Of a DNA stretch of 63,726 nucleotides, positions 1 to 63,726 are shown piece by piece. How positions within the stretch are numbered: the first letter of the stretch is position 1; each line of letters starts with the position of its first letter. The stretch spans positions 1-63,726 of the forward strand of contig JAJCXW010000131.1 in assembly GCA_029263235.1 (NCBI GenBank), read 5' to 3'. A program made the position numbers and the translations under genes. Under the pieces are notes generated by a model. The model saw nothing but the letters and a program-made list of their open reading frames with translations, ran no database searches and was not told the DNA's origin. The stretch is from Acidimicrobiales bacterium (GTDB lineage: Bacteria; Actinomycetota; Acidimicrobiia; Acidimicrobiales; Aldehydirespiratoraceae).

Positions 1-43
1 CGAGTGCCCACTCAGCGACGGCAGTAAACGTGCGCCGAGTCAT

Positions 44-637
44 ATGAGCATCGAGAATGTGACCACTCGTGCCCAACTCACAACCCTAGAACGATTGATC
101 TGGCCCCCTGATGATGATGGCGGTCCGCTGAGGATTGTGGCGTGGGATGGGGCGTCGGCACGGGTGCGGTCGATGGGAATTCGACCAGGACATCAGGGAA
201 ACCGGCTCAGGGCCTTTATACTCGGCGGGGAGAGCCGCGCAGACAATATTATGCCGCTGTTTGTGCCGGAATCGATGGTCGACTGGGTCGACCACTCACT
301 CCACTCTGTTCAAATGTGGGATCGTGCGGCCATTCGCGTTGGTCGCGACACTTTGCTGACCATACCTCCAGAGGAGAAAGAAAGCTGGTTCCGTCTGGGC
401 GAGGAACCAGCAGGTATGCCCACTGCAGATGAGCCGCCCGCTCTGCCCCTGGCCAAAGTGGCATGCGCAGCGCAGACTGAGTGTGTGGTCTGCATGGATG
501 CACCGCGTACGCACGTCGCTGTCCCCTGTGGCCACCAGTCGTTCTGTGAAGGCTGTGTGAAGAAGCTGAGCAGGTCAAACGCCCGCTGCCCGATGTGCAA
601 CGCGTCCGTGGGCAGCTACATGAGGGTGTTTACGTAG
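44..637 (+). CDS. RING-type (C3HC4) zinc-finger protein, putative E3 ubiquitin ligase
   Basis: ATG-initiated 197-aa ORF. The C-terminal CVVCMDAPRTHVAVPCGHQSFCEGCVKKLSRSNARCPMC has C3HC4 RING spacing. Confidence 0.75.
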   Translation: MSIENVTTRAQLTTLERLIWPPDDDGGPLRIVAWDGASARVRSMGIRPGHQGNRLRAFILGGESRADNIMPLFVPESMVDWVDHSLHSVQMWDRAAIRVGRDTLLTIPPEEKESWFRLGEEPAGMPTADEPPALPLAKVACAAQTECVVCMDAPRTHVAVPCGHQSFCEGCVKKLSRSNARCPMCNASVGSYMRVFT

Positions 638-859
638 CCCGGCTTGCTCAGCGGAGGCAGCAACGGTGGTGTGGCGGTTTCTGTGGGCCCGGGCGCCCAG
701 GAACAGTCTGCAGACTCTGCCGGCCGGGTCAGCGCTCGTAGGGTAAAGTCCACCGGTCCACCGGGTCGGTCCCCCGGGTCGGTCCCCGATTGGCATTGGC
801 CAACTTACCTGAACCTCACACTTACCCGCGTGTACTCACCCGCGTGCACATGCAACGTC

Positions 860-3800
860 CTATCGGCAGGCAGCACACAGGCGCACGCGACGGCACATGC
901 GACCCTTACCGAGGCAGACGGGCAGCAGTGTTCCGTTCAGGCAGACCTCCTGATCGGCCGCAGCAGGTGGCCGGATGGCGCAGCGCGACGCCCGGTCGCC
1001 CTCGCGGCACTGCTGTGGCTCCAACCGATGGCGCTGCTCGGCGCCCTTCAGGCGGCAGCGGGGCCGGGTGGGACCGTCGCAGGGTGCCGGCTGGCACTCG
1101 ACCCTGTCCTGGGGATGGCGGCACTCGGGCGCGTAGGTGGGATCTGCCGCCCAGACCGCCTCGCAGACCTGCTCTGCCGTCGCATTGCCCGTGCAGGCGC
1201 CGGCGATGCAGCGATCGTCGGTGCCGTCGCAGGGATCCCCGTTGTCGCACGAATTTCCCTCGCTGAGCGCAGACGTGCAGTTTGTGCAGGGCCGGCCGCC
1301 CGTCTCGTCCGGCACCTCGACCATCTCCTCGTGCACGCAGGGTCCGCCGGGCCCGGTCAGGTGTGTGATGCGCAGCAGGTAGCGCCCGGCGGCGACGCCC
1401 GACAGCCAGCGTCCGGTGAAGAGCAGGCTGCCGTCGCTGATGTTGCGCCACTCGACGGTGGGCCCACCGGTGGCGTTCGGGCAGCCGCTCAGGCCGGTCA
1501 GGTGGGCGCTGCCGGTCAGCGGCCGGCAGGGCATGGTAACGGCGCGCACACGCACGTGTGCCCGTGGTGCGCACGGCAGCGACACACAGCGTCCCTGGGG
1601 CGTGTCCCAGGGACCGGCCTTGTCCTCCTCGAGGCAGGTGTCGACCGTGCACGCGTCGTGGTCGTCGCAGTCTCGGCGCGCCGTGGGCAGACAGAGGCCG
1701 CGGCCGTCGCAGCGGTCGCTCGTCGTGCAGAATCGGCCGTCCTCGCAGTGTGCGCCGCGCTCTCTGGGCCGCACGTCACATCGGTGCGTTGTCTCGTCGC
1801 AGAGGTGCGCGCTGCAGTCGGGGTGTGTCCCGTTCGGCACGGGCTGCTGGGCACAGTCGCGATCGGTCCGGCAGCAGGCGGCCGGCACCGGGAGGCCGGT
1901 GCACGGGTCGCAGAGGTGGGGATCCGTGGTGGTGCCGTTGCAGACCCCGCAGACGTCAAGGGCAAAGGGCCGCACCGGGCCGTAGTGGTAGGACGGCAGC
2001 AGGCAGCAGCCGTCCTCCTCCCGGCAGTCGTGCTGACAGCGGCCGTCGTCCTCCTCCACGCAGCTGTCCACGGTCAGCACCTCTCCGTCGTCGCAGTCGA
2101 TCGGTGGGTGCTGGCAGCCGTACGCTGAGCTCGGCACGCAGAGATCGTGGGTGCAGTTCAAGCCGTCGTCGCAGTCGCGCACGGGGTGCACGCAGCCGAC
2201 CCCCGGCCGGCAGTGGCTGTCGGTGCAGCTGCTGCCGTCGTCGCAGGGCAGCTGGCCGGCGCCGGACACGCAGGTGCCGTTCCCGTTACAGCGGTCTCCG
2301 ACGGTGCAAGGATCGCCGTCCTCACACGGCGCCTGGTTTGGCGTGTACTCGCACTCGCCCGTCTCCCGGATGCACATGACGTCGTGGCAGGGTCGCGGTG
2401 GGCAGTGTGTGTGGTGCACCGACCCGGTGCCGCCGCAGTGGCCCTGGCCGTCGCAGGTCTCGTACGCAGTGCACAGGTCCCCGTCGTCGCAGGGGTGGCC
2501 TGCAGGCGTTTGCCCAATGACGCAGCCGCTCTCCGGCCGGCAGAGCGGCTGCAGGCAGCCACCGGCCGTGTAGGATAGGCTGCAGTTGAGGGCGGGGCCG
2601 CCGGTGCAGCTGCCCTGCTTGCAGTGGTCGCCGGCGGTGCAGGCGTTCTGGTCGTCGCACACGGTGGTGTTTGGCGCGTTCCAGTAGACGCAGATCGAGT
2701 CGATGCACTGCTTCAGGTGGCACTCGCGATCGTCACAGTCGTGGTTGTTGGCGCAGGTGGTGCCGCAGCCCTCGTCGACGAGACCGTCGCAGTCGTCGTC
2801 GAGGCCATTGCAGAGATCAGGGAAGCGCCGCGTGTCCTCGTCGTCGACCGTGGGCCCCGTGGCGCCCACGCAGGCCACCGCGCCGGTGCTGGCGTTTGCG
2901 CAGGCCCAGCGGCCCTGCTCGCACACGCCGACCGCCGATCCGCACAGCTCGCCGATCGGTGCCCGGTTTGAGCGCTGGCAGCCACCGTCGGGCCGGCAGT
3001 ACTCGTCGGTGCAGAGGTTGCCGTCGTCGCAGTCGAGCTCGGTACCGTTTCCGACGCACCAGCCCTGCGCGCAGACGTCCTGCCCGGGCGTGCAGTCGTT
3101 CTCGTCGTCGCAGTGTGTGCCGGTGGCCAGGTTGCGCACCAGACAGCCCTCGCCCTGCACGCAGACGTTCCGCTGGCAGGGCCCCTTGGCCTCGGTGCAC
3201 TGTCGTGCGGTACCGCGACACTCGCCGCTCGGCTGGCACTTGTCTCCCTCGGTGCACTGGTCCAGGTCGTCGCAGGGCCGGTACAGGTTTGCGCCGACCG
3301 CGTTCAGGCACTCGCCCGTCTCCGGGACGCAGCCGGTCTCGGTGCAGGGGTTGCTGTCGTTGCAGCGCGTGTGCCAGTTTGGCGTGTGCCGGCAGCCGCT
3401 GTCCGGGTCGGCCCCCTCGGCCAGCGGCTCGCAGCGGTCTGTGCTGCAGAGATCCGGCACGGGTCCCTGGCAGCGGTCGTGCCGAGGCAGGTTCACGCAG
3501 CGCCCGCCCTGGCGGCAGCGGTCGTGGGTACAGGATGCATTGTCGGCGCAGAGCTGATGCAGGAGCAGGGGGGTGCAGACAAACTTGCCCGGCTGGTAGT
3601 GGTCGGGCGTGCAGCGCCCCCGCTGGCAGTCGCCGACCAGCGGGCAGAGGGCCGAGTCTGCGCGCAGCTTGCAGGTGCGCCACTGCTCCTCGCAGTAGCC
3701 CGCGCCACACTCGGTGGCATTCGGGCAGACGATGGGCTGACCGGGCACGCATCCGGTGCGGGTATCCGCGTGGGGAGACCGGGGTGCACAGCGCTCCTCG

Positions 3801-6025
3801 CCATTGCAGTACACGCCGTCGTCACATCGTGGGTGCAGCGCCTCCTGCTGGCAGCTGCCCGTCTGGTCGCAGAAGGGCTCCGTGCAGCCAGGGCCATCCG
3901 AGGGACAGAGACTGTCCTGCGGCTCCAGGTAGCAGTGAAAGGTCTCCGTGCTGCAGCGCGGCTGGCCGCACTCGGTCGTCGGCAGCACCCCCAGGCAGAG
4001 GGTGTCATCCGCCACGGTGTCGCAGTCCTGCAGGGTGCTGTTGCAGAACTGTCGTCCGCACGTGCCAACAATCTCGGCACACTTTGGCGCCGGGGGGACG
4101 TCCGGTGGCGCGCAGCCGCTGACCGGATCTGCCTGCCAGTGGTGAGGCCGGCACTGCAGCGGCGCGGCGCAAAAGTCTGCGTCTACGTTGCAGGCAGCAT
4201 GCACCGACAGGCGGACACACTGGCCGTCCGATTCGTCACAGGAGTCGTCGGTGCAGTTGAACCCGTCCGAGCAGTCGCGCTGCGCCGCCTCGCACATCAG
4301 CCCCACACAGCGACCGGGTAGGTCGCAGAGCCGCCCGGTGGTGCAGCTGGTGTTTTCCGGCTTGGCCAGGAAGCTGCAAGTGTGGTCGGCGAGGTTGCAG
4401 TAGCCCTCGGCGCACTGCTCGCTGGTCAGGCACATGTGGTTGTTCTTGCAGCAGCCAGGCACTGGCACATGCGACTCGATACCGGTGACCGGATCACACG
4501 TGTCTGTCGTGCAGACGCAGCCGTCGTCGATCGAGGGGGTGTGTCGCACGCAGCGGTCCGTGTAGGGGTGGCAGAACTCGCTGGTGCAGTTGTTGTGGTC
4601 GTCACAGTCGGCATGTGTCGCACAGCACTCCTCGATCCCCAGAATCGCCTCAATGCTCTGGCAGCTGCCCTGGTGGCACTCTTCGCACGCGCCGCATGCT
4701 GGATAACACGATGGCGGCGGCGGCGGCGGCGGCGGTGGCGGCGGCGGTGGCCCGCCGGTGGTGCCGGTTGTACTTGGCACCCCTGTGGTACTGGTCGTAC
4801 CGGTGGTGCCGGTCGTGCTTGTCGTCCCCGTGGTGCCAGTTGTGCCGGTCGTTCCCGTCGTGGAGGTCGATGTTGTGCTGGTGGTACCTGGCGTTCCCGT
4901 CGTGGAGGTCGACGTTGTGCTGGTGGTACCTGGCGCCCCCGTCGTGCCGGTTGTGGAGGTCGAGGTCGTGCTGGTGCTCGACGGGGGATGCTTTTTCTCC
5001 TTTTCCTTCTCCTTCTGCTTTGTGCAGCAGACCCGGGTGTCGCGGCCGAGGCAGCGGCCTTGGAGACCCTCGTGTGGATAGCAGCTGGTGCCGGCCGCTT
5101 GGTGGCCGCAGGGCCCATACTCAATGCCCTCCTGGTAGGAAGGATACCGGTGCTCGCATGCCGGCGCCGGCTCGGGCCGGCGGCTGGGCACACAGCATCG
5201 ACCGTGGCCGTCGCCCAGGCAGCAGCCCGCGCCCTCGCCACACGGCGCCCCCGGCGTCGTCTCGTGATTGCAAAGGCTGTCGTGCAGACTCAGCGGCTTG
5301 AACCCGCCCTCCTCGCCCGGGAAGATCAACGCGGCGCACTCTTCCCGCCAAACTGGCCTCGTGTGCGGGGGCGGTGGTGGCGGCGGCGGCGGTGGCGCCT
5401 CCTTCTCCTTCTCTCGCACCCGTTCCTTCTCCTTCCATTGCCTCGTGGCGGGGAGACAGCAGACCTTGGCGTCGCCGCCCATGCAGATTCCGGTCGCGCC
5501 GCCGCGCGTCGGCGCACAGGTGGTGCCCTGTGTCTGCGTGCCGCACGGCGGGTAGTGTAGACCGTTGGGAAAGTCGCCGTTCCGGGCCTGACAGCCCGGG
5601 CTGGGCAGCGGGGTCTGGCTCGGCAGACAGCAGCGGCCGTCTGCCGGGCCCAGGCAATTTCCGGCACCGCCGGCGCAGGAGGTTCCCGGCAGGACGCCGG
5701 CTCCGCACTGGGTGTCGTCGGCGGCCAGCGGTTTAAAGCCCCCGTCTTCGCCGGGAAAGATCAGCGCAGCACAGGAGGTATCCCTGACGGGCAGGCAACA
5801 CGCCGTGCTGCCGCCGCCAAGACACATGCCGTCCGGCCGCTGCGGGCACGGATCGCCAGCCTCGCATACCCGGCAGCCCGGATCCCGCGCGCTGTCGGGT
5901 TTCAGCAGCGTGTCGCCAAGGAAACGAACCGACTGGCAGGTAGCGGCGCCGGGTCGTCGGGCCGCCGAGAGGCGCGCAGCGCCGAGCGCCGCCAGGAAAA
6001 GCACAAGCAGCCGCGATGGCCACAT
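860..6025 (-). CDS. Giant secreted Cys-rich / mucin-like repeat protein (1721 aa)
   Basis: The ORF opens at GTG 6112. The in-frame ATG at 6025 gives a signal-peptide-like start, MWPSRLLVLFLAALGAARLSAA. It has two tandem ~110-aa Cys modules (CAALIFPGE[DE]GGFKPL...), poly-Pro runs, a Thr/Ser-rich tract, then dozens of CDDGxxCTxDxC-like repeats. Confidence 0.7.
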   Translation of the reverse strand: MWPSRLLVLFLAALGAARLSAARRPGAATCQSVRFLGDTLLKPDSARDPGCRVCEAGDPCPQRPDGMCLGGGSTACCLPVRDTSCAALIFPGEDGGFKPLAADDTQCGAGVLPGTSCAGGAGNCLGPADGRCCLPSQTPLPSPGCQARNGDFPNGLHYPPCGTQTQGTTCAPTRGGATGICMGGDAKVCCLPATRQWKEKERVREKEKEAPPPPPPPPPPHTRPVWREECAALIFPGEEGGFKPLSLHDSLCNHETTPGAPCGEGAGCCLGDGHGRCCVPSRRPEPAPACEHRYPSYQEGIEYGPCGHQAAGTSCYPHEGLQGRCLGRDTRVCCTKQKEKEKEKKHPPSSTSTTSTSTTGTTGAPGTTSTTSTSTTGTPGTTSTTSTSTTGTTGTTGTTGTTSTTGTTGTTSTTGVPSTTGTTGGPPPPPPPPPPPPPSCYPACGACEECHQGSCQSIEAILGIEECCATHADCDDHNNCTSEFCHPYTDRCVRHTPSIDDGCVCTTDTCDPVTGIESHVPVPGCCKNNHMCLTSEQCAEGYCNLADHTCSFLAKPENTSCTTGRLCDLPGRCVGLMCEAAQRDCSDGFNCTDDSCDESDGQCVRLSVHAACNVDADFCAAPLQCRPHHWQADPVSGCAPPDVPPAPKCAEIVGTCGRQFCNSTLQDCDTVADDTLCLGVLPTTECGQPRCSTETFHCYLEPQDSLCPSDGPGCTEPFCDQTGSCQQEALHPRCDDGVYCNGEERCAPRSPHADTRTGCVPGQPIVCPNATECGAGYCEEQWRTCKLRADSALCPLVGDCQRGRCTPDHYQPGKFVCTPLLLHQLCADNASCTHDRCRQGGRCVNLPRHDRCQGPVPDLCSTDRCEPLAEGADPDSGCRHTPNWHTRCNDSNPCTETGCVPETGECLNAVGANLYRPCDDLDQCTEGDKCQPSGECRGTARQCTEAKGPCQRNVCVQGEGCLVRNLATGTHCDDENDCTPGQDVCAQGWCVGNGTELDCDDGNLCTDEYCRPDGGCQRSNRAPIGELCGSAVGVCEQGRWACANASTGAVACVGATGPTVDDEDTRRFPDLCNGLDDDCDGLVDEGCGTTCANNHDCDDRECHLKQCIDSICVYWNAPNTTVCDDQNACTAGDHCKQGSCTGGPALNCSLSYTAGGCLQPLCRPESGCVIGQTPAGHPCDDGDLCTAYETCDGQGHCGGTGSVHHTHCPPRPCHDVMCIRETGECEYTPNQAPCEDGDPCTVGDRCNGNGTCVSGAGQLPCDDGSSCTDSHCRPGVGCVHPVRDCDDGLNCTHDLCVPSSAYGCQHPPIDCDDGEVLTVDSCVEEDDGRCQHDCREEDGCCLLPSYHYGPVRPFALDVCGVCNGTTTDPHLCDPCTGLPVPAACCRTDRDCAQQPVPNGTHPDCSAHLCDETTHRCDVRPRERGAHCEDGRFCTTSDRCDGRGLCLPTARRDCDDHDACTVDTCLEEDKAGPWDTPQGRCVSLPCAPRAHVRVRAVTMPCRPLTGSAHLTGLSGCPNATGGPTVEWRNISDGSLLFTGRWLSGVAAGRYLLRITHLTGPGGPCVHEEMVEVPDETGGRPCTNCTSALSEGNSCDNGDPCDGTDDRCIAGACTGNATAEQVCEAVWAADPTYAPECRHPQDRVECQPAPCDGPTRPRCRLKGAEQRHRLEPQQCREGDRASRCAIRPPAAADQEVCLNGTLLPVCLGKGRMCRRVRLCAACR
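4711..4985. repeat. Coding low-complexity block: poly-Pro run followed by imperfect tandem Thr/Ser/Gly repeats
   Basis: (GGC)n on the plus strand encodes 13 Pro on the minus strand. It is followed by ~45-51-nt imperfect repeats encoding TSTTSTSTTGTxGTT. Confidence 0.8.
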
Positions 6026-6142
6026 GACCGCGGTGGCAAGGCTTGCCCGGTCGGGCCAGCTGAGCATATAGCAAGTGTCGATAGATTCCTTTACGGTTTG
6101 CGCACACCTCACCCCACCACGACGCCGACCCGAGCCGCGCCA

Positions 6143-6775
6143 CTAGCGGCCACCGCGGCCGTTGAGCCGCTGCAGGTTGGCGTGATTTGCGTCAGTCTGC
6201 CGCTGCAGCGCCTTCAGCTCTGCGCGTGCTGCCATCACCTGCGCGGCTGACGGGGCAGCGCCCAGGGCTGGGCGCTTTGCCCCACCCGTGTCGCCGCCGC
6301 CGCCGCCGCCGCCGTTGCTGGCCGTGGTGGGGATGGGATTCCAGTCACTGTCCAGTTCGCAGACAAACTTGCACCCCGGGCGGTCGCCCTGCTTGACCAT
6401 GCTCAGCTCCGTCGGGGTGTGGCCGTAGACTGAGCTGCCCAGGTCGTCTGGGTCAGAGAGAAAGCAACGGAGCGACAGGGAGCACTCGGTGGCGGACCTG
6501 TCGCGAATCTTGCGCTTCATGGCGATGCCATGGATCGGCCGAGAGGCCATTGTCTCGCAGTTTGCCCGCAGCGTCTGGTCGGCCGGGTGAAAGAACGCAT
6601 GGGACACCCGACCGTACTGGATGCCGCCGTGCTCGGTTTGCAGGGGAAGGTGGCGCATCCTTCGGGCTACCGCCTTCATCTGGTTGCTCCGCAGATTCCA
6701 CCCGTTGTACGCGGCGTCCCGGCCGCGCGGGTGTGCGACAATCTGCCAGCGATACTGCTGTTTTGCGGGGGCCAT
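6143..6775 (-). CDS. Hypothetical protein
   Basis: ATG-initiated 210-aa ORF with balanced composition, a Gly run and a C-terminal coiled-coil-like segment. It fits the spacer/motif layout. No family recognised. Confidence 0.5.
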   Translation of the reverse strand: MAPAKQQYRWQIVAHPRGRDAAYNGWNLRSNQMKAVARRMRHLPLQTEHGGIQYGRVSHAFFHPADQTLRANCETMASRPIHGIAMKRKIRDRSATECSLSLRCFLSDPDDLGSSVYGHTPTELSMVKQGDRPGCKFVCELDSDWNPIPTTASNGGGGGGGDTGGAKRPALGAAPSAAQVMAARAELKALQRQTDANHANLQRLNGRGGR

Positions 6776-6857
6776 CCCGGCGTGCTGTACGTGCTGTGCG
6801 CGCAGAATGGTGCGCCTGGAAATTTGCGGGAAAAACCATCAGTTTTGCGGAGAGCGT

Positions 6858-7601
6858 TTACTCTGCCATCGGATCATCCGCTGCTACCTCCCGCCGGGGC
6901 GGAGCAGCCGGGGCGTCCCGTTCTGCCTGCTGCAGGGCGGACAGATACGCCGCCATGACCGTCTCCAGTCTGCCCATGCTGGCGCGTGTCTCGACAACGC
7001 AATCCATCGCAGACACCAGCTGGCGCTTGAGTGCCGAGCGCGCGCTTGCGGGCATTGCGTCAATCCCTGCTGCCTCTAGATCGTCCGGCACAACCAACAG
7101 GGCGCCATCGGTCCCAGCAGCGGCGGCCGTCGTCGCCGCCGCGTCTTCCGCGTCGGCCGGTGTCCGTGCGCCCGTCCCTGCTCCGCGTGCGGGCTGGGCC
7201 GCGGCGGCGCGGCCTGTCCGCTTGCGGCGCACCTTGGCGATCGAGGCCGGCGGCGCATTGCGGAAAAAGTGACCCGCGCGATGAACAAAGCGCCGGGCAG
7301 TCGGCGCATCGCCTTCCTCTGCGCGACGTTTTGAGAAGCCGTACAGGTTCAGCTGGCGGGTGAACGAGTCAATCTTCAGGCCGCCCGCGGGAATCCTCTC
7401 CGGGTACAGCATCAGCATCATGCCGTCTGGAGAGAACTCGATCCACTGGTCCTCCGGCGCCGTGCTGATGGCGGCGGCTCGGGTGTTCTCTGCCCACGGC
7501 ACAGCCTGCTGGCTGTTCCGGACAGGACTCGGGCTCATGCTGCTGCTGCTGTCGTTGTTGCTGCTGTCGTTGCTGTTGCTGATGCTATCGTTAGCTGCCA
7601 T
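6858..7601 (-). CDS. HSF-type (heat shock factor-like) DNA-binding domain protein
   Basis: DSFTRQLNLYGFSKR ... RFVHRAGHFFRNAPPASIAKVRRKR parallels the HSF signature SFVRQLNMYGFRKV ... FQHPCFLRGQEQLLENIKRK. The N-terminus is Ser/Asn-rich and the C-terminus has a heptad-like segment. Confidence 0.65.
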   Translation of the reverse strand: MAANDSISNSNDSSNNDSSSSMSPSPVRNSQQAVPWAENTRAAAISTAPEDQWIEFSPDGMMLMLYPERIPAGGLKIDSFTRQLNLYGFSKRRAEEGDAPTARRFVHRAGHFFRNAPPASIAKVRRKRTGRAAAAQPARGAGTGARTPADAEDAAATTAAAAGTDGALLVVPDDLEAAGIDAMPASARSALKRQLVSAMDCVVETRASMGRLETVMAAYLSALQQAERDAPAAPPRREVAADDPMAE

Positions 7602-7818
7602 GATGTCGCGACGGTCAGAGTGCGTGCTGATGCGTTAAGGAGCGGGTGGTGGTGGTGGTGGCGCGTCTGCCACCCCGGTATAAATGCACGGGCCGAACAC
7701 ATGACCGCTTCCATTGAGAAGAACATCGGAACGGCGGGCGGACACAAGGAATCGGGGCGCGTATAACGGATTGTCGGCACCGGTCGCCGCACCCTCACCC
7801 ACGGCGCCGTGCCGGAGA

Positions 7819-10403
<2,585 letters not shown>

Positions 10404-10407
<4 letters not shown>

Positions 10408-10925
10408 TCGGCGGCCGTCCCCGCGGATGACAGTGCGCCGGCAGTATCGTACGCGTTGGTGCAGTAAACGTGCTCTTTGCGGATTTGCTCCAGCTTGTCA
10501 GGGGGGAGGGAGTCGGTGATCCCGATAAGAGCGCAGAGGGCGACCGCAGCGTCTGGCGCGGCCGCGGCCGCATTAATATGCTTGGCCAGCGCAAGCTCGG
10601 TGACGCGGAGCAGCGGACCGCAGTCCAGCCAGTCGGCGGCAGTATCGACCGCGCACAGCTCTGCAAAGCTGCACGCGCTCAGGCGCCCGTCGCGCACAAA
10701 GGACACGGCAGCCTGGACGGCCGGCTGCAAAAGATGCTGAGGCAGCTCAATGACCACCCGGTCCCCGGTGGACCCACAGTCGTCCACGAGGTGCCGGATG
10801 GTTGCAAAGTGCCGACTCTCCGCATAGCTCACCCGCACTGCAGTCTCAGCAGCAGCAGCAGCAGCAGCGGGGGTTCCGCTTACCGGCAGGGTGTCAGCGC
10901 GCAGCTCCACGTGCAGTGTGCACAT
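10404..10925 (-). CDS. SKP1: Skp1-like SCF adaptor protein
   Basis: SFAELCAVDTAADWLDCGPLLRVTELALAKHI parallels Skp1 [43 protein letters not shown] parallels EEEAQVRKENQWC. The N-terminal ATIRHLVDDCG parallels VTIKTMLEDLG. Confidence 0.75.
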
Positions 10926-11021
10926 TTGGCCAACCCGCAGACGGCGGACGGGCAGGATAGGACAGGGACGCCGCGACGGTAGGTCTATTAAATGTATTTT
11001 ACCCGCCCGCGTCCCTCTTTC

Positions 11022-11918
11022 CTACCCCATCCGTTCACCGGCAACCCCGGCGAGGTGGGCGCTGCTATCCGCCAGCCGCCAGTCTGCGGCGCGAACGACG
11101 TCGGTGACCGGCGCGGGGCCGTCGTCTGTGCGATCAAGCGAAAACTCCCGGGTCAGCCGGAACAGCATCCAGTCGGCGTTGGCGTCGGTCGGGTCGGTGG
11201 TCCAGCGCGCAATCATCCCGTCCGAGTTGACCGGCGAGCGAGGCAGCAGGCGAAGCTGGTTACGGGCAAAGGCCTTGTCCAGCATGTCGGTCAGCTCGCC
11301 AGACTGGTTGTCGCGCACGGTCCCGTACCGGTTCCAGACAAAGCCCGGGCCAATCGGCTCAGACCACGCGTAGCCCTTCCAGGCCCGAGCGGCGTCAAGG
11401 TCCGCAAAGATCGCATCAGCGGCGCCTTCCTCCGACGAAAGGGCAAAGTGAAAGTTGTACGCTTGTCCGCCCTGTAGCACGTAGTGGACATTCACCCGCT
11501 CCGCCGACAGCGGAAAGGCCTGCGGGCCGCCCGGGCCCCACAGCGACCCCCGGATCAGACAGGGGCTCATCACCCTGACTCGAAGGCTCAGGACTGCTCG
11601 CATTCGCAGATTTCGGTGCAGGTACATCAGCTTCGTCGCGGTGGGCGAGTGTGGCAGACTGGCAGCAGGCGACAGGCTCATCGGTGACACTCGCAGATGA
11701 CTGCTCCGCGGCGGAGGGTGCAGCAGCAGTCGGTACGCCGCCGGCCGCTGGTCCTCCCACTGTGCCTGGGCCGCTGGCAACGGTGGTCGCTCTTGGGCTG
11801 GTTGTGCGTCCGCGTCGGGTGCCGGCCGCTTTGGGTGCAGGACTCGGCTGAGAATCTGGTCAACCTCGGCGTCGGTTTGTCCAGACATTGCAACGGGTGC
11901 CATCACGGCGACGGGCAT
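11022..11918 (-). CDS. Hypothetical protein
   Basis: ATG-initiated 298-aa ORF whose C-terminal half has a protein-like composition (W, F, Y, N, D). A promoter-like CTACATAAGCAGCGG box lies ~35 nt upstream. Confidence 0.5.
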   Translation of the reverse strand: MPVAVMAPVAMSGQTDAEVDQILSRVLHPKRPAPDADAQPAQERPPLPAAQAQWEDQRPAAYRLLLHPPPRSSHLRVSPMSLSPAASLPHSPTATKLMYLHRNLRMRAVLSLRVRVMSPCLIRGSLWGPGGPQAFPLSAERVNVHYVLQGGQAYNFHFALSSEEGAADAIFADLDAARAWKGYAWSEPIGPGFVWNRYGTVRDNQSGELTDMLDKAFARNQLRLLPRSPVNSDGMIARWTTDPTDANADWMLFRLTREFSLDRTDDGPAPVTDVVRAADWRLADSSAHLAGVAGERMG

Positions 11919-12001
11919 GCGGGTGGATGTGGGCGTGCCGCCCCGCTGCTTATGTAGGGAAGCGAAGATTATTCTGCCGCGAAGAACAGATATAGAGAGA
12001 T

Positions 12002-12247
12002 TTACTGGGCGAGTCGGTCATCTCGTTCTCGGACCACGTCCGCCCTATCCTGGCGCATCAGCGGCCATCCGCCCAGAGCACTGACCCAGAAGAGCGGAAA
12101 GCCGACACAGATGAGTAGCAGACATATCACGGCAATCAGTAGACCTGCGACGCGTCGACGGCCTCTGGCGCGCAGTCTTCGCTGATGTGCACGTGCGTGG
12201 TCATACGGGTCGAGCGGATCGCGGCCGTCTGGCTGGGTTGGGTCCAT
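12002..12247 (-). CDS. Small predicted membrane protein
   Basis: The ORF opens at GTG 12322 and the first ATG is at 12247. It has one hydrophobic helix, VAGLLIAVICLLLICVGFPLFWVSALGG. Confidence 0.35.
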   Translation of the reverse strand: MDPTQPDGRDPLDPYDHARAHQRRLRARGRRRVAGLLIAVICLLLICVGFPLFWVSALGGWPLMRQDRADVVRERDDRLAQ

Positions 12248-12352
12248 GGGATGAGGACGGGCGTGGTTTATCCCTTTGGCGCCCGCGGTGACCTGGTAGA
12301 CATCCAGAACGACCGGTGTCACCGGCTGGCGGATATTGCCTGGTCCAATCCT

Positions 12353-12718
12353 TTACAGCGAACGACCGCGTGCGTGCCCCTGTCCCTTGCCGGTTTTCCT
12401 CGCGCGCGTCTTTGTTGCCTTCCTCGCGGCCGCGCGCGCCTTCATCGCGGCCACCTGCTTTGCCCGACGCTTCCATGCGACCTGCGCTGCCCGCCGCAGA
12501 ACGATGCCGGTGAGCAGGTGTGCGCAAATCTCCCCGTCGTCTGTGTCTGGGTCACCCGGGGTCCAGCAGATGCCTGGAACCAGCGCCTCCGCGGCTGCAA
12601 CGGCATCGACAGGCACCGGCGAGGCCGGCGGGGGACTGTGTGAAGCCACATTCATCTTCTCCAGCTGAGCGTCCAGCAGACACCCGAGCGTGTCTGCCGG
12701 GTCGTCATGGGCATCCAT
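12353..12718 (-). CDS. Hypothetical protein with basic C-terminal tail
   Basis: ATG-initiated 121-aa ORF. A CCATAAATATAGG box lies ~85 nt upstream. No family recognised. Confidence 0.4.
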   Translation of the reverse strand: MDAHDDPADTLGCLLDAQLEKMNVASHSPPPASPVPVDAVAAAEALVPGICWTPGDPDTDDGEICAHLLTGIVLRRAAQVAWKRRAKQVAAMKARAAARKATKTRARKTGKGQGHARGRSL

Positions 12719-12796
12719 TGTGAAGATAATGCGCTGACAACGGCGGCGGAGCCGGAGGGGGGGGGCGGTGGCGAAGGAGGATCCTTGCGCGGGTGC

Positions 12797-12808
12797 CTAT
12801 ATTTATGG
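12797..12808 (-). promoter_or_regulatory. CCATAAATATAG core box for gene 12353-12718
   Basis: It is the AT-richest 12-mer of the spacer, ~85 nt upstream of ATG 12718, and is immediately preceded by AAGAACAC. Confidence 0.35.
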
Positions 12809-12813
12809 AAAAG

Positions 12814-12840
12814 GTGTTCTTTTGTACGAAAGCAGAACAC
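12814..12840 (-). terminator. Hairpin immediately after the stop of gene 12842-15205
   Basis: GTGTTCT (12814-20) / AGAACAC (34-40), a 7-bp stem with a 13-nt loop, abuts the stop codon at 12842-44. Confidence 0.4.
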
Positions 12841-12841
12841 G

Positions 12842-15205
12842 CTAGCGGGTGTCCGGGAGCCGCTTCCGCTTTGTCTCCCGGCGCTTTGTAATGTGCCAGC
12901 CGCCCGGCGCGCTGGAGAATGTCTCGCCCTCGACCGGGGCATGTCGATACACCGCAGCCAGGCCGCTGCGGCGCTCCTCTGTCGAGAAGCGGAAGAGGGA
13001 GCGGTCTCGATTAAAGTTTGAGGGCCTGCGCTCGATGGGGCTCCACCAGTACAAGGCCCGCTGGAGGACCACAAGATCGACCACCTCGATGGTGTGTCCG
13101 TCTGCCGCCCATCGCGCCGGTGCCGGCACACTGGCAAGGGCCGCGCAGCAGTTCTCCCATTCGGCCTGGTACCGGTGGGCCTTGCCGTCGCTGAGTCGCT
13201 TCATTGGTGCACGGTAGCGAGCGAACCAGTGGCGCCCGTCGCTGCTTGCGTGCACGGCCGCCAGCAGCTCATGGAAGCGCTCCGGCATTCGGTAGCAGGG
13301 AAGCTCCTCCGACGACCCGGGCGGCGCCGAGCGCCGCTTGCGCTTTCGTCCCGCGCCCGCGCCCGCGCCAGCGCCCGCCACAGGTCCGGGCGCGGCTGCG
13401 GCGGCTGCAGAGGCCTCCTCGTCCGCCGCCGCCGCCGCCGTCCCGTCTGCGTCAGAGGGCAAGATCGTCTCTCGCAGCGCGGGGGCGGCCTCGGCCACGA
13501 CCGGAAGCTGGCGCAGCAGGGCCTGGACCCTTCGCCGCGCGGCACCGCCCGGCGCCATGGCGGCTGCGTCAATTTCCGGCAAGAGCTTGCGGAGGCCGGC
13601 CGGCATCGGCACGAGCTGGCCGGCATGATGCACAAACATTCGAACCCTCTCCCGGCTCAGCCCGCCGTAGTCTGCGCAGAGTCCGCTGCGCTGTGCGCAG
13701 AGCTTCAGCCGGTCGTCTACGCTGCAGGCCTGGTAGATCGCGTGTGCCCTGCGCATCCGTCGGCCGTCGGCTGCGCCCGCCAGGTCCGGTGCCTCGCCCG
13801 CGCTCCAGTATCCGTCGGCGCCAAGCTTTGCCTGCATCTCCTTTGCGTCCCACGGCACCGCTTTCTGGATGGAGGCCGCCCAAAAGGTCTCAGCGGTGAG
13901 CAGTGCGTCCTTCAGGTCAAGGCCCATGACAACCAGGCTGGCCCGCAGGGTATCCTCCGGGAGGGTGGTCCCGCGCCGCAGCGCAGCCTGCAGCTCCCCG
14001 CTGAGGGGCTCGGCCATGGCCGTCTGCAGCATGGTGCAAAACTCGTTAACCTGGGCAATCTCCTCGGGGCCCGCGCCGGTGGCAACCGCCGCGGTCAGCG
14101 GACCAGCGTTTCCGGCCAGCATCTGCTCGGACACCTCGGTGGCGTTGGTTGCCACCTGAATATTGTAGGTCAACAGGGTGTCCAGGATCCCGCGGAGGTC
14201 GTGGATCCGCTGGCGCATGCGCAGGTGTTTCAGCAGGGCCCGGGTCAGCGTGCCGATCGGCTGCACCCTGATGCCCACGACGGCCCTCGTTGCCACTGCC
14301 TCCCAGTGCACCAGCGGCACCGGCGGAAGTACGACGGGACTGCCGGCAGCGGTGACCGGCGTCGCCGGCATGGCCGCCGCACTGTCGCCCGGCACCAGGT
14401 CGACGGCCTGTCTCCAGCACTCTACCACCCACTCGATCTGCTCAATCTGCTCGGCCTCGGTGGCAAGCAGATAGAGGTAGTTGTACAGCGCTGCGCGGAC
14501 AAACGCTTTCCACTGCCCGGGGGTCCAGTAGTTGAGACGGGTGGGTCTCGTTGTCGTCGGCTGGTCGGCGCGGCCACCACCGGCGGTAGCGTGCGCTACC
14601 GCGGCCGCGTAGGCGCTCCCCTCTGCGGTGGCGCCGACTGCTGCCGCCGCCGGCGGCCCGCTCAGGCCGCGCCGCCGGCACATTTTCTTTGCCCGTTCAA
14701 TGACGGCCCCGGCCCAGACGCCGCCGTGGGTCGGCCAGCGCGCGCTGCTGCCGGGGATGTTGTTCACGGTACACCAGTAGAGCGCAATCGCAAGCTCAAT
14801 GTGTGGACGCTGTGCCGGCATGTCGTGCACGAGGAACATACAATCGTGCAGTGTCTGGTAATCGTACTGGTACACGTCGGCGCTGGACTGCGGCCACTCG
14901 ACCCGGGCACCGGTGCCCGGGCTGACCGCAGCGGTAGGATCCACTTCAGCCGTCGGCAAAAGACAGGCGGTTGGGCGGATGCTGCTGCTGCTGCTGCTGC
15001 TGCTTTCTTCGTCCTCGCTTCCGTCCGCCGGGCGTGGCGACACGGGCAGGGAAGAAGAGGGGGAAGCGGAGGAAGAAGAGGTCCGCGGAACGGTAGTTGT
15101 CGTGCTGCTGCTGCTACTGCTGCTACTGCTGCTTCCTCCATCGCCAGCGGCGGTTCCATCGGCGCTAACATCGGCGATGCTGCCTCTGCGCCTGCGCGTG
15201 GCCAT
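12842..15205 (-). CDS. Hypothetical protein (787 aa)
   Basis: The 882-codon ORF is trimmed to ATG 15205 (MATRRRRGS...) because its N-terminal extension would run through the divergent RPB1 promoter. It has an N-terminal poly-Ser tract. No family recognised. Confidence 0.55.
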   Translation of the reverse strand: MATRRRRGSIADVSADGTAAGDGGSSSSSSSSSSTTTTVPRTSSSSASPSSSLPVSPRPADGSEDEESSSSSSSSIRPTACLLPTAEVDPTAAVSPGTGARVEWPQSSADVYQYDYQTLHDCMFLVHDMPAQRPHIELAIALYWCTVNNIPGSSARWPTHGGVWAGAVIERAKKMCRRRGLSGPPAAAAVGATAEGSAYAAAVAHATAGGGRADQPTTTRPTRLNYWTPGQWKAFVRAALYNYLYLLATEAEQIEQIEWVVECWRQAVDLVPGDSAAAMPATPVTAAGSPVVLPPVPLVHWEAVATRAVVGIRVQPIGTLTRALLKHLRMRQRIHDLRGILDTLLTYNIQVATNATEVSEQMLAGNAGPLTAAVATGAGPEEIAQVNEFCTMLQTAMAEPLSGELQAALRRGTTLPEDTLRASLVVMGLDLKDALLTAETFWAASIQKAVPWDAKEMQAKLGADGYWSAGEAPDLAGAADGRRMRRAHAIYQACSVDDRLKLCAQRSGLCADYGGLSRERVRMFVHHAGQLVPMPAGLRKLLPEIDAAAMAPGGAARRRVQALLRQLPVVAEAAPALRETILPSDADGTAAAAADEEASAAAAAAPGPVAGAGAGAGAGRKRKRRSAPPGSSEELPCYRMPERFHELLAAVHASSDGRHWFARYRAPMKRLSDGKAHRYQAEWENCCAALASVPAPARWAADGHTIEVVDLVVLQRALYWWSPIERRPSNFNRDRSLFRFSTEERRSGLAAVYRHAPVEGETFSSAPGGWHITKRRETKRKRLPDTR

Positions 15206-15240
15206 GGCGGCGTGACCGGCGGCGGCGGCGGCGGGTCGGT

Positions 15241-15330
15241 CTTTTGTAGAGGACGGGGTCGTTCTCCGGATGTTCCGGATGCACCATCCGGTTGGTGGTG
15301 GTGGCCGGGCCGCCCTGCCCTCTACAAAAG
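15241..15330. promoter_or_regulatory. Symmetric divergent promoter between RPB1 and the 12842-15205 gene
   Basis: A perfect 12-bp inverted repeat, CTTTTGTAGAGG (15241-15252) / CCTCTACAAAAG (15319-15330), places the same CCTCTACAAAAG box on each coding strand. The centre carries GGATGTTCC (15268-15276, GGAACATCC on the minus strand) and the CCGGATG..CATCCGG inverted repeat. Confidence 0.5.
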
Positions 15331-15415
15331 CCTTGCCCACCGGCACCGGCGCCGTTCTGCTATCGACCTGGGCCGGTGGCCGGTGGCCGCGGAAGCCGAA
15401 GCCGGAGCGGCAGGG

Positions 15416-18400
15416 ATGGACATGTCTGGGCCGGCCGCGACTGCGGCCTCGTTGCACTTTCAGCTCTTCTCTCCGACGGAGATTGTGCAACGCAGTGTGT
15501 GTAAGGTGGAGACGGACGTGCTATATGCTGACCGAGCAGCGGCGGCCGGTGGGTTGATGGACCCTCGGATGGGGGCATGGACGTTTGGGGAGGAGTGTTG
15601 GACCTGCCGGGCAACCGTGCAGACCTGCCCTGGGCACCCTGGGCACATTGAGCTGGCCTCGCCGGTCTTTAACATCTACCATGCGAGCGACGTCCGCGCG
15701 CTGCTGCAGTGCATCTGCCACGAGTGCAGTCGGGTGCTGCTGCGCCCGGTCGCCCACGATGAACCCCGCGGACAGAGCCAACTGAACTGGCACCACCCAT
15801 CGAGCTGCCGCTGCTTCTTCTGCAAGACGCAGCCGTCCGCCCCGTTGCACGTGCCCGAGCTATACTGCACCTGTATCTACTGCCGGCCCGGAACAATGGC
15901 TACAATGACGGCCGAGCAGGCGGCGGCTGCCACCGACCCCAACCGTGCTCCGCCCGCCCGCATTCCCATCGTACCGGCCAGTGAGCGGCGGGCCCACCTG
16001 CGTGCACTTGCGGACGCCAGTGCATCGATTGACACCTGCGGCACGGTGCGTGGTTGCACGGCAAAGAAGCGACGGCTGAACGGCATCGATGCGCCGGCCG
16101 ACAGCTGCCAGGCGGTCCGGGTGCAGGCCGGCGGCGGCGCCGGTGCCGTCATGCGACCGCACGAGCAGGGCGTTGCGCGAGAGCTGGCGCAGGATCCTGA
16201 GCGGGTGATGAAGATTCTAACGGCAGTGAGCGAGCGCGACTGTCGCCTGCTTGGCATTGCGCCCGGTCAGCGGCCAGAGTGGCTGCTGATAAGCGTCCTG
16301 TCGGTGCCGCCGCCGACGATCCGGATCAGCGGCGGCGGCGCCAGTGGCGCCAGTGGCGGAAAGGGGTGTCGTGCAGAGAACGGCCTGACCGAGTCGTTGC
16401 GCGCAATCGTGCGGGCAAACAGCGTCCTCGCCGACGCACGGGCCACCAATGTGCTACCACACGTGCTGAAAACGACCGCCGATGCACTGCAGGTGGCGGT
16501 CACTCAGTACCTCGACGGGTCCGGTGGAGACGGCAGTAATGACGCCGGCGGCGGCGGCGCCGATGGCGTCGACACGGACGCGTCGATTGGCCAGCGGCTG
16601 AGCGGAAAGGAGGGCCGCATGCGCTACAATGTGATGGGCAAGCGCGTTGATTTTTCTGCCCGCACCGTCATCAGCCCAGACCCCACCTTGCGCCTGCAAG
16701 ACGTTGGCCTCCCGATGTACATGGTCAAGACGCTGACCTACCCGGAGCATGTGACGCCGATGCGTCGCGACTTTCTGCAGGCGTGTGTTCAGCGCAGCTT
16801 TGACAGCCCCGATGGGTATCCAGGGGCCACCTTTATTGGTCGACGCGAGGAGATGATCGATATCCAGATGATCCAGCAGCACAAGATGCACGGGGCCGAG
16901 GAGCTGCTACGCCTGCGGCCGGGTGACGTTGTGCACCGGAACCTCATCCGGGGCGATGTTGTTCTGCTCAATCGACAGCCCTCCCTCCACAAGATGTCCA
17001 TGCTGGCCATGCTGGTGGTACCGGTCGCGCCGCGGACCATCTGCTTCCATCCTGCGCTCACTCGTCCGCTGAATGGAGACTTTGACGGAGATGAGTGCAA
17101 TATCCACGTGCCCCAGACAGAGGAGGCCCGCGCCGAGGCACTTCTGCTGATGACCCCGGCCGACAACATTGTCTCCTCGCAGAGCAGCCGCCCGGTGATT
17201 GCCTGGGTCCAGGACACGCTCACCGGGGCCTATCTGCTGAGCGAACGCAACTGCTTTCTTGACCGTGCTGCCGCCATGCAGCTCCTGGTCGCCATCGACT
17301 ACGCTGGCTGCCTGCCCGCCCCCGCGATTCTGAAGCCCACTGCACTCTGGACCGGGAAGCAGCTGATCTCTCTGCTGCTGCCGGCAGACCTTGACATGCG
17401 GCGCATCTCGGCCACCCACCGGACAGAGACGTACGAGGCGGCGCAGATGGCCGGCATGGCGGCGGCGCCGCCGCCCCCTGTGCAGCTGCGGCGCCTGCAG
17501 CTTCTCAACGCCCTTGACACCCACGTGTGGATTCGGCGGGGAGAGCTGGTCAGCGGGCAGCTGACCAGCGCGGTGACGGGGACGGCAGCCAACGGCCTCC
17601 TGCACCGAGTCTGGTCCGACAGCGGACCGGAGATGGCCCGCGACCTCTTGACGGCGCTGCAGCGCCTTGTGGGTGCCTGGCTGGAAACGTACGGATTTAG
17701 CGTTGGGCTGGCCGATTTGACGGCCAGCCCGGCCATCAAGGGGCGGATACAGGCGGTGGTTTCGACGGGGGTGGAGAAGCTGGACGAGGTGGAGGCCGAG
17801 GTCGGCACCGACTCGGTGCGGTTTGAGCAGATGGCCAACGTGGCGCTCAACCGGGTGCGCATGGCCTCGGGCGACATTGCCCGCGAAGCGGTCGGTCGGA
17901 CCAATCGCGTGAATCACATGGTCACCTCGGGCGGAAAGGGTAGCACGTCCAATTTCGGCGGCCTGCTCGGCTGCGTCGGCCAGCAGAATGTCGACGGCTG
18001 TCGGATACGACCGGATCTGCGGGGCCGGACGCTGCCGTCGTTTTTCCGCGGTAACCGCGGCGCCGCAGCGGGCGGCTTCATCGGGTCCAACTACATGAAC
18101 GGCCTCAACGAGGCGGAGTTTTTCTTCCATGCGATGGGCGGCCGCGAAGGCCTGGTTGACACGGCCATCAAGACGGCAGACACGGGCTATCTGCAGCGAC
18201 AAACGATCAAGATGATGGAGACGCTGGTGGTGGCCTACGATGGAACGGTGCGAAACGGAGGCGGCGGCGTTGTGCAGTTTGCCTACGGCGAGGACAGCTG
18301 CGACGCCCGACATCTGCACCGGCAGCACCTGCGGACGGCGGGGATGACCACAGCAGAGCTCCGCGACCGCCTCGGGTACACCGACACGGCCCTCGCGGAA

Positions 18401-20695
18401 GCACGACAGCGGGCGACAGACGAATCCGCCACCGGCCCCGACACCCTCATGACGCCGGAGCAGATTGGCGCCAGCTGTTGCGAGGTGCTGCGGGCAGAGA
18501 TGGCGCAGCTGGAAACGGACCGCCGCAGCCTGCGGACATGCCTTTTGCCGGGTCGGGCCTTTGGCCGCACGGGCGCGAGTGCCATGCTGCCCGTGCCCAT
18601 GGATCGGATGCTCAGGGCGTGCGCCCGCCAGTTTTCCTGTCCTCGCCCGGCGGCGGATCGGGCCCGACCCGATGCCTGCGTGCGCCATGTGACGCGGCTG
18701 TGCGCAAGCGTCGCACGGCTGGTGCTTCCGCTGGCCCCCGACGACGTGACACAGGCGGCCACCGCCGTGCTCTGTGCCCACCTCCGCGCCGAGCTGTCCT
18801 CTCGGCGGCTGGTCAGCGAGCTTGGGTTTAGTGCCATGGCCGTGGTCAGCCTGTGCGGCGACGTCCTCCAGCGAGTGCAGGCGGCGCTCGCGCAGCCGGG
18901 CGAGGCGGTCGGAGTGCTTGGTGCGCAGTCGATGGGAGAGCCGGCCACGCAGATGACCCTAAACACCTTTCACTACGCGGGCGTTTCTGCACAGCGCACC
19001 GCAACGACCGGGGTTGTGCGCCTGCGAGAGATTGCCCGGGCAAATCGCAGCATTGCCACCCCACGCTGCGTCGTCTACCTCGACGACGCCGGCGACCCTG
19101 CGGTTGACCACGCCGCGCGGATGGAAGACATCTTCAGTCGGCTGACCCACACCCGACTGAGCGATGTGGCCACCCTAGAAGTGGTGCAGATTGCCGAGTC
19201 GGCCCGGCCCGAGTGGATGCGAGAGTTTTACGAGCTCGAGAGCTTGCTGGCGCCAGAAACGGTGGCGGCATGTGTGGGATCGACGCTGCGTCTGACGATT
19301 GATCCGGTGGCACTGGCACGTCGCTGGCTGTCCATGGAGCTGACGAAAGAGGCGGTGGTTCACTGTCTGCGGCAACGGTATCCGGACCTCGGGGTTTTTT
19401 GCATGTACGCGAGCAGTTCGCACACGGTGGTTGAGGTTCTGAAGGCAGACCAGCGCCGCCGAGCCCTCGACCATGTTTTGACCGCAGAGCACGACATGGC
19501 CATTCGCCGGTCGGCCGGCCGGGTTTTTCTGTATGTGCAGCCACAGGACCTGCCCGACCACGGAGACGTAGAGGCGCTCGGTCAGACCCTGATGGAGACG
19601 GCCGTGCTGACGTGTTGCCCTGGACTGAGCAACCCGACCGTCTGCGACTCGGAACCTCCCCCGCCCCGCTGGGGGACCGCGGCGGACGGAGACGAGGGCG
19701 AGGGGACCGCGGCGGGGCCGCGCCTGATCGTGGAGGGCAGCAATCTTCTGCATCTTCTCGGGGTTCGTGGGGTCTGTCCGCGCCGGACCGTGTCGAACGA
19801 TATCCACGACACGGCGGCCACGCTGGGAATCGAGGCAGCAGAGTCGCTGATCAATGCGGAGCTCCTTGCGGTGCTAGACGACGCGGGCATCTACGTCGAC
19901 CCGCGCCATCGCCAGCTGCTGGCCGCGACCATGACCCAGACCGGGCAGATCGGCTCGGTCACGTACGATGGCCTGCGGCTCTCCGGCGCCGAGCCCATCC
20001 AGCGGTGTAGTTACGAGCGTACCGCCGTCGTCCTGGCGTCGGCGGCCGTCGCCGGACAGGCTGACCGGCTGACCGGGGTCAGTGCGCCGCTGCTCATGGG
20101 AAAACCCATGACGGTCGGAACGGGGTGCTTTTCCCTGCGCAGCAACCGGAAGATTCTGCAGGCATTTGCGCCGCACAGCCAGGATGTGTTTATCGCCGCC
20201 GAGGAGGAGGATGCCCCGTGCACCCCCCGGCACGATCAATCGCCTGACCAGCGGCACCCCCAGCCGACATCTCCTGCGGTTGGGTGCTACTCACCCGTCT
20301 ACGTCCCGGGTACGCCAAGCTACGTCCCCGGGACGCCAAGTTACGCCCCCGTGACGCCAAGCTACGTCCCTGATGATTCGCCGGAGTACCGGGCCACGAC
20401 GCCGTCGTATGTACCAGGCTCGCCAACGTACCAGCCGGTCGACTGGTCAACTTACGGCCAACCGGCGACACGCGCCGGGTTTTACCAGGCAACCTCGCCG
20501 GTCTATTCCCTGCCCGTCGCGGTCGACTACGGAGGGGCCGGTGCCGAGCATGATACAGGCGCAGTGGTACGTCCGTACACACCAAGCCGCCCGTGGTCCC
20601 TCTCTGCCGCGCAGCAATCGGCGCCGGCACCGGCGCCGGCGCCATTTGTCGCCTCGGGCGGGCTGGGGCGCCGGGTTGCCCGTTACGGGATATAA
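15416..20695 (+). CDS. RPB1: DNA-directed RNA polymerase II largest subunit (RPB1-like)
   Basis: Zinc motif [26 protein letters not shown]; [23 protein letters not shown]; [12 protein letters not shown]; catalytic [12 protein letters not shown]; trigger-loop/bridge regions. The ORF 5' extension (13094-15415) is rejected. Start is at ATG 15416 (MDMSGPAA...). Confidence 0.95.
20288..20440 (+). repeat. 21-nt (heptad) repeats at the RPB1 C-terminus
   Basis: [51 protein letters not shown]. Confidence 0.8.
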
Positions 20696-20698
20696 AGG
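20691..20698 (+). promoter_or_regulatory. TATAAAGG box overlapping the RPB1 stop codon, upstream of the collagen-like gene
   Basis: In GGGATATAAAGGATTTTC the TAA at 20693-20695 is the RPB1 stop. ATG 20764 is 73 nt downstream. Confidence 0.35.
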
Positions 20699-20737
20699 AT
20701 TTTCTTCTCGGCTTTACACCCCGGCGATTCCTGCAGC

Positions 20738-20759
20738 CAGCGGCGGTCTGTCGCCGCTG
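20738..20759 (+). terminator. GC-rich 8-bp hairpin between the RPB1 stop and the next ATG
   Basis: CAGCGGCG gtctgt CGCCGCTG lies 43 nt after the RPB1 stop and 5 nt before ATG 20764. It could be an RPB1 3'-end structure or a 5'-UTR structure of the next gene. Confidence 0.35.
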
Positions 20760-20763
20760 TGCG

Positions 20764-21744
20764 ATGTATCCGCGCCGCATGGCCAGGCTATGCGCGGGAG
20801 TGGAGCTGGTCGCAGCGATGCTGCCATGGCTGCTGCTTCTGCTGCTACACCACGCACGCAGTGCAGAGGCGACAGGGGAGCACTGCACAATCGCCGGCCC
20901 AGAGTGTCGGCGGATCGGTGGGCCGGTCTATTTTTCAGAGGCAAGATCGCCCGAGGGCGCACCGGCGCTTTACGCCAGCTGTAATACGCCCCCGGCTGCC
21001 GAGGTTTCCTGCCCGTGGTACCAACATGCACACCTCGGCGCCGACTGGTGGCATCTTGCAGCCACGCTGCACGGCTGCCCGGCCGACGGAGACACGCTGG
21101 TGACCCTTGTGCGCCAGCAGGCGCTTCCGGGCGCCGGGGAGCCACACAACTACTGCGCCGGCAGCGGCATGCTTGGCGTGCTTGCGGGAGAGGGTGGCTT
21201 CGGCTACAACCGCAGCCAGTGTCTGCGGGGAGCGGCGCACAGCGTCACGCCGCACCACGTGGAGACGTGCTGCCCGGCGCCGCTCTGCACCCAGAAGGCC
21301 GGCTCAGCGCCGGGGCAGCAGGTCTGTGCACAGGTGGCGCCTCCGCTCCCGGCGGGCCTTCCTCCGCTCCCGGCTCCGCCCCAGGCCGCACCGCTTACGG
21401 CCCTCCTAGATCTCGTCACACCGCTCTTGCCCACCGGCCCAGCCGGCCCGGTGGGGCCCCAGGGCTCATCTGGCGGCCAAGGCCCCCAAGGCCCCCAGGG
21501 ACCCCCGGGCCCCCGGGGTGCCAACGGAGCGCAAGGCCCCCAGGGGCCGGCGGGGCCGTTGCGCGCGCCCGTCTACACGATGTGCACGTCTGCACAGGGC
21601 ACAACGTGCAGCTGCCCGGCTGGACGCTTCCTGGTCAGCGCGACGCCGGTCTGTGCCAGCGGACTGTCAATGTTTAGCTTTGTCGGGGGCGCCGTGGTGT
21701 GGCAGTGCGCGCTGGGTGGGACAATTTACGTAATTTGCCTATGA
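20764..21744 (+). CDS. Secreted collagen-like repeat protein
   Basis: ATG 20764 gives the signal-like [33 protein letters not shown]. It has 13-14 uninterrupted GXY triplets ([41 protein letters not shown]) and a Cys-containing C-terminal domain. Confidence 0.7.
21436..21558 (+). repeat. Collagen GXY triplet array
   Basis: 41 aa of uninterrupted Gly-X-Y. Confidence 0.85.
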
Positions 21745-21770
21745 CGGCCCTAGGGTAAATCCCCGTGGCC

Positions 21771-22493
21771 TTATGCTGTGCACGTAATCACCGCAAGCAG
21801 CGGCTGGAACCACTGACCGCGCTCTGCCTCGTTCATCTCCTCAAACTCGACGTTACCGTCGAGCTCTACCACCGTGCCCACGCCTAGCTGGGCGCGCAGC
21901 GCAACACTCTCTGGCCCCGTGCCCAGGTAGAGGTCGTCGTGTGCGGCGACCAGCTGCTCAATGTAGGCGCGGGTGATCTTGCTCTCCGCTCCGCGGCTCC
22001 GCTTCTCAATGCGACGCATTGCCGTGTCAACCGACACCCGCAGGTAGACCTGCACGTCGACCGACACGGCCAACCGGGCGACAATGTCCTTCCACCAGCG
22101 CCGGTACACGGCCCACCTGGTCCCCCGCAGGATGCAGGCGGCAAACAGCCAGTCACCGATGGGGTCGCGCTCCAGCACGCCGACCGACGCCGGCACCGGG
22201 CCGCAGATGTTCTTCTGCTGGCCACAGACGCGTGTCATCAGCGTCATGTTCTGGAAGAGGTAAGCGTTGCCCGCCGGGTCGTCGGCCAGCTGTTGAAGCA
22301 TGTTCTCGGTGCGACCGCTGCCGTCGTCCAGCGGAAAGTTCTGCCATTCCTCGCAGGGCTCGGTGGCCGTGCGCGCGTCGGCCGGCAGGTACACGGGAAG
22401 CTTGTCCAGCGCCGTGCTCTTCCCGGCCCCGATAACCCCGTTTATTGCCAAGACCACCCGCGGTGGATGGTTTTTCGACGGGCGGATGTCCAT
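21771..22493 (-). CDS. Deoxynucleoside kinase (dCK/dGK/TK2 family)
   Basis: P-loop INGVIGAGKST, EPCEEWQN (EPVxxW-like), ERDPIGDWLF (ERS-like) and YLRVSVDTAMRRIEKRSRGAES (lid). Start is set at ATG 22493, ~60 nt downstream of the CTTATATGAC box; an alternative ATG is at 22550. Confidence 0.8.
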   Translation of the reverse strand: MDIRPSKNHPPRVVLAINGVIGAGKSTALDKLPVYLPADARTATEPCEEWQNFPLDDGSGRTENMLQQLADDPAGNAYLFQNMTLMTRVCGQQKNICGPVPASVGVLERDPIGDWLFAACILRGTRWAVYRRWWKDIVARLAVSVDVQVYLRVSVDTAMRRIEKRSRGAESKITRAYIEQLVAAHDDLYLGTGPESVALRAQLGVGTVVELDGNVEFEEMNEAERGQWFQPLLAVITCTA

Positions 22494-22686
22494 CGGAGAG
22501 CAGGCAGGGACGGGCGGCAAATGGCGGGCGGTGACGGCGCCACGGGTCATATAAGTATCGTCGGAGGCCAGATTTCCCCCGGTACACATCCGACCGGCGC
22601 GGACACCCGGGAACAGCAAACGGACCGACCGCAGAAGGCATCGATTCGAACACTGCCGACATCCGCATTCTGCCTGTTCCATTCGC

Positions 22687-22697
22687 CCACTTAAGCC
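22687..22697 (+). promoter_or_regulatory. CCACTTAAGCC core box for gene 22729-23289
   Basis: It lies ~35 nt upstream of the ATG. The same CCACTTAAG core recurs upstream of the kinase gene. Confidence 0.35.
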
Positions 22698-22728
22698 CGG
22701 GCTGTGGTGAATCGGTCACTCGTCAGAC

Positions 22729-23289
22729 ATGTCGGGTGCGCCCGCGACCTCGGCGGCCGCGTACCGCGAAGCGTACAGTCGCCTTCTCCATGCCCCGGAT
22801 CACCTGACCTTGGAGAGGTCCGGCCGAGGGTGCCGGGACGCGTTCTCTACCGGTCTGGAAGAGTTGCGCGAGTTTGCCCGTGAACCCGCGCTGGCGAACG
22901 ACATCCAGGTGCGCTTCGCGCTGCTGTTGGCAGAGCGGAAGGCCTGCGGCACAGCCGGCGCAGCGCCGCTGTCAGCGGCGGATCAAGCGGTGCTGGACGC
23001 ACTGATCAAGGCCTGTCGGGATGCGGACGCCGTCGATGAGGGAGAATGGGTGCCTGCTGCCAGCTACCAGCTCAACTCCCTGTGTGAGCATGCCGCCACC
23101 GTGCAGCAGCCAGCGGTGGTGCGGCAGCTTCTCCGCACGGGAGCCTCTGCCCACTATGCGTGGATCCGTGCGGTCTCCTGCTACGACCTCGAGATGCTCC
23201 TGGCGATTGTCGAGGAGATAGAGCAGCGGGAGGCGCCGGGGCCGGCGGAAGCGGTGCGTGGAGAGGAGGCCGTTGCAGCGGGTGCATGA
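22729..23289 (+). CDS. Hypothetical protein (possible single ankyrin-like repeat)
   Basis: ATG-initiated 186-aa ORF with a CCACTTAAGCC box ~35 nt upstream. The segment HAATVQQPAVVRQLLRTGASAHY is ankyrin-like. Confidence 0.45.
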   Translation: MSGAPATSAAAYREAYSRLLHAPDHLTLERSGRGCRDAFSTGLEELREFAREPALANDIQVRFALLLAERKACGTAGAAPLSAADQAVLDALIKACRDADAVDEGEWVPAASYQLNSLCEHAATVQQPAVVRQLLRTGASAHYAWIRAVSCYDLEMLLAIVEEIEQREAPGPAEAVRGEEAVAAGA

Positions 23290-23316
23290 GCCGCGCGGGC
23301 GGGCGGGTGCCGGCGA

Positions 23317-23336
23317 GTAAACCGTACGAAATTTAC
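23317..23336. terminator. Bidirectional GTAAAC...TTTAC element at a convergent junction (22729-23289 / RPB2)
   Basis: GAGTAAACCGTACGAAATTTACAC. GTAAA reads on each strand 28 nt and 16 nt after the respective stops. Confidence 0.45.
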
Positions 23337-23351
23337 ACATGCGCCGCTGTG

Positions 23352-26300
23352 CTAAGCAGCGTCCGTGTGCGCACTCGACCCACTCGCGTTTCCGCCATCC
23401 AGCCGCACGCACGGTTTTATGCCCATGCACTCTAGCTCCTGCATGAGGAGCTTGGCCGAGTAGGGAAGCCGGAGCGAGCGCAGCGAGCCGCTGGTCCGGC
23501 ATCGGCGACACGTCCCACGCCGGTGCAGCACGTCCCAGATTCCAATCAGGCCACACTTTGTGCAAAAATGCGTCCAGTAGACATCGGCCGAGTGCATAAG
23601 CCGCTCCTGTGCGAGGAAGGACGAACCATAGCCGACGAGGCAATCTCGTTCCATCTCGCCCATGCGTAGCCCGCCGCCGGCCGACCGGCCCTTTGGGGCC
23701 TGTCGTGTGATGGGATTCTTGGGCCCGCTGCTGCGTGTGTAGAGCTTTGAGCGGACAAAGTGTGCCAGGCGCTTGTAGTAGACCCAGCCACAGAACAGCT
23801 TGTTTGGCATCTGTCGGCCCGTCATGGGGTCGCAAAAGTAATACTCCCCACTTGGGTGCAGGGGCAGCGCCCTGAGCGTCCCCGCGAGCCAGCTGGCTCG
23901 TCTGCTCACTGGGCCACACGTCTCACAGCGGCGGTCGGTGACCCGGGTGGTGCTGCCGCCGCCGCCAGCGCCGACCGACTGACAGAACGGGCAGGCGGCC
24001 AGGCGGCGCTTGCAGCCTAGCAGCTCGGCGCGCAGCTGGGCGCGCCGAGTGAGCTCGGCCCGGTTCCTTTCCCGGATCCGCTCCTTTAGCTCCTCGATGC
24101 TCAGGCCTTCAAAGGGGGTCGTGTCAACAGCGTCGCCGGTGGCGCAGACATACATGCCTCGCAACATCTCACGCAGCAGCTCGCCGGTCATGCGGCTGGG
24201 CACGCCGTGGGGGTTGAAGATGAGATCGGCCGACAGCTGCAGCACTGGACAGTTCGGCATGTTCTCCTTGGACCACACGGCACCGACGACACCCTTTTGT
24301 GCGTGCTCCGTCGCCAGCTTGTCGCCCGGCTCAGTGTTGCGCAGGCTGCGGAGTTTTATCTTGACGACCTCCTGGCCTGCCTCGTTGGTCGTCCGCAGGA
24401 CGGTGTCAACGATCCCGCCGTCGCCGTCGGGATCTCCGCTGCTCTTCAGAAGATAGCTATAGCAGGCGTCGTGCTCCTTCCCCAGCGCGTCTTTCACCGT
24501 GCGGGTTCGTCCGACCAGCACCGTGCGGACCCCGGGATGCGGAGAGATCCGCGTACCCACCCCGGGAAGGCCGTCCTCGTCGAGGTGATGATAGTCATAG
24601 TGGCGCCGCCCGCCCACCCCCTGGGCCTGGAGCTCTGGATCATTGAGCGCCGCGGCTTTTGTCACCTCGGTGATCGGGTGCCCGATATGCTGACCAGGCT
24701 CGCAGGTGACCGTGATCGTGCGGTAGCTGTCGATTCGGCCTGCGCCCAGTTCGCCGAGGCTCTTGCTGACGATCGTGGCGTCCTCGATGTTTGTCCCCGC
24801 CGCCATGATCACGACAAAGCAGCTCTGGCCGCTGGGCAGCTGGTCGTCTCCGCTGTACTTGGACCACCGTTTGTGCCCAAGCGGCCGCTGGCCGTACTGG
24901 AGCAGCTCGGTAGACTGGTCCATCCGGTACAGCCGGGCCGGATTTGCCACGTTTGGCGCCTGCCGGGCCATGCTGCACTGGTAGGCGTTGCGCGGGCTGG
25001 GACTGTGCTCAGGGCCCGGTGCGTGGGCTCCGATCACGCTCATCATCCCGCTGCCCGGAAGATCCAGATGGGTGCGGCGACCGTCAAGCCCTGCAGCGCG
25101 CAGCGCCGTCACCACGTCTTCCTGCTCGTCGCCGTCGACCATCTCCACCGCGCCGGCGTCCAGCAGGGCGGCCCATCGCTGCCGAGCTGCCTCGTGTTGG
25201 GTGTTGACGTAGCGCATGCAGGCGGCCTGCGCAGCCGTGCCGGCCGCAATCGCGTCAGTGCAGCGCTGAAAGACAGCACGCTGCTGGCTGGCACCGTCTG
25301 CCGCCGGGATGTCCAGATCGTCAGCGATGATCATCGGTCGCATCATGCGACCGGCGTCGCTGCGCACCTGCAGCTGCAACAGGTCCGCCCGCCAACAAAC
25401 GCTGATGTCGCGCATGGCCTCAATCTCGAGCGCGCCGAGGGCAGTCTCGGCCAGCGTGCCGCTGCGCCGCTGGTGGCGAAGACGCGTCGCCAGGACGACC
25501 CCGTCCGCGGCGGCAAACAGCGCCACCGGGCAGCCATTCAGCAGCAGCGTGGCGGTAAGATGGCCGGCGCGGAACACGCCGTCGCCGTCGCCGTTGTCGT
25601 CGTCGTCGCCGCCGCCGCGGCGAACCCGGCACCGGCCGTGGCCCGTGGCGGCCTGATGGTGCTGGCACCGACCGGTGGCGGCCTCGGCCAGCATGGCGTC
25701 CTCGGGTGCCACCGTGCACACTCTGCCACCCACGGTGGCGGCGGTGGTGGCCGCGGCCAGCGTCGTCTCTCCGCAGGCGCCGCCCGTGGTACAAGCACAG
25801 ACACAGACGCCGCTGACCTCGTGGCTGTCATGGGGGTCAGGGACACCGGCCGCAAGGCAGGCCGTAAGCAGGTCGGTGCACGCCGGGTGCCCTGAGATCC
25901 GGCAAACGCCCGAGAGGCTGGTCGTCTTTCCGATCATATCGCCCTCGGGAGTGTTGTTTGGGCAGACCAGGCCGTACGTGGCCCCGTTGAGCATGCGCTC
26001 CATCACCGAGCTGTTGCCCCCGTGGCCGCTGGACCCGACGTGGACGCGTTGTAGCTGCGCGACGTGGCTGAGCAGCGTCTTGCGGTCGACCGGCTCCGTG
26101 ACCCCCGTGCGCACATGTCCGCCGCCGACCCGCTTCTTCCAGTTTCCCGTCTTGAGGGCAAGCACCAGCCCGTTTGTCTGCTGCTTGCCGTCGAGCAGGT
26201 CGAACAGGGGCAGCGCATTCAGCGCCGCCAGGACGCGGTCGACCGCCTGGCCGCTGCTAAGACCGTCGCTCTTTGCCGCCGACTTGCGCGTGGCGGCCAC

Positions 26301-27722
26301 GGTCTTGCCAAGGTGGACGAGCAGGCGCTTGCTTAGATTGCCCATAAACTGCTCGTGTTGCTTGCGAAAAAGCTGGCCCAGCAGCTCGCCAGACATTAGC
26401 AGCCGTCGCGATCCGGGATGGTCGCGACTGGTCTCCAGCGTGCCGCCGGGCGCCAGCGTGGCCAGCAGGGCAAGCCGGGCCACGTGGCAGACAAAGTGCA
26501 GCTTGCGCCGCTGGGCCCGCTCGTCCACCTCGGTTGAGATGTGCGGCAGCAGACGGTGGCGCACGTGGGACTGCCCGCTGCGCAGGTACTCTGAGGTGCG
26601 CTGGGCAAACGACCCGAGCACCCGCTTGCCAATCTCACAGATGGCCGCCTCCTGGCTCGTCAGCGCCTCGCCGCCGACCCCGTCGGCCAGACTGGGCTCC
26701 AGCAGCGCCAGCAGCTGCTCGGACGACACGCTGTTCAGCCGAAACGCGTCGGCGTCGTGGCCAGAGGCACTGTCTGGCACCGGCAGCTCCGACGCGGCAC
26801 CGACGCCACCGTGTCCGAGGAGCACCAGGCGGCGCAGATGGTCCATATCCTGACAGCCCAGCGCCCGACAGAGAACAACGACGGGCAGGAGCGCCTTGGC
26901 ACTTGCCTTGCTGGTGGCCGTGCCGGCCTTCTTGCCAGACGCCAGGCCAGCAAGCCGGACTACCAGACGGCCGCTCTGCGCCTCCACGAGCAGCTCAAAC
27001 TGCTCGTGGGCTGCCAGCGGGTCTGCGCCGGCGCCGGCCACGGAGCGGATGGCCGCGATGACGCGGTAGCGTCGGCGGTCGCGCTCCTTTGGGCGGCCGA
27101 CCCGCAGCTGGCAGACGGGGTGCTCGGCCCGAAGACAGACCATGCGCTCGCTGCCATCGACGATAAAGTAGCCACCCTGGTCATGGGCACACTCGCGGTA
27201 CGTGTCGGTCGCCAGCTCAGTGCCGACCGTACCCGTCAGATAGCAACGGTCCGAGCCAATCAGGATGGGCAGGCGGACCCACTTGTGGTCTTTTAGGCAG
27301 CGCTCGTGGACCAGCACGCCGCTGCCAATGCGTTCGCTGCCCTGCGCGTACACGCGAAAGTAACAGTCGACCGTAATGGTGCCAGAATAGCTCAGATCGC
27401 GCAGGCGGGCCTCGTCTGGGTAGATGTCCCGTTCGCTGGCGTCCTTTTCTACCCGCGTCGGGAAGAAGATCTTCACATTCGTAATCTCAATCTCGTAGTG
27501 GCGCCAGTGCTCAGGCGCCAGCTCGTGTGTGTCGTCCGTGCCGACCCGCACGGAGCAGTTTCCTGCCACAATCTGCGCAATCTGGCCACTGCGGGTCTTT
27601 CCGTCTGCCCCGAAGAGCAGCTGGTTGAAGGACCGCAGGCGATCGCACGAGAACGATTTGGCCGCCTGAAAGGCGTCCATGACCTCCCATTGTAGCGCCC
27701 TCCACTCTTCCGGGGTGGTCAT
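23352..27722 (-). CDS. RPB2: DNA-directed RNA polymerase II second-largest subunit (RPB2-like)
   Basis: CPNNTPEGDMIG; SDAGRMMRPMII; GDKLATEHAQKGVVG; NPHGVPSRMT; GGLRMGEMERDCLVGYG; C-terminal zinc ribbon CTKCG...CRRC. Start is trimmed to ATG 27722 (MTTPEEWRAL...). Confidence 0.95.
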   Translation of the reverse strand: MTTPEEWRALQWEVMDAFQAAKSFSCDRLRSFNQLLFGADGKTRSGQIAQIVAGNCSVRVGTDDTHELAPEHWRHYEIEITNVKIFFPTRVEKDASERDIYPDEARLRDLSYSGTITVDCYFRVYAQGSERIGSGVLVHERCLKDHKWVRLPILIGSDRCYLTGTVGTELATDTYRECAHDQGGYFIVDGSERMVCLRAEHPVCQLRVGRPKERDRRRYRVIAAIRSVAGAGADPLAAHEQFELLVEAQSGRLVVRLAGLASGKKAGTATSKASAKALLPVVVLCRALGCQDMDHLRRLVLLGHGGVGAASELPVPDSASGHDADAFRLNSVSSEQLLALLEPSLADGVGGEALTSQEAAICEIGKRVLGSFAQRTSEYLRSGQSHVRHRLLPHISTEVDERAQRRKLHFVCHVARLALLATLAPGGTLETSRDHPGSRRLLMSGELLGQLFRKQHEQFMGNLSKRLLVHLGKTVAATRKSAAKSDGLSSGQAVDRVLAALNALPLFDLLDGKQQTNGLVLALKTGNWKKRVGGGHVRTGVTEPVDRKTLLSHVAQLQRVHVGSSGHGGNSSVMERMLNGATYGLVCPNNTPEGDMIGKTTSLSGVCRISGHPACTDLLTACLAAGVPDPHDSHEVSGVCVCACTTGGACGETTLAAATTAATVGGRVCTVAPEDAMLAEAATGRCQHHQAATGHGRCRVRRGGGDDDDNGDGDGVFRAGHLTATLLLNGCPVALFAAADGVVLATRLRHQRRSGTLAETALGALEIEAMRDISVCWRADLLQLQVRSDAGRMMRPMIIADDLDIPAADGASQQRAVFQRCTDAIAAGTAAQAACMRYVNTQHEAARQRWAALLDAGAVEMVDGDEQEDVVTALRAAGLDGRRTHLDLPGSGMMSVIGAHAPGPEHSPSPRNAYQCSMARQAPNVANPARLYRMDQSTELLQYGQRPLGHKRWSKYSGDDQLPSGQSCFVVIMAAGTNIEDATIVSKSLGELGAGRIDSYRTITVTCEPGQHIGHPITEVTKAAALNDPELQAQGVGGRRHYDYHHLDEDGLPGVGTRISPHPGVRTVLVGRTRTVKDALGKEHDACYSYLLKSSGDPDGDGGIVDTVLRTTNEAGQEVVKIKLRSLRNTEPGDKLATEHAQKGVVGAVWSKENMPNCPVLQLSADLIFNPHGVPSRMTGELLREMLRGMYVCATGDAVDTTPFEGLSIEELKERIRERNRAELTRRAQLRAELLGCKRRLAACPFCQSVGAGGGGSTTRVTDRRCETCGPVSRRASWLAGTLRALPLHPSGEYYFCDPMTGRQMPNKLFCGWVYYKRLAHFVRSKLYTRSSGPKNPITRQAPKGRSAGGGLRMGEMERDCLVGYGSSFLAQERLMHSADVYWTHFCTKCGLIGIWDVLHRRGTCRRCRTSGSLRSLRLPYSAKLLMQELECMGIKPCVRLDGGNASGSSAHTDAA

Positions 27723-27811
27723 CGAGGCGGCACGAGGGCGGGCGGGCGGGCGGGCGCTGCCTTTTGAGGCCAGCGGCTGCGCATGCGGACGCGGGCACGG
27801 CATCCGATTCT

Positions 27812-28075
27812 TTACCGTGGTTCTTTCTCCGCCGCCGCCGCCTCCTCTGCCTCGCGGCGGGCCATACACGTGGGCTCGCGCATGCCGGGAAACCACTGAT
27901 AGCGCTCGTGGCAGCTGGGGCACTTGGGCCCGTAGAGGGGGGTCATCACAAAGCGCTCGATGCGGTTCGGCTCGCGGGCGACCTTGAGCGCAAAGGGTAC
28001 GTTGGCTGCAAGTGTCACGCCAAACAGCCCTGCAAGCACGGGCTCGCGTCGGTACCACGGCCGCGCGGTCGCCAT
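27812..28075 (-). CDS. Small predicted membrane protein with CxxC motif
   Basis: ATG 28075 (MATARPWY...), one hydrophobic helix and CPSCHERY. A CTATAAAACC box lies ~60 nt upstream. Confidence 0.4.
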   Translation of the reverse strand: MATARPWYRREPVLAGLFGVTLAANVPFALKVAREPNRIERFVMTPLYGPKCPSCHERYQWFPGMREPTCMARREAEEAAAAEKEPR

Positions 28076-28130
28076 CGTCGTCGGCACAGAGTGCAACGGG
28101 ACAGCGGTAACTGGACCGAGGACGGTGCTA

Positions 28131-28143
28131 GGTTTTATAGACG
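28131..28143 (-). promoter_or_regulatory. CTATAAAACC core box for small gene 27812-28075
   Basis: Minus-strand CGTCTATAAAACC lies ~60 nt upstream of ATG 28075. Confidence 0.35.
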
Positions 28144-28167
28144 CGGTTTGTTTACCCCACCTGCACG

Positions 28168-31100
28168 CTACCCGCTGCTGAACCGACCCAGTAGCGCGAG
28201 TCGCTCGTCCAGTCGGCTCCTGTCCAGTGTCCAGGCACGCCGAACCGTGCGCACCGCCAGATACCGGGGCAGGTCTCGCGCCAGGGCCGTTCGGGCCACG
28301 TTCAGCCTCCCGGTGATCGGGGCCAGTCGGCGGCTGGCGTCGTTCAGCCGCACCCGGAGCGCCTCAATCTCCGCCTCAATTGCAACGACGCTGGTGGGCA
28401 GGCGCCGCTTGGAGCGGGGAATGTCCCGGGCCGCTCCGGTCAGTGTCTCCCCCAGCGCGGCCGTCTGCGCCGTCAGCTCGGTGGTCTTTTGCTCCTCGAG
28501 CTCCTTCATCTTCGTCTCCAGCGGCCGCATCTCTGCCAGGATCGGCTGCATCGCCCGGTCGGCCTGCATCTCCCGCGACCGCTGCTCGGAAACCGTGCGT
28601 CCAAACTCCCGCTCCAGGTCCAGCAGGGCACCCATCGTGAGGGGGCCGCTGCTAAGCGTGGCCCCGGTCGGCAGCTCTACGCTGCGCGGCGCGCTGCGTG
28701 CCTCCGTGTCCGTGACGATCAGCTGCGCGGCGGCACTGCTGACCCGCGGACCGGTGAGCCACCGGCCAACCGCCACATCCAAGACCGAGCGCCCTGCTGC
28801 CGGGGCGACGACGTCGCCGTCGCCGTCGCGGATAAACGCAAGGAGCGGCCCGACGACGTCGTCGTTGCCAAGTGTCGGCAGTGCATCCGCAGGTGCGGTG
28901 CGGTCGACCTCTAGGCTTTTCAGGGCAACCGCCAGCGCCACGATGGTGACCGCCGTCGGTGTCGGTTGCGTCAGCAGCGTGCTCACTACGCCGCGGACGG
29001 CGGTTGCCCGGCTTGCCGCGTTCAGTCCTCGCTTCTCCAGGCGCAGCAGCCGATCCAGGTGGCCCAGTGGGGTGTTTGGCACCGTTCGCGCCGCGACTAC
29101 GGCCGCGTAGGCAATCCACGCCTGGCTGGCCGGAAGCGTCGGACTTGGCACAAAGGGGTTGGGTCGAGCATACCACCCGTGCCCGACGGCGGCGGCAGCG
29201 TCCGTCCGAAGCATGGAGAGCAGCGGCTGGCGCAGCGTGCTGTTAAACATCCGATCGGTCTTGGCCATCTCGTCCAGGGCACGCTGTGCAATCGCAGACC
29301 CCTCCACGGCGTCCGCCCGTCCCATCAGCCGCCACATCATCTGCATCCGCACGGCCGGGGCCACCGGGCCGTGCGCAGTGCCCCACCCGAGCAGGAGCAG
29401 CAGTACGGCCTCCTCCGAGCCGTGCTCGGCCACCTCCAGCGCCGTCGCCGTGTCCAGTGCGACCAGCCGCAGGTTGCCGCCGGTCGGCCGCGCAGCAAGC
29501 AGCACCCTTAGCAGCTCCAAGGCCTGCCGGGTGTCGCCACCGGTGGTCCCGCCGGTGGCGGGAACCGCGTCCAGGTAGCGGCGAATGGCCCGGCGCAGAA
29601 AGTCGGGGCCGTTGGCAGCAAGCGGGGCCGCCGTCGGATTGGCCCGCAGGGAGGGGTAGTCGAGGAGACGCTGTGTGTTCAGCACGCGCAGTGCCAGCAG
29701 GCTCTCGTGGTAGTCCTTGCCGGCGGCGCGTGCCTCGCGCCCAAAGCCCAGCCGTCGGGTCTGTTTCAGCCGCTGGCTGTTCTTTGCCATCGCGTTGAGC
29801 CCCTCGTTACGCAGGAGCTTCCAGGTCTCGTCCTCGCGCAGCGTCCGAGCCACGTTGAACCGAGAAGCACCCGCGTTCTGGTGCAGCAGGTGCGACAGCA
29901 GGATCGAGCGTCCTGTCCAGAGCTGCCGACCGGCCCGGTTGCTCAGGCGGGTCAGCTCCCGGTCGAGCACCAGCAGGACCCCGACAAAGGAGCCGCGGGC
30001 CCCGGTCAGCTCCCGGTCCATCGTCACCGCCCCTTCGCCGACGGGCTGCTGTAGCACCACCCGGTCCTTTGAGGCCATCTGCTCGTCGGTGCGCCCGAGC
30101 GCAGTGCCGCGGCTGTGCTCCTCAAGCAGCGCCTTCCACATGGCCGCCATCTCCCGGCCGTACACTCGGGCGATTTGCTGTGCCAGCAGTGCCCCGGGGT
30201 TGGCGGCGCCGCCGCGCGACTGCAGCAGCTGCCGGCGTCGCTGCCGGCTCATCCGCTGCCAGACCGCGGCGTCGGTGGCGGCCCGACGGGCCTCGCCCGG
30301 AAGCGTGGCCATGCAGAGCAAAAGCGCGGGACTGAGCGCAGCGCCGTGCGCCCCGCGAATCGCCGCGGCGAGCGCGGCCCACGTCGGCGGCCCGTCGGGC
30401 AGATACGCGTCCGCGGCCGCAGTCGGGGCGGCGGTGGCGGCGGCGCAGACAAAGCGATGTGCGGTGCCGCTCCAGACTCCATAGGGGTCGCTCAGCACGG
30501 CCGTGTGCGCTGTCGCGTCCGCCCCGCCGGTCCAGTCTGCGTGCTGGCAGCCGGCAGAGCAGTAGTAGGCCAGGCAGCAGGCAGCGCATCGATGCTGCGG
30601 TGCCGGCGCACCGCAGGCCGCGCAGGCCAGATTGTAGCCGTGCTGCTGGGCGACGGCCAGACGACGCGGTCGCTTTGGGTCGGGGCCGCCGGTGGGGTCG
30701 TCTGGCCCGCCGCCGCGCCGCCGCTTCTGTGCCTCTGCCGCCTCGGCGGCCTTGCGAGCCTCGCGGTCCGCCTTGCGTTTGCGAAGACGCACGAGGGTTT
30801 CGTCCGCGGGCTCGCCAAAGAGGCGGGGAACCTCCGGCAGCAGCTGCAGGGTGCAGTTGCGCAGCTCGGCGGCCAGCGACCGCTCCAGGTTCCGCCGCAC
30901 CACGCCGTCTGCCGGGATGGCCGCAAGCAAGAGCTTCGAGCGGGGGTCGGTCTCGGCCAGGTCGAAGCGCAGCGCGCTGCTTCCGCTGGCCTGCAGGCCT
31001 GCCCGGAGCGCAGCGTCCAGCTCTGGCAGGAGCTGCTCGGCCGCAAGCCGCTGACCGAGTGCCAGCGTCGCCTGCAGCCGCTCGATGACAGGCACCGCGG

Positions 31101-31617
31101 CCTCGCCAGCGGCCGCCGGCACGCTGCCGCCGGCCGCGGCAGCCGCGGCCGCGGCCGCCGGCGTTAGCCGGGTGGCCAGGTGGCGCAGCGCTGCGGCTGT
31201 GACTCCTGCCGGCGCCGTCAGACGCAAGACCCGGCCCGCCGGGCTCCAGGGCATGGGAAACACGCGGACCTCCTCCTCGTCGCCGCCGCCGCCGCCGTGT
31301 GCTCCGTCTACCTCTAGTACCACCCCCTGCTGCTCAAGCTGCTCCAGCAGGGCAGGCATGCCCTGCAGGCTGCGCAGCGGCACCGACACGGATTCGGTGA
31401 CAGCGGCGCCGCCGGCGATGTCTACCCGGACCGCGATGGAGAATGTGCGCAGACGCTCTCGGTTGCTCAGGGTCTGCAGCAGGAGCTCGCGCTGCGCGTC
31501 GCCTCGATACAGCTCTGCCACCTCGGGCAGGTCTTCGCCCGGGCCAACGTCCGTCATTGCCGCGGGGTCGGCCGCTGGCAGCGACGCCGAGGGGGCGCCC
31601 GCCGCTGCAGCAGCCAT
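28168..31617 (-). CDS. Large MYND zinc-finger protein (1149 aa)
   Basis: The MYND-like CAACGAPAPQHRCAACCLAYYCSAGCQHADW...H..C sits mid-protein, and the C-terminus is coiled coil. Start is trimmed to ATG 31617 (MAAAAAGAPS...). Confidence 0.65.
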   Translation of the reverse strand: MAAAAAGAPSASLPAADPAAMTDVGPGEDLPEVAELYRGDAQRELLLQTLSNRERLRTFSIAVRVDIAGGAAVTESVSVPLRSLQGMPALLEQLEQQGVVLEVDGAHGGGGGDEEEVRVFPMPWSPAGRVLRLTAPAGVTAAALRHLATRLTPAAAAAAAAAGGSVPAAAGEAAVPVIERLQATLALGQRLAAEQLLPELDAALRAGLQASGSSALRFDLAETDPRSKLLLAAIPADGVVRRNLERSLAAELRNCTLQLLPEVPRLFGEPADETLVRLRKRKADREARKAAEAAEAQKRRRGGGPDDPTGGPDPKRPRRLAVAQQHGYNLACAACGAPAPQHRCAACCLAYYCSAGCQHADWTGGADATAHTAVLSDPYGVWSGTAHRFVCAAATAAPTAAADAYLPDGPPTWAALAAAIRGAHGAALSPALLLCMATLPGEARRAATDAAVWQRMSRQRRRQLLQSRGGAANPGALLAQQIARVYGREMAAMWKALLEEHSRGTALGRTDEQMASKDRVVLQQPVGEGAVTMDRELTGARGSFVGVLLVLDRELTRLSNRAGRQLWTGRSILLSHLLHQNAGASRFNVARTLREDETWKLLRNEGLNAMAKNSQRLKQTRRLGFGREARAAGKDYHESLLALRVLNTQRLLDYPSLRANPTAAPLAANGPDFLRRAIRRYLDAVPATGGTTGGDTRQALELLRVLLAARPTGGNLRLVALDTATALEVAEHGSEEAVLLLLLGWGTAHGPVAPAVRMQMMWRLMGRADAVEGSAIAQRALDEMAKTDRMFNSTLRQPLLSMLRTDAAAAVGHGWYARPNPFVPSPTLPASQAWIAYAAVVAARTVPNTPLGHLDRLLRLEKRGLNAASRATAVRGVVSTLLTQPTPTAVTIVALAVALKSLEVDRTAPADALPTLGNDDVVGPLLAFIRDGDGDVVAPAAGRSVLDVAVGRWLTGPRVSSAAAQLIVTDTEARSAPRSVELPTGATLSSGPLTMGALLDLEREFGRTVSEQRSREMQADRAMQPILAEMRPLETKMKELEEQKTTELTAQTAALGETLTGAARDIPRSKRRLPTSVVAIEAEIEALRVRLNDASRRLAPITGRLNVARTALARDLPRYLAVRTVRRAWTLDRSRLDERLALLGRFSSG

Positions 31618-31817
31618 CGACGCAACCCGCCGAGTGTCTCGGGTGGCGGGCCATAGAGGAAATACGGACCGCCGATACTTTTTGCGGAAACACCGGCAGG
31701 CCGGAGCGAGCACGCCGTCGCGCGTGCCGACCCCGCCGGCACTGCCTATCTTTCTGCCAGACAGAAGACAGAATTCTGACGGTACAAAGAGCCGACCGGG
31801 CGGGGCGGTAAAGCGGT

Positions 31818-34325
31818 ATGGCCGCTAGGCGCGGGGTACTGCCCGCAGCGGATGACGAGCGGGCGGTGTGGACGCCGCAGCCACGCAGATGTCGCCACTG
31901 GGTGGCCGAGCGGACAGAGGCGCTGGCCCTGGCGGCATTCCTCGTGGGCCTGCTCGTGGTGGCGGGCGCCGTGCTTGCCGGTGTGCTGCTCGGTGCACGC
32001 GGCCGCACCGGGCCCGCCCTGCATCGGCCCCCCGCCGGCGAGCACCACCGGGACCGAGAAGGCGTTGGTGCACGAGGACAGCCGGCCGCGCTCTCGGCGC
32101 TCCCGCCGGGACGTCTTGCTCTGCCGGCTCCGGCGGAGAACGCCTCGGACGCACGCATCGTCGACTGGCGCGAGGACGCCTGCCAGTCGCCGTACGAATG
32201 GGCAAACGGTCGCTGGCTGCAGGCGGCCGAGCCGGGCGACGCGCGCTCGTTTGGCCCGGCCGGGCGCAGCAGCGAGCTGCTGCTGGCAGACATTCGCGAC
32301 CTGGAGCTGGCCCGTTCCTGGGACAAGGGTCTGCTCGGGCGCTTCTTCTACGCCTGCCTGGCCGCCGAGGATGCGAGCGGACCGGAGGCCGACGCGCGCG
32401 AGCGTGACCGGCTGCTGGACGGAGCGCTTAGCCGGCTGCACGCGCCGGGGGTCGAGCGCGGCGTGGCCCTGGCACGCACCTTTGGCTACCTCGGGCAGCG
32501 GGGGTTTATTGTGCCGCTGTACGTCAGCGTGCAGCGCAACCCGGTCGCGCGTCGCCAGCCGATGCTCTACGTGCAGCAAGATGGCCTCCTCGGACTCTCG
32601 ACCGGGGCGTCGGCCGAGCAGCACCAGGAGCATCGGCGGCTCCTGCAAGCCCTGCTGTTGCACGACCCCGACCCGCTCAGCAAGCGGCCCCAGGCCCTCG
32701 AGCGCCTGCTCGGCCTCGAGACACAGCTTGCGGCGGCGCACCGCGGCAGCTGGGCCAGGACGCTGAACGAGTACGCCCTTGGCGGCGAGCTGGCGAGCGA
32801 CACGATGAGCGGCGCGGCGCTGGCCGCCGAGCTGGCCGGCGCCTTGGACTGGTCAGAGTTTCTCTGCGCCCTGAGCCCGCTGCGTCCGGCTGCTGCGACG
32901 GCGTGGGCAGAACGCGCCGCCGCGCTTCCCCACTGGGTCTACCGCCCGCCCTACCTGGCCACCCTAGGCCGGCTGCTGCGCACGCTGCCGCTACGGGACT
33001 GGGAGCTCTACGTGCGTGCCTCGGTGGCCCTGCACAGCTTTCAGTACCTGCCCCGACTCTACACCACCCTGCGGGTCCGCGATGCCAGCCTGGTGCCGAC
33101 CGGCGGCGGCGGCGGTGGCGGCAGGACCCGCGACCCCTCGGTGGGCCTACACGACGCCCATCTGCTGCCGTGGCACCCGGCCCGGCGGCGCCAGTGGGCC
33201 CACAAACAGCAGCTTAGTCAGCCGCAGGATCCAGGTCCGGCACTAGAGCCGAATCAGCTGCCGGCGGATCCTGCCAGCCACATCTGCACGCAGCGCACGC
33301 TGCAGTACCTTCCGGAGCGCTTTGACCACTGGTTTGCAAAGCAGCGGCTGACCCCGGAGATTGTCGACCAGGTCCACGAGCTGCATGCGGGGAACGTCGC
33401 GCAGATGCGCCACCGTCTGCGCCACCAGCCGGACGCCGTGCGCGAGCCGGCCCTACGCAAGCTCGCTCTGCTCGACCTGCAGATCGGCCCGTCTGCCGAG
33501 GTGCAGGGCAGCTTTGCCGCGTTTGCGCGCGACTGTCTGCCCGGTGCGCCGGGCGATCGCACCGAGGCCGCCTTGCTGGGCAGCGTGCAGCTGCAGAATG
33601 TGCTCCAGCTGCGCAGACTGGACGCATACCGGCGCCTCTTTCTGCCCGCCGTGGCGGCGGCGGCCACCGGGTCTGCACCGACGGCGGCGGCGGCGGCCGC
33701 TGCCAGTGCGCCGTCGCTGGAGCTCTTTGGTACCTCGGCGGTGAACGCCTACTACAGCCCCCCGGACAACCGGATCATGGTGCTCTGCGGCATTCTTCAG
33801 GCGCCGTTTTACGCCCCGGTCTACTCGACGCAGTCGCAGCGGGCCGCCCTCGGCCTTGTGTTGGCGCACGAGCTCGGGCACGCCTTTGACCCGAACGGGG
33901 TGCAGTTTGACGCGGACGGCTCTCTCCGTCCCTGGTTGCCGGACACGGCGGCCGCCCGCTACGCTGCGCAGATGGAGTGTGTGAGTTTGCTGTATGACGG
34001 CCGCACGCGCTACGGGGTCTGGAACGACGGCTGGCGCAGTCTTGGAGAGAACGCCGCCGACCTGCTCGGGCTCCAGCTGACCCTTGGCGCTCTGCAGGCG
34101 GCCGCCGGCCCCGAGTCGCTCGACGCGGGGGTGCTGAGCGAGTTTTTCCTCGTCTACGCGCAGCTCTGGGCCGCGCGCACGACGGCCACCGCGCAACGGC
34201 ACCAGCTTTCCACGGACGTGCACTCGGCACCCGAGCTGCGCGTTGCCCGTGTGCTGATGCAGCAGCCGGCCTATCGCGTCCTGCACGGCTGCGCCGCGCC
34301 GCCGCGCGAGTGTCGCGTCTGGTAG
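31818..34325 (+). CDS. M13 family zinc metallopeptidase (neprilysin / endothelin-converting enzyme-like), type II membrane anchored
   Basis: NAYYSPPDNRIMVLCGILQAPFY, HEXXH as VLAHELGHAFD, GENAADLLGLQL, and an N-terminal TM helix ALALAAFLVGLLVVAGAVLAGVLL. Confidence 0.9.
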   Translation: MAARRGVLPAADDERAVWTPQPRRCRHWVAERTEALALAAFLVGLLVVAGAVLAGVLLGARGRTGPALHRPPAGEHHRDREGVGARGQPAALSALPPGRLALPAPAENASDARIVDWREDACQSPYEWANGRWLQAAEPGDARSFGPAGRSSELLLADIRDLELARSWDKGLLGRFFYACLAAEDASGPEADARERDRLLDGALSRLHAPGVERGVALARTFGYLGQRGFIVPLYVSVQRNPVARRQPMLYVQQDGLLGLSTGASAEQHQEHRRLLQALLLHDPDPLSKRPQALERLLGLETQLAAAHRGSWARTLNEYALGGELASDTMSGAALAAELAGALDWSEFLCALSPLRPAAATAWAERAAALPHWVYRPPYLATLGRLLRTLPLRDWELYVRASVALHSFQYLPRLYTTLRVRDASLVPTGGGGGGGRTRDPSVGLHDAHLLPWHPARRRQWAHKQQLSQPQDPGPALEPNQLPADPASHICTQRTLQYLPERFDHWFAKQRLTPEIVDQVHELHAGNVAQMRHRLRHQPDAVREPALRKLALLDLQIGPSAEVQGSFAAFARDCLPGAPGDRTEAALLGSVQLQNVLQLRRLDAYRRLFLPAVAAAATGSAPTAAAAAAASAPSLELFGTSAVNAYYSPPDNRIMVLCGILQAPFYAPVYSTQSQRAALGLVLAHELGHAFDPNGVQFDADGSLRPWLPDTAAARYAAQMECVSLLYDGRTRYGVWNDGWRSLGENAADLLGLQLTLGALQAAAGPESLDAGVLSEFFLVYAQLWAARTTATAQRHQLSTDVHSAPELRVARVLMQQPAYRVLHGCAAPPRECRVW

Positions 34326-34347
34326 CCAGGCGTGGGCAGATAACAAT

Positions 34348-34385
34348 CGGATAGAACATGGGCAGACCCCGTATAGTTCTATCCG
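34348..34385 (+). terminator. Perfect 10-bp stem hairpin downstream of the M13 peptidase stop
   Basis: CGGATAGAAC (34348-57), an 18-nt loop, then GTTCTATCCG (34376-85). It starts 23 nt after the TAG at 34323-25. Confidence 0.5.
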
Positions 34386-34607
34386 GTCGGTGACGAGAAC
34401 ACATAAAGATCCAACATCGCCGACAACGACGGGAGAGTGGCGCGCGGCCCACGGGGTCCCTATTACATTTAGTGGGGGGGGCGGTAGCTCACTCATTCTA
34501 GTCCCGTAATAGTGGACCAGTAGGGCCGGGTGTGCACGTGCGCGGGTGCGTACACAGAAAGGCGTAAATGTACACTTTACCGGCACATGGCCGGTATTGC
34601 AACCGCA

Positions 34608-34633
34608 GCGGCTGCGGCTGCGGCTGCGGCTGC
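34608..34633. repeat. (GCGGCT)4 hexanucleotide repeat in the long convergent spacer
   Basis: Read directly. Confidence 0.8.
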
Positions 34634-34786
34634 GCCGGCAGGGGGTATGCCAGGGGTTTTTTACACTAGCATCTCTGCGTTCACACGAACGCTACTCGTC
34701 CAGCATGTGACCGATTTCCAACGCTGGTGCCGGTAGCACCCGGCCTGCGCCGCCGGCCGCTACGCAACCCCTGCAGCCGAATGGGT

Positions 34787-35593
34787 CTAAGAGCTCACCG
34801 CACCCATGAAACCGACCTGGCGCCTGAGTGCGGCGGGTGGGACAGCCCCGACTCGCTCGGTGTCTGGAACGCGGCTCACGGCCAGGTGCGTACAGGCAAA
34901 CTCGTGCACGTAATCCTGCAGGTCGACGTCGATCTGCACACTCTTCAGGTACCAGCTGCCCTTTCGGCGAACCACGGTGTAGACTGCGGTCAGCATGTTC
35001 TGTTCTGGGTCCAGGGCAGAGCTCCAGTAGGCCTCACCGGTCACCTCCACCGATGTGGTGGCCTTGTTGGTGGCCCCGAGGCCCTCGATGGCCTCGGGGG
35101 ACAGGGGGACCAGGCGCACAAAGGGATAGGAGAAGGACACCATACCATCACGGATATACATCATCTTGTCGAGGGACCCACACAGCGTCCCGTCATGCTT
35201 CTTCAGGTCGTGCGTCGAGCCGTGGCTCAGCACGACAAACCGGGCAAACAGCCGCCCGCGGCCATTCCCCGTGGCGACTAGAAAGGCCCGGGTCGTTTTC
35301 TCGACGGACCCGTTGCAGGCAACCCCCGTGTCATCGATGAGCTCTGTACGCAGCAGAAACCGGTCAATGAGCACACCAGGTGTGCCCATCCAGGACATCA
35401 ACACGCCGCGTCGCTTGACCGTCCCGTCCCACGTCGCGGCCGTGCGGGCAGCAGCCATGCTAGACGTCATCCAGCCGCCAGCACCGGCGGCAATGACTGG
35501 TGCAGACGCCCCCTGGGCCGTGTCCTCTGCGTCCGTATCGGACGCGGCAGGACGTTGCCGATCGGCGGCATGCATGGTTCCGGTGCCCGCCAT
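34787..35593 (-). CDS. Hypothetical protein
   Basis: ATG-initiated 268-aa ORF with protein-like composition. A GCGTATAAGGG box and an AATGGAACAC element lie upstream. Confidence 0.5.
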   Translation of the reverse strand: MAGTGTMHAADRQRPAASDTDAEDTAQGASAPVIAAGAGGWMTSSMAAARTAATWDGTVKRRGVLMSWMGTPGVLIDRFLLRTELIDDTGVACNGSVEKTTRAFLVATGNGRGRLFARFVVLSHGSTHDLKKHDGTLCGSLDKMMYIRDGMVSFSYPFVRLVPLSPEAIEGLGATNKATTSVEVTGEAYWSSALDPEQNMLTAVYTVVRRKGSWYLKSVQIDVDLQDYVHEFACTHLAVSRVPDTERVGAVPPAALRRQVGFMGAVSS

Positions 35594-35702
35594 CGAGAGC
35601 GGCAGAGCGTGCCGGTGCCCGGATCAACGCGACCCTTATACGCGACAGAAGAACACCGATTTGAGTATCCGGTTCTCCCGTGTGTTCCATTTCCGGGGGT
35701 AC

Positions 35703-36230
35703 ATGAGGCGCTCCGCTGATGCCACCGGCTGCCCACCCTCGCCGGCGCGTCGCACGATGGCCCAAGCTGCGCAGATACCGCTCCTCTCGCCGCAGAACAT
35801 TGACAATGTCGCCGTGCGCCAGTACCGCCTGCAGATTGCCGGGATCATCGAACAGACAGATGACGCAGAGGGTGCGGAGGGCGCGGACCCAGAGGGCGCG
35901 CTGACCCTGGTGGTGGACGAGGCGGTGTGCGGCCGCGACCTGCGGCTGGTGGCCGGCTGGGTATGGGCGGCGCAGGGGCGCTACGCGCAGGCAGGCATCG
36001 CACAGAAGCTCCCCTGCTCGGCGGGCGGTGGCTCGATGAGACTGGCTGCACGGGCAGAGTGGCGACGATTGGAGAATCCACCGGCCTTTCGCGTCTGGTG
36101 GACGGCGCTGTACAAGCGCGTGCGCAGCATCCTCCGAGCCGCGGCCGCCACCGCCTATGGCAGCGAGGTGCCCGGGCACCCAGGTGTGCGCAGAGCGACG
36201 CAGTGCAGCGTAGTATCATTCTATCTGTAA
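35703..36230 (+). CDS. Hypothetical protein
   Basis: Internal ATG 35703 of ORF 35166-36230, chosen because it is ~70 nt downstream of the CCTTATACGCG box. An alternative ATG is at 35757. Confidence 0.45.
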   Translation: MRRSADATGCPPSPARRTMAQAAQIPLLSPQNIDNVAVRQYRLQIAGIIEQTDDAEGAEGADPEGALTLVVDEAVCGRDLRLVAGWVWAAQGRYAQAGIAQKLPCSAGGGSMRLAARAEWRRLENPPAFRVWWTALYKRVRSILRAAAATAYGSEVPGHPGVRRATQCSVVSFYL

Positions 36231-36251
36231 AGGACGGACCAGGGAGTTTAC
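36227..36251. terminator. GTAAA...TTTAC element formed by both stop codons at convergent junction 36230/36248
   Basis: CTGTAAAGGACGGACCAGGGAGTTTACG. Confidence 0.4.
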
Positions 36252-37675
36252 GACGCCTCGCCGCCCGGCTCCTCGCAGCCCTCCTCGTGACCTCCCGCCT
36301 CCCAGTCAAGCAGCTGGCAGGCGGTAGAGCAGTAGTGGGAGATGCGACAGCCCGTGCACCGAAAGCCGGGCGCAGGCCGCCGGCAGACTGCGCAGTGCGT
36401 GGCAAGCTGGCGCAGCATGTAGGCCGTGGCCTCGCTGCCGTCCGTCGGCGCCTGGGCCAGGCGCTCGGCCGGGTCGTAGCTGAGCAGCTTGCGGACCAGC
36501 GTGTGCAGCTCGACGCTGTCGGCGCCGGCCGGGCCCAGCCGACGTAGCTCTGCCAGCAGCACCTCTCCGTCGTCTCGGAAGAGGTCTAGGGTTACCCACT
36601 TTTCCGCGGAAAGCGGGGTGCCAATCTCCGGCCGGGGACTTCCGCGCTCCGGCAGCAGCTCTAGTGCGCTCAGCTGGCCGCCGAGCAGCTGGTACCCAAG
36701 CAGCCCGAGCTGCCAGAGACTAAAGGCCAAGAGACCGGTGGCACTCTCGGCAGACAGGCCCTCTGGCGGCAGCACCTCCAGGAGGTCCTTCAGCGCTGCA
36801 GGGGCGCAGCTGTCGCCGTCGCCACCGCCGCCGCCGCTGCTGCCACCCACGCACGCCTGCCCGTAGTCGATGACGACGACGCGCTGCGTTTCGCGGTCGT
36901 AGAGCACGTTGTCGGCCTTGAGGTCTCCGTGGGCAAGACGGCCCAGCGTGGCCGCGGCCCAGACGTGTGCCACCAGTGCCCGCATGATGCCAAGCAGCTC
37001 GGTGGCCGAGAGCTGCGGCATGCGCGCCGACAGCCGAGAGGCAAACTCCCACTGGCGCGGCCGGCTGTCCTGCGAGATGAGCGCCGTGGGCCGGTCCTCT
37101 GGTCGCAGCACTGCGTCGCGCAGCGGCAGACCGGGCGCCAGCTGCTGCACGAGCATCCAGGAAAAGTGGCTGGCCGCTCGGTGCTCCTTGTCGCCCAGTG
37201 CGCCGCCGGCGGCGGACCCGGCGGCCGTGGGCACCGGGACCGCCACCACGCCGTACTGGCGCGGCACCGTGTCAACAAAAAGACGACGGGCGGCCACTTG
37301 CTCTGCCGGCCCGGGGCCGTTGGTGTTTTCGGTCCGGAGGCGATTGCGCAGACGCTCGTAGGCCGCGTGGGCCGTCGCCTCGGCGACCAGCGCGTCAATC
37401 GCTGCGGCCGAGTCGAGCTTGGCCGTGGACACCTTTACCGCCACCGTGTCCGGCCAGGGCGGCGTCTCGGCCGAGAAGAGCTGCTCGGCGGCGCCCGGCG
37501 GGAGATTCTCAACCTCGACTGCCCACACGGCGCCAAATGCGCCGGCGCCTAGCTCGTCTCCCCGGGGCCACCAGCTGGCCGGGGCAACAAAGACGACCAG
37601 CCCGGGAATCTCGCGCAGCCGCCGGATCACCGCGTGGCTGCTCTGGCCGGCGGGAAGAGGGGCCGGCGTCGACAT
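36248..37675 (-). CDS. Ser/Thr protein kinase with C-terminal MYND zinc finger
   Basis: GAGAFGAVWAV (Gly loop), VAVKVS, HGDLKADNVLY, IDYGQA (DFG-like), LPPEGL. The C-terminal CAVCRRPAPGFRCTGCRISHYCSTACQLLDWEAGGHEEGC is a MYND motif. Confidence 0.85.
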   Translation of the reverse strand: MSTPAPLPAGQSSHAVIRRLREIPGLVVFVAPASWWPRGDELGAGAFGAVWAVEVENLPPGAAEQLFSAETPPWPDTVAVKVSTAKLDSAAAIDALVAEATAHAAYERLRNRLRTENTNGPGPAEQVAARRLFVDTVPRQYGVVAVPVPTAAGSAAGGALGDKEHRAASHFSWMLVQQLAPGLPLRDAVLRPEDRPTALISQDSRPRQWEFASRLSARMPQLSATELLGIMRALVAHVWAAATLGRLAHGDLKADNVLYDRETQRVVVIDYGQACVGGSSGGGGGDGDSCAPAALKDLLEVLPPEGLSAESATGLLAFSLWQLGLLGYQLLGGQLSALELLPERGSPRPEIGTPLSAEKWVTLDLFRDDGEVLLAELRRLGPAGADSVELHTLVRKLLSYDPAERLAQAPTDGSEATAYMLRQLATHCAVCRRPAPGFRCTGCRISHYCSTACQLLDWEAGGHEEGCEEPGGEAS

Positions 37676-37731
37676 TTCCCCGGGCCGGTGGGCCGGTGGG
37701 CAGCTGGGCGGGCAGCTGGGCAGCCGACGGG

Positions 37732-37769
37732 ACTTAAGTGGAGAATCGTATCCGTTTACCGTGTTCCAC
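37732..37769 (-). promoter_or_regulatory. Promoter-like module of the kinase gene
   Basis: Minus strand: CAGTGGAACACGG (37761-37769 region), GTAAACGGATACG, then CCACTTAAGTCC (37732-37741), ~55 nt upstream of ATG 37675. Confidence 0.4.
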
Positions 37770-37870
37770 TGATCGCCTGGAATACTCTACCCACCGGTCG
37801 TGCGGCGCGTCTCGCTCGCTGCAATGGGTCGCCGAGAGGATCTGCGCGGCAGACCCTCCCCCTCCCCCCC

Positions 37871-39715
37871 TCACGTCGGGGTGTAGGCCGGCGGGAGCTC
37901 CGAGGGTGCCGGGCCTGCGCCATCCTCCGCGCGTGCGGCGGCTATCCCGGTGGTGGGCAGCTTGCAGTAGAGCCAGGGCTCGTACAGCGGCGAGTGGCAA
38001 AGACGTTCCAGGGAAAAAGTCGGCCCATTCCTGCTCTTGCTCAGGATCATGGGCTTCAACAGCTCGTTTGGCTGGTGGCTGCCAGTGCCCGGGGTTGGCC
38101 GCGTTCCGCAAAATCCGACGCCCACTGCGTAGCCGTGGTGAGGGGCTATAGGCACAAGCAGTCGCTTGGTGGTATTCATCTGCTCAAAGGCCTTGCGGCA
38201 GGTGCGCGCATAGTCCTCCGTGAGGTCCTCAGGGAAGAGGCCGCAACCGTCAACCTTGCGAAAGTCGGCACCGTCGAGAATCAGGAGCACCGCGTGGCTC
38301 CCTACCAGCGGAAGGACGGCGCGCACTTTGTGGCGCCCGCCCAGCCCAAACGTAGCCGGTGAGGTTTTGTGATGAAACGCCCAGGAAAAGGGAATCTTGA
38401 TGCGACCAGTCTCGTACAGGTTGCTGATCTCGACGGCGTGTGCACAAGAACCCGTCTCCCTGACAGCGTCCACCTCTAGCCACAGCTCCGGCATGCGTCC
38501 CGTCTGCATGTACATGAGCAGCTCAGCGACCGAGCTAGGCGTGTCGCCAGCGCTCCCGGTACGCACCACAAACCCCGGCGTGACCTGCGATGATGGCGCC
38601 AGCTCAATCTCCAGGCATACCGACGGAGTTTTCCCGATGCCGTCCGACGCCGATGCCGCTGCCGGTGCCGGTGCCGGCTCGACGGCGCCCCAGCGCCTAA
38701 TGGCCGCCACGGTGGTCATCAGCGAGACCTCAAAGTCGCCCAGCGACGCGACCGAGGCCGCGGCAACGGCCGCCGTTGGCGTTGTCGTAGGTCGCAGCCG
38801 CGTCCGGGGATTGGCACGCGTTGCGATAAAGGCGCGCAGAGCTTCCGCTGTCTCGCCACTGGCCAGCATATCATGAAGATTGTTGTTGCACTGGTGGTAG
38901 TACTCGCATATTCTCGAGGGATGGGCCGACCCGACCAAGAGCGCGGTGATACAGAAGGTAGCACGCGAGCAGGAATCCATGGTGCCATAGTCCTCTGGCA
39001 GGCTGCGCCGCAGCCACTGCGTCGAGGCCGTAAACACGTGGGCATGGTTGATCTCCGCGAACCAGCAGAGCAGCCTGTCAAGGTCGGCATGTATGCCAGG
39101 GCGGCCTATCCGCTGGAAAAGGGCGTCGATCAGCGGCAGGTAGTCGCGGACATATTTCCACACTGCCGCTCCCTGCGCCTGGTCCACCAAAGGGCCACTG
39201 TGCGCCGTGACCCGGGCGCAAAGATGCCAGAAGCCACCAGCGCGCTCCGTGCCGATCGTGCTACCGTTGGCGCGCTCCGTGCCGATCGTGCTACCGTTGG
39301 CGCGCACCAACACCACCACGCCGGTCACCCGGTCCAGCGGCGCAGCCATTGCGGTGAGCATGCGCTGGTAGACAGGCGGAAGCCGCACGTACGTCTCGCG
39401 TCTGACCTGCAGCACCGGCGAGCCACCAGCGCCGCGCAATGTCAGCATATCCAGTAGGTTGCGGCGACAGGTGCGGCACCCGGGGCCGTCGGGGGCCTGG
39501 GCGGTGACCATGGCGGTGCATATTTCGCGCACAGCGGCGCGACCCTCTGCCATGGCCGCCTCGGACAGCGTGCCGCGCATGAGCAGAGCGACAGCAGACT
39601 CGGGCCTGCCGTCCGCACGCTGGCAAACCAGCGGCTCCAGCTCCGGCGGATGCTGCCGGAAGAGCGCAAACGCCGCCTCAAGGGTCAGCGGGTCAGCGGC
39701 GGGGTGGGCGGCCAT
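37871..39715 (-). CDS. Hypothetical protein (614 aa) with perfect 10-aa tandem duplication
   Basis: ATG-initiated. A CCATAAAAGGGCG box lies ~50 nt upstream. ANGSTIGTER x2 is encoded by a perfect 30-bp tandem repeat. Confidence 0.55.
   Translation of the reverse strand: MAAHPAADPLTLEAAFALFRQHPPELEPLVCQRADGRPESAVALLMRGTLSEAAMAEGRAAVREICTAMVTAQAPDGPGCRTCRRNLLDMLTLRGAGGSPVLQVRRETYVRLPPVYQRMLTAMAAPLDRVTGVVVLVRANGSTIGTERANGSTIGTERAGGFWHLCARVTAHSGPLVDQAQGAAVWKYVRDYLPLIDALFQRIGRPGIHADLDRLLCWFAEINHAHVFTASTQWLRRSLPEDYGTMDSCSRATFCITALLVGSAHPSRICEYYHQCNNNLHDMLASGETAEALRAFIATRANPRTRLRPTTTPTAAVAAASVASLGDFEVSLMTTVAAIRRWGAVEPAPAPAAASASDGIGKTPSVCLEIELAPSSQVTPGFVVRTGSAGDTPSSVAELLMYMQTGRMPELWLEVDAVRETGSCAHAVEISNLYETGRIKIPFSWAFHHKTSPATFGLGGRHKVRAVLPLVGSHAVLLILDGADFRKVDGCGLFPEDLTEDYARTCRKAFEQMNTTKRLLVPIAPHHGYAVGVGFCGTRPTPGTGSHQPNELLKPMILSKSRNGPTFSLERLCHSPLYEPWLYCKLPTTGIAAARAEDGAGPAPSELPPAYTPT
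39241..39300. repeat. Perfect 30-bp tandem duplication (x2) inside gene 37871-39715
   Basis: 39241-39270 is identical to 39271-39300 (cgcgctccgtgccgatcgtgctaccgttgg). It is in frame and encodes ANGSTIGTER twice. Confidence 0.9.
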
Positions 39716-39758
39716 TGCGGGTGTGCAGGTAGAAGAGCCGGATGGATCAGCCGGGTCG

Positions 39759-39800
39759 CCCTTTTATGGCCACCGGCCCATCGCATGCGAGTGTTCCATT
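39759..39800 (-). promoter_or_regulatory. Promoter-like module of gene 37871-39715
   Basis: On the minus strand: CAATGGAACACTCGC, ~20 nt, then CCATAAAAGGGCGACC ~50 nt upstream of ATG 39715. Confidence 0.45.
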
Positions 39801-39913
39801 GGGTTTCCAACGCGACCGGTTGATGGCAGCGGTACGCGGCGACTGGCCAGCCTACGCCGTGCCCAGGAGTTCCCGGGTCCGCGCTCGTCGCAGTACAAAC
39901 GGACGGATGTGTC

Positions 39914-39963
39914 GGAACATTCCGGCCGGGTGTTCCACTCGCCGGTGGCCGCTACATATAACC
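39914..39963 (+). promoter_or_regulatory. Promoter-like module of gene 40008-41615
   Basis: GGAACATTCC (39914-39923), then TGTTCCAC, then the CATATAACC box (39954-39963) 54 nt before the ATG. It lies in a divergent spacer, so no terminator is expected there. Confidence 0.45.
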
Positions 39964-40007
39964 CAAACGTTCCGCGCAGGCCGACCAACGCTGCGGTCGG
40001 CAACCCG

Positions 40008-41615
40008 ATGCAGCAAGCCCCTCTGCGCACAGAGGCGGCCGGGGCGGGGGTGTTCCGACCGGAGCAGATGCTGCGAAAACAGGCAACCCTGAATGCGGCG
40101 GTCGCGGCAGTTGCCGCGACTGCCTCGCCCGCCTCCACGGAGGCCGAGACCACCGCCGCCATGGCGGAACCACCCGCGGCGGCGGCTGCCGCACCGGTCG
40201 CCACACCCGGCCCTGCAGTAGCGGCCGCCGCAGCGGCCGCCGCAGCGGCCGCCGAGGAGGCTTCCGCCGAGGAGGCTTCCGCAGCCGCTACGGCGGCCGC
40301 GGCGGCCGCGGCGGCGACCGACGCAGCAACCGCAGCCAAGGTCGACGCGGCACTGGAGTACGAGTGGATGACCCTGGCCAGTCTGATTCAGGCGCCGTCT
40401 GACCCGCTGGTGTTTCGGTGGGCCGATGCCGACCAGCGGGTTCAGCTGTCTGACCTGCGTGTCCTCCAGAATGACCAACTTCTCACCCGCACCAACCAGC
40501 TGATCATGCTGCGCGGGCATAACGCAACGCACGGACAGGCGGCAGGACAGCTCCTGACCGCGTACCGGGGCCGTCACCGAGCGGGTATGTTGGCAGAGTC
40601 AAGTGCACTGGTGCAAGGAAAGCCGCCCCAGGCGGCCATGCGCGACCGGCTTATGGCAGAGGCCGCGGCCGCCGAGGGCACAGAGCAGGAGGTAGACCGG
40701 CTGCTGTCAATCCACCGGGAAGGTCTCATCTCTGGGCTGAAGATGCGGCACATGGCAGAGCAGCAGCTGACGCGTGCAGTGGAGGACACGATGCTGACGG
40801 TTCGGCTGCTGACGAGTGTCGAGGACTACGCCAAGCAGACAGAGCAGGCATGGATAACAGGCCGAGACGCCGCCATCCGCGTGTACAACGCGAAATATAC
40901 GGCCTTGGCGAACAAAACAGAAAAACACCTCGAGAAGAAGTGGGCGGATAGACTGAAAACGGCACAGGGCGACATTCTCCGTCTGCAGGACACGGCCAAG
41001 AAAAAGGAGCAGGCAGTCCGTGCTGCATACCGAGCATACGAGCGCACGATTCTGTCCCTAAGCACCACCCTGCAAGCCAAGCAGCAAACCCTGGCGGCAC
41101 AGGCCACGGAGATTTCCACCCTGCGGGAGATCGAGGCCCTTCTGCGAGCCGAGCCGCGGACGGCGACGGCCAGCACTCAGACACCGGAGCAGCTGGCCGT
41201 AGCTGCGATCGTCCAGCCGGCGCGAGACGAGCAGGTGCGACAGGCAGCGGACGCCGCGACCCAAGTGAACCCGCCCGTGCCGCCGCCCTACTCTGTCGTG
41301 ATTGTCACCGGGGACGCCGAGGACGCCGAGGGCGCCAGCGAGGCAGACCTCGCGGCCAAGCGGCCGCCGCCGCCGCCGCCTGCCGGAGAAGACAGCGACA
41401 GTGAGTGGCGCCCGGTTGCCAGACGGCCCAGGAAGCGGGCTCGTCGCACCGTGAAGGTGACCACCCCGCGCCCAGAGGATTTTACGGCAGCAGAGCAGGC
41501 GGACACACCGGTGGCACCGGAAGAGCAGGCCGGACAGGAAGCCCGGCGGACAAAGAGAATGTGTCGGGCCATTAAGATGCTGTCCGGTGACATGGATGCC
41601 TACTGGGCGCTGTAG
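40008..41615 (+). CDS. Ala-rich / coiled-coil protein
   Basis: The ORF is trimmed to ATG 40008, 54 nt downstream of the CATATAACC box. It has an N-terminal poly-Ala/Glu tract, long heptad-like central region, and a basic C-terminal tail. Confidence 0.55.
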   Translation: MQQAPLRTEAAGAGVFRPEQMLRKQATLNAAVAAVAATASPASTEAETTAAMAEPPAAAAAAPVATPGPAVAAAAAAAAAAAEEASAEEASAAATAAAAAAAATDAATAAKVDAALEYEWMTLASLIQAPSDPLVFRWADADQRVQLSDLRVLQNDQLLTRTNQLIMLRGHNATHGQAAGQLLTAYRGRHRAGMLAESSALVQGKPPQAAMRDRLMAEAAAAEGTEQEVDRLLSIHREGLISGLKMRHMAEQQLTRAVEDTMLTVRLLTSVEDYAKQTEQAWITGRDAAIRVYNAKYTALANKTEKHLEKKWADRLKTAQGDILRLQDTAKKKEQAVRAAYRAYERTILSLSTTLQAKQQTLAAQATEISTLREIEALLRAEPRTATASTQTPEQLAVAAIVQPARDEQVRQAADAATQVNPPVPPPYSVVIVTGDAEDAEGASEADLAAKRPPPPPPAGEDSDSEWRPVARRPRKRARRTVKVTTPRPEDFTAAEQADTPVAPEEQAGQEARRTKRMCRAIKMLSGDMDAYWAL

Positions 41616-41637
41616 GCGGGCACACGGGGCGAGTAGA

Positions 41638-41651
41638 GTAAACTGATTTAC
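41638..41651. terminator. Bidirectional GTAAAC...TTTAC element at convergent junction 41615/41648
   Basis: GAGTAAACTGATTTACAC. The plus copy is 23 nt after the TAG, and the minus copy contains the TAA stop of gene 41648. Confidence 0.45.
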
Positions 41652-42466
41652 ACATCAGAGCAGTGCTGGCCCATATGGCCGCTAAAGGCACAAAAGGTGC
41701 CGTAGGAAAACGATCTGCCATCATACATGCACCGCATACAGGCGTACTCGCCGGCGTCAGCATGCTCTTCCATGCTGTGGTGCACAAGCCCGCCGGTGGT
41801 CGAAAATACCGCCTGCTCGTCGGGGCAGAGACTACACCTGAATACCCCCCGACACTGGTGACTACGCCAGGCGTCCTGGAGCGACACCTTTAGCGGAGGG
41901 ATGTCGGAGACTTCGCGCGTCGCCGGATGCGGGTCCAGCTGCTCCGGGCACCAGGGACAGTCGGGTGCCACGACACGAACGGGGGTGCGTTCGGTGCAAG
42001 CCGGTGCCGCCGGTGGCACCATAGGACCCCGCTTGGTAGGCCGGTGGGCTGCCCTCTTTGCCGCCTCCATCGCCTCCAATGCCATCATCGTTTTGGCCAT
42101 CGGGTACCGCATGTGCTGCCGCTGGTGGGCGCGCCAGGCATTGCGGCCCACCAACTATGCTGCACAACCGACCTCTTGGCACCTCCGCGGTCGGTGCAGC
42201 AGGCGGAGGTGTCGCGCTAGGTTCCGCGGCAGCCGGCTGACGTTACACCCCTCCTCGGGGCAAAATACACGACAGGAACCGGCACCGGCGCCGGCACCGG
42301 CTCCGGCTCGGCAGAGGGGACAGGGCGCCGAGGCGCGGGCCAGTATGCGGAGACAGCGCACGCAAAACTCGTGGCTGCAGGAAGGGAAGCTACGACGGCT
42401 CCCGGGCGCAGGAAGCTCCTCGAAACAGACGGGACACTCGTCTTGCTCCTCGTCTTGACAGGCCAT
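41648..42466 (-). pseudogene. RING + multi-C2H2 zinc-finger ORF interrupted by one in-frame TAG (42155-42157)
   Basis: ORFs 42155-42466 (RING CPVCFEE...CSHEFCVRCL...CPLC plus a C2H2 finger) and 41648-42154 (further C2H2-like fingers) share one frame. A single TAG separates them and falls inside CQEVGCAA*LVGRNAWRAHQRQH. This may be a nonsense allele, a sequencing error or readthrough. Confidence 0.55.
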
Positions 42467-42522
42467 CGCGAAACAGTACAGGAGCGGAAGGGCGGAATAG
42501 GGACAGACGAGCGTGTGCCCTC

Positions 42523-42562
42523 GGTTATATGCAGGCGCCGAGCACTGAGAGAATGTTCCATT
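42523..42562 (-). promoter_or_regulatory. Promoter-like module of the RING/zinc-finger gene
   Basis: On the minus strand: AATGGAACATTC (42551-42562), ~20 nt, then the GCATATAACC box (42523-42532), ~60 nt upstream of ATG 42466. Confidence 0.45.
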
Positions 42563-42573
42563 GTTAAGCGGAA

Positions 42574-42594
42574 AGAGGTTCTATAGAGTCCTCT
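42574..42594 (-). terminator. Nested palindrome downstream of gene 42603-43685
   Basis: AGAGG ttctatagagt CCTCT, with the inner 8-nt palindrome TCTATAGA, starts 9 nt after the stop. Confidence 0.3.
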
Positions 42595-42602
42595 AAGCAA
42601 TT

Positions 42603-43685
42603 TTACGCTGCCACCGGCGCAGCAACTGCCGTGTTTCCGGTGGCCAGCTCCGCATCCAGTCCCGCAAGAAGCGCATGCACGCGCTCTGCACATCGGCCCG
42701 AGTCGAGCTCGGCCAAGACATCGGCATGTAGCTCAATGCCCAGTGTGACTAGAAAGGAGCGCAGGTTCCCCCCATTCAGCCGCTGCAGCCAACCGGTAAG
42801 CTCTTTGCGGAGGCTGCTCTCCGATTCGTGCAGCTCTGTTTGTAGCATCGCCGCGATCGCCTTTGAGGGCAGCTTGCGCAGGATCAGCCCGAAGAAGGGT
42901 CCGGCTGCGGGGTCGATCTGTGCGGCCGGTCGCCCGACCAGCATTGCATCGACGCCAATCACCTGCGGGTGCCCACCATCCACCCGGGCGGGTCCAACGC
43001 AGAGCAGGTTGCTCAAGTTGCTGTCTGGCACGGCAAACATTGCCCGAAAGCACAGCTCAACAATGGTCCAGTAGAGGACCCAGTCGAGGTGATCTTTGTG
43101 CTCAGCCGCGGGTGGGACCCCCTTCAGCCATTGGCCAACCTTTGCGATACCGGCCCGCTCCCGGTCGACGATGCGCTGGCCGAGATGCTCCATCGTTGGC
43201 AGCATCTCACCGCGCTTCAGGATGCCCTTGGTGCAAAAGCCACTCGGGTAGGCCAGATCATCGGCCACCAGGCCCCACAAAGCTGCCTGGCCAGCTGCCT
43301 GGGCGCCCAGGCGGATCGCGCGAAAACCGCAAGTCGACGCATCAAAGAACACCCCACGCAGCTTGTCCAGATCCTGTTGCACGTAGCACTCGCCGCATGG
43401 GGCCAGCTTGGCCCAGCGATGCCGCAGCACTTCATTGCCGGGCTCGCGCACTGCGCCATGCAGCGAGAGGCCGCGGCTGCCCACTGGCACCTGGGCCAGA
43501 ACCATCTCGACCAGCACGCTGCCTGGAGGAGTGTCAAAAAGCAGCAGGCGCTCGCCATCGGTCCTCTGGCGCTCCACATGGCCTGCGACCCGCTCCAGCT
43601 GCGCCTGCTTCGCCGCGGCGATCCGCGCCCGCTTGGCCTCGGGCTCTTCTGGGCCGCCGCCCTCGCGCTTGCGCTTGCTGCTCAT
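42603..43685 (-). CDS. Hypothetical protein (360 aa) with NLS-like basic N-terminus
   Basis: ATG-initiated (MSSKRKREGGG...) with protein-like composition. Tandem GGAACATTCC palindromes lie upstream. Confidence 0.55.
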   Translation of the reverse strand: MSSKRKREGGGPEEPEAKRARIAAAKQAQLERVAGHVERQRTDGERLLLFDTPPGSVLVEMVLAQVPVGSRGLSLHGAVREPGNEVLRHRWAKLAPCGECYVQQDLDKLRGVFFDASTCGFRAIRLGAQAAGQAALWGLVADDLAYPSGFCTKGILKRGEMLPTMEHLGQRIVDRERAGIAKVGQWLKGVPPAAEHKDHLDWVLYWTIVELCFRAMFAVPDSNLSNLLCVGPARVDGGHPQVIGVDAMLVGRPAAQIDPAAGPFFGLILRKLPSKAIAAMLQTELHESESSLRKELTGWLQRLNGGNLRSFLVTLGIELHADVLAELDSGRCAERVHALLAGLDAELATGNTAVAAPVAA

Positions 43686-43740
43686 CTGGCCAACTGGACG
43701 GCCGCGGCGCTGGTGGTTCGAGGTGGCGGGCGGGCAGCCG

Positions 43741-43784
43741 AGTTAAGTAAACGATGGAACATTCCATCCGACGGAACATTCCAT
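43741..43784 (-). promoter_or_regulatory. Tandem GGAACATTCC palindromes plus ACTTAAC box upstream of gene 42603-43685
   Basis: (AT/AC)GGAACATTCCATC occurs twice with a 17-nt period (43756-43765 and 43773-43782). The two self-complementary copies could also pair as a 10-bp hairpin just downstream of the stop of gene 43801-44205. GTTTACTTAACTCGG is at 43741-43753 (minus strand). Confidence 0.45.
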
Positions 43785-43800
43785 CAGACAGATGTTCGAT

Positions 43801-44205
43801 TTACCGGCCCGTTCTATCCGGGGTCGGTGCATCCGGTCGCCGCGCCCGCGCCCGCTCACGCTCCCATTCGCATACCTGGCACCACGCCGCTCTGACCAGC
43901 GCATCGCCGTGTCGCGCGCGCAGCCAGCGCTTAAGCTCGAGCACCAAAAGGCACCGCTGCTCTCGCGTCTGCTCCGTGTCCGTGTCGATCACGCGCCCAA
44001 ACGAGCAGCCGCGATCTGCACGACAGAGGGCGTGGGCCGCCGCCAGCTCCAGCGTTTCGGCGGGCAGCGCCCGTCGCCAAAGCTCAACCGCCCGCTGGCT
44101 GCCCTTGGCCGGATAGGGCCGGGGTAGACGGTCAAAGAAGACGGCCTGTGCACCGACGAGCGTCGGCAGAGCGATCGGTTCAGTCGCAAACGGGCTTTCC
44201 GCCAT
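43801..44205 (-). CDS. Hypothetical protein
   Basis: The ORF opens at GTG 44223 and the first ATG is at 44205 (MAESPF...). A CTGATAAGCGCAGCGGG box lies upstream. Confidence 0.4.
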   Translation of the reverse strand: MAESPFATEPIALPTLVGAQAVFFDRLPRPYPAKGSQRAVELWRRALPAETLELAAAHALCRADRGCSFGRVIDTDTEQTREQRCLLVLELKRWLRARHGDALVRAAWCQVCEWERERARARRPDAPTPDRTGR

Positions 44206-44382
44206 CTGCCTGTATCTGTACACGGTGTGAGAACCAGCGGGGCGGGGTGGCGGACGGGAGGAGACGGTGCGGGCAACACCCGCGACCCGCTGCGCTTATC
44301 AGGCACCAGGCGGTGCCACCGAGCAGTACGGATCCACCCACCCGGTTGGGCCGTCGAGTGGAACGCACGGATGTTCTGTGGC

Positions 44383-44421
44383 GGAACATTCGGCGGTTCT
44401 ATCGATCGACCGACATAAAAG
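44383..44421 (+). promoter_or_regulatory. Promoter-like module of gene 44466-45653
   Basis: GGAACATTCG (44383-44392), gcgg, TTCTATCGATCGACCGA, CATAAAAG (44414-44421), 52 nt before the ATG. It lies in a divergent spacer. Confidence 0.5.
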
Positions 44422-44465
44422 CGGCGACCCTGTTCCCGGTGCTATCCTCCCCCCGTCTACCTGCG

Positions 44466-45653
44466 ATGGCCTGGATGCGCGGAGAGACCTACTGGGGGCG
44501 GCGGGGGCAGCGCGTGTCGTTCTGCCTTCCGGGCGGCGGAGAGCAGCGGCAGACTGCGCGCACGAATGGGCTGATCTACTCAGCGCTGCAAAAGGCCGCG
44601 CGGCGCGCAGACCGGCCGGCCCTGTGTGCATTTGTCCTCGAGCTGTGCATGGGAGGGAATACAGGCGCGGCAATCAAGCGCCTCGGCGTGGTGCTGGCAG
44701 AGGATTTTCACATCGAGGGCGCGCGGCGCCTGCCGGCATTTTGGCGTCTTCAGAAGCGGGCCGCCCGCAAGGATTGCTCAGCCGCCGAAAAAGAGCGCAT
44801 TGCGCTGAGCCTGTGCAGCCTCCTGCTTGATCTTCCGGCCTGGCGCGGCGCGGCCGAGCTGGCCTCGGTCGGCCTGGCACTCGCGCAGACTGCCCCGGTG
44901 CTCAGCGCGGCGGCGCGGCTGGCCGAGCTGGCCGCACAGGAGGCGGCGGCAGCAGCAGCTGTGTCGCCACATTCTGCTGCGCTGGAGCGGGTGCAGCAGC
45001 TGGCCGGAGCGGTGGAGCAGTGGGTGCTCTGCACTCCCACCCGGGCTGAGCAGCGCAAGGCTCCGGGGGGCGACTGGGCCCTGGAGCCGCAGCGCCTGGG
45101 CGCGTCGATCGTGCGGCTGCTGGCCGCAGAGCTGGGCCCGGCCCGGCTGACCGGGCGACCGCTGGTGGGGCAGCTGATCTGCGAGTTTTCCCGCCTGCAC
45201 TGCCTGGCCGCAACAACCGGCAGCACTCACCGGCTCTATCTCTATGGGGCCGTCTGGGCAGCGGTGGTGGCGCCCGGCACACCGGTGCAGCCCCTGGAGA
45301 TTCCCCTGCTCTCCGCCGAGCAGTGCGCCGATATGCGTCGGCTGTATGGCGCCGAGCCCGCGCCGGTGCCAGACTATGCGCTGGACAAGCACACCTCGGT
45401 GGGCCGCTCCCAGCTGCGTCGAGGACTTGAGCATTTTCTCACCGAGGGGGTGCATCTCCACCGGCCGCTCTACTGCCCGGAGAAGGCCGCGCTTGTCGGC
45501 GGCGAGGAGGCCGCGGCGGCCCTCGGTGTCCAGGCAGCATCCAAGGCGGCCTATCGGCGCTGGGCGGCGAGCGGGACCGCCTGTAAGTCTGGCGCACAGC
45601 GCGCCGCGTGGGCGGCGCAGCAGGCGGCGGCGGCGGCGGAGCATAACGAGTAA
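44466..45653 (+). CDS. Hypothetical protein (weak resemblance to MgsA/RarA C-terminal helical domain)
   Basis: Trimmed to ATG 44466, 52 nt downstream of CATAAAAG. LIYSALQKAARRADRPALCAFVLELCMGGNTGAAIKRLGVVLAEDF loosely recalls the ISAxxKSxRGSDxDAALYWLARMxxxGEDPxxIARRLxxxAxEDIG pattern. No ATPase motifs are present. Confidence 0.45.
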   Translation: MAWMRGETYWGRRGQRVSFCLPGGGEQRQTARTNGLIYSALQKAARRADRPALCAFVLELCMGGNTGAAIKRLGVVLAEDFHIEGARRLPAFWRLQKRAARKDCSAAEKERIALSLCSLLLDLPAWRGAAELASVGLALAQTAPVLSAAARLAELAAQEAAAAAAVSPHSAALERVQQLAGAVEQWVLCTPTRAEQRKAPGGDWALEPQRLGASIVRLLAAELGPARLTGRPLVGQLICEFSRLHCLAATTGSTHRLYLYGAVWAAVVAPGTPVQPLEIPLLSAEQCADMRRLYGAEPAPVPDYALDKHTSVGRSQLRRGLEHFLTEGVHLHRPLYCPEKAALVGGEEAAAALGVQAASKAAYRRWAASGTACKSGAQRAAWAAQQAAAAAEHNE

Positions 45654-45706
45654 AGTTCCTGAGATTGAGCAAAACTGTGATTTACGCCGCAAGTCGCCGC
45701 CGGCGG

Positions 45707-46369
45707 TCATTGTACGGACGCCGGTGGCGCGGCCACCCCGCCGGCCGTGTCTTCCGCGTCCTCTCCGTGCAGTAGAGCAAGGTGCCGGAGGCGCTGCCGC
45801 CGGTTGGTTGTACCGCGCGGGCCAGTCTGCCCCACGGCGCTGCCACCGTTGGGCGTGCTGGCACCGTGGGGCCAGCGTCCGCCCAGGTGTTCCTTGCACA
45901 TCCTCCTGTACTCTGGGCTTGGCGCGCGGCACCACTCGACGTACACCGCATTGGCCCGACTGATCGCTTCGTGCTCGCACTCGTCACAGCTATGCCTGTA
46001 GTCTGGGCACTTGAAGCCGGTGATCCAGCGTGCCCCGGTGGCTTCGATCCGGGTCCCGAGCGGATGGTAGTCTTTCTCGGTGGGCTGCCACAGACACGCC
46101 TGGTTCCACACCATCCAGGTGTACTCGCCGCCGCCGATCGCCGTGTCGTAGCACCGGCTTGAGAGTTCCTGGCCAAACTCCATCATGTGCCGTTTGCGCG
46201 ACTTGGCCGTCTGTGCACCCAGCGCCTCACCAAACCCCACGATCCAGCCCCAGCACCCTGTGCCGGTCTCGGCCTCCTCCCGCTGCGTCGCTACGGCAGG
46301 TTGCGCCTTTCGTGCCTTTCGCGCCTTCTGCGCTTTGTGCTTCTCCGCGGGTGCCGTCTCTGCTTGCAT
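45707..46369 (-). CDS. Hypothetical protein, basic N-terminus, Cys/Trp-rich core
   Basis: ATG-initiated 220-aa ORF with a GGCATAAAACGGC box ~55 nt upstream. Confidence 0.5.
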   Translation of the reverse strand: MQAETAPAEKHKAQKARKARKAQPAVATQREEAETGTGCWGWIVGFGEALGAQTAKSRKRHMMEFGQELSSRCYDTAIGGGEYTWMVWNQACLWQPTEKDYHPLGTRIEATGARWITGFKCPDYRHSCDECEHEAISRANAVYVEWCRAPSPEYRRMCKEHLGGRWPHGASTPNGGSAVGQTGPRGTTNRRQRLRHLALLHGEDAEDTAGGVAAPPASVQ

Positions 46370-46417
46370 CTCCTGCCGGTGACTGCAAATAACACCGACT
46401 GTGTGGTGCGGCTTGCC

Positions 46418-46427
46418 GTTTTATGCC
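46418..46427 (-). promoter_or_regulatory. Core box GGCATAAAAC for gene 45707-46369
   Basis: Minus-strand GGCATAAAACGGC lies ~55 nt upstream of ATG 46369. Confidence 0.4.
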
Positions 46428-46517
46428 GGAGGACAGTGTGCAACGCCCAGAGAGCCGGCTGCCTTCTATCGCCGGCTCGAAAAGAACACGTAAAGGAATC
46501 CGGATGGTGGTGACCAT

Positions 46518-46541
46518 GGAACATTGTCGGTTTCTATAAAG
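46518..46541 (+). promoter_or_regulatory. Promoter-like module of the ubiquitin-domain gene
   Basis: GGAACATTG (46518-46526), tcgg, TTTCTATAAAG (46531-46541), 51 nt before ATG 46585. The layout matches the 44383 module. Confidence 0.5.
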
Positions 46542-46584
46542 ACGCCTGCCCTGGGTCCGGTGGCCCACTCTGCAACACCCCGAG

Positions 46585-47655
46585 ATGGCGCCCAAAAAGG
46601 CTGCCACCCGCGCCGCCAAGACCACCCGGGCCGCCGCGAAACCGGCCAAGGTCACGACCAAGCTGGGCAAGTACACCAAGATCCCGACAGAGCGAATGGC
46701 GCTGGTTCAGCGGCTGAGTGACCTGGTGGACGGAGCCATGCTGCAGTCGTCAGAGGCAGCAGACCCTCGGATGGCCGTGTTTGACGCAGAGCTGAAGCGG
46801 CTGCTGCACAAGGGCGCCCGCTGGAAGTACGCATCAAAAAAGCAGCGGGTTACGGCCATGGCTGCACTGGCTGCCCGCGCGCCAGGCGCTGCCGCTGCCA
46901 CTGGTGTCCCCTTGGCCGTCCCCTTGGCCGTCCCCGTGGCCGTCCCCGTGGCCGTCCCCGTGAAGCCAGAACAGCGCGAGTGGGCGCCGCCGCCACCTGG
47001 CCAGATGGACGTGTTTGTGAAGACGCTGACCGGGAAGACCATCAGCATCCGCCTCCGGCCAAGCTGGACATTTGCACTGCTGAAGCGGGCCATTCAGAAA
47101 AAGGAGAGCATCCCGCCGGACCAGCAGCGGCTGATCTTTGCCGGAAAGCAGATGGAGGACGGCAAGACCCTGCTGAGCCAGAACATACAGCACGAGTCCA
47201 CCTTGCACCTGGTGCTGCATCTGCGTGGCGGCATGATGCACGTGACCAGCGGCCGGGACAATATGAAGGCCGCACAGCTGCCCGACTCGCAGCCGTACTG
47301 GGCCGAGCTGGAGGCACCCGAGCCCGATGGTGGCAGAATGGGCGTGCAGCTGTACCGCGGCAATCGGCTCTGTGAGCACCTGAGCGATATGCAGGGCTGC
47401 ACCGTCACCCGCCTGCTAGGCCTGATGCTCGACCTGGATTCGCGCCGCAAAGAAGAGGCAAAGCGGGGCGGCCTACGCTCTGCCGAGCACCCACAGCTGC
47501 AGTCGTGCATCCAGCTCTCTGACGCGCGCCGCGCCGGCGTGCGCCGGCTGCGCGTCTGCTACCAGCCGGCGCCCGCCCAGCCGCCAGGGGGCGGCAGCGG
47601 TGGTGACGCAGAGGACGTAGCAGGGGAGGAGTCTGCTGCCGCGGAGGAGCGGTGA
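46585..47655 (+). CDS. Ubiquitin-domain protein with Lys-rich N-terminal extension and C-terminal extension
   Basis: Residues 141-216 (nt 47005-47232), [76 protein letters not shown], are ~70% identical to ubiquitin as I recall it. A TTTCTATAAAG box lies 51 nt upstream of the ATG. Confidence 0.85.
46906..46962 (+). repeat. 12-nt tandem repeat x4.7 (VPLA/VPVA) in the ubiquitin-domain gene
   Basis: gtccccttggcc x2, gtccccgtggcc x2, then a partial unit. Confidence 0.85.
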
Positions 47656-47780
47656 GCGTCGCGCCGCGTGTAAAGCATTCTTATTCCCTAGCCACACCCT
47701 CTGTTTGTGCGGTCTGTGGTCTCGGCGGACGGATGCCGCTGGCGCGGAACCCGCATGCGAACAACTGGCGCTAGCAGCGG

Positions 47781-47788
47781 TATAAAGT
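47781..47788 (+). promoter_or_regulatory. TATAAAG core box for gene 47834-48235
   Basis: GCGGTATAAAGTTGC is 53 nt upstream of the ATG, preceded by CGGATGCC...GCGGAACCC...GCGAACAACTGG. Confidence 0.4.
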
Positions 47789-47833
47789 TGCACTCTACCC
47801 AGCCATCGATAACCAGCCAACCACCCACGTGCA

Positions 47834-48235
47834 ATGGCAGCCACCCCCACGCCCACTCCTCCCTACCTACCAGCCTTTGACACGGATGCCCTCTTTCTGG
47901 CGCTGGGGCACGAAACTGCGATGAGGTCCATCCTGGATGGTCCACTTTTTGTCAGAGCAACCCACGAGTACGAGAAGAACGACGTGCGAAAGCACAAGAT
48001 CGCCTATATCCGGTCTCTTCTCGCCGGCCCGATAGGGCCACAGACTACCCTCACCATGCTCCTGTTTTTTTTCCACGCCGACCGGAAGGTCTTAGATGCC
48101 ATTGACGAAAAGGAGTGGACAGCAATCGGGGTGACTCCCCAGCTGCGGGAGCAGTGTCAGAATAGCAGCTGGATAATTAGGAAACGCTACTGGCGGCAGT
48201 GCTACGAGGCAGCAGCGCTGGCTGTCTGCAAATAA
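47834..48235 (+). CDS. Hypothetical protein (GC-poor gene)
   Basis: ATG-initiated 133-aa ORF with a GGTATAAAGTTG box 53 nt upstream. Sampled GC is ~50%, well below the window average. Confidence 0.45.
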   Translation: MAATPTPTPPYLPAFDTDALFLALGHETAMRSILDGPLFVRATHEYEKNDVRKHKIAYIRSLLAGPIGPQTTLTMLLFFFHADRKVLDAIDEKEWTAIGVTPQLREQCQNSSWIIRKRYWRQCYEAAALAVCK

Positions 48236-48339
48236 TCGCAGGATGGTTGAATGTGAACAGAAATAAAAACACTCAGCCATCCCCGGACAACCCTGGCGCC
48301 CTATAACTCACCGCACCACCCCACCTCACCGCGTCAGCA

Positions 48340-50319
48340 ATGCGCTTCGCGCTGCTGCTGCTGCTGCCGCTGCTCTGCGCGGTGGCGTCCCGGGCACAGA
48401 CGGTGCCGCCGCTCGTGCCGTCCCTTGACCGTGCCGGCGAGCACGGCGCCGCCCACCGGGGCCTGGCTGCGCGGGGGCCGCTCGGGGATGCGGCGCGCCT
48501 GACGGCGCTGCCGGGCGCGCGTGCCATCTCGAATGCGCTGATGGCCGCCGGCAGCGCGGGCAGCGACCCAGAGGAGGCCAACGCGTTGGATCCCCGGGGC
48601 CTGAGCGAGTTCTCCATTGTCTTTCACCAGTTTACCGCGCACCAGCTGGTGCTGACGGGTGCCGAACCGGGCCAGTCGCTGCCCATGGCCGTGCCGCTGG
48701 GCGACCCCGTCTTTGACCGCCTGCAGCGCGGCGACGCCACGCTGCCCTTTACCCGCACCCGCTCTGTGCTTGAGCCCTCGGCGCGCGACGGCTCCCAGCC
48801 GGTGCCGCTCAACGGCCTCAGCTCCTACCTGGACGGCTCGTCGATCTACGGCACATCGCTGCCGCGGCTGGCTGCCCTGCGCACGGGCCGGGGCGGCCTG
48901 CTGCGGCTGGACGAGCGCGAGATGCTGCCGCTCGTGGGCGACCTGCCCGCTGAACACCGCGCAGGCTTTGCGGTGGACGCTGATGCCGGTGCCAACCCGA
49001 TGCGCCTCTTTGCGGCCGGGGACGTGCGGGCCTCGGAGCACGCCGAGCTGAGCGCCCTGCACACGGTCTGGGCCCGCGAGCACAACGCGCAGGCACGCGC
49101 GGCCGCCGCCGCCCGGCCGGGAGACGGGGACGAGGCGCTGTTTGTGCGGGCGCGCCAGATGGTGCTGGCCGAGCTGCAGCGCATCACCTTTTACGAGGCG
49201 CTGCCGGCGCTGATCGGCCAGCGCAACATGCCGCCCGCCTACCGCGGCTACCGGCGCCCGGCGGCAGACGCCGTCGGCTCGCGGCTCAGCAACGACTTTG
49301 CCACGGCCGCGTACCGCTTTGGCCACTCGATGATCTCGCCACACACGGCGCTGCAGCTGCGCGAAGACGGCACGGTGACGGAGGGCGCGCCCCTGCGCAC
49401 CCTCTTCTTCAACACGACCCACCTGCTCGCGGCCGAACAGGGCGTCGACGGCCTGCTGCGCGGCATGATGGCCCGGGGCGCGCGCGCCGCGAACCGCTTT
49501 GTTGCCGAGGACCTGCGTTCGATGCTCTTCCAGCACGGGCCCCAGGCCGACCCCTCGGCGCCGGGTGCCAGCAATCCCAGCGGCCACGACCTGGCCGCGC
49601 GCAACCTGCAGCGCGGCCGTGACCACCGCCTCGTGCCCTACAATGCCATGCGCATCCGCTACGGCCTGCCGCCGATGCCGACCTTTGTCGCCCTGCTTGG
49701 CGCCGCGCGCAGCCGCGCGCAGCCGCAGGTGGTCGCCGAGCTGCGCCGTTTCTACGGCAGCCCGGACGAGTGCGACGCCTGGCTCTGCGGGCGGCTGGAG
49801 GCCGCCGCGCCGGACAGCTCGCTGGGGCCCCTCTTCACCATGATCATCTCGGACCAGTTTGCCCGGCTGCGCGACCACGACCCCCACTGGTACGAGGCAC
49901 TCGGCCCGGCCGGCACCGGCGGCGACGGCGGCGATCCGCCGGCCCTGCGCAGTGACCCCGAGCAGTTTCGTGGCGCCCACCGGCCGCGTGACGGCAGCGC
50001 CGGTGGCGGCGTCTTCTCGGCCCACGACATGCGCTACCTGCGGGGGCGCACCATGCGCGCCCTGCTCCTGGATAACACCCACATGCACCCGGGCAACCTG
50101 CCGGCAGACTATGATCCCTTTTACACCCCCGGCCAGCACGCCGCCTCGTGCGAGCACAGCGAACACTATCGCAGCCCGCGGTCTAGCGCTGAAAATGTGC
50201 TGCTGCTCGCGGGCGCGGGCGCACTGATGCTGCTGCTGTGGGCTATCTGGCTGCTGACCCGCCCGCCGGCCGGCGTGTACGCGTATGGCGGCGCCGGCGC
50301 AAAGCGTGCCACAGCGTAA
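48340..50319 (+). CDS. Animal-type heme peroxidase family protein, signal peptide and C-terminal TM anchor
   Basis: MRFALLLLLPLLCAVASRAQ signal; FHQFTAHQL (distal His region); GDVRASEHAELSALHTVWAREHN (proximal His region); LQRGRDHRLVPYNAMR; C-terminal hydrophobic LLLAGAGALMLLLWAIWLL. Confidence 0.88.
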   Translation: MRFALLLLLPLLCAVASRAQTVPPLVPSLDRAGEHGAAHRGLAARGPLGDAARLTALPGARAISNALMAAGSAGSDPEEANALDPRGLSEFSIVFHQFTAHQLVLTGAEPGQSLPMAVPLGDPVFDRLQRGDATLPFTRTRSVLEPSARDGSQPVPLNGLSSYLDGSSIYGTSLPRLAALRTGRGGLLRLDEREMLPLVGDLPAEHRAGFAVDADAGANPMRLFAAGDVRASEHAELSALHTVWAREHNAQARAAAAARPGDGDEALFVRARQMVLAELQRITFYEALPALIGQRNMPPAYRGYRRPAADAVGSRLSNDFATAAYRFGHSMISPHTALQLREDGTVTEGAPLRTLFFNTTHLLAAEQGVDGLLRGMMARGARAANRFVAEDLRSMLFQHGPQADPSAPGASNPSGHDLAARNLQRGRDHRLVPYNAMRIRYGLPPMPTFVALLGAARSRAQPQVVAELRRFYGSPDECDAWLCGRLEAAAPDSSLGPLFTMIISDQFARLRDHDPHWYEALGPAGTGGDGGDPPALRSDPEQFRGAHRPRDGSAGGGVFSAHDMRYLRGRTMRALLLDNTHMHPGNLPADYDPFYTPGQHAASCEHSEHYRSPRSSAENVLLLAGAGALMLLLWAIWLLTRPPAGVYAYGGAGAKRATA

Positions 50320-50363
50320 AACGCACGCGGTCCATCCTAGTACATTCGCCACCCACCCCCTCA

Positions 50364-53300
50364 TCACACCCCGCTAGAGTCCCCGGCCTCGTCGGGCGCG
50401 TCTGCGTCGGCAGCCGCAACCACCGCTGGCATCTCGTCCGTCCCACCCAGCGGCGCACCGACGGGCGCGAGCACGGAAACCGTGTTAACGGCGGCAGCGG
50501 CAGCGGCAGCTTTCATCCCGGCCCGCACGGCGCGGATCCCCGGAACAGCCTCTGGTAGCAACGATTGGCTGCGCATGTCTGCGTCTCCGATGATCCAATT
50601 GGACCAAACCCGCGCCGTCGTCACGTCTGTGTCGGGGTCGAGGCCGAGGTCGCGCACTGCGTTGCGAAACGTGACAAAATCCGGCTCCTCTGGGTACGAC
50701 AATCTCTGCTTCTGCGCCATCCTGGCCAGTCCCGCCGGGTCGGCCCCAAGGATGATCGCGAAAAGCACTATGTTGTGCGCCCGGCTGTGAGAGCCGGAAG
50801 AGTGGCGTTCCTCGAGCAGCCACCGAAACACCGACGGGTGCCCGTCGAATAGTCGAGCCGCCCGCGATTTCAAGTGGAAATCCACCAACGCGAAAATCAG
50901 CGACCGTTCATCTTGCGCCGACAGTGGGGTCTTGCCAGTGCAATTCTCGTCCCCGGTAAGGTACCCGCGGAGCAGGCCAGAGTTGTTCAGACTGGCGTCG
51001 GCACCGTCGATGCTGGCAATGGCGTCAGCTCTAGTGTGGGCGATATCTCTAACGTGGACGTCGACATGGGCGTCGGCGTCGGCGTTGGCTGGCCAGAGGA
51101 GCAGATAAACCCGCTCAATGTCTCCCAGGCAAACTGCCTCTGTCAGCAGACGCGGCTGGAGCACGGGCCGTGCGCGCAGCTCGCCGAGCGCCGGCCCGAT
51201 CCGCCATTTGATCATTGACGTAGGGACGTCGTGGGGGTTCTCGTATCCACGCACCAACAAGAGGCTGTCTGTCATAAGTTGTGATCCGTGTGCCGCGATC
51301 CAGGCGTCCGCCTCGCGTCGATCCTGGTCCCCGTGGAGAGAAAACTCGTACGGCGCCCCATCTGACGGCCAGGCGCGGAGAATTCCCAGCTGCACCAGTC
51401 GGTTGACCGCGGGCTGGTGTTCCTTGTTGTTGCGGTCCAGGAACCGGCCAGTCCACCAAGGCCCGGGAGGTCCTAGCATCAGCAAGCATGCTAGCCCCGC
51501 CGCCGCCGCCTCTCTCTGCTCGTTGGCGTCGTACCGGTCCAATCGTGCGCAATCGTTGATTATAGCGGGGTCGGGTATTAGGTGGATTAACACTTCCCGA
51601 TGAATCGAGGCACGAAGCAGGTCACTCATCACAATGGAGGGATGCGTCATCACGTGGGTAATGCACTCTACATCCGGTCCCCTGATCGTGCGGTGCGGGT
51701 TGATAGGGTTCTCTTCGGCATCTCGCCGCGGGAAAACTGCCTTGGTGCGCAGACACCGCGTAAACAGATCGACAACAGCGCGCTGACAAAGTTCTACTGG
51801 CCCAGGCACGAGATCTTGCACTGCCTGGCTCAGCAGACAGTCTACCATTTCCACCGTGTCGCAGTTGGAGAACAGGCACGCATAGAGGGGCATGTTTCCG
51901 TCCCCCTGTACCATGCGCGCCCATGTGGTGCTGTTGGTGTCACTGCGCCGGTTCGCGGCCTGCAGTGCTCGCATCAGCACGTCGGGCTCTCCTCGTTGCA
52001 CGACGCAGCAGAGCAGCCTTCGAAGGTCTCCGACGCGCACTGCCCTTGCCGGCACAGATGGCCGGGGCTGCGTGTCAGCATAGGCGACAACCCCGCTGAT
52101 GAAAATCTCCAGCAGACGCGGAGGTCCCCGCTGGGCAACCGTTTCCAGCGCCGTGATGCTTAGATCGGCCACCTTGGCGGGTTCTGCTCCCGGGAGGCCA
52201 CTGGGGGCAGACCAGGTGAGGAGGTCGCCGATCGTTTCCACCGATTGGTTGCAGATTTCCACGCTTGCACGCACGTCGACATGCTTCCAAACGCTTGGGT
52301 ACCGGTCGATGCACACTAACACCTCGGTTTTGAGCAGGCTGGACCAGTAAGCAGATGGCGAGGTCTGTAGCTCGTGCAGTCGAGTCAGGGGGTCCGGGGT
52401 AAAAGTGTCATGGAGAGGGTCATAAAAGTGATGACGGACCACAGTTTCGTGGGCCAACAGTTGTCTGACCTGCCGGCGTGGGATGCGACCAATCTCTCCG
52501 AGTGACTCAAACATGTCCTCGCGGTTCTTGTTGTCCCATAACGCTTCTGGTCCCACGGACAAGGCGCGAAGGACAGACGGCACACGGCTGGTCATCTTCT
52601 CCACCTGCATCGATTCGCAGAGCAGCGTGTTGGACACGCGTCTCAGCACAGAAAGCAGCGTCGTCGGTTTCGTGTGCTGCGGTGCCGGGGCAAACCGGTC
52701 CGAATCATCAGAGGCGTCGAGCGCGACACCAACATCCACCAGCTTGCCCAGAAAGATCGCAAGCGCGCCCGTCTCCGGTCTGAATTCTGGAAACAGAAAC
52801 GGCTTCGGGGTAGCCAGTGTGTGTAACCAGTGCAGCCACAGCTGCGGGTCGAGCACGAGCGAGCGCATCTCCGGGCAGCTGGTGCCCAGCACAACCAGGA
52901 CCGGCACCGGCGCCGGTTGGCGGCCGGCTCGCAGCACCTCTGAGACGAGGATTGGCGGGAGGGCAAAGATCAGCGAGCCCGGTGCGATCGCGTCCAGAGC
53001 AACCCCGCTGCCCAGCGTGGTCGCCGCAGCCTCCGCAGCCTCCGCAGCCTCTGTCGGTGTCGGCGCAGACTGCACACCCGTGCTCGTCCGGGAGCGTTTT
53101 GCCGCCGGGCGCCCGCCGTCATCCGATTTTCTCTTTTTCGCGCCGCCGGATCCATCGGCCGTCCCCACCGGCCCGGCGTCGTCTACCTCCACGTCTACCT
53201 CCACGCCGCAGGCACTGCGTTCCGCCATCAGCACGTCCCGCAGCTCGTCGCGGGCTGCGGCCGGTGAGGCGGAAAAGCTCGACCGCTCACCGGCTGCGGA

Positions 53301-53879
53301 AAACCACCTAACGTCGGCGATGAGCGCCTCCGGTGCCGTAGCCGCCAGCCGACTGGCCATCTCCAGACAGGCAACATCCGCAAGACGATACAGCTGGATC
53401 ACGGGTGCATAGACAAGCAGGTTGCAGAAGCTCTGCGGGCCCAGTGCCGCCACCAGCTCCTGCTCCCACGCAAAGGCCTGGGAGCCGGTAGCGGAGGTTG
53501 TGGCGAGCTCGGAAAAAGACAAATCCCGGTCGGTGCCTTTGACCGCCCAGCTGTCCACGGCTGTCATGACATCTTGCGGCGCCCCAAGCTCCAGTGGCGT
53601 CGACTGCCCGGACGCCGTGTTCGCCCAGCCCAGCAGGTCGAACCTTCTGGCCTCAGCCCAGCACGTGGGGGGCGCCACGCTCGGCGGCTGCTGAAAGTTG
53701 TCGGGATTCCGCCGAATCTGCATGAGCAGGGTGGGGTAATGGCCCAGGCGGCTCAGAAGCAGCCGATGGCTGCTCCCGTCCGAGCAGCACACATTGACGG
53801 ATCGGCCCCAGTCAATGCCCAGCTCTCTTCCGCGCAGTATATCGAAGGGAATCTGGTGCTTGACGTGCACCGGCGCCAT
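50364..53879 (-). CDS. Large hypothetical protein (1171 aa)
   Basis: The ORF opens at GTG 53921. ATG 53879 (MAPVHVKHQ...) lies ~55 nt downstream of the CCATAAAAGGGCGG box. It has degenerate helical repeats, and the C-terminal two-thirds is encoded by GC-poorer DNA. Confidence 0.6.
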   Translation of the reverse strand: MAPVHVKHQIPFDILRGRELGIDWGRSVNVCCSDGSSHRLLLSRLGHYPTLLMQIRRNPDNFQQPPSVAPPTCWAEARRFDLLGWANTASGQSTPLELGAPQDVMTAVDSWAVKGTDRDLSFSELATTSATGSQAFAWEQELVAALGPQSFCNLLVYAPVIQLYRLADVACLEMASRLAATAPEALIADVRWFSAAGERSSFSASPAAARDELRDVLMAERSACGVEVDVEVDDAGPVGTADGSGGAKKRKSDDGGRPAAKRSRTSTGVQSAPTPTEAAEAAEAAATTLGSGVALDAIAPGSLIFALPPILVSEVLRAGRQPAPVPVLVVLGTSCPEMRSLVLDPQLWLHWLHTLATPKPFLFPEFRPETGALAIFLGKLVDVGVALDASDDSDRFAPAPQHTKPTTLLSVLRRVSNTLLCESMQVEKMTSRVPSVLRALSVGPEALWDNKNREDMFESLGEIGRIPRRQVRQLLAHETVVRHHFYDPLHDTFTPDPLTRLHELQTSPSAYWSSLLKTEVLVCIDRYPSVWKHVDVRASVEICNQSVETIGDLLTWSAPSGLPGAEPAKVADLSITALETVAQRGPPRLLEIFISGVVAYADTQPRPSVPARAVRVGDLRRLLCCVVQRGEPDVLMRALQAANRRSDTNSTTWARMVQGDGNMPLYACLFSNCDTVEMVDCLLSQAVQDLVPGPVELCQRAVVDLFTRCLRTKAVFPRRDAEENPINPHRTIRGPDVECITHVMTHPSIVMSDLLRASIHREVLIHLIPDPAIINDCARLDRYDANEQREAAAAGLACLLMLGPPGPWWTGRFLDRNNKEHQPAVNRLVQLGILRAWPSDGAPYEFSLHGDQDRREADAWIAAHGSQLMTDSLLLVRGYENPHDVPTSMIKWRIGPALGELRARPVLQPRLLTEAVCLGDIERVYLLLWPANADADAHVDVHVRDIAHTRADAIASIDGADASLNNSGLLRGYLTGDENCTGKTPLSAQDERSLIFALVDFHLKSRAARLFDGHPSVFRWLLEERHSSGSHSRAHNIVLFAIILGADPAGLARMAQKQRLSYPEEPDFVTFRNAVRDLGLDPDTDVTTARVWSNWIIGDADMRSQSLLPEAVPGIRAVRAGMKAAAAAAAVNTVSVLAPVGAPLGGTDEMPAVVAAADADAPDEAGDSSGV

Positions 53880-53928
53880 TACCGCACGGCCAGGAGGCGG
53901 GGGCGGGACGGGAGGCGGCACACCACCG

Positions 53929-53957
53929 CCCTTTTATGGACCACCTGGAACACGCCA
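53929..53957. promoter_or_regulatory. Divergent promoter elements between genes 50364-53879 and 54109-54636
   Basis: Minus-strand CCATAAAAGGGCGG lies ~55 nt upstream of ATG 53879. The adjacent plus-strand CCTGGAACACGCC element faces the + gene. Confidence 0.45.
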
Positions 53958-54043
53958 CGGTTCGCACACGTTCTATCCCGCCGGTCTTCAGATCCGGATA
54001 GCGCGCATCGCGCCAGCGTGTGCGACAACCACATGCGGCCTGC

Positions 54044-54052
54044 CTTATAACC
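54044..54052 (+). promoter_or_regulatory. CTTATAACC core box for gene 54109-54636
   Basis: GCCTTATAACCACG is 65 nt upstream of the ATG. The same CTTATAACC occurs at 57989-57999 (minus strand). Confidence 0.4.
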
Positions 54053-54108
54053 ACGCCGGCTCGGTCGCGCAGGCCCTTTCCCCCCCCCCTCCTCCGTGTG
54101 TCGTAGAG

Positions 54109-54636
54109 ATGAGCGACGAGCGCACAGCCGCACCGCTGCCCGTCCATGCGACGGTGGCCTATGATGTGCATGATGTGTGGCATGGAGGGCCTGGCAGCAC
54201 CCTTACCTTTGCGGGATTTTCCCCGACGCGCTGCTGGCACGGAACCCTCGACGGAACCATGCCCACCTTTGCCGATCAGGCGATCGTGGTGGCTGCCCAT
54301 GTGGCCAGCTGCCTGGCGTCTGTGCCAAGTGACCGCGCGCTCGTGTGCGTCTTTGAGGCAAATCTTGGCGCGGAAGCTTACCACTGGCGCCGGGCAATGG
54401 CAGAGGCCTTTCCAGACGACCCCCGTGTGCACTTTTTCCACGAGGGCACCAAGCCCGGGCTGCAGGTGACCTTTGCCAAGCTGGCATGCGCGGGCATGCG
54501 CGGAATCGGTGTGCTTCCGGACACCCTGTGTGCCGCGGCGGGCAAAGTGCAGACGGAGCAGGTGCGCCTGTGCGCCCACGAACACGCGCTGCTGGCGGCA
54601 GCGTATGCGTGGTACTGCCTGGAGGCGTCCGTGTAA
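54109..54636 (+). CDS. Hypothetical protein
   Basis: Trimmed to ATG 54109 (MSDERTAAP...), 65 nt downstream of the CTTATAACC box. Confidence 0.45.
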   Translation: MSDERTAAPLPVHATVAYDVHDVWHGGPGSTLTFAGFSPTRCWHGTLDGTMPTFADQAIVVAAHVASCLASVPSDRALVCVFEANLGAEAYHWRRAMAEAFPDDPRVHFFHEGTKPGLQVTFAKLACAGMRGIGVLPDTLCAAAGKVQTEQVRLCAHEHALLAAAYAWYCLEASV

Positions 54637-54712
54637 AGCGTCAGTGGTTACATCCCACGCTGGCCGCCGGTGCCGGAAAATGGCCCAACCCGGCCGTCCG
54701 CATGTTCCGCCG

Positions 54713-54732
54713 GTGTTCCGATAGCAGAACAC
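54713..54732 (+). terminator. Short hairpin downstream of gene 54109-54636
   Basis: GTGTTC cgatagca GAACAC, a 6-bp stem, lies ~75 nt after the stop. It overlaps the upstream element of the next gene, so its role is ambiguous. Confidence 0.3.
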
Positions 54733-54756
54733 TGGTGCCACAAATAACATAAAAGC
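54727..54756 (+). promoter_or_regulatory. Promoter-like module of the ankyrin gene 54842-56689
   Basis: AGCAGAACACTGG followed by ACATAAAAGCGACC (54748-56). This is the same CATAAAAGCG core as at 44414. Confidence 0.4.
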
Positions 54757-54800
54757 GACCGTGCGTTTTCGTGTCTGCATCTCCGCCACTTTTATCACCC

Positions 54801-54825
54801 GACCCGACCCGACCCGACCCGACCC
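54801..54825. repeat. (GACCC)5 pentanucleotide microsatellite in the 5' leader of the ankyrin gene
   Basis: Read directly. It lies between the CATAAAAG box and ATG 54842. Confidence 0.85.
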
Positions 54826-54841
54826 CACCACCCACCCCGCC

Positions 54842-56689
54842 ATGCCACGCCGCAAACGCCGGGATTCGACCGATACCGAAGCCGATGCGCCGGCTGCGCT
54901 GGCCGTGCAGCAGGCCAAGCGCGCGCGTCCCTCGTCGATCGTTCTGAACGGGGAGGCACGCGTGCAGCAGGCGCTGGAACAGCGCGACATGGCGGAGCTG
55001 GCACATCTGCTGCGCGACGGCGTGTCGGCCAGCAGCGCAGCACTGCTCGAGGCCGTGCGCACCGGCCAGCCCCGCGCCGTGGACATGCTGCTACGCGCCC
55101 GGGCGCCGGTAGTGGTGCCCGACGCCGCCGACACGGAGCAGCCGCTGAGCGTGGCGCTGCACCGCGACCGCGACTACCGCTGCCGCGACGAGATTGCGCT
55201 GGCGCTCGTGAAGGCTGGCGCCTCGCTGGACGCCCGCGTGCCGACTCGGGCCGACTATGTGCGCATTGGCCAGCCCTCCTCGCATAGCGTGCTGGAGATG
55301 GTGGTGACACCGGGCAGCTGGCAGCTTGACAAGCTGCTCGAGGCCGTGCTGCAGCGCGGCGGCACTGCGCTGGTGCAGCGCGACGGCGCTGCCGCGGTGC
55401 GCCGCGCGGCGCTGTTCAGCGGCGGCTGCAACATGCACGCTGCGATACGTCGCCTTTTCCGGGCCGGTGTCAACCCACGCGATCCAGAACTTCGCGGTCT
55501 GCTGCAGACGTTGCTGAGGCGCCACTACGGCTGCCTGGATCATGCCACGGTCGCGCTGCTGCTTGAGTGCGGCCTGCCGGCCACCGGGCCGGTCAGCGTC
55601 GCCGACACCTGCACGCCGCTACAGGCCGCGCTGGCCGTGCGCGCTACCACCGACCCGCGGCCTAGCTCCGTCAGCCCCGAGGACCCCGAACTGCTGCTAC
55701 TGGCGCAACGCAGCGTGGCGGCGCTGGTGCGCGCCGGTGCCGACACGGGCCGGCTCGACGACGCGCAGCGCCAGCGTATGGAGGCGGCGCTGGCCGCCGT
55801 GGCCGCGGCCGACGCCGTCGCTGTCGCCGAGGCGGCGGCACGGGAGGCGCTGCATACTAGCCGCTGGTGCTGCCGTAACGAGATCTCGACGGCACCCGAT
55901 TGCAACACTCGCCAGTGCGGGCAGCGCTTTTCCAGCTACGCCGACTGGAAGGCGCACCGCTGCGAGGACTGGGACCAGGGCGAGTGCGCCGCGCCATGTG
56001 TCTGCGGCCAGACACCCTGCGAGCGCTGCTTCGAGGTGTTTCGGCCGAGCTACGAGTACGAGTGCGGCGGCAACTGCGCCTACACCACCACCGATCCGGC
56101 GCTCGCCCTGGAGCACCGGCAGCGCTGCCAGGAGCTGTGGCGGCGCCGCCCGCGCGCCGAGTGCCTGTGCGGCGTGCGCCGCGGCGCACCCTGTCCCATG
56201 GCGCCGGACCAGCAGCCCTGCTTTGACGGCTCGGCGCCGCAGTGCCGCCACTGCCTCGAGGTGGAGCAGCTGAACGCACCGGCAGGCCTCAACCCCGAGG
56301 ACGACATCTACCACCGGCGCCGGCGCCTTTGCGGTCTCGCCGGCGGCGTGTTGCACGAGGTGCACATGTGGGGCTCGGTGGCCGGTGACACTGACGACAT
56401 CAACGACGACCGACAGTTTAGCGCGCTGATGCTCTTTGCCGACGACGCCCAGTACGAGGCGGCACGCGCCGATGGCTTTTGCGCCGCCGCACAGTCGCTG
56501 CGCCGCAACATGCCTGCACGTGCGCTGGCCTACGACTACCAGCTTGACGCCGGGCCAACGGAGGACCCGCCGCGGCTGCGTTCTCTGCGTGTCATGGCCT
56601 GCCTCAACAACGCCGCTCAGCGCCACCGGCCCGTCTCTGGGGAGCGTGGCAGCATGCAGCGCATTGTGCCGTTTGTGCCGGCGCACTAG
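54842..56689 (+). CDS. Ankyrin-repeat protein with Cys-rich C-terminal domain
   Basis: The ORF opens at GTG 54761 and the first ATG is at 54842 (MPRRKRRDS...). Ankyrin-like units include ALLEAVRTGQPRAVDMLLRARAPV, EIALALVKAGASLDAR and TPLQAALAV. The C-terminal ~250 aa are rich in Cys/His. Confidence 0.6.
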   Translation: MPRRKRRDSTDTEADAPAALAVQQAKRARPSSIVLNGEARVQQALEQRDMAELAHLLRDGVSASSAALLEAVRTGQPRAVDMLLRARAPVVVPDAADTEQPLSVALHRDRDYRCRDEIALALVKAGASLDARVPTRADYVRIGQPSSHSVLEMVVTPGSWQLDKLLEAVLQRGGTALVQRDGAAAVRRAALFSGGCNMHAAIRRLFRAGVNPRDPELRGLLQTLLRRHYGCLDHATVALLLECGLPATGPVSVADTCTPLQAALAVRATTDPRPSSVSPEDPELLLLAQRSVAALVRAGADTGRLDDAQRQRMEAALAAVAAADAVAVAEAAAREALHTSRWCCRNEISTAPDCNTRQCGQRFSSYADWKAHRCEDWDQGECAAPCVCGQTPCERCFEVFRPSYEYECGGNCAYTTTDPALALEHRQRCQELWRRRPRAECLCGVRRGAPCPMAPDQQPCFDGSAPQCRHCLEVEQLNAPAGLNPEDDIYHRRRRLCGLAGGVLHEVHMWGSVAGDTDDINDDRQFSALMLFADDAQYEAARADGFCAAAQSLRRNMPARALAYDYQLDAGPTEDPPRLRSLRVMACLNNAAQRHRPVSGERGSMQRIVPFVPAH

Positions 56690-56706
56690 CCGCGGGTCGG
56701 AAGGGG

Positions 56707-56720
56707 GTAAACATTTACAC
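56707..56720. terminator. Bidirectional GTAAAC...TTTAC element at convergent junction 56689/56779
   Basis: GGGGGTAAACATTTACACAC lies 18 nt after the plus-strand stop and ~60 nt after the minus-strand stop. Confidence 0.45.
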
Positions 56721-56778
56721 ACGACACTCGGCGCCGGCGGCAGCGGCGGCACTGTGCGCTCGCCGGCGCCTTTCCCTC

Positions 56779-57945
56779 TCACTGGCCACCTTCGTCGGCG
56801 AGTGGGTGCAGATCCTCCGCATCCGCGACCATGAAGGCACCAACCCGCTCGGCCAGCAGCGGCCCATGCATCAAGGCATGCAACACCGCGCGGCACGTTT
56901 CGGCAGTGCCTCCGCCGGGCGCACCCGCCTGCAGCATCGTGGGCTCGACGTTTCGCGCGCGCAGGAACGCGGGACGCATTGCCAGGCAGACCTGTGCACA
57001 GACCGCCGCGGCACAGGTCGCCTTTGTGGTAGACAGCACCGGCAGGCCGACCTCCTGGGCGAGGTACTGCAGCAGGATCTCCTTGTCTTCGCCGGAGATG
57101 GCGTCGAGGGCGACCGGGACGCGGCGCGCCGTGGCCGCATTACGCCCCCAGGCCAGCAGAACGCCGACGGGCAAGCTCCCATGCGACGGGCCGGGCAGCG
57201 CGCCGGCCACGGGGTGCACCAGCACGGCGCAAAAGTGCACGAGGGGCAGGATGAACGCGGGCGAGACGTCGACGTCTGCCAGCATCCGGCCGACGCGTGG
57301 CCCCCGGTTGGCGCGAATGTGCACCCGCCGCCCGCCCGGCTGCACAGTGGCCGACACCCGCAGAGCCGCGTCCAGCACGACGGGGCGGGGAATCCTCACA
57401 CCCTGGCCGTTCCTGCACAGCTCGGCAAGCCGGGCCCAAAAAGGCGACACGCGCCCGTCCGCCTCTGCGCCCGTCTGCTTTCCGGCCAGTGTCAGCTGAA
57501 TCTGCCCCGCTCGCCGCTCTGCCGTCCCTGGCACTGGGCTAAACGCGACCAGGTCGACCCCTCCGTACACGAGCTTCAGATGGACGATGGGGTGGTAGCG
57601 CCCGGCCTCGAACGCAGCCGTTGGGTCCGCAGGACGGTACACGGCGGCGAGAATTCTCGCCAACGGCACACGGACCCGCTCGACACAGTCGACGTAAACC
57701 GGCCTGCTGGGGTCGTAGGTGCCCGCCATCATATCGTTGTGCATGTCGTCGACCGCCGAGGATCGCTGCCACCACAGGACGAGGCTCCACTGGCCGGCCT
57801 CTCGGAGGAACTGGCAGGTAACCACGCGTCCGTCCTGGAGACGGGCAATGTACGAGGGAGTGTTGTTGTGCTTCTCGCCGTATCGCTGGCCCCCATCGCT
57901 TTCCCGGACCCGGCGACCGTCGCTGTTTGTCGCCAAGGGATCCAT
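56779..57945 (-). CDS. Hypothetical protein
   Basis: The ORF opens at GTG 57972. ATG 57945 (MDPLATNS...) lies ~45-50 nt downstream of the CTTATAACC box. Composition is far more protein-like than the overlapping + strand ORF. Confidence 0.5.
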   Translation of the reverse strand: MDPLATNSDGRRVRESDGGQRYGEKHNNTPSYIARLQDGRVVTCQFLREAGQWSLVLWWQRSSAVDDMHNDMMAGTYDPSRPVYVDCVERVRVPLARILAAVYRPADPTAAFEAGRYHPIVHLKLVYGGVDLVAFSPVPGTAERRAGQIQLTLAGKQTGAEADGRVSPFWARLAELCRNGQGVRIPRPVVLDAALRVSATVQPGGRRVHIRANRGPRVGRMLADVDVSPAFILPLVHFCAVLVHPVAGALPGPSHGSLPVGVLLAWGRNAATARRVPVALDAISGEDKEILLQYLAQEVGLPVLSTTKATCAAAVCAQVCLAMRPAFLRARNVEPTMLQAGAPGGGTAETCRAVLHALMHGPLLAERVGAFMVADAEDLHPLADEGGQ

Positions 57946-57988
57946 CCGAGGCGAGGGCAGGATCAGTTGCACAACGCGGCCGGTGCAG

Positions 57989-57999
57989 GTTATAAGTAC
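57989..57999. promoter_or_regulatory. Palindromic TTATAA core shared by divergent genes 56779-57945 and 58079-60862
   Basis: GGTTATAAGTAC lies ~45-50 nt from ATG 57945 (minus) and ~85 nt from ATG 58079 (plus). Confidence 0.35.
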
Positions 58000-58039
58000 G
58001 CCGTACTGCCGCGCGCATCCGTGCCTATCACACCGCCGG

Positions 58040-58074
<35 letters not shown>

Positions 58075-58078
58075 TTTG

Positions 58079-60862
58079 ATGGCAGCCCCGGTGCCAGCAC
58101 TGCCCTCGACCTACTCTGAGCTGGAGGACACGGTCGATGCCATGCATCGGCACACCTGGACGCGACACGCGCGGCATAACGGGCACGTGATAGCGCGCCT
58201 GGATCACCTGATACGCGCCAAGCTGCCCGAGGTGGCCAGAGAAGACGGCATCTCGGGACCTGGCGAGGTCGTGCTCAGTCGCGCAGAGCTGGACGCGGTG
58301 CTGCAGAAGCTTGGCGCCGAACTGGAGCGCAGCCTGGACAAGTGTCGGGCGGGTGCCCGCGCCCAGGCGGTGCTGGATGCACTTCAGCCGGACGCTGCTG
58401 CGACCGGCGGCGCCGGATGGCCCGTCCGGCGCCTGGAATCGCTGGTCGCTCGCCTGGCCAGAATTCGACAAGGGCCTGGTAGGCCTACCTCGCCCGCCTC
58501 GCCCACCTCGCCCACCCTGGCGGGCGTGCCAGCTGCCCGGCGCGCTTCTGTCGTCAGGGTGCAGGCGATGGGTCTGGCGGCCAACGGTCGCCGGCAGAGC
58601 GTGGTCACGGTCAGCGGGGCCGGCCTGGGCGGTGCACAGTTGGCCCCCATGGGCGAGCTGGACGGGCCGCGGCGGGTGGAGTATGTGAGCGGGCGGCGGA
58701 TGGAGCACGCCGGGCACCGGTACGTGTACAATGGCGACCTTGGCGCCGACGGGTTGCGCCATGGTCGCGGCACGCTGGCGACCGAGGACGACGACCCGGT
58801 GCCTCGCAGCTTCTCTGGCGAGTGGTGCAACGGGCAGCCGCACGGAATCGGCGTGCTTACCTGCGCGGTAAGCGCCCCCCGAGGGTGCCCAGCCAGTCTC
58901 GGCACCTACACGGGCGAAATCCGGCTAACCCCGGTGGGTCTGCTGCCGGACGGACTGGGGGTGTGGCGCAGCGACACGTCTGACGACTACCGAGCCGGCC
59001 GCTGGGCGGACGGCACCCTGTTACCAGGCCATGTCGAGTCTGCGCTGGGTGGCAGCGTGCGCTACGTGCCCACCGAGCCGACCACGAGCAGCGACGACAG
59101 AAGCGGAAGCACGGAGGAGGCAGACCAGCTGCCGGCCGGCGGAGGTGGCGTAGAGTGGCTGCTCTGGGCCGACGGGCACGCCCTGCGGATCTGTGCGCCG
59201 GGCGACTCAACGCTGCACCTCCCCGGCGGGCTGCAGCTGTCGGCCAGCACCTGGTGCCTGCACGAAAACGTGTGCCCTCCTCCGATGCGCCCTGCCGCCG
59301 CGGTGCCCTGTCGTGCCGCCTGGCCCGGACGGGGCTGCCCCGCGCCGAGTTGGCCGCTGGCAGAGGATCCGGCCGTTGGTGGGATTGGCGACTATGTGCA
59401 CCTTGGTCGCCCGGTGGAGCGGTGGGGCGCCCAGCTGACCGAGGGGAGCGCGGCCGTCTGCCTGCGGGCCGTTCATGGCCCCGGCGGAACCGCCTGTCGG
59501 CATCCGCTACGACTGCGCGTCGCCTGGCTAGTCTGTGATCTACAGGCGGCTGCCAGCGTGCTTGGACGTATCGGCGGGCAGCTGGTCGCCACGCTGAGCG
59601 ATCTCGTATTTCCGCTGTTTTCCCTCTTCTACGCCGAGGAGGATATCCAATTGTGCGCCCAGTACAGCCGCCTGGCCAGCACCAGTGCCGCCCTGCTGGG
59701 CATTCCCGGCACCCTCTGGGGCCCGTTGGCCGTGCCATCCCCGCCGTCGTTGCCAGCCAGGTCACCATCGTCGCCATCGTCTCCGTCGGCGGCGGCGGCG
59801 GCGGCGTGCGACACCGCCGACGCGGCGGCCGCACCCACCGGTCCGTCGGCGCCCAGGTCGCCGGCGCCGCGGCATCGGCGCCCGCAGTCGGCCGACTTTT
59901 CCACCCGGAGCATCCACCTGCTGGGCTCTCTACCTGCCGCGGGCGGCAGCGGGCGACGACGCAGGAATTCCTCCCTCGGCCGCCGTCCGCGCGCGGCGGC
60001 CGCCGCCGCCGCCGCCGTCGAGAGACCGGCGCGACCGGTGCCCACGTGGGCAACATGCGACCGGACACCGTGTGTTTGCTGCACCGTCGTGTCCCCGCCG
60101 GCCGTCTTTGGCACCCCCTACTGGGCGGCGGTGCAGCAGCTAAGGGCCACCTTTGCCGGAGAGGCAGCCGGGCCAGAGGCCCAGCTGGCGGGCATTGTCC
60201 GGGTCAGCGAGCTGGTGACGCAGGCCGTGCCAAGCAGCGTCCTGATCGGCGCAGACGACAAGATGCCGCTGCTGATCTACATCGTCCTGTGCGCCCGCCT
60301 GCCCCACCTTTGCAGCCGCCTGCGGCTGCTGCGGCGTTGCTGTCCTCCCGCCCTGCTGACCGACGTGCACGACTATCGGCTCCTCGAGCTTGAGGGGGCG
60401 GTTGCGCTGGCCCGGCAGCTGCGAGCCGACATGCGGGACGCCGACGGGTGTGTATGTGCGGTCGGTATCCCGGCCACGGTCATTGCCGGGCGTCTGCTCA
60501 ACCTTCCGGCGAGTAGTCGCCGCGTGCTTTCGGTCTGGCTTGCGGCCATCCTGCAGAAGCTCTGTGCCCAGCCGGCGGCTGACGGCACCGCCGCTGGCGG
60601 TGATTCCACGCCCGTGTGGGCCGTGCCGCACCACACGATGGCGGTGACGGAGCTGCGCGGTGCCGCAGAGTCGGTGCTTGGCCAGCTCGGTCTGCGCATT
60701 GGGGCGGCCGACCTGGCCCCGGTCGCCTGCCTGTGTGCCAATTCTGGACCAGGGCGTGTCGTGGGAGCAGTTGAGCTGCTCTATGTTGCACGGGCCCTCC
60801 CAGGCGACGCCTATGCGACAGCCATGGGCGCTCTGCATCTGCTGGGGCGCGAGGGAAATTGA
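58079..60862 (+). CDS. MORN-repeat + VPS9-domain protein (alsin-like putative Rab5-family GEF)
   Basis: MORN units YVYNGDLGADGLRHGRGTL, FSGEWCNGQPHGIGVL, YTGEI...DGLGVW, YRAGRWADGTL. The VPS9 signature GADDKMPLLIYIVLCARLPHLCSRLRLL is present. Start is trimmed to ATG 58079. Confidence 0.8.
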   Translation: MAAPVPALPSTYSELEDTVDAMHRHTWTRHARHNGHVIARLDHLIRAKLPEVAREDGISGPGEVVLSRAELDAVLQKLGAELERSLDKCRAGARAQAVLDALQPDAAATGGAGWPVRRLESLVARLARIRQGPGRPTSPASPTSPTLAGVPAARRASVVRVQAMGLAANGRRQSVVTVSGAGLGGAQLAPMGELDGPRRVEYVSGRRMEHAGHRYVYNGDLGADGLRHGRGTLATEDDDPVPRSFSGEWCNGQPHGIGVLTCAVSAPRGCPASLGTYTGEIRLTPVGLLPDGLGVWRSDTSDDYRAGRWADGTLLPGHVESALGGSVRYVPTEPTTSSDDRSGSTEEADQLPAGGGGVEWLLWADGHALRICAPGDSTLHLPGGLQLSASTWCLHENVCPPPMRPAAAVPCRAAWPGRGCPAPSWPLAEDPAVGGIGDYVHLGRPVERWGAQLTEGSAAVCLRAVHGPGGTACRHPLRLRVAWLVCDLQAAASVLGRIGGQLVATLSDLVFPLFSLFYAEEDIQLCAQYSRLASTSAALLGIPGTLWGPLAVPSPPSLPARSPSSPSSPSAAAAAACDTADAAAAPTGPSAPRSPAPRHRRPQSADFSTRSIHLLGSLPAAGGSGRRRRNSSLGRRPRAAAAAAAAVERPARPVPTWATCDRTPCVCCTVVSPPAVFGTPYWAAVQQLRATFAGEAAGPEAQLAGIVRVSELVTQAVPSSVLIGADDKMPLLIYIVLCARLPHLCSRLRLLRRCCPPALLTDVHDYRLLELEGAVALARQLRADMRDADGCVCAVGIPATVIAGRLLNLPASSRRVLSVWLAAILQKLCAQPAADGTAAGGDSTPVWAVPHHTMAVTELRGAAESVLGQLGLRIGAADLAPVACLCANSGPGRVVGAVELLYVARALPGDAYATAMGALHLLGREGN

Positions 60863-60937
60863 CACCTCTATATGGCCCGCGGGCCCGTGCATTCATTAGT
60901 GGTAGTTGCGGTAGAGGCGACTGCAGACGCCGCTGCA

Positions 60938-61396
60938 ATGTCCGCCGCCGCCGCTTCGCCCGACCCGGTACCGATCCGCTTTTCCGAGAGCGACGGCGAC
61001 CTGCGGCTTGAGCTTGTGCCGCTGGACGCGGCGACTGAGGACCAGTGTCCGGCCGACACCCTGCTGGTACACGTGCCCCGGGCCCACGTGCAGCAATGTG
61101 CCGAGACGCAGACAGTGGTCTGCAGCTTTCCTGCTGCGGCCGCCGACGGTGCCAGCTGGGCGCAGCCGGTGCGCGTGCGCGCAAGCGTGCGCAAGGCGGG
61201 GCAGGAGTACGCCGTCGAGTTTCTGCTCAACACGACGCGACACGAGCTCGACGCTCGCGAGGCGCTTGCTCGCGACGGGCACGAGGTGCGCCTGCTTGAC
61301 GGCGATGGGAGCGTCCGCTGGTTTGCGCCCTCTGCCGCGACGGGCACCGCCTCCATCCACCTGCCGGCCGCGCTGTGCTTCCCCGCCGAGGCGTAA
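60938..61396 (+). CDS. Hypothetical protein
   Basis: ATG 60938 (MSAAAASPDP...) is 73 nt downstream of the CCTCTATATGG box. Composition is beta-rich. No family recognised. Confidence 0.45.
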   Translation: MSAAAASPDPVPIRFSESDGDLRLELVPLDAATEDQCPADTLLVHVPRAHVQQCAETQTVVCSFPAAAADGASWAQPVRVRASVRKAGQEYAVEFLLNTTRHELDAREALARDGHEVRLLDGDGSVRWFAPSAATGTASIHLPAALCFPAEA

Positions 61397-61420
61397 ATCC
61401 ATGTCAATTGCATCGTTTAC
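61393..61420. terminator. GTAAA...TTTAC element formed by both stop codons at convergent junction 61396/61417
   Basis: In GCGTAAATCCATGTCAATTGCATCGTTTACAG, both TAA stops are embedded in the motif. Confidence 0.4.
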
Positions 61421-61992
61421 AGCGGCGGCGGCTGCTGCTGCTGCTGCTGCATGCGCTTCAGCTTTAGCTTCTTCCGCGCTGCGGCGGCTGCCTCTGCAGC
61501 TTTTGCGGCCGCTTCTACTGCCGCCGCGGCTGATTGTGCGCGAGGCGCGAGTGGGTGCGGTGTCTGCGTACACGCCTGGCAGATCAGCCCGAGTAGCTCG
61601 CTCGGCAGCCTGTGCAACGGTGCTCCCACCCGGGGGACTGGCGCGTCTGCGCGCACAAACGTGGGTATCGTCCGGCCCATCACCGTGCGCTTTTCCGGCA
61701 GCGCATCCTCTGCCCGGCGCGAGGCCGCGGCCAGCTTGTGCAGCAGGAAGATGTTTTCCCGACTTATCCGGGCGAATGCGTGGTGCTGCGACGGTCGCCA
61801 CTCGCGTTTCGTTGCTGCGACCGCCTCTGCGTCCGTCTGTGCCTGGCGGTCTGACCGGACATCGCGATCGTCGGCCCGCATCCAGGCGTGTTGCCGCCGG
61901 AGAATGCGCACGCGCAGGTCTGCCGTTTTGACAGCATGCTCCCGCCGTGCCTTGCGAAGTGCTCGCGACACCCCGCCGCTACTGCTAACCAT
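61417..61992 (-). CDS. Hypothetical protein with F-box-like LPSELLGLI motif and poly-Gln tail
   Basis: Trimmed to ATG 61992 (MVSSSGG...), ~60 nt downstream of CCATAAAAGAAGCC. The LHRLPSELLGLICQ motif is F-box-like but located C-terminally. Confidence 0.4.
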   Translation of the reverse strand: MVSSSGGVSRALRKARREHAVKTADLRVRILRRQHAWMRADDRDVRSDRQAQTDAEAVAATKREWRPSQHHAFARISRENIFLLHKLAAASRRAEDALPEKRTVMGRTIPTFVRADAPVPRVGAPLHRLPSELLGLICQACTQTPHPLAPRAQSAAAAVEAAAKAAEAAAAARKKLKLKRMQQQQQQPPPL

Positions 61993-62048
61993 GGCCGATT
62001 GGACGCCACCGTCGCCCCGGGCCTCGGTGCCTGTGCCGGTCGCGGCTT

Positions 62049-62137
62049 CTTTTATGGCTTCCACCCGGATGGTCTTCTGCCTGGTCCCGTGTTCTTCCGG
62101 CTTCCGGCGGCGGGTAGGGCGCCCGCAGCATAAAAGC
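62049..62137. promoter_or_regulatory. Back-to-back CATAAAAG boxes for divergent genes 61417-61992 and 62168-63679
   Basis: Minus-strand CCATAAAAGAAGCC is at 62049-62057 and plus-strand CATAAAAGC at 62129-62137. GGAAGAACACGGG and CATCCGG lie between them. Confidence 0.5.
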
Positions 62138-62167
62138 AACCATGGCCGCCCGATCGCCCACTGTGCC

Positions 62168-63679
62168 ATGGACGCTACTGCCGCCGCCGTTGCGGCCAGC
62201 TACGCTGCGCCCCGCTGCTGGGACGCGCTCCCGGTGGAGGTGCTTGGCTTTGTGCTTGTCGCGGGAGAGCTCACCTTTTCCGACCTCGTCCATCTGTTCA
62301 ACGTATGGCGCTGGGCGCGCCAGAAGGCGCGCAATTCGGAGATTGGCTCGCTGTACGCGCGCCTTCTCGACAAGCTGATGCAGCGCGTCGTCTGGCAGCG
62401 GGCCGCGGATCGCCTGTCCGAGACAGAACGCCGCTGGCACGGTGTCTATCTCGGGGCGGTGGCACTTCCTCATCCGATCGAATGTCGCTGGACGGGACTG
62501 ATGCTGTCCTGGCTCAAGGTGCCACCACTGCCGTACCACTGGGACATAAACGAGTCGCTGCTTCTCGCAATGCAACGTCTCTCGGCCGAACCCGCCGCCC
62601 AGGCAGCCAGGTGGCTGTTGGTGGGAGAAGGCACCAGCAGATTCGCTTGCCGCACCCGAGCGGCTTCAGTGTTGGCGATGAAGTGTGCCGTGGACCGAGG
62701 CCACTGCGAGGCCATGCGAGTCTTTCTCTATCACAACGAGAAGGGTGCGATGCCGTTTCTGCGTGGATACTTCCTTCGTACGTTTCTTCTGCCTGCCGTG
62801 TGGACGGGAAATGCCGGTATGGTCGAGGTGTTACTGACCAACCCCGAACGAGGCGACAGTGCTGACTTCATGGACGGGTCAGAGCGATTCGTACGCACAA
62901 CTGCATTGGCGGTCGCGGTGCGCCGTAACTTTCCCACCATTGTCCGCGTCTTGTTAACGCGGGGACCGCCGACGGCCTGTGCACGCCCGTCACAACAAGT
63001 CGAGGTGACAGGTGGCCAGGTACCAGCTTTCCGGTCTATTCCATTTATGGACGCCATCGCTCAGAATCGCCCGGAGCTTGTCCGGTTGATGATGACCGCT
63101 GGTCCGCCGAAAACACGCGCCCGGGCCGCATTCGACACATCTAGTGCGCTGCAGTTGGCCGTTTCCTACAATCACGTGGAGACTGCGCGGGTGCTGCTCA
63201 CCGAGGGGCCCATCGCAGCCCGTGCCAGGGCGACCGATCGGGGCATCCGCGGCGCGTTGGTGGCGGCTGCACGCTGCGGTCACGAGGAGATGGTGCGTCT
63301 CCTTTTGACCACCGGCCCGGAGGAGACGCGGGCTCGCGGAGATACCAGTAGCTCGCATGCCCTGCTCATGGCCAGCACGTACAACCACCCCGGCACTGCC
63401 AGGATTCTTCGCACCGAGGGCTGCCTGGAGACACGCGCCCGGGCCAACGCCGGGAAGTCACACGCACTCACCGTGGCGCTTAGCCGGGGCTATGTCGAGG
63501 TGATACGGGTCCTGCTTTGTGATGGGCCACCGGAAACACGTGCCCTGGCCACTGACATCTCCGACGAGCGGATCAGCGCGGCCCTACGCGCGGGACACCT
63601 CGCTGCCGTGCGGGCTCTCTGCTTTGAGGGACCCGTCGCGACACGGCACCGCTGGCTCGCAGACGATGTCGCGTCGTAA
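62168..63679 (+). CDS. F-box + ankyrin-repeat protein
   Basis: ATG 62168 is 39 nt downstream of CATAAAAGC. N-terminal F-box WDALPVEVLGFVLVAGELTFSDLVHLFNVWRWAR. At least six ankyrin-like units, e.g. ALQLAVSYNHVETARVLLTEGP and ALVAAARCGHEEMVRLLLTTGP. Confidence 0.7.
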   Translation: MDATAAAVAASYAAPRCWDALPVEVLGFVLVAGELTFSDLVHLFNVWRWARQKARNSEIGSLYARLLDKLMQRVVWQRAADRLSETERRWHGVYLGAVALPHPIECRWTGLMLSWLKVPPLPYHWDINESLLLAMQRLSAEPAAQAARWLLVGEGTSRFACRTRAASVLAMKCAVDRGHCEAMRVFLYHNEKGAMPFLRGYFLRTFLLPAVWTGNAGMVEVLLTNPERGDSADFMDGSERFVRTTALAVAVRRNFPTIVRVLLTRGPPTACARPSQQVEVTGGQVPAFRSIPFMDAIAQNRPELVRLMMTAGPPKTRARAAFDTSSALQLAVSYNHVETARVLLTEGPIAARARATDRGIRGALVAAARCGHEEMVRLLLTTGPEETRARGDTSSSHALLMASTYNHPGTARILRTEGCLETRARANAGKSHALTVALSRGYVEVIRVLLCDGPPETRALATDISDERISAALRAGHLAAVRALCFEGPVATRHRWLADDVAS

Positions 63680-63726
63680 ACCTTTATTCCTCCCTCCACT
63701 TCCCCCCACCCCTCCTCCTTCCCCCC

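What the first reader, a model, noticed from the sequence alone, without database searches (positions are those of the whole stretch)
6090..61420. GTAAA as a candidate 3'-end signal, with TAA(A) stop bias and GTAAAC...GTTTAC palindromes at convergent junctions
By my count, 20 of 39 stop codons are TAA, and 17 of those read TAAA. That is unusual for a ~65% GC genome.

Of the 19 genes ending in TAG or TGA, 11 have GTAAA on the sense strand within about 10-60 nt after the stop. Examples (plus coordinates, with minus-strand cases given as TTTAC) are 21755, 47670, 23317, 41638, 56707, 23332-36, 45681-85, 28151-55, 10997-11002, 6090-94 and 56714-18.

At convergent gene pairs the two copies face each other as GTAAA(N2-28)TTTAC: 23317-36, 34564-80, 36227-51, 41638-51, 45650-88, 56707-20 and 61393-420. 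Three of these share the longer form GTAAAC..ATTTACAC.

An identical 13-mer, GCAGTAAACGTGC, occurs at 21-33, where it may mark the end of a gene upstream of the window. It also occurs at 10461-73, 54 nt after the stop at 10407.

GTAAA has an expected frequency of about 3e-4 per position at this composition, so the clustering is far above chance.
Basis: seen in the sequence. Interest (0 to 1): 0.65.

Follow-up and report, generated by a model that had tools for sequence, protein, structure and literature searches.

The report
GTAAA gene-end signal in a giant-virus-like contig
A five-letter word, GTAAA, marks the ends of most genes on a GC-rich, giant-virus-like DNA piece wrongly binned with a bacterium; it often doubles as the stop codon and most likely tells the cell where to end and polyadenylate each mRNA.

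Summary

**What the window is.** It is not part of the bacterial bin. It is a 68% GC contig, like contigs C39 and C162, that encodes very divergent Pol II-type RPB1 and RPB2, MYND, ankyrin/F-box, VPS9, HSF, ubiquitin and many ORFans. It is most likely an uncultured giant virus with no detectable relatives.

**The motif.**
- Across the three contigs, 31 of 49 genes carry sense-strand GTAAA between one base before the stop and 60 nt after it.
- In 16 genes the stop is the TAA inside G-TAA-A. In 15 the motif lies wholly downstream (1.2 expected).
- Only 3 of 48 start-codon flanks have it.
- Copies per intergenic spacer are 1.8 (convergent), 0.8 (tandem) and 0.2 (divergent).
- Tandem spacers show it is strand-specific: GTAAA 14 of 22, TTTAC 4 of 22.
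- 3' flanks show no excess of hairpins, so the convergent "palindromes" are two opposed linear signals.

**Reading.** Best fit is a short poly(A)-type 3'-end signal that doubles as a stop codon. A viral-polymerase terminator is the main rival.

**Limits.** No RNA data or relatives exist, so the function is inferred. It is a new variant of a known kind.

The parts
6857..6861 (-). GTAAA with the stop codon embedded (G-TAA-A); HSF-like gene 6858-7601
12001..12005 (-). GTAAA, stop embedded; ORF 12002-12352
12352..12356 (-). GTAAA, stop embedded; gene 12353-12718
27811..27815 (-). GTAAA, stop embedded; 87-aa ORF 27812-28075, 89 nt before the RPB2 ATG
36227..36231 (+). GTAAA, stop embedded; gene 35757-36230. 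Faces 36247-36251.
36247..36251 (-). GTAAA, stop embedded; kinase-MYND gene 36248-37675
41647..41651 (-). GTAAA, stop embedded; gene 41648-42112
42602..42606 (-). GTAAA, stop embedded; gene 42603-43685
43800..43804 (-). GTAAA, stop embedded; gene 43801-44205
45650..45654 (+). GTAAA, stop embedded; gene 44466-45653
50316..50320 (+). GTAAA, stop embedded; haem peroxidase gene 48340-50319
54633..54637 (+). GTAAA, stop embedded; gene 54109-54636
61393..61397 (+). GTAAA, stop embedded; gene 60872-61396
61416..61420 (-). GTAAA, stop embedded; gene 61417-62169
63676..63680 (+). GTAAA, stop embedded; ankyrin/F-box gene 62168-63679
6090..6094 (-). GTAAA 51 nt after the TAG of gene 6143-6775 (tandem spacer)
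10464..10468 (+). GTAAA 59 nt after the TAA of gene 7819-10407; lies antisense inside the convergent gene 10404-10925
10998..11002 (-). GTAAA 22 nt after the TAG of gene 11022-11918
21725..21729 (-). GTAAA 44 nt after the TAA of the dNK gene 21771-22589; lies antisense inside the neighbouring CDS
21755..21759 (+). GTAAA 13 nt after the TGA of gene 20764-21744
23317..23321 (+). GTAAA 30 nt after the TGA of gene 22729-23289
23332..23336 (-). GTAAA 18 nt after the TAG of RPB2 (23352-27722)
28151..28155 (-). GTAAA 15 nt after the TAG of the MYND gene 28168-31617
41638..41642 (+). GTAAA 25 nt after the TAG of gene 40008-41615
45681..45685 (-). GTAAA 24 nt after the TGA of gene 45707-46369
47670..47674 (+). 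GTAAA 17 nt after the TGA of the ubiquitin-domain gene 46585-47655 (tandem spacer)
56707..56711 (+). GTAAA 20 nt after the TAG of gene 54842-56689
56714..56718 (-). GTAAA 63 nt after the TGA of the probable gene 56779-57972
629..633 (-). Possible distal signal, 229 nt after the TAG of gene 860-6067
743..747 (+). Possible distal signal, 108 nt after the TAG of the RING gene 44-637
34564..34568 (+). Possible distal signal, 241 nt after the TAG of the M13 peptidase gene 31818-34325
34576..34580 (-). Possible distal signal, 209 nt after the TAG of gene 34787-35593. A second copy lies at 34660-34664, 125 nt after the stop.
37755..37759 (-). Possible signal, 114 nt after the TGA of gene 37871-39715 and 80 nt before the next ATG
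50120..50124 (-). Possible distal signal, 242 nt after the TGA of gene 50364-53879; lies antisense inside the peroxidase CDS
24..28 (+). GTAAA inside GCAGTAAACGTGC, 16 nt before ATG 44. It may close a gene that lies left of the window.
15416..20695 (+). Context: Pol II-type RPB1 with a short CTD-like heptad tail (YVPGTPS-like, about 6 copies). It ends in A-TAA-A, not GTAAA.
23352..27722 (-). Context: very divergent RPB2

Best explanation
GTAAA (GUAAA in the RNA) is the main mRNA 3'-end formation signal of an uncultured, 68% GC, giant-virus-like element whose contigs were mis-binned into a bacterial MAG.

**How it appears to work.**
- It is read on the sense strand as a short linear word, not as a hairpin.
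- It lies 5-60 nt after the stop codon, or it contains the stop codon itself (G-UAA-A, a "dual-use" signal, in about one gene in three).
- Most likely it acts like a eukaryotic poly(A) signal of the NNUAAA class, corresponding to positions 2-6 of AGUAAA/UGUAAA. The nascent transcript would be cut and polyadenylated a few tens of nucleotides downstream.
- That would give very short 3' UTRs and overlapping 3' ends at convergent gene pairs.

**Shown.** Position, strand specificity, the 2:1:0 rule across spacer types, absence of hairpins, and the link between TAA stops and the motif.

**Inferred.** That transcripts end there.

**Odds.** About 0.8 that it is a 3'-end signal of some kind. About 0.55 that it is specifically a poly(A)-type cleavage signal.
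For: - 31 of 49 genes on three contigs carry sense GTAAA from one base before the stop to 60 nt after it. 16 are embedded in the stop and 15 lie wholly downstream, against 1.16 +/- 1.06 in flank shuffles.
- GTAAA is the top-ranked 5-mer in 3' flanks: 30 of 47 genes against 1.1 expected, and 3 genes in 5' flanks.
- Motifs per spacer: convergent 22 in 12, tandem 17 in 21, divergent 2 in 10, at similar AT content (0.35-0.39). CDS density is 0.31 per kb.
- In tandem spacers, GTAAA occurs within 60 nt in 14 of 22 and TTTAC in 4 of 22.
- The word is specific. GTAAA occurs in 31 genes, TGTAA[CGT] in 1, GTAA[CGT] in 4 and [ACT]TAAA in 8. No flanking position is conserved.
- 16 of 23 TAA stops are G-TAA-A. 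A at +4 follows 78% of TAA stops but 8% of TAG/TGA stops.
- There is no general 3' hairpin: median folding z is about 0, and 4 of 46 flanks have z below -2.
- Precedents exist. PBCV-1 shares its host's TGTAA signal (PMC3946568). Stop codons doubling as poly(A) signals are documented in Giardia (WGURAA), Naegleria and trichomonads (PMC11529991). UAAA and GUAA are reported in a red alga (PMC6413133).
- RPB1 keeps CTD-like heptads.
Against: - No transcript data exist. Only four low-coverage DNA runs hold the contig.
- There are no relatives in which to test conservation.
- Depletion of sense GTAAA inside CDS (1 observed against 4.0 expected under synonymous shuffling) is not significant (P = 0.08). 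The sense/antisense asymmetry is largely explained by codon usage.
- 18 of 49 genes lack the motif within 60 nt, and about 10 lack it within 250 nt.
- Five intergenic copies are unexplained, two of them in divergent spacers (31808, 46490).
- The sample is only 80 kb and my gene calls are home-made.
- Nothing distinguishes host CPSF-type reading from a virus-encoded factor.
Confidence: 0.55

Rival explanations
1. GUAAA is a transcription termination signal for the virus's own RNA polymerase. A virus-encoded factor would read it in the nascent RNA, as the capping enzyme/NPH-I system reads U5NU at poxvirus early genes. Polyadenylation would follow separately or not at all.
For: - The element encodes its own RPB1 and RPB2.
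- All positional evidence fits a terminator as well as a cleavage signal.
- Short linear terminators exist in poxviruses, as cited in PMC3946568.
Against: - The word matches the UAAA core and AGUAAA/UGUAAA variants of eukaryotic poly(A) signals.
- No termination-factor, poly(A) polymerase or RNase III gene was seen in the 80 kb, although most of the genome is missing.
- RPB1 is Pol II-like with a CTD-like tail.
Confidence: 0.25
2. The functional unit is the palindrome GTAAA...TTTAC, a hairpin in the manner of the Mimiviridae "hairpin rule", and the pentamer is only its arm.
For: Seven convergent junctions show GTAAA(N2-26)TTTAC.
Against: - In tandem spacers the motif occurs alone: 14 of 22 with GTAAA against 4 of 22 with TTTAC.
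- 3' flanks do not fold better than shuffles (median z about 0).
- Stems would be only 5 bp, with loops as short as 2 nt (56707-56718).
- The sequence between the arms is mostly not self-complementary.
Confidence: 0.03
3. There is no RNA signal. The pattern is a by-product of AT-richer spacers, a translational stop context (TAA-A), back-up stop codons, or ORF-calling.
For: - Spacers are AT-richer than CDS (0.35-0.39 against 0.31).
- A purine at +4 is a common strong-stop context (general knowledge).
Against: - Divergent spacers of similar AT content have 0.2 copies each, against 1.8 in convergent spacers.
- Shuffling each flank gives 1.2 genes against 15 observed.
- Downstream copies are in frame with the ORF in only 7 of 16 cases, against one third expected (distances).
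- Other AT-rich 5-mers are not comparably enriched.
Confidence: 0.04
4. GTAAA words are 5' splice sites. The ORFs that end in them would be exons of larger spliced genes.
For: - GT-initial word.
- Several same-strand ORF pairs are only 75-125 nt apart.
- Splice-site-like GGTRAGT words occur after the gene 860-6067.
Against: - 16 of 24 convergent gene ends have the motif, with a well-supported gene on the other strand immediately beyond, leaving no room for a downstream exon.
- Domain-complete genes end at the motif: peroxidase, kinase-MYND, ankyrin/F-box.
- RPB2 starts normally at ATG 27722 relative to its Pfam domain 1.
Confidence: 0.03
5. It is an oriented DNA-level element at gene boundaries, such as a binding site for a chromatin, insulator or replication protein, rather than an RNA signal.
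For: It is strictly intergenic or stop-adjacent. No RNA evidence is available.
Against: - Orientation follows the upstream gene's coding strand.
- The count per spacer follows the number of gene 3' ends.
- The word overlaps stop codons.

All of this is expected for something read in the transcript.
Confidence: 0.05

Closest known systems
"Dual-use" poly(A) signals of Giardia (WGURAA: AGUAAA, UGUAAA, AGUGAA) and of Naegleria and trichomonads (AAUAAA/UAAA) (PMC11529991, PMC9014877)
   Same: - A short linear sense-strand word lies close to the stop codon in a compact genome and often contains the stop codon itself.
- GUAAA equals positions 2-6 of AGUAAA/UGUAAA.
- No auxiliary elements are evident.
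   Different: - Here the first hexamer position is free (A 6, C 9, G 8, T 8 of 31).
- GUGAA is not used (2 of 49).
- The dual-use share is higher: 33% of genes against 7-18% in Giardia.
- The carrier is a virus-like element with its own Pol II-like polymerase.
- Cleavage sites are unmapped.
TGTAA poly(A) signal shared by chlorovirus PBCV-1 and its Chlorella host (PMC3946568)
   Same: A giant virus uses a short linear poly(A)-type pentamer with a GUAA core instead of hairpins.
   Different: - The word here is GTAAA, not TGTAA.
- T at -1 occurs in only 8 of 31 sites, and TGTAA followed by a non-A in 1 of 49 genes.
- PBCV-1 has no RNA polymerase of its own, and its signal was mapped with RNA-seq. 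Here nothing is mapped.
UAAA and GUAA near-upstream elements of the red alga Cyanidioschyzon merolae (PMC6413133)
   Same: The two overlapping tetramers together spell GUAAA. That genome is also compact and intron-poor.
   Different: - The paper reports tetramers, not the pentamer.
- Nothing links this element to a red alga. The RPB1 tree shows no such affinity.
Mimiviridae / Marseilleviridae / Pithovirus "hairpin rule" (Byrne 2009; PMC4402537; PMC5413956)
   Same: It is a giant-virus signal placed right after stop codons that defines mRNA 3' ends. It is enriched between ORFs and tied to upstream stops.
   Different: - The hairpin rule is structure-defined, sequence-free and uses long stems.
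- Here the signal is a fixed 5-nt word with no fold excess.
Poxvirus early terminator U5NU (TTTTTNT)
   Same: It is a short linear word read in the nascent RNA of a virus-encoded multisubunit polymerase, shortly before the 3' end.
   Different: - The word is different: TTTTT occurs in only 3 of 49 flanks.
- The poxvirus signal serves early genes only.
- Here most genes carry the word and it overlaps stop codons.

Membership tests
Eukaryote-type poly(A) signal (NNUAAA class, dual-use variant) | Lies about 10-30 nt upstream of mapped cleavage/poly(A) sites | not testable with these tools
   No RNA run holds the sequence.
Eukaryote-type poly(A) signal (NNUAAA class, dual-use variant) | Sense-strand enrichment just downstream of stop codons and absence before starts | tested here: met
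   31 of 49 3' flanks against 3 of 48 5' flanks. Spacer classes give 1.8, 0.8 and 0.2 copies each.
Eukaryote-type poly(A) signal (NNUAAA class, dual-use variant) | The stop codon forms part of the signal in a fraction of genes | tested here: met
   16 of 49 genes end in G-TAA-A.
Eukaryote-type poly(A) signal (NNUAAA class, dual-use variant) | Avoidance of the word inside coding sequence | tested here: inconclusive
   1 observed against 4.0 expected under synonymous shuffling, P = 0.08.
Eukaryote-type poly(A) signal (NNUAAA class, dual-use variant) | Recognition by CPSF (WDR33/CPSF30) and cleavage by CPSF73 | not testable with these tools
   The host is unknown, and no such genes lie on the 80 kb.
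Giant-virus hairpin rule | A stable palindromic hairpin (stem of 10 bp or more) at most gene 3' ends | tested here: not met
   Median z of 70-nt 3' flanks is about 0. Only 4 of 46 have z below -2.
Giant-virus hairpin rule | Virus-encoded RNase III and poly(A) polymerase | tested here: inconclusive
   None appear among the Pfam hits of the 80 kb, but most of the genome is missing.
Green-alga / chlorovirus TGTAA signal | The pentamer UGUAA, with U at position 1 and a free base after AA | tested here: not met
   T at -1 in 8 of 31 sites. TGTAA[CGT] in 1 of 49 genes against GTAAA in 31 of 49.
Poxvirus U5NU terminator | TTTTTNT downstream of the ORF | tested here: not met
   TTTTT in 3 of 49 flanks.
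Nucleocytoviricota (identity of the carrier) | Hallmark genes: double-jelly-roll capsid, A32 ATPase, VLTF3, D5, PolB | tested here: inconclusive
   - Pfam Capsid_NCLDV and Pox_A32 give no viral hit anywhere in the bin.
- Only RPB1 and RPB2 are present, both far from known NCLDV copies: 26-30% identity to IMG/VR RPB1s and a 5.3 substitutions/site branch.
- Only 80 kb is available.

The most novel reading that the evidence does not exclude
The element would be a deep-branching giant virus whose own Pol II-like polymerase, through its short YVPGTPS-type CTD-like tail, hands transcripts to the host's nuclear cleavage/polyadenylation machinery at GUAAA.

On this reading the word is the host's own poly(A) signal. 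It would serve as a sequence-only clue to the unknown host: a lineage with G at position 2 of the hexamer, such as diplomonad-like WGUAAA users or red-alga-like (G)UAAA users. At 33%, it would also be the highest known share of stop codons that double as poly(A) signals.
Probability: 0.2. Interest if true: 0.7.

Novelty: new variant of a known kind. Interest (0 to 1): 0.5.

Why it matters
- **Annotation.** If transcripts end at GUAAA, gene ends in this orphan, high-GC virus lineage can be annotated from sequence alone.
- **Stop-codon usage.** It explains the odd 47% TAA usage in 68% GC DNA.
- **Range of giant-virus 3'-end signals.** It adds a third style, a fixed pentamer that doubles as the stop codon, to the hairpins of mimivirus-like viruses and the host-type TGTAA of chloroviruses.
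- **Host clue.** Because the word looks like a cellular poly(A) signal, it may point to the host lineage and to a nuclear phase of a virus that nevertheless carries its own polymerase.
- **Data quality.** The bacterial MAG in a species-level reference set contains about 80 kb of eukaryotic-virus DNA.

Tried and rejected
**Searches for relatives, all negative.**
- RPB2 and RPB1 as single queries against IMG/VR, JGI metagenomes and GTDB genomes found no close relative.
- Alignment-based RPB1 scans returned only hits of 25-37% identity. The viral ones are 44% GC or lower and show no GTAAA excess.
- The one 74% GC hit, L103, is a eukaryote-like contig with a split RPB1.
- ORFan searches found nothing in 5.8 billion proteins or 1.84 billion representatives.

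**Other dead ends.**
- RNA evidence: no RNA run holds the sequence.
- Population variation: four DNA runs hold identical sequence at 3-5x, so conservation could not be tested.
- CDS avoidance: not significant once codon usage is modelled, so I dropped it as evidence.
- Hairpin rule: rejected.
- Rfam: no hit.
- NCLDV hallmark Pfam models in the bin: no hit.
- RPB1 tree for a host clue: uninformative long branch.
- Literature: no paper links GTAAA/GUAAA as such to a viral 3' signal.
- The Pandoraviridae paper reports no 3' motif.
Full report
**1. What the window is**

The window is contig C131 of a 3.26-Mb, 266-contig bin with a median GC of 63.4%. C131 has 67.8% GC and is a tetranucleotide outlier: its correlation with the bin's large contigs is 0.72. 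Two small contigs resemble it at r = 0.98: C39 (9.7 kb) and C162 (7.0 kb).

GTAAA/TTTAC density is 0.83 per kb on C131 (0.83 for the three contigs together), while most large contigs of the bin have well under 0.1 per kb.

The genes are of eukaryotic-virus type:
- a Pol II-type RPB1 (15416-20695) and an RPB2 (23352-27722) only 2.7 kb apart
- MYND fingers, ankyrin/F-box, VPS9+MORN, an HSF-type DNA-binding domain, a ubiquitin domain and a RING finger
- deoxynucleoside kinase, animal-type haem peroxidase and M13 peptidase
- a SNARE on C162

Divergence is extreme:
- RPB1 is 33-36% identical to every eukaryotic Pol II RPB1 and 26-30% identical to IMG/VR giant-virus RPB1s. It sits on a branch of 5.3 substitutions per site.
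- RPB2 is at most 32% identical, over a quarter to a third of its length, to anything found.
- Large ORFans have no homologue in 5.8 billion proteins or 1.84 billion representatives.
- No NCLDV capsid or A32 model hits the bin.

I read it as an uncultured, deep-branching giant-virus-like element, at about 0.8. It comes from biofilm metagenomes, where it sits at 3-5x coverage in four DNA runs.

**2. The observation**

All quoted coordinates are real apart from three one-to-three-base slips. The window has 53 GTAAA on both strands, against 16.1 +/- 4.1 in dinucleotide shuffles.

I called genes with a codon log-odds model trained on the Pfam-supported ORFs, using ATG starts and a non-overlapping optimum. 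I then added two well-supported ORFs.

The 53 copies fall into these classes:

| Class | Copies |
|---|---|
| Contain a stop codon (G-TAA-A) | 15 |
| 0-60 nt after a same-strand stop | 12 |
| 61-250 nt after a same-strand stop | 9 |
| Antisense inside CDS, far from any same-strand stop | 11 |
| Otherwise intergenic | 5 |
| Sense inside a CDS | 1 |

**3. Statistics** (window plus C39 and C162, 49 genes)

- Sense GTAAA occurs from one base before the stop to 60 nt after it in 31 genes. Sixteen are embedded in the stop. Fifteen lie wholly downstream, against 1.16 +/- 1.06 (maximum 6 of 2000) when each flank is shuffled.
- GTAAA is the top-ranked 5-mer in 3' flanks: 30 of 47 genes against 1.1 expected, and only 3 genes in the 64 nt before start codons.
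- Copies per spacer are 22 in 12 convergent, 17 in 21 tandem and 2 in 10 divergent spacers, at AT contents of 0.39, 0.38 and 0.35. CDS density is 0.31 per kb.
- In tandem spacers GTAAA lies within 60 nt of the stop in 14 of 22 cases and its complement in 4 of 22. The signal is therefore strand-specific and needs no palindrome.

**4. Anatomy**

An alignment of 31 sites shows no conserved base on either side. Position -1 reads A 6, C 9, G 8, T 8. The sequence upstream is GC-rich and coding-like, and the 5-30 nt downstream are mildly AT-enriched.

The word is specific:

| Word | Genes |
|---|---|
| GTAAA | 31 |
| TGTAA[CGT] | 1 |
| GTAA[CGT] | 4 |
| [ACT]TAAA | 8 |
| AATAAA | 2 |
| TTTTT | 3 |

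The TAA bias is a consequence of the motif. Sixteen of 23 TAA stops are G-TAA-A. A at +4 follows 18 of 23 TAA stops but only 2 of 26 TAG/TGA stops. Without the embedded cases, TAA makes up 7 of 33 stops.

The embedded share of one third is what a randomly phased signal placed at the ORF end would give in DNA where other stop codons are rare.

Downstream copies are not back-up stops: 7 of 16 are in frame, against one third expected (distances).

In tandem pairs the word lies at least 70-90 nt before the next ATG in most cases. That leaves room for a cleavage zone and the promoter.

At convergent pairs the two words face each other across 2-26 nt, or even cross (21729/21755). Some lie antisense inside the neighbour's CDS (10464, 21729). 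Opposed transcripts would therefore overlap at their 3' ends.

**5. Structure**

Seventy-nucleotide 3' flanks do not fold better than dinucleotide shuffles. Median z is -0.07 for tandem and -0.23 for convergent flanks, and 4 of 46 fall below -2. Their stems would be only 5 bp, with loops down to 2 nt.

Two of the few strong hairpins follow genes that lack a nearby GTAAA: 31818-34325 and 47834-48235.

**6. What did not hold**

Sense GTAAA is almost absent inside CDS (1 copy), while the antisense word is common (20 copies). Synonymous-codon shuffling predicts 4.0 and 25.4 respectively (P = 0.08). The asymmetry is therefore mostly codon usage, and I do not count it as evidence.

Eighteen of 49 genes lack the word within 60 nt. 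Some of them have [A/T]TAAA at or near the stop. One, 57848-60862, abuts the next gene and may share that gene's signal.

**7. Mechanism**

*Shown:* a strand-specific pentamer tied to gene 3' ends, hairpin-independent, and frequently supplying the stop codon.

*Inferred:* it directs 3'-end formation of the mRNA.

I favour a poly(A)-type cleavage signal, for four reasons:
- GUAAA is the 3' five-sixths of AGUAAA/UGUAAA. These are known natural poly(A) hexamers, and UAAA is their conserved core.
- Stop codons doubling as poly(A) signals are documented in compact protist genomes.
- A chlorovirus is known to share its host's pentamer TGTAA.
- The RPB1 here is Pol II-like and keeps about six YVPGTPS-type heptads. 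This hints at coupling to CTD-binding processing factors.

The main rival is a poxvirus-style terminator read by a viral factor. The sequence evidence cannot separate the two. Hairpin, composition or stop-context, intron and DNA-boundary readings are each contradicted by specific tests listed above and in the Rival explanations section.

**8. Comparison and novelty**

The signal works like the dual-use poly(A) signals of Giardia and trichomonads and like the PBCV-1/Chlorella TGTAA signal. It fails the defining features of the hairpin rule, of U5NU and of TGTAA proper.

No paper in the library links GTAAA/GUAAA to a viral 3' signal. Medusavirus lacks 3' hairpins but no alternative signal was reported for it. 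The Pandoraviridae paper reports no 3' motif.

I class the finding as a new variant of a known kind, carried by a lineage with no detectable relatives.

**9. Verdict**

Function is unproven for lack of RNA data and relatives. Interest is moderate (0.5). The signal itself is a plausible variation on known themes. The carrier, a 68% GC orphan virus with a Pol II-like polymerase hidden in a bacterial MAG, adds to its value.

Noticed in passing
whole window; also contigs C39 and C162 of the same assembly: About 80 kb of eukaryotic-virus-like DNA (68% GC) is binned with a 63.5% GC bacterial MAG that serves as a species representative. This is contamination of the reference genome.
   Followed up: yes
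window 20280-20440 (+): The RPB1 C-terminus carries about six heptads of the type YVPGTPS / YAPVTPS / YVPGSPT. They keep Y1, P3, P6 and S7 of the Pol II CTD but have no serine at position 2.
   Followed up: partly
window about 790-845 (-): Directly after the TAG of the 1735-aa gene 860-6067 lie three 5'-splice-site-like words (GGTGAGT, GGTAAGT, GGTAAGT) within 45 nt. The next sense GTAAA is 229 nt away. This could be a 3'-UTR intron, a hidden last exon, or chance.
   Followed up: no
window 34326-34400 (+) and 48236-48300 (+): Two genes without a nearby GTAAA are followed by strong hairpins (folding z of -4.5 and -4.6). These may be an alternative 3'-end device.
   Followed up: partly
window 50364-53879 (-) and 7819-10407 (+): The 1171-aa and 862-aa ORFs have good codon scores but no homologue at all in 1.84 billion representative proteins and 5.8 billion proteins respectively.
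   Followed up: yes
window 23989-24084 (+): ARAGORN calls a 96-nt tRNA-Ala(GGC) antisense to the RPB2 coding sequence. It is probably a false positive.
   Followed up: no
window 23317-23341, 41638-41656, 56707-56723: Three convergent junctions share a longer form: (A/G)GTAAAC on the plus strand and TGTGTAAAT on the minus strand. This may be a subclass or small duplicated module of the signal.
   Followed up: no
window 27812-28075 (-): An 87-aa ORF with a good coding score lies just upstream of RPB2. It ends in GTAAA 89 nt before the RPB2 ATG and overlaps the long open frame that extends RPB2 upstream.
   Followed up: partly
window 28168-31617 and 36248-37675; C162 22-1434, 3151-4092, 4177-5475: MYND-type zinc fingers, or MYND-like Cys-rich ends (the C162 copies were seen only in the translations, not scanned), recur on at least five otherwise unrelated proteins, one of them a protein kinase. 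This looks like a lineage-specific domain expansion.
   Followed up: no
window 60862-60872 (+): Gene 57848-60862 ends in TGA only 9 nt before the ATG of gene 60872-61396 and has no GTAAA of its own. The pair may be co-transcribed and share the signal at 61393.
   Followed up: no
locus L103 (JGI contig Ga0315288_10005196): This 74% GC metagenome contig has an RPB1 with the highest full-length match to the window's among the metagenome loci (35% in the best segment). It is split over two frames (intron-like) and has A-rich 3' flanks. It is a eukaryote-like contig, not a relative.
   Followed up: partly

Follow-up and report, generated by a model that had tools for sequence, protein, structure and literature searches.

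The ORF at 6858-7601 encodes a protein with a real heat shock factor (HSF)-type DNA-binding domain (DBD), as confirmed at the sequence level by four mutually independent tests that agree. The gene is an unusually reduced member of a known family, and the family is rare, though not unprecedented, in giant-virus sequences. The reading that we prefer, and consider probable, is that of a functional captured and reduced HSF-family gene on an NCLDV-type contig, the product of which would regulate transcription during infection. The residues that contact DNA in HSF1 are kept, helix 2 of the domain is shortened, and an HSE-like dyad is over-represented in intergenic DNA of the same contig.

Coding status and protein layout

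The window, meaning the whole 63.7-kb stretch of DNA that was analysed, has a GC content of about 68%, and long spurious ORFs are therefore to be expected on both strands. The ORF of the HSF-type gene is complete in the ORF list with an ATG start, and its GC content at the three codon positions (GC1/GC2/GC3 of 0.67/0.58/0.76) matches the pattern of RPB1, RPB2 and other family-matched genes of the window. Since its codon-position GC is that of the RNA polymerase genes, the ORF is the coding frame and no chance high-GC ORF. The parts of the protein and the candidate regulatory sites are listed in Table 1. The C-terminal end of the 247-aa protein, after the helix of aa 185-229, is a short acidic tail. 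The basic block KVRRKR (aa 124-129) also has the look of a nuclear localisation signal and may serve as one. The TATA-like CATTTATAC of the putative promoter lies about 85 nt upstream of the ATG.

Table 1. Parts of the HSF-type protein and candidate regulatory sites, in window coordinates
Feature	Position	Strand	Evidence
HSF-type DNA-binding protein, entire ORF, 247 aa	6858..7601	-	ORF list; GC1/2/3; Pfam PF00447
aa 1-30, Ser/Asn-rich low-complexity N-terminal tail, predicted disordered	7512..7601	-	Sequence; pLDDT 45-51
aa 31-130, HSF-type winged-helix DBD	7212..7511	-	AlphaFold with 121-sequence alignment, pLDDT 79-96; Foldseek; hhalign
aa 66-76 (YPERIPAGGLK), shortened helix-2 and turn region	7374..7406	-	Alignments A1, A2, A3
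aa 77-89 (IDSFTRQLNLYGF), recognition helix with family signature	7335..7373	-	Invariant columns; PMC8379338
aa 124-129 (KVRRKR), C-terminal basic block of DBD, equivalent to HSF1 IKRK including R117	7215..7232	-	Alignment A3; PMC8379338
aa 131-172, Ala/Gly/Thr-rich disordered linker with acidic patch	7086..7211	-	pLDDT 41-52; composition
aa 185-229, long amphipathic helix, five heptads, candidate oligomerisation element	6915..7049	-	AlphaFold; heptad analysis
Putative promoter of HSF-type gene: TATA-like CATTTATAC, with GTGTTCGG unit just upstream of the TATA-like box	7678..7700	-	Sequence; function inferred
HSE-like dyad GGAACATTCC, 32 nt upstream of CATATAAC, before + gene at ATG 40008; candidate, speculative	39914..39923	+	
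HSE-like dyad GGAACATTCT upstream of CATATAAC, before RING-finger gene 42155-42466 (-)	42550..42559	-	
Two GGAACATTCC dyads 17 nt apart, promoter region of gene 42603-43685 (-)	43756..43782	+	
HSE-like dyad GGAACATTCG, 22 nt upstream of CATAAAAG, before + gene at ATG 44466	44383..44392	+	

Sequence evidence for the HSF domain

The protein matched Pfam HSF_DNA-bind (PF00447) with an E-value of 7.6e-6 and 26.8 bits, the curated cutoff being 22, and residues 76-127 were aligned on profile positions 48-100 of 100, that is on the C-terminal half of the domain only. A profile HMM made from 120 HSF proteins with the query left out gave 37.2 bits (E=1.4e-10), its alignment being likewise limited to the C-terminal half of the DBD. 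This ORF was the sole match of that profile among the 830 six-frame ORFs of the window, which means that the window holds no HSF paralogue, and a second HSF-like gene was thereby ruled out.

Alignment of aa 30-135 with a 16-sequence HSF alignment by hhalign had a probability of 96.4% and an E-value of 1.1e-9 and extended from strand 1 (DQWIEFSPDG) to the C-terminal basic block, helix 1 being left without sequence-level support. Nearly the whole 106-aa DBD fragment was aligned with a chytrid HSF by BLASTP. When the whole protein was compared by phmmer with 1.84e9 representative sequences there were two non-self matches (E=5.9e-12 and 8.4e-4), both of them multi-DBD HSFs of the oomycete Thraustotheca clavata. 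Against the sequences of the PDB by themselves phmmer gave only a weak match (Drosophila HSF 1hks, E=0.64), and the N-terminal half of the DBD alone did not match the HSF profile significantly (E=0.068), though the register was correct.

An earlier note made from the sequence had recognised an HSF winged-helix signature in this protein. That assignment was borne out by the PF00447 score, which exceeds the curated cutoff, and by the fold comparison described below, in which HSF DBDs were the best matches. The strings quoted in the note were all found in the translation (SFTRQLNLYGF at aa 79-89, RRFVHRAGHFFRNAPPASIAKVRRKR at aa 103-129 and LKRQLVSAMDCVVETRASMGRLETVMAAYLSALQQAE at aa 192-228). 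Two of the checks that it proposed, the Pfam profile search and the structure prediction, were run; the first was significant and the second returned HSF and Skn7 DBDs as the best fold matches, with an HSF-only alignment that makes the result partly circular.

Kept contacts and a shortened helix 2

Alignments A1 and A3 show no variation in the recognition-helix columns S, F, R, Q, L, N, G and F, the latter alignment consisting of eleven sequences including oomycete, chytrid, cryptophyte, pelagophyte, green-alga, plant and mouse HSFs, and all of these residues are present in the query. The family signature SFxRQLNxYGF is matched throughout at aa 79-89, including the invariant Arg and Asn. In A3 residues R82, N85 and R127 of the query align with R71, N74 and R117 of HSF1. 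In the HSF1/HSF2-DNA structures the guanine of GAA is bonded by Arg71, and the bases in front of GAA and of TTC are read by Asn74 and Arg117, respectively (PMC8379338). The protein is predicted to bind nGAAn-type units in the major groove through R82, N85 and R127.

The part of the domain that precedes the recognition helix differs from that of the family. Between strand 2 and the recognition helix a net 7-8 residues are missing relative to every other aligned HSF, and the earlier note's suggestion that this part was shortened was correct, the gap being unique to the query. The columns P, F, K and H of the LPxYFKH motif, which are conserved at 90% or more in the 121-sequence HSF alignment (A2), have no counterpart in the query. 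A helix 2 with the LPxYFKHxN motif is therefore lacking, together with the near-invariant FKH, and because these four residues are missing the folding and DNA binding of the query are not guaranteed. A 3-residue insertion (RAG) is present after strand 4. VPW and SPDG are 27 residues apart, as are VPAF and SPSG in human HSF1.

AlphaFold supplied with the 121-sequence alignment placed aa 31-130 in a domain with pLDDT values of 79-96 and the HSF order of elements (helix 35-45, strands 54-56 and 62-65, helix 77-86, strands 89-92 and 103-107), while the single-sequence run was poor (pLDDT 42). In the model aa 67-69 form a 3-residue helical turn in place of a full helix 2. The winged-helix order was modelled save for full helix 2, in a structure that was built on an HSF-only alignment and in which helix 1 is without sequence-level support. 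When the model was compared with the PDB by Foldseek, the top 50 matches were without exception DBDs of HSF1, HSF2, HSF4, HSF5 or Skn7, with E-values down to 3e-5 and target TM-scores up to 0.75. As the AlphaFold alignment contained HSFs only, this result is supportive and partly circular and does not count as independent. A protein that has naturally lost most of helix 2 is also a useful case for asking how far the HSF helix-turn-helix can be cut back before folding or DNA recognition fails.

The C-terminal helix

A helix of 45 residues at aa 185-229 was modelled in both AlphaFold runs with pLDDT values of 86-95, and is separated from the DBD by a disordered linker of about 55 aa. The heptad-like character that the earlier note ascribed to this segment was upheld in part. 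Five heptads with hydrophobic a positions (L195, V202, M209, M216 and L223) are present, but the d positions (L191, A198, T205, L212, Y219 and A226) are mixed and weak, the hydrophobic moment of the helix was not above that of shuffled sequences (p about 0.1), and homology to HR-A/B, the trimerisation region with which the note compared it, was not found. In a canonical heat shock factor an HR-A/B region adjoins the DBD, and it is absent from this position in the query. The phmmer search of the 1.84e9 representatives with the whole protein returned no relative of this region. The helix is short, far from the DBD and of no detectable relation to HR-A/B, but could act as an oligomerisation element. 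On the preferred reading a dimer or trimer would be held by this short C-terminal helix and not by an HR-A/B domain, and with such an oligomer a preference for two-unit inverted repeats of the form nGAAnnTTCn would be expected.

HSE-like dyads and promoter elements

The three-unit HSE (GAANNTTCNNGAA) does not occur in the window. The two-unit head-to-head arrangement GAANNTTC was found nine times where 4.6 copies were expected, and five of the nine share the 9-mer GGAACATTC, for which the expectation is 0.14 copies and a count of five was reached in none of 100 shuffles. All five copies of this HSE-like dyad are intergenic and lie in four promoter-like regions within a single 4.5-kb stretch (39.9-44.4 kb). 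Four of them precede a TATA-like box (CATATAAC or CATAAAAG) by 19-32 nt, and these boxes in turn sit 45-60 nt upstream of an ATG. The possibility that the copies are parts of a longer repeat was ruled out, as their flanks differ.

In non-coding DNA GAA-N2-TTC occurred five times against 0.56 expected and GAATTC three times against 0.74, and no other GAA/TTC spacing was enriched there. The reverse arrangement was enriched at neither spacing, with TTC-N2-GAA absent from non-coding DNA, and the tail-to-tail TTCNNGAA was not enriched either.

The wider element GGAACA was counted 12 times in 2.7 kb of upstream sequence and 16 times in 57 kb of coding sequence. Its two orientations are about equally frequent in non-coding DNA (six and seven), and there are often several copies; on account of both properties its behaviour appears enhancer-like from the sequence. 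The GGAACA(Y) and GAAC/GTTC units are spaced by about 11-12 nt, which is out of the 5-nt phase of an HSE. A 2017 review of NCLDV promoters, in the part available to us, describes only A/T-rich motifs and no element of the GGAACA type.

Candidate role of the protein

The HSF domain was probably captured from a eukaryotic host and afterwards reduced. On the preferred reading the protein would be a sequence-specific transcription regulator that is used in infection on a subset of viral promoters. Regulation of viral promoters is favoured because the GGAACATTC dyads near TATA-like boxes are the only concrete candidate sites. A second role, in which host heat-shock elements are occupied by the protein as an activator or as a competitor, would be compatible with the first. 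The more specific proposal that a captured and trimmed HSF DBD has been rewired as a virus-specific promoter factor, acting at GGAACATTCC upstream of TATA-like boxes on a co-regulated block of viral genes, is unlikely in our estimation. If it were true, a factor of cellular origin would serve one class of viral genes in an enhancer-type, orientation-independent manner and would not be a core NCLDV transcription factor. The dyads may equally well be the site of another factor, all five copies being one and the same word.

The protein could instead be directed at the host alone, binding host heat-shock elements so as to activate chaperone genes that the virus needs or to block the stress response of the host in competition with its HSF and without activation, with viral promoters not among its targets. 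We regard this as a possible though not a likely explanation. The GAA-contact residues are kept as it would predict, KVRRKR could carry the protein into the nucleus, the lack of any activation domain recognised by Pfam fits a competitor, and the window is without a three-unit HSE. In addition, a different HSF-type gene from IMG/VR adjoins a gene for a DnaJ-domain protein, which hints at a chaperone link. Hetero-oligomerisation with the host HSF is nevertheless unlikely given that the C-terminal helix has no similarity to HR-A/B, and the HSE-like dyads in viral promoters would have to be a coincidence.

The contig offers a testable pair, a minimal HSF domain with GAA-reading residues and an over-represented HSE-like dyad. 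If the two are linked, a virus would be seen to turn a stress regulator of its host into a promoter factor of its own; without such a link, the heat-shock response of the host may be what the protein manipulates.

Contig context and probable viral origin

The six Pfam domains of RPB1 are found in order in one intronless ORF within 13094-20695 (+), and RPB2 (23352-27803, -), also intronless, lies about 2.7 kb away. Against yeast Pol II, RPB2 reaches no more than about 376 bits and is far too divergent for a cellular orthologue. The two genes have the intronless and divergent RNA polymerase character of a Nucleocytoviricota fragment. Other family matches in the window were a deoxynucleoside kinase, an M13 peptidase, an animal-type haem peroxidase, a ubiquitin-containing protein, a kinase with a MYND finger, a VPS9-MORN protein, an ankyrin protein, a RING finger and a collagen-like protein, and the majority of the remaining ORFs had no Pfam match. 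A rough gene map puts the coding share of the window at about 89%, and introns were not apparent. The contig was read as NCLDV-type on the basis of the RPB1/RPB2 pair, the dense coding and the mostly unmatched ORFs, and its identity as a giant-virus (NCLDV) fragment, which makes the gene virus-encoded, is a well-supported inference from gene content. Among about 40 ORFs of the 63.7-kb window compared with Pfam there was no major capsid protein, PolB, A32 packaging ATPase, VLTF3 or D5 primase-helicase. Because this absence concerns the window only, it is still compatible with a viral origin. The description of the protein as virus-encoded in the earlier note is accordingly supported by the NCLDV-like gene content and qualified by the missing capsid, PolB and packaging genes, and the source may be an endogenous viral element.

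A rather doubtful alternative is that the DNA is cellular or comes from an endogenous giant-virus element, with an HSF-like gene that belongs to a eukaryotic genome or has been domesticated by one, an origin that would be compatible with any of the functional readings. The GC content, the lack of capsid, PolB and packaging ATPase genes, and the closest single-domain matches, which are small stramenopile-type HSFs including one of Aureococcus, are in its favour. The adjacent, intronless RPB1 and RPB2 are however highly divergent from cellular Pol II, the coding density is high and introns are not apparent, and TATA-like and GGAACA elements recur across the promoters, in line with one viral transcription programme.

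Related proteins and earlier giant-virus cases

No full-length relative was found by a word-index search, in the 1.84e9 representatives, in IMG/VR scans led by the query or by tblastn in phage genomes. The word-index search with the full protein returned only the protein itself, and with the DBD alone it gave 14 candidates and no relative among them. The 247-aa protein is a singleton among clustered proteins, and only about 100 of its positions, highly divergent ones, are alignable.

That the gene is a decaying or non-DNA-binding relic, a captured HSF fragment that is non-functional or at most a protein-interaction module, would suit the net loss of 7-8 residues that takes out FKH, the low and partial Pfam score, the want of relatives and the low-complexity sequence on the domain flanks, but it is very improbable given an uninterrupted ORF of 247 codons with coding-type GC3, a compact high-confidence domain in the AlphaFold model and recognition-helix contact and signature residues that are all kept in surroundings of about 25% identity, which is the pattern expected from selection on DNA binding.

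HSF-type proteins were found in other giant-virus sequences. The best viral structural match in BFVD was Sylvanvirus A0A3G5AHN8, annotated in UniProt as an 'HSF-type DNA-binding domain-containing protein'. An IMG/VR scan led by a canonical HSF identified four giant-virus contigs with canonical HSF DBDs, two of them GVMAGs (GVMAG-M-3300012954-26, L001, and GVMAG-S-ERX555975-30, which with two UViGs of 80-90 kb makes up L002-L004), and HSF ORFs of these contigs matched PF00447 with E-values of 4.7e-17 and 8.7e-12. The scans of IMG/VR led by the query itself gave no confirmed relative, the canonical HSF query being required. The IMG/VR giant-virus HSFs all keep LPKYF(K/R)H, whereas the query is without FKH, and as they have no specific similarity to it they look like independent captures. 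In L003 and L004 the DBD is fused to a DNA-ligase OB-like domain. The earlier note had suggested that HSFs might not be a described class of giant-virus transcription factor. The Sylvanvirus protein and the four IMG/VR contigs show that such domains already occur in giant-virus sequence data, and the novelty was to that extent overestimated. No paper describing a viral HSF-type factor was found in the literature searched.

Giant viruses are known for captured enzymes and translation components, and the capture of eukaryotic domains by them is commonplace. To our knowledge captured sequence-specific eukaryotic transcription factors have rarely been discussed. Since domain capture is commonplace and other giant-virus contigs carry PF00447, the present find is incremental unless a promoter link is shown, and its significance would rise much if the protein bound the GGAACATTCC promoter dyads.

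The eukaryotic HSFs (HSF1/2/4/5, yeast and Drosophila) have the same DBD family and SFxRQLNxYGF signature as the query, and the order of elements that was modelled for it, and their IKRK corresponds to its basic block; the best structural matches among them were 5d5v, 7dct, 7dcs, 5d8l and 8zys. The query differs from them in a helix 2 and turn that are 7-8 residues shorter, in the absence of FKH, HR-A/B and HR-C, and in the RAG insertion, and its identity to canonical HSF DBDs is about 25%. Skn7 consists of an HSF-like DBD, a coiled coil and a receiver domain. The fungal protein has the DBD fold that was modelled for the query (matches 5d5x and 5d5w), and its coiled coil has a counterpart in the weakly coiled-coil-like helix after the DBD of the query, but no receiver domain was detected in the query by Pfam. 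As far as we know Skn7 is restricted to fungi.

The closest single-domain matches were small protist HSF-like proteins, in a biased set of 445 oomycete-seeded candidates of which those listed were all shorter than 190 aa. There are hints in the sequences of a stramenopile-type donor, which is not claimed here because of this bias. Two long metagenome contigs with small HSFs (P0039 and P0063) were considered as viral and rejected, being eukaryote-like. Both P0046, from an ENA metagenome, and P0101, a 'DNA binding protein' of Aureococcus anophagefferens, are about 160-190 aa long and like the query have one DBD and one short helical segment. They differ from it in having a canonical LPKYFxH helix 2 and a coiled coil directly after the DBD, and in being probably cellular. 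P0046 is 42% identical to the query over 64 aa, and the two share SFTRQLN as well as KRRA after GF.

HSF-type proteins on IMG/VR giant-virus contigs

An HSF-type DNA-binding domain (DBD) fused to a DNA-ligase OB-like domain was found in a 209-aa protein on IMG/VR contigs catalogued as giant viruses (L003 and L004, listed with L002 in a set that comprises GVMAG-S-ERX555975-30 and two UViGs of 80-90 kb), with Pfam E-values of 8.7e-12 for the DBD and 2e-8 for the OB-like domain (PF14743). To our knowledge, no example of this domain combination has been described. Neighbours of the L003 fusion gene included those for a ribonucleotide reductase large subunit, a DnaJ-domain protein and an ADP-ribosyltransferase. 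A canonical HSF-DBD protein was encoded on the AT-rich contig L001 (GVMAG-M-3300012954-26), where its gene sits among three WD40 beta-propeller genes.

Promoter architecture

The density of GGAACA in the window was approximately 15 times higher in upstream DNA than in coding DNA, and the sub-form GGAACATTC was present in five copies vs 0.14 expected. A GGAACA(Y)-type motif was not found in the passages that a keyword search retrieved from a 2017 review of NCLDV promoters. About one third of the window genes had a common promoter layout in which at least one GGAACA(Y) unit, in either orientation, preceded a TATA-like box (CATAAAAG, CATATAAC or TATAAG), with the box itself about 45-85 nt ahead of the ATG.

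The HSF-like gene and its divergent neighbour have a 217-nt intergenic region in common, in which three GAAC units accompany the TATA-like boxes of the two. The product of the neighbour has a run of 16 glycines close to its N-terminus, the complement of a poly-Pro run in an opposite-strand ORF (7635-8543).

Other genes of the window

A strong AT skew (+0.25) distinguished the 2 kb at 40001-42000 from the remaining window and coincided with the 535-aa ORF, the putative promoter of which is one of the GGAACATTCC promoters. The RNA polymerase (RPB1) ORF has about 785 open codons ahead of the first Rpb1 domain and is overlapped by a candidate opposite-strand ORF with coding-like GC3; RPB1 itself may start further downstream, and either of the two overlapping frames may be the real one.

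The N-terminus of the cysteine-rich product resembles a signal peptide, and the protein also carries runs of poly-Pro, a mucin-like block rich in Thr, Ser and Gly, and numerous Cys-repeat modules. The sole family hint was a weak Dictyostelium CTDC repeat match that fell short of the cutoff (E=2.8e-4). The haem peroxidase, which is of animal type, matched PF03098 with E=1.3e-94; both this enzyme and the M13 peptidase appear to be unusual viral cargo. The ubiquitin domain (aa 143-214, E=3.5e-23) was internal rather than an N-terminal ubiquitin fusion.

Coordinates of genes and promoter sites in the window and on IMG/VR contigs
Feature	Position	Strand	Description
Cysteine-rich ORF	860-6112	-	1750 aa
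Divergent neighbour of HSF-like gene	7819-10407	+	862 aa, no family match
ORF overlapping RPB1	12842-15490	-	882 codons
RPB1 ORF	13094-20695 (putative start)	+	
M13 (neprilysin-type) peptidase	31818-34325	+	
Gene in AT-skewed stretch	40008-41615	+	535 aa, Ala/Gln/Glu/Thr-rich, no family match
Ubiquitin-domain protein	46585-47655	+	356 aa
Animal-type haem peroxidase	48340-50319	+	
Promoter sites, dyad-bearing	39914-39923, 42550-42559, 43756-43782, 44383-44392		
Promoter sites, further	7693-7740, 34354-34420, 37762, 46518, 50542, 54703-54719		
HSF-DBD/OB-like fusion	L003 5938-6567	+	
HSF-DBD/OB-like fusion	L004 5782-6567	+	
HSF-type DBD, listed with the fusions	L002 6001-6153		
Canonical HSF-DBD protein	L001 5776-6567	+	263 aa, Pfam E=4.7e-17

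Follow-up and report, generated by a model that had tools for sequence, protein, structure and literature searches.

The window analyzed here, a contig of 63,726 nucleotides, is an unclassified, GC-rich (67%), gene-dense and giant-virus-like stretch of DNA. For its RNA polymerase subunits RPB1 and RPB2, no substantial alignment found exceeded 36% and 32% identity, respectively, and no close relative was present in the genome collections searched, while a distant GC-rich contig (L017) was devoid of the motif described below. Gene models were obtained with our own codon-usage caller, and the sample comprised this one 64-kb contig with approximately 38 promoters.

Word search recovered five exact copies of the 9-mer GGAACATTC, at positions 39914, 43756, 43773 and 44383 on the plus strand and at 42551-42559 on the minus strand, all where the first-pass annotation had placed them, and the two near copies it had listed, GGAACATTG (46518, plus strand) and GGAACATCC (15268-15276, minus strand), were also found in place. 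Dinucleotide-preserving shuffles of the window gave an expectation of 0.14 copies and 0 of 100 shuffles reached five. Three sites, 39914, 43756 and 43773, carry the complete 10-mer GGAACATTCC, while its last base is G in the 44383 copy and T in the 42550 copy. The 10-mer had been described as a perfect palindrome, which it is not: its reverse complement is GGAATGTTCC, and the 4-bp arms GGAA and TTCC flank a non-symmetric CA. None of the seven copies (five exact, two near) lies in coding sequence according to the codon-usage gene map, as had been claimed, and the map also confirmed the divergent spacers proposed for four of the seven, namely those at 15268 (spacer 15206-15415), 39914 (39716-40007), 44383 (44206-44465) and 46518 (46370-46584).

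Closer examination of the individual sites revealed a recurrent arrangement of the element, a TATA-like box and a start codon. Upstream of gene 40008-41615 (plus strand), the ATG is preceded at 94 nt by GGAACATTCC (39914..39923, plus strand) and at 54 nt by the TATA-like box ACATATAAC (39954..39962, plus strand), with 39 nt from the element to the box. The divergent gene 37871-39715 (minus strand) has TGGAACA(C) (39792..39798, minus strand) 82 nt before its ATG and a CCATAAAAG box (39761-39769, minus strand) 27 nt downstream of that element. The copy at 42551 belongs to GGAACATTCT (42550..42559, minus strand), which precedes the ATG of gene 42155-42466 (minus strand), a real RING-finger gene, by 93 nt and is followed 26 nt downstream by GCATATAAC (42524-42532, minus strand). 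A direct doublet of GGAACATTCC, spaced 17 bp start to start (43756..43782, plus strand), is reversed relative to gene 42603-43685 (minus strand) and located 77-94 nt before its ATG. For gene 44466-45653 (plus strand), the 44383 copy lies 83 nt ahead of the ATG and 29 nt ahead of ACATAAAAG (44413-44421); it is included in a four-unit imperfect palindrome, GGAAC-N8-GTTCT-N6-GGAACATTCG-...-GTTCT (44359..44403, plus strand). The near copy GGAACATTG (46518..46526, plus strand) precedes the ubiquitin-domain gene 46585-47655 (plus strand), at 67 nt from its ATG, and has CTATAAAG (46534-46541) downstream of it, and the near copy GGAACATCC (15268..15276, minus strand) lies 71 nt before ATG 15205 of gene 12842-15205 (minus strand) with CTACAAAAG (15241-15249, minus strand) 26 nt further downstream. 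Similarly, TGGAACA(C) precedes gene 34787-35593 (minus strand) at 35683..35689 (minus strand, 95 nt before the ATG) and the kinase/MYND gene 36248-37675 (minus strand) at 37762..37768 (minus strand, 92 nt before the ATG), while in the divergent spacer 53880-54108 it occurs in reverse orientation (53946..53952, plus strand) 13 nt before the CCATAAAAG of gene 50364-53879 (minus strand). Concentration of the GGAACATTC form in six consecutive promoters (39.9-46.5 kb) suggests a co-regulated gene cluster.

De novo word statistics recovered the signal seen in the first-pass annotation, but the true unit proved to be shorter and commoner, GAACA. GGAACATTC(C) is probably the longest variant of an upstream element with this conserved core, which takes the forms (T)GGAACA(C/T) or AGAACA(C/T). 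Relative to first-order Markov simulations GAACA was the most over-represented spacer word (34 versus 7.8 expected), and GGAACA was found 18 times in spacers versus 2.3 expected (z 10.7), with TATA-like words standing beside both among the top spacer words. The longer forms TGGAACA and CATAAAAG were observed 10 times versus 3.8 expected and 7 times versus 0.13 expected, respectively, and every copy of GAACATTC is in spacer DNA. The comparison of intergenic with coding sequence proposed earlier, carried out within the window, likewise returned a spacer enrichment: 18 of the 29 GGAACA copies in the window were found in spacers, which make up 6.1 kb or 9.6% of it, corresponding to 2.96 per kb of spacers versus 0.19 per kb of coding sequence.

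The core is also fixed in position and preferred in orientation. Among the 16 co-oriented RGAACAY words 14 are located 67-116 nt before an ATG, and none is found from -66 to -1. An expectation-maximisation (EM) search placed a TATA-like box, of consensus CCATAAAAG, 40-95 nt upstream of most start codons; GAACA units lie 20-45 nt upstream of this box, and approximately half of the genes carry at least one such unit there, usually directed towards the gene. Seven of the 18 spacer copies of GGAACA fall outside the standard position or orientation. RGAACAY density followed spacer type, with 5.7 per kb in divergent, 4.3 in tandem and 1.9 in convergent spacers, the convergent value stemming from two copies that share a single 461-bp spacer, in which a gene may have been missed. 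A parallel trend was apparent for TATA-like words (6.5, 3.8 and 0 per kb, respectively), while the 3' word GTAAA/TTTAC exhibited the opposite one (0.9, 3.8 and 10.7 per kb). The fixed distance before genes makes a promoter element the most likely identity, and over-representation, position and spacer type together amount to the behaviour of a class-specific upstream promoter element. We therefore consider it probable that the element is a promoter-proximal, class-specific upstream element with a GAACA core. Start sites of transcription and expression classes are putative, as is the role assigned here to the TATA-like box.

An origin of the copies by chance, or as remnants of duplicated or mobile sequence, would fit the location of all five exact copies within 4.5 kb. 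It was effectively refuted by the shuffles, by the recurrence of the core throughout the window and by its fixed promoter positions, and retains next to no probability. The flanks of the copies are dissimilar beyond the motif, so the copies appear to be independently maintained rather than duplicated, and no repeat family covers them. A reading of the copies as 3'-end or termination hairpins, comparable to palindromic 3' signals known from other giant viruses, is very unlikely as an account of the whole set. The first-pass annotation had cautioned that the 43756/43773 pair could act as a hairpin, and here it was correct: minus-strand RNA of 43725-43805 folds to -29.6 kcal/mol (z -3.9), which none of 200 shuffles equalled, directly past the stop codon that ends gene 43801-44205 (minus strand) and between GTAAA...TTTAC arms as at other gene ends. 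GGAAUGUUCC is moreover self-complementary if G-U pairs are allowed, and the 42551 copy is also positioned 44 nt past a stop codon. However, the four copies in divergent spacers have no transcript end near them, single copies fold no better than shuffled sequence (z -0.3/+0.4 at 39914, +0.65 at 42551 and -0.07 at 46518), plus-strand RNA of the doublet folds poorly (z -0.7), and the convergent spacers are poor in RGAACAY. A stop codon combined with a stable fold was absent at 39914, 42551, 44383 (divergent spacer), 46518 and 15268. Divergent location, poor folding of single copies and rarity in convergent spacers therefore confine the 3'-end reading to the doublet at most, for which a second role as a 3'-end hairpin has a less than even, albeit appreciable, chance.

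With regard to the factor that recognizes the promoter element, the first-pass annotation had proposed a viral heat-shock-factor (HSF)-like protein paired with its own cis element. The candidate is a 247-amino-acid protein encoded by 6858..7601 (minus strand) with a partial HSF-type DNA-binding domain. Its match to HSF_DNA-bind (Pfam PF00447) passed the threshold (26.8 bits versus a cut-off of 22, E 7.6e-06), and the recognition helix, SFTRQLNLYGF (pattern SFxRQLNxYGF), is intact, includes the DNA-contacting Arg and retains the invariant S, F, R, Q, L, Y, G, F and K columns. The claim of an HSF-type domain with an intact RQLN helix thus holds for threshold and helix, but the profile, of 100 positions, is matched in its C-terminal half only (48-100), and eight residues are deleted at the end of helix 2 (LPxYFKHxN). 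In the structure model (pLDDT 65) helix 2 is reduced to one turn and helix 1 is of low confidence; the top 12 Foldseek matches of this low-confidence model were all HSF or Skn7 domains, DNA-bound structures ranking best, at TM scores of 0.39-0.47. Detectable relatives were exclusively multi-HSF-domain eukaryotic proteins. C-terminal residues of approximately 185-230 appear helical by eye.

That the element is a dimeric heat-shock element bound by this virus-encoded protein we regard as unlikely. Such a reading is compatible with that of a promoter element, to which it adds the identity of the binder. Besides the domain itself and its relatives, several observations speak for it. GGAACATTCC fits nGAAnnTTCn, as had been claimed. 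The five GAACATTC copies resemble the elements bound by HSF trimers in matching two inverted nGAAn units, and an HSF-type recognition helix is present in a protein encoded by the window. A TTC extension follows GGAACA in 5 of the 18 spacer copies, far above the expectation from base composition. Ubiquitin genes are classical HSF targets, and the downstream genes here include those for the RING finger and the ubiquitin-domain protein. AGAACAT and GGAAC units are furthermore present in the spacer before the HSF-like gene itself. On the other hand, the spacers contain neither three-unit arrays, contiguous or gapped in 5-bp phase, nor any TTCnnGAA, which confirms the earlier caveat that only two-unit sites are present. 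GAAnnTTC words in spacers were exclusively GAACATTC (written GAACATTC/GAATGTTC, n=5) and hence invariably centred on CA, a position that varies in real heat-shock elements; words with other centres were confined to coding sequence. Most members, such as TGGAACAC and AGAACAC, have no second unit: 29 of the 34 spacer GAACA copies are without an in-phase partner TTC, leaving 5 of 34 that a heat-shock element would explain. Unit spacing was 10-13, 17 or 23 bp rather than multiples of 5, with neighbouring GAAC/GTTC units mostly 10-12 bp apart and GAA-to-TTC distances showing peaks at 5 and 13, while a distance of 15 did not occur. The sole tie of the protein to the motif is the window they share. 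What stands of the proposed factor and element pair is a non-random cis element restricted to 5' spacers, its two-unit match and a protein above the Pfam threshold with an intact recognition helix; the heat-shock reading of the remaining cores does not. Recognition by a host transcription factor, possibly the host HSF, with a site borrowed because the viral genes use host-type TATA promoters, is somewhat less probable still. It would suit the eukaryote-like appearance of the promoters, whose TATA-like box precedes the ATG by 40-95 nt, and no further DNA-binding protein was recognized among the genes of the window, but the contig has its own highly divergent RNA polymerase subunits.

For the promoter element favored here, a sequence-specific transcription factor would recognize arrays of GAAC/GTTC units. 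This factor is probably oligomeric, since the units are often approximately one helical turn apart and sometimes symmetric, and it may assist TATA-box-dependent initiation by attracting the machinery to one viral gene class, plausibly a temporal one. The HSF-like protein is one candidate binder. A more specific and decidedly speculative proposal is that the HSF-type factor of a deep-branching, GC-rich giant virus is a cut-down form, with intact recognition helix and truncated helix 2, whose target has shifted from phased heat-shock elements to single GGAACA units arrayed approximately one helical turn apart, and that it drives about half of the viral promoters, including those of the RING-finger and ubiquitin-domain genes. 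If so, the virus would own a transcription factor and cis-element pair derived from a eukaryotic stress regulator, and if the HSF-like protein is the binder, this would be a clear example of viral capture and retargeting of a eukaryotic stress transcription factor.

Among giant viruses, promoter signals have been described for the A/T-rich ones, and the window adds a compact, testable grammar for a GC-rich lineage, in which GGAACA-type elements lie upstream of a TATA-like CCATAAAAG box and GTAAA...TTTAC marks gene ends. This grammar, which already revealed the missed RING-finger gene, could help to call genes more reliably in viral contigs that are GC-rich and full of ORFans, and could define expression classes. 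We found no report of promoter signals for GC-rich giant-virus lineages; two reviews give none for pandoraviruses or mollivirus, and promoters go unmentioned in a comparative paper on pandoraviruses.

The early promoter motif of Mimivirus is AAAATTGA. The subject of giant-virus promoters has been reviewed (PMC5294985), and for Medusavirus the immediate-early motif is the palindromic GCCATRTGAVKTCATRTGGYSRSG, located 40-70 bp upstream and subjected to the same test of divergent versus convergent spacers (PMC8557863). In common with these class-specific motifs, the element is short, strongly concentrated in 5' spacers and found before a large fraction of genes. Like them, it keeps to a fixed range of distances upstream of the start codon (67-116 nt here versus 40-70 bp for the Medusavirus motif), and it favors divergent over convergent spacers. 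In contrast to both, it is unrelated in sequence and not A/T-rich, stands upstream of a separate TATA-like box instead of being the core promoter itself, and occurs in arrays of GAAC/GTTC units; its temporal class is a putative one, in a lineage that is unclassified. The palindromic 3'-end signals of giant viruses are summarized as the 'hairpin rule' (PMC8557863), and the 43756/43773 doublet resembles them in forming part of a strong hairpin directly past a stop codon, while the other copies differ in being non-folding and located in divergent spacers, and the general 3' signal of the window is a separate word pair, GTAAA...TTTAC.

The word GGAACATTC occurs at all five places listed in the first-pass annotation (39914, 43756, 43773 and 44383 on the plus strand and 42551-42559 on the minus strand) against an expectation of 0.14, and the two near copies (46518, plus strand; 15268-15276, minus strand) are likewise present. 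All seven lie in spacers, and for four of them the spacer is divergent, as had been described. The claim of perfect symmetry stood only in part, since GGAACATTCC fits nGAAnnTTCn but is not strictly palindromic because the central CA breaks the symmetry. Spacer and coding counts within the window bore out the proposed enrichment, with GGAACA being 15-fold denser in spacer DNA. No repeat family spanning the motif copies was found in the whole window, where repeat finding turned up nothing but low-complexity, trinucleotide-like GC-rich tracts and repeats in coding sequence. ORF 860-6067 (minus strand) encodes a 1735-aa protein made up of numerous Cys-rich repeats, with repeat-family periods near 330-430 nt, and it weakly matches the Dictyostelium CTDC repeat.

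Word counts across the spacers (6.1 kb in all), compared with first-order Markov simulations of the same spacers, revealed that the real unit is shorter and more common than GGAACATTC. GAACA was the top spacer 5-mer (34 observed, 7.8 expected) and GGAACA the top 6-mer (18 versus 2.3), while AGAACA was found 11 times (1.1 expected). GAACAT and GAACAC were also high, as were the TATA-like words ATAAAA and CATAAAAG, the latter with seven copies in the window as a whole versus 0.13 expected. Alignment of the 34 spacer copies of GAACA yielded the consensus [G/A]GAACA[C/T], in which a T often precedes GG; TGGAACAC and GGAACATTC were each present five times. TTC follows GGAACA in 5 of 18 copies, far more than base composition predicts, and GGAACATTC is therefore a real sub-class rather than a chance tail.

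De novo motif discovery on upstream regions, which had been proposed as a check, was carried out as an EM search from -110 to -15 of all genes and recovered a TATA-like box with the consensus CCATAAAAG. The box is located 40-95 nt before the ATG in most genes, with examples at 39761-39769, 53930-53938 and 62048-62056 (minus strand) as well as 44413-44421, 54747-54755 and 62128-62136 (plus strand). Forward GAACA units group 20-45 nt upstream of this box and reverse units at -12. Among 16 co-oriented copies of the degenerate form RGAACAY, 14 were positioned at -116 to -67 from the ATG and none at 66 nt or less. All seven copies listed earlier agree with this pattern; six are co-oriented at 67-94 nt from an ATG and have a TATA-like box after them, at a distance of 20-39 nt in the five scored, and the 46518 copy is closer to its box. 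The density of RGAACAY in divergent, tandem and convergent spacers (5.7, 4.3 and 1.9 per kb) parallels that of TATA-like words (6.5, 3.8 and 0) and runs opposite to that of the 3' pair GTAAA/TTTAC (0.9, 3.8 and 10.7), and both convergent RGAACAY copies share one unusually long spacer. Judged from sequence, a distribution of this kind is what a promoter element would show, and the element is most likely a position-specific promoter element of a new lineage. Gene models were those of our own codon-usage caller, and the evidence base is one contig with about 38 promoters. A RING-finger gene missed by this caller (42155-42466, minus strand, 103 aa, start at 42466) was found because a promoter consisting of GGAACATTCT and GCATATAAC precedes it; it follows the 42551 copy.

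Two further observations concern the TATA-like box. GCCGGTG/CACCGGC is enriched in spacers (18 versus 2.4 expected; e.g. 7770-7790, 15330-15350 and 35610-35630) and may mark the start-site region, as in many cases it follows the box by 15-30 nt. A plus-strand CATAAAAG near 52421 falls inside the 1171-aa minus-strand ORF 50364-53879, and the ATG of a plus-strand ORF of 309 aa (52483-53412) follows 62 nt later; G+C is lower around this position (about 0.64), and the gene model at 50364-53879 is therefore uncertain.

The word had originally been read as a heat-shock element paired with an HSF-like protein encoded in the window itself (6858-7601, minus strand). This 247-aa product scores above the Pfam threshold, with a match confined to the C-terminal half of the profile. 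Its SFTRQLNLYGF recognition helix is intact as reported, but eight residues are deleted at the end of helix 2 in the alignment. Among 1.84 billion representatives searched exhaustively with HMMER, only two relatives were found, both eukaryote-type with several HSF domains each. Confidence in the AlphaFold model is modest (pLDDT 65), and the model's 12 best PDB matches are all HSF or Skn7 DNA-binding domains, with TM scores of only 0.39-0.47. The protein is plausibly a DNA binder that could read GAA; its co-occurrence with the element in the window is the sole link between the two. The GAAnnTTC words in spacers are the five GAACATTC copies only, TTCnnGAA is absent from spacers, and so are three-unit arrays, in agreement with the earlier caveat that only two-unit sites exist. 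GAA-to-TTC distances have maxima at 5, which is the motif itself, and at 13, and a distance of 15 does not occur; adjacent GAAC/GTTC units are mostly 10-12 bp apart, as in GGAAC-N8-GTTCT (two at 44361-44399, one at 53948). Such spacing of about one helical turn points to cooperative contacts along a single face of the helix and differs from the 5-bp alternation of the heat-shock element; a phased gapped or step-type heat-shock element was rejected on the same ground, as the spacing lacks the 5-bp phase. A weak hint of an HSF link is that the genes downstream of GGAACATT-type copies include one for a RING finger and one for a ubiquitin-domain protein. We consider the pairing of a heat-shock element with this factor possible but unlikely and keep it as a sub-hypothesis.

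Hairpin formation, previously raised as a caveat for the 43756/43773 direct pair, applies to that doublet but was rejected as a general explanation, since single copies fold no better than shuffled sequence. The minus-strand RNA of 43725-43805 reaches -29.6 kcal/mol (z -3.9), while the plus strand of the doublet region does not fold. The hairpin immediately follows the stop codon that ends gene 43801-44205 (minus strand) and is flanked by GTAAA and TTTAC arms as at other gene ends; given this fold and location, the site may double as a 3'-end signal. A bacterial promoter/terminator scan also flagged it and was otherwise uninformative for this genome. The region 44355-44425, in a divergent spacer, folds as well (z -3.2), which reflects a four-unit DNA palindrome.

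The GTAAA...TTTAC pair recurs at gene 3' ends (e.g. GTAAACTGATTTAC and GTAAACATTTAC), including the convergent spacers 41616-41647, 56690-56778, 23290-23351 and 21745-21770, and is probably a bidirectional 3'-end or termination signal. The "convergent" spacer 34326-34786 is unusually long (461 bp) and contains a strong hairpin on GGATAGAAC...GTTCTATCC (z -3.4), two RGAACAY units and one ATAAAG; it could harbour an overlooked small gene or non-coding RNA. GATAGAAC/GTTCTATC recurs in other spacers (5 versus 0.2 expected). At 12810-12841, GTGTTCT-N13-AGAACAC forms a perfect 7-bp inverted repeat around a CAAAAG box, before gene 12353-12718 (minus strand) and immediately downstream of the stop of gene 12842-15205 (minus strand).

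The window has a G+C content of 64-73% along its whole length and, according to the codon-usage caller, about 39 tightly packed genes covering about 90% of it. Recognisable products are the two largest RNA polymerase subunits, RPB1 (15416-20695, plus strand) and RPB2 (23352-27722, minus strand), a deoxynucleoside kinase, a kinase with a MYND finger, an M13 peptidase, a haem peroxidase, VPS9/MORN, ankyrin, collagen-like and ubiquitin-domain proteins, a RING finger and the HSF-type-domain protein, with no family match for the remaining genes. ARAGORN calls a 96-nt tRNA-Ala(GGC) at 23989-24084 (plus strand), opposite the RPB2 coding strand, which is probably a false positive. In a search of 5.8 billion proteins, which reaches only relatives sharing 5-residue words, no protein outside the window exceeded 32% identity to RPB2 or about 36% to RPB1 over a substantial alignment (about 25-36% for the two); with the HSF-like protein included, the best non-self match in substantial alignments likewise did not exceed about 36%. 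The best RPB1 matches were Pol II subunits of green algae, and RPB1 has no Pol II C-terminal heptad repeat domain. The low identities and the missing C-terminal repeats therefore argue that this is not a cellular Pol II locus. Phage identity was ruled out, as 39000-47000 gave no megablast match to phage records. The divergence of RPB1 and RPB2 indicates a viral lineage that branches very deeply or evolves fast, and the best description of the window is a giant-virus-like contig that is unclassified and deep-branching.

No relatives of gene 44466-45653 or of RPB2 were found among viral contigs, and an exact-protein look-up returned no record of the contig itself. Of three inspected contigs with distant RPB2 matches, two were low-GC or unrelated, and a GC-rich one lacked the motif and had A-rich upstream regions. 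Tandem GGAACATTCC-N0-30-GGAACATTCC gave 15 matches in viral contigs, all at 34-55% GC in unrelated repeats or operator-like sites, and the composite GGTGG-N0-1-CCATAAAAGGGCG gave 16 in metagenome contigs, none like this genome.

Our literature search found no publication on a virus-encoded HSF-type factor and no pandoravirus promoter motif; a 2018 comparative paper does not mention promoters, and reviews list no promoter motif for pandoraviruses or mollivirus. Among known elements, the class-specific promoter motifs of giant viruses come closest. The palindromic motif of Medusavirus is spacer-enriched, lies 40-70 bp upstream and is found in divergent spacers but is missing from convergent ones (PMC8557863), and the element described here resembles it in spacer enrichment, in its place upstream of genes and in its bias towards divergent over convergent spacers.
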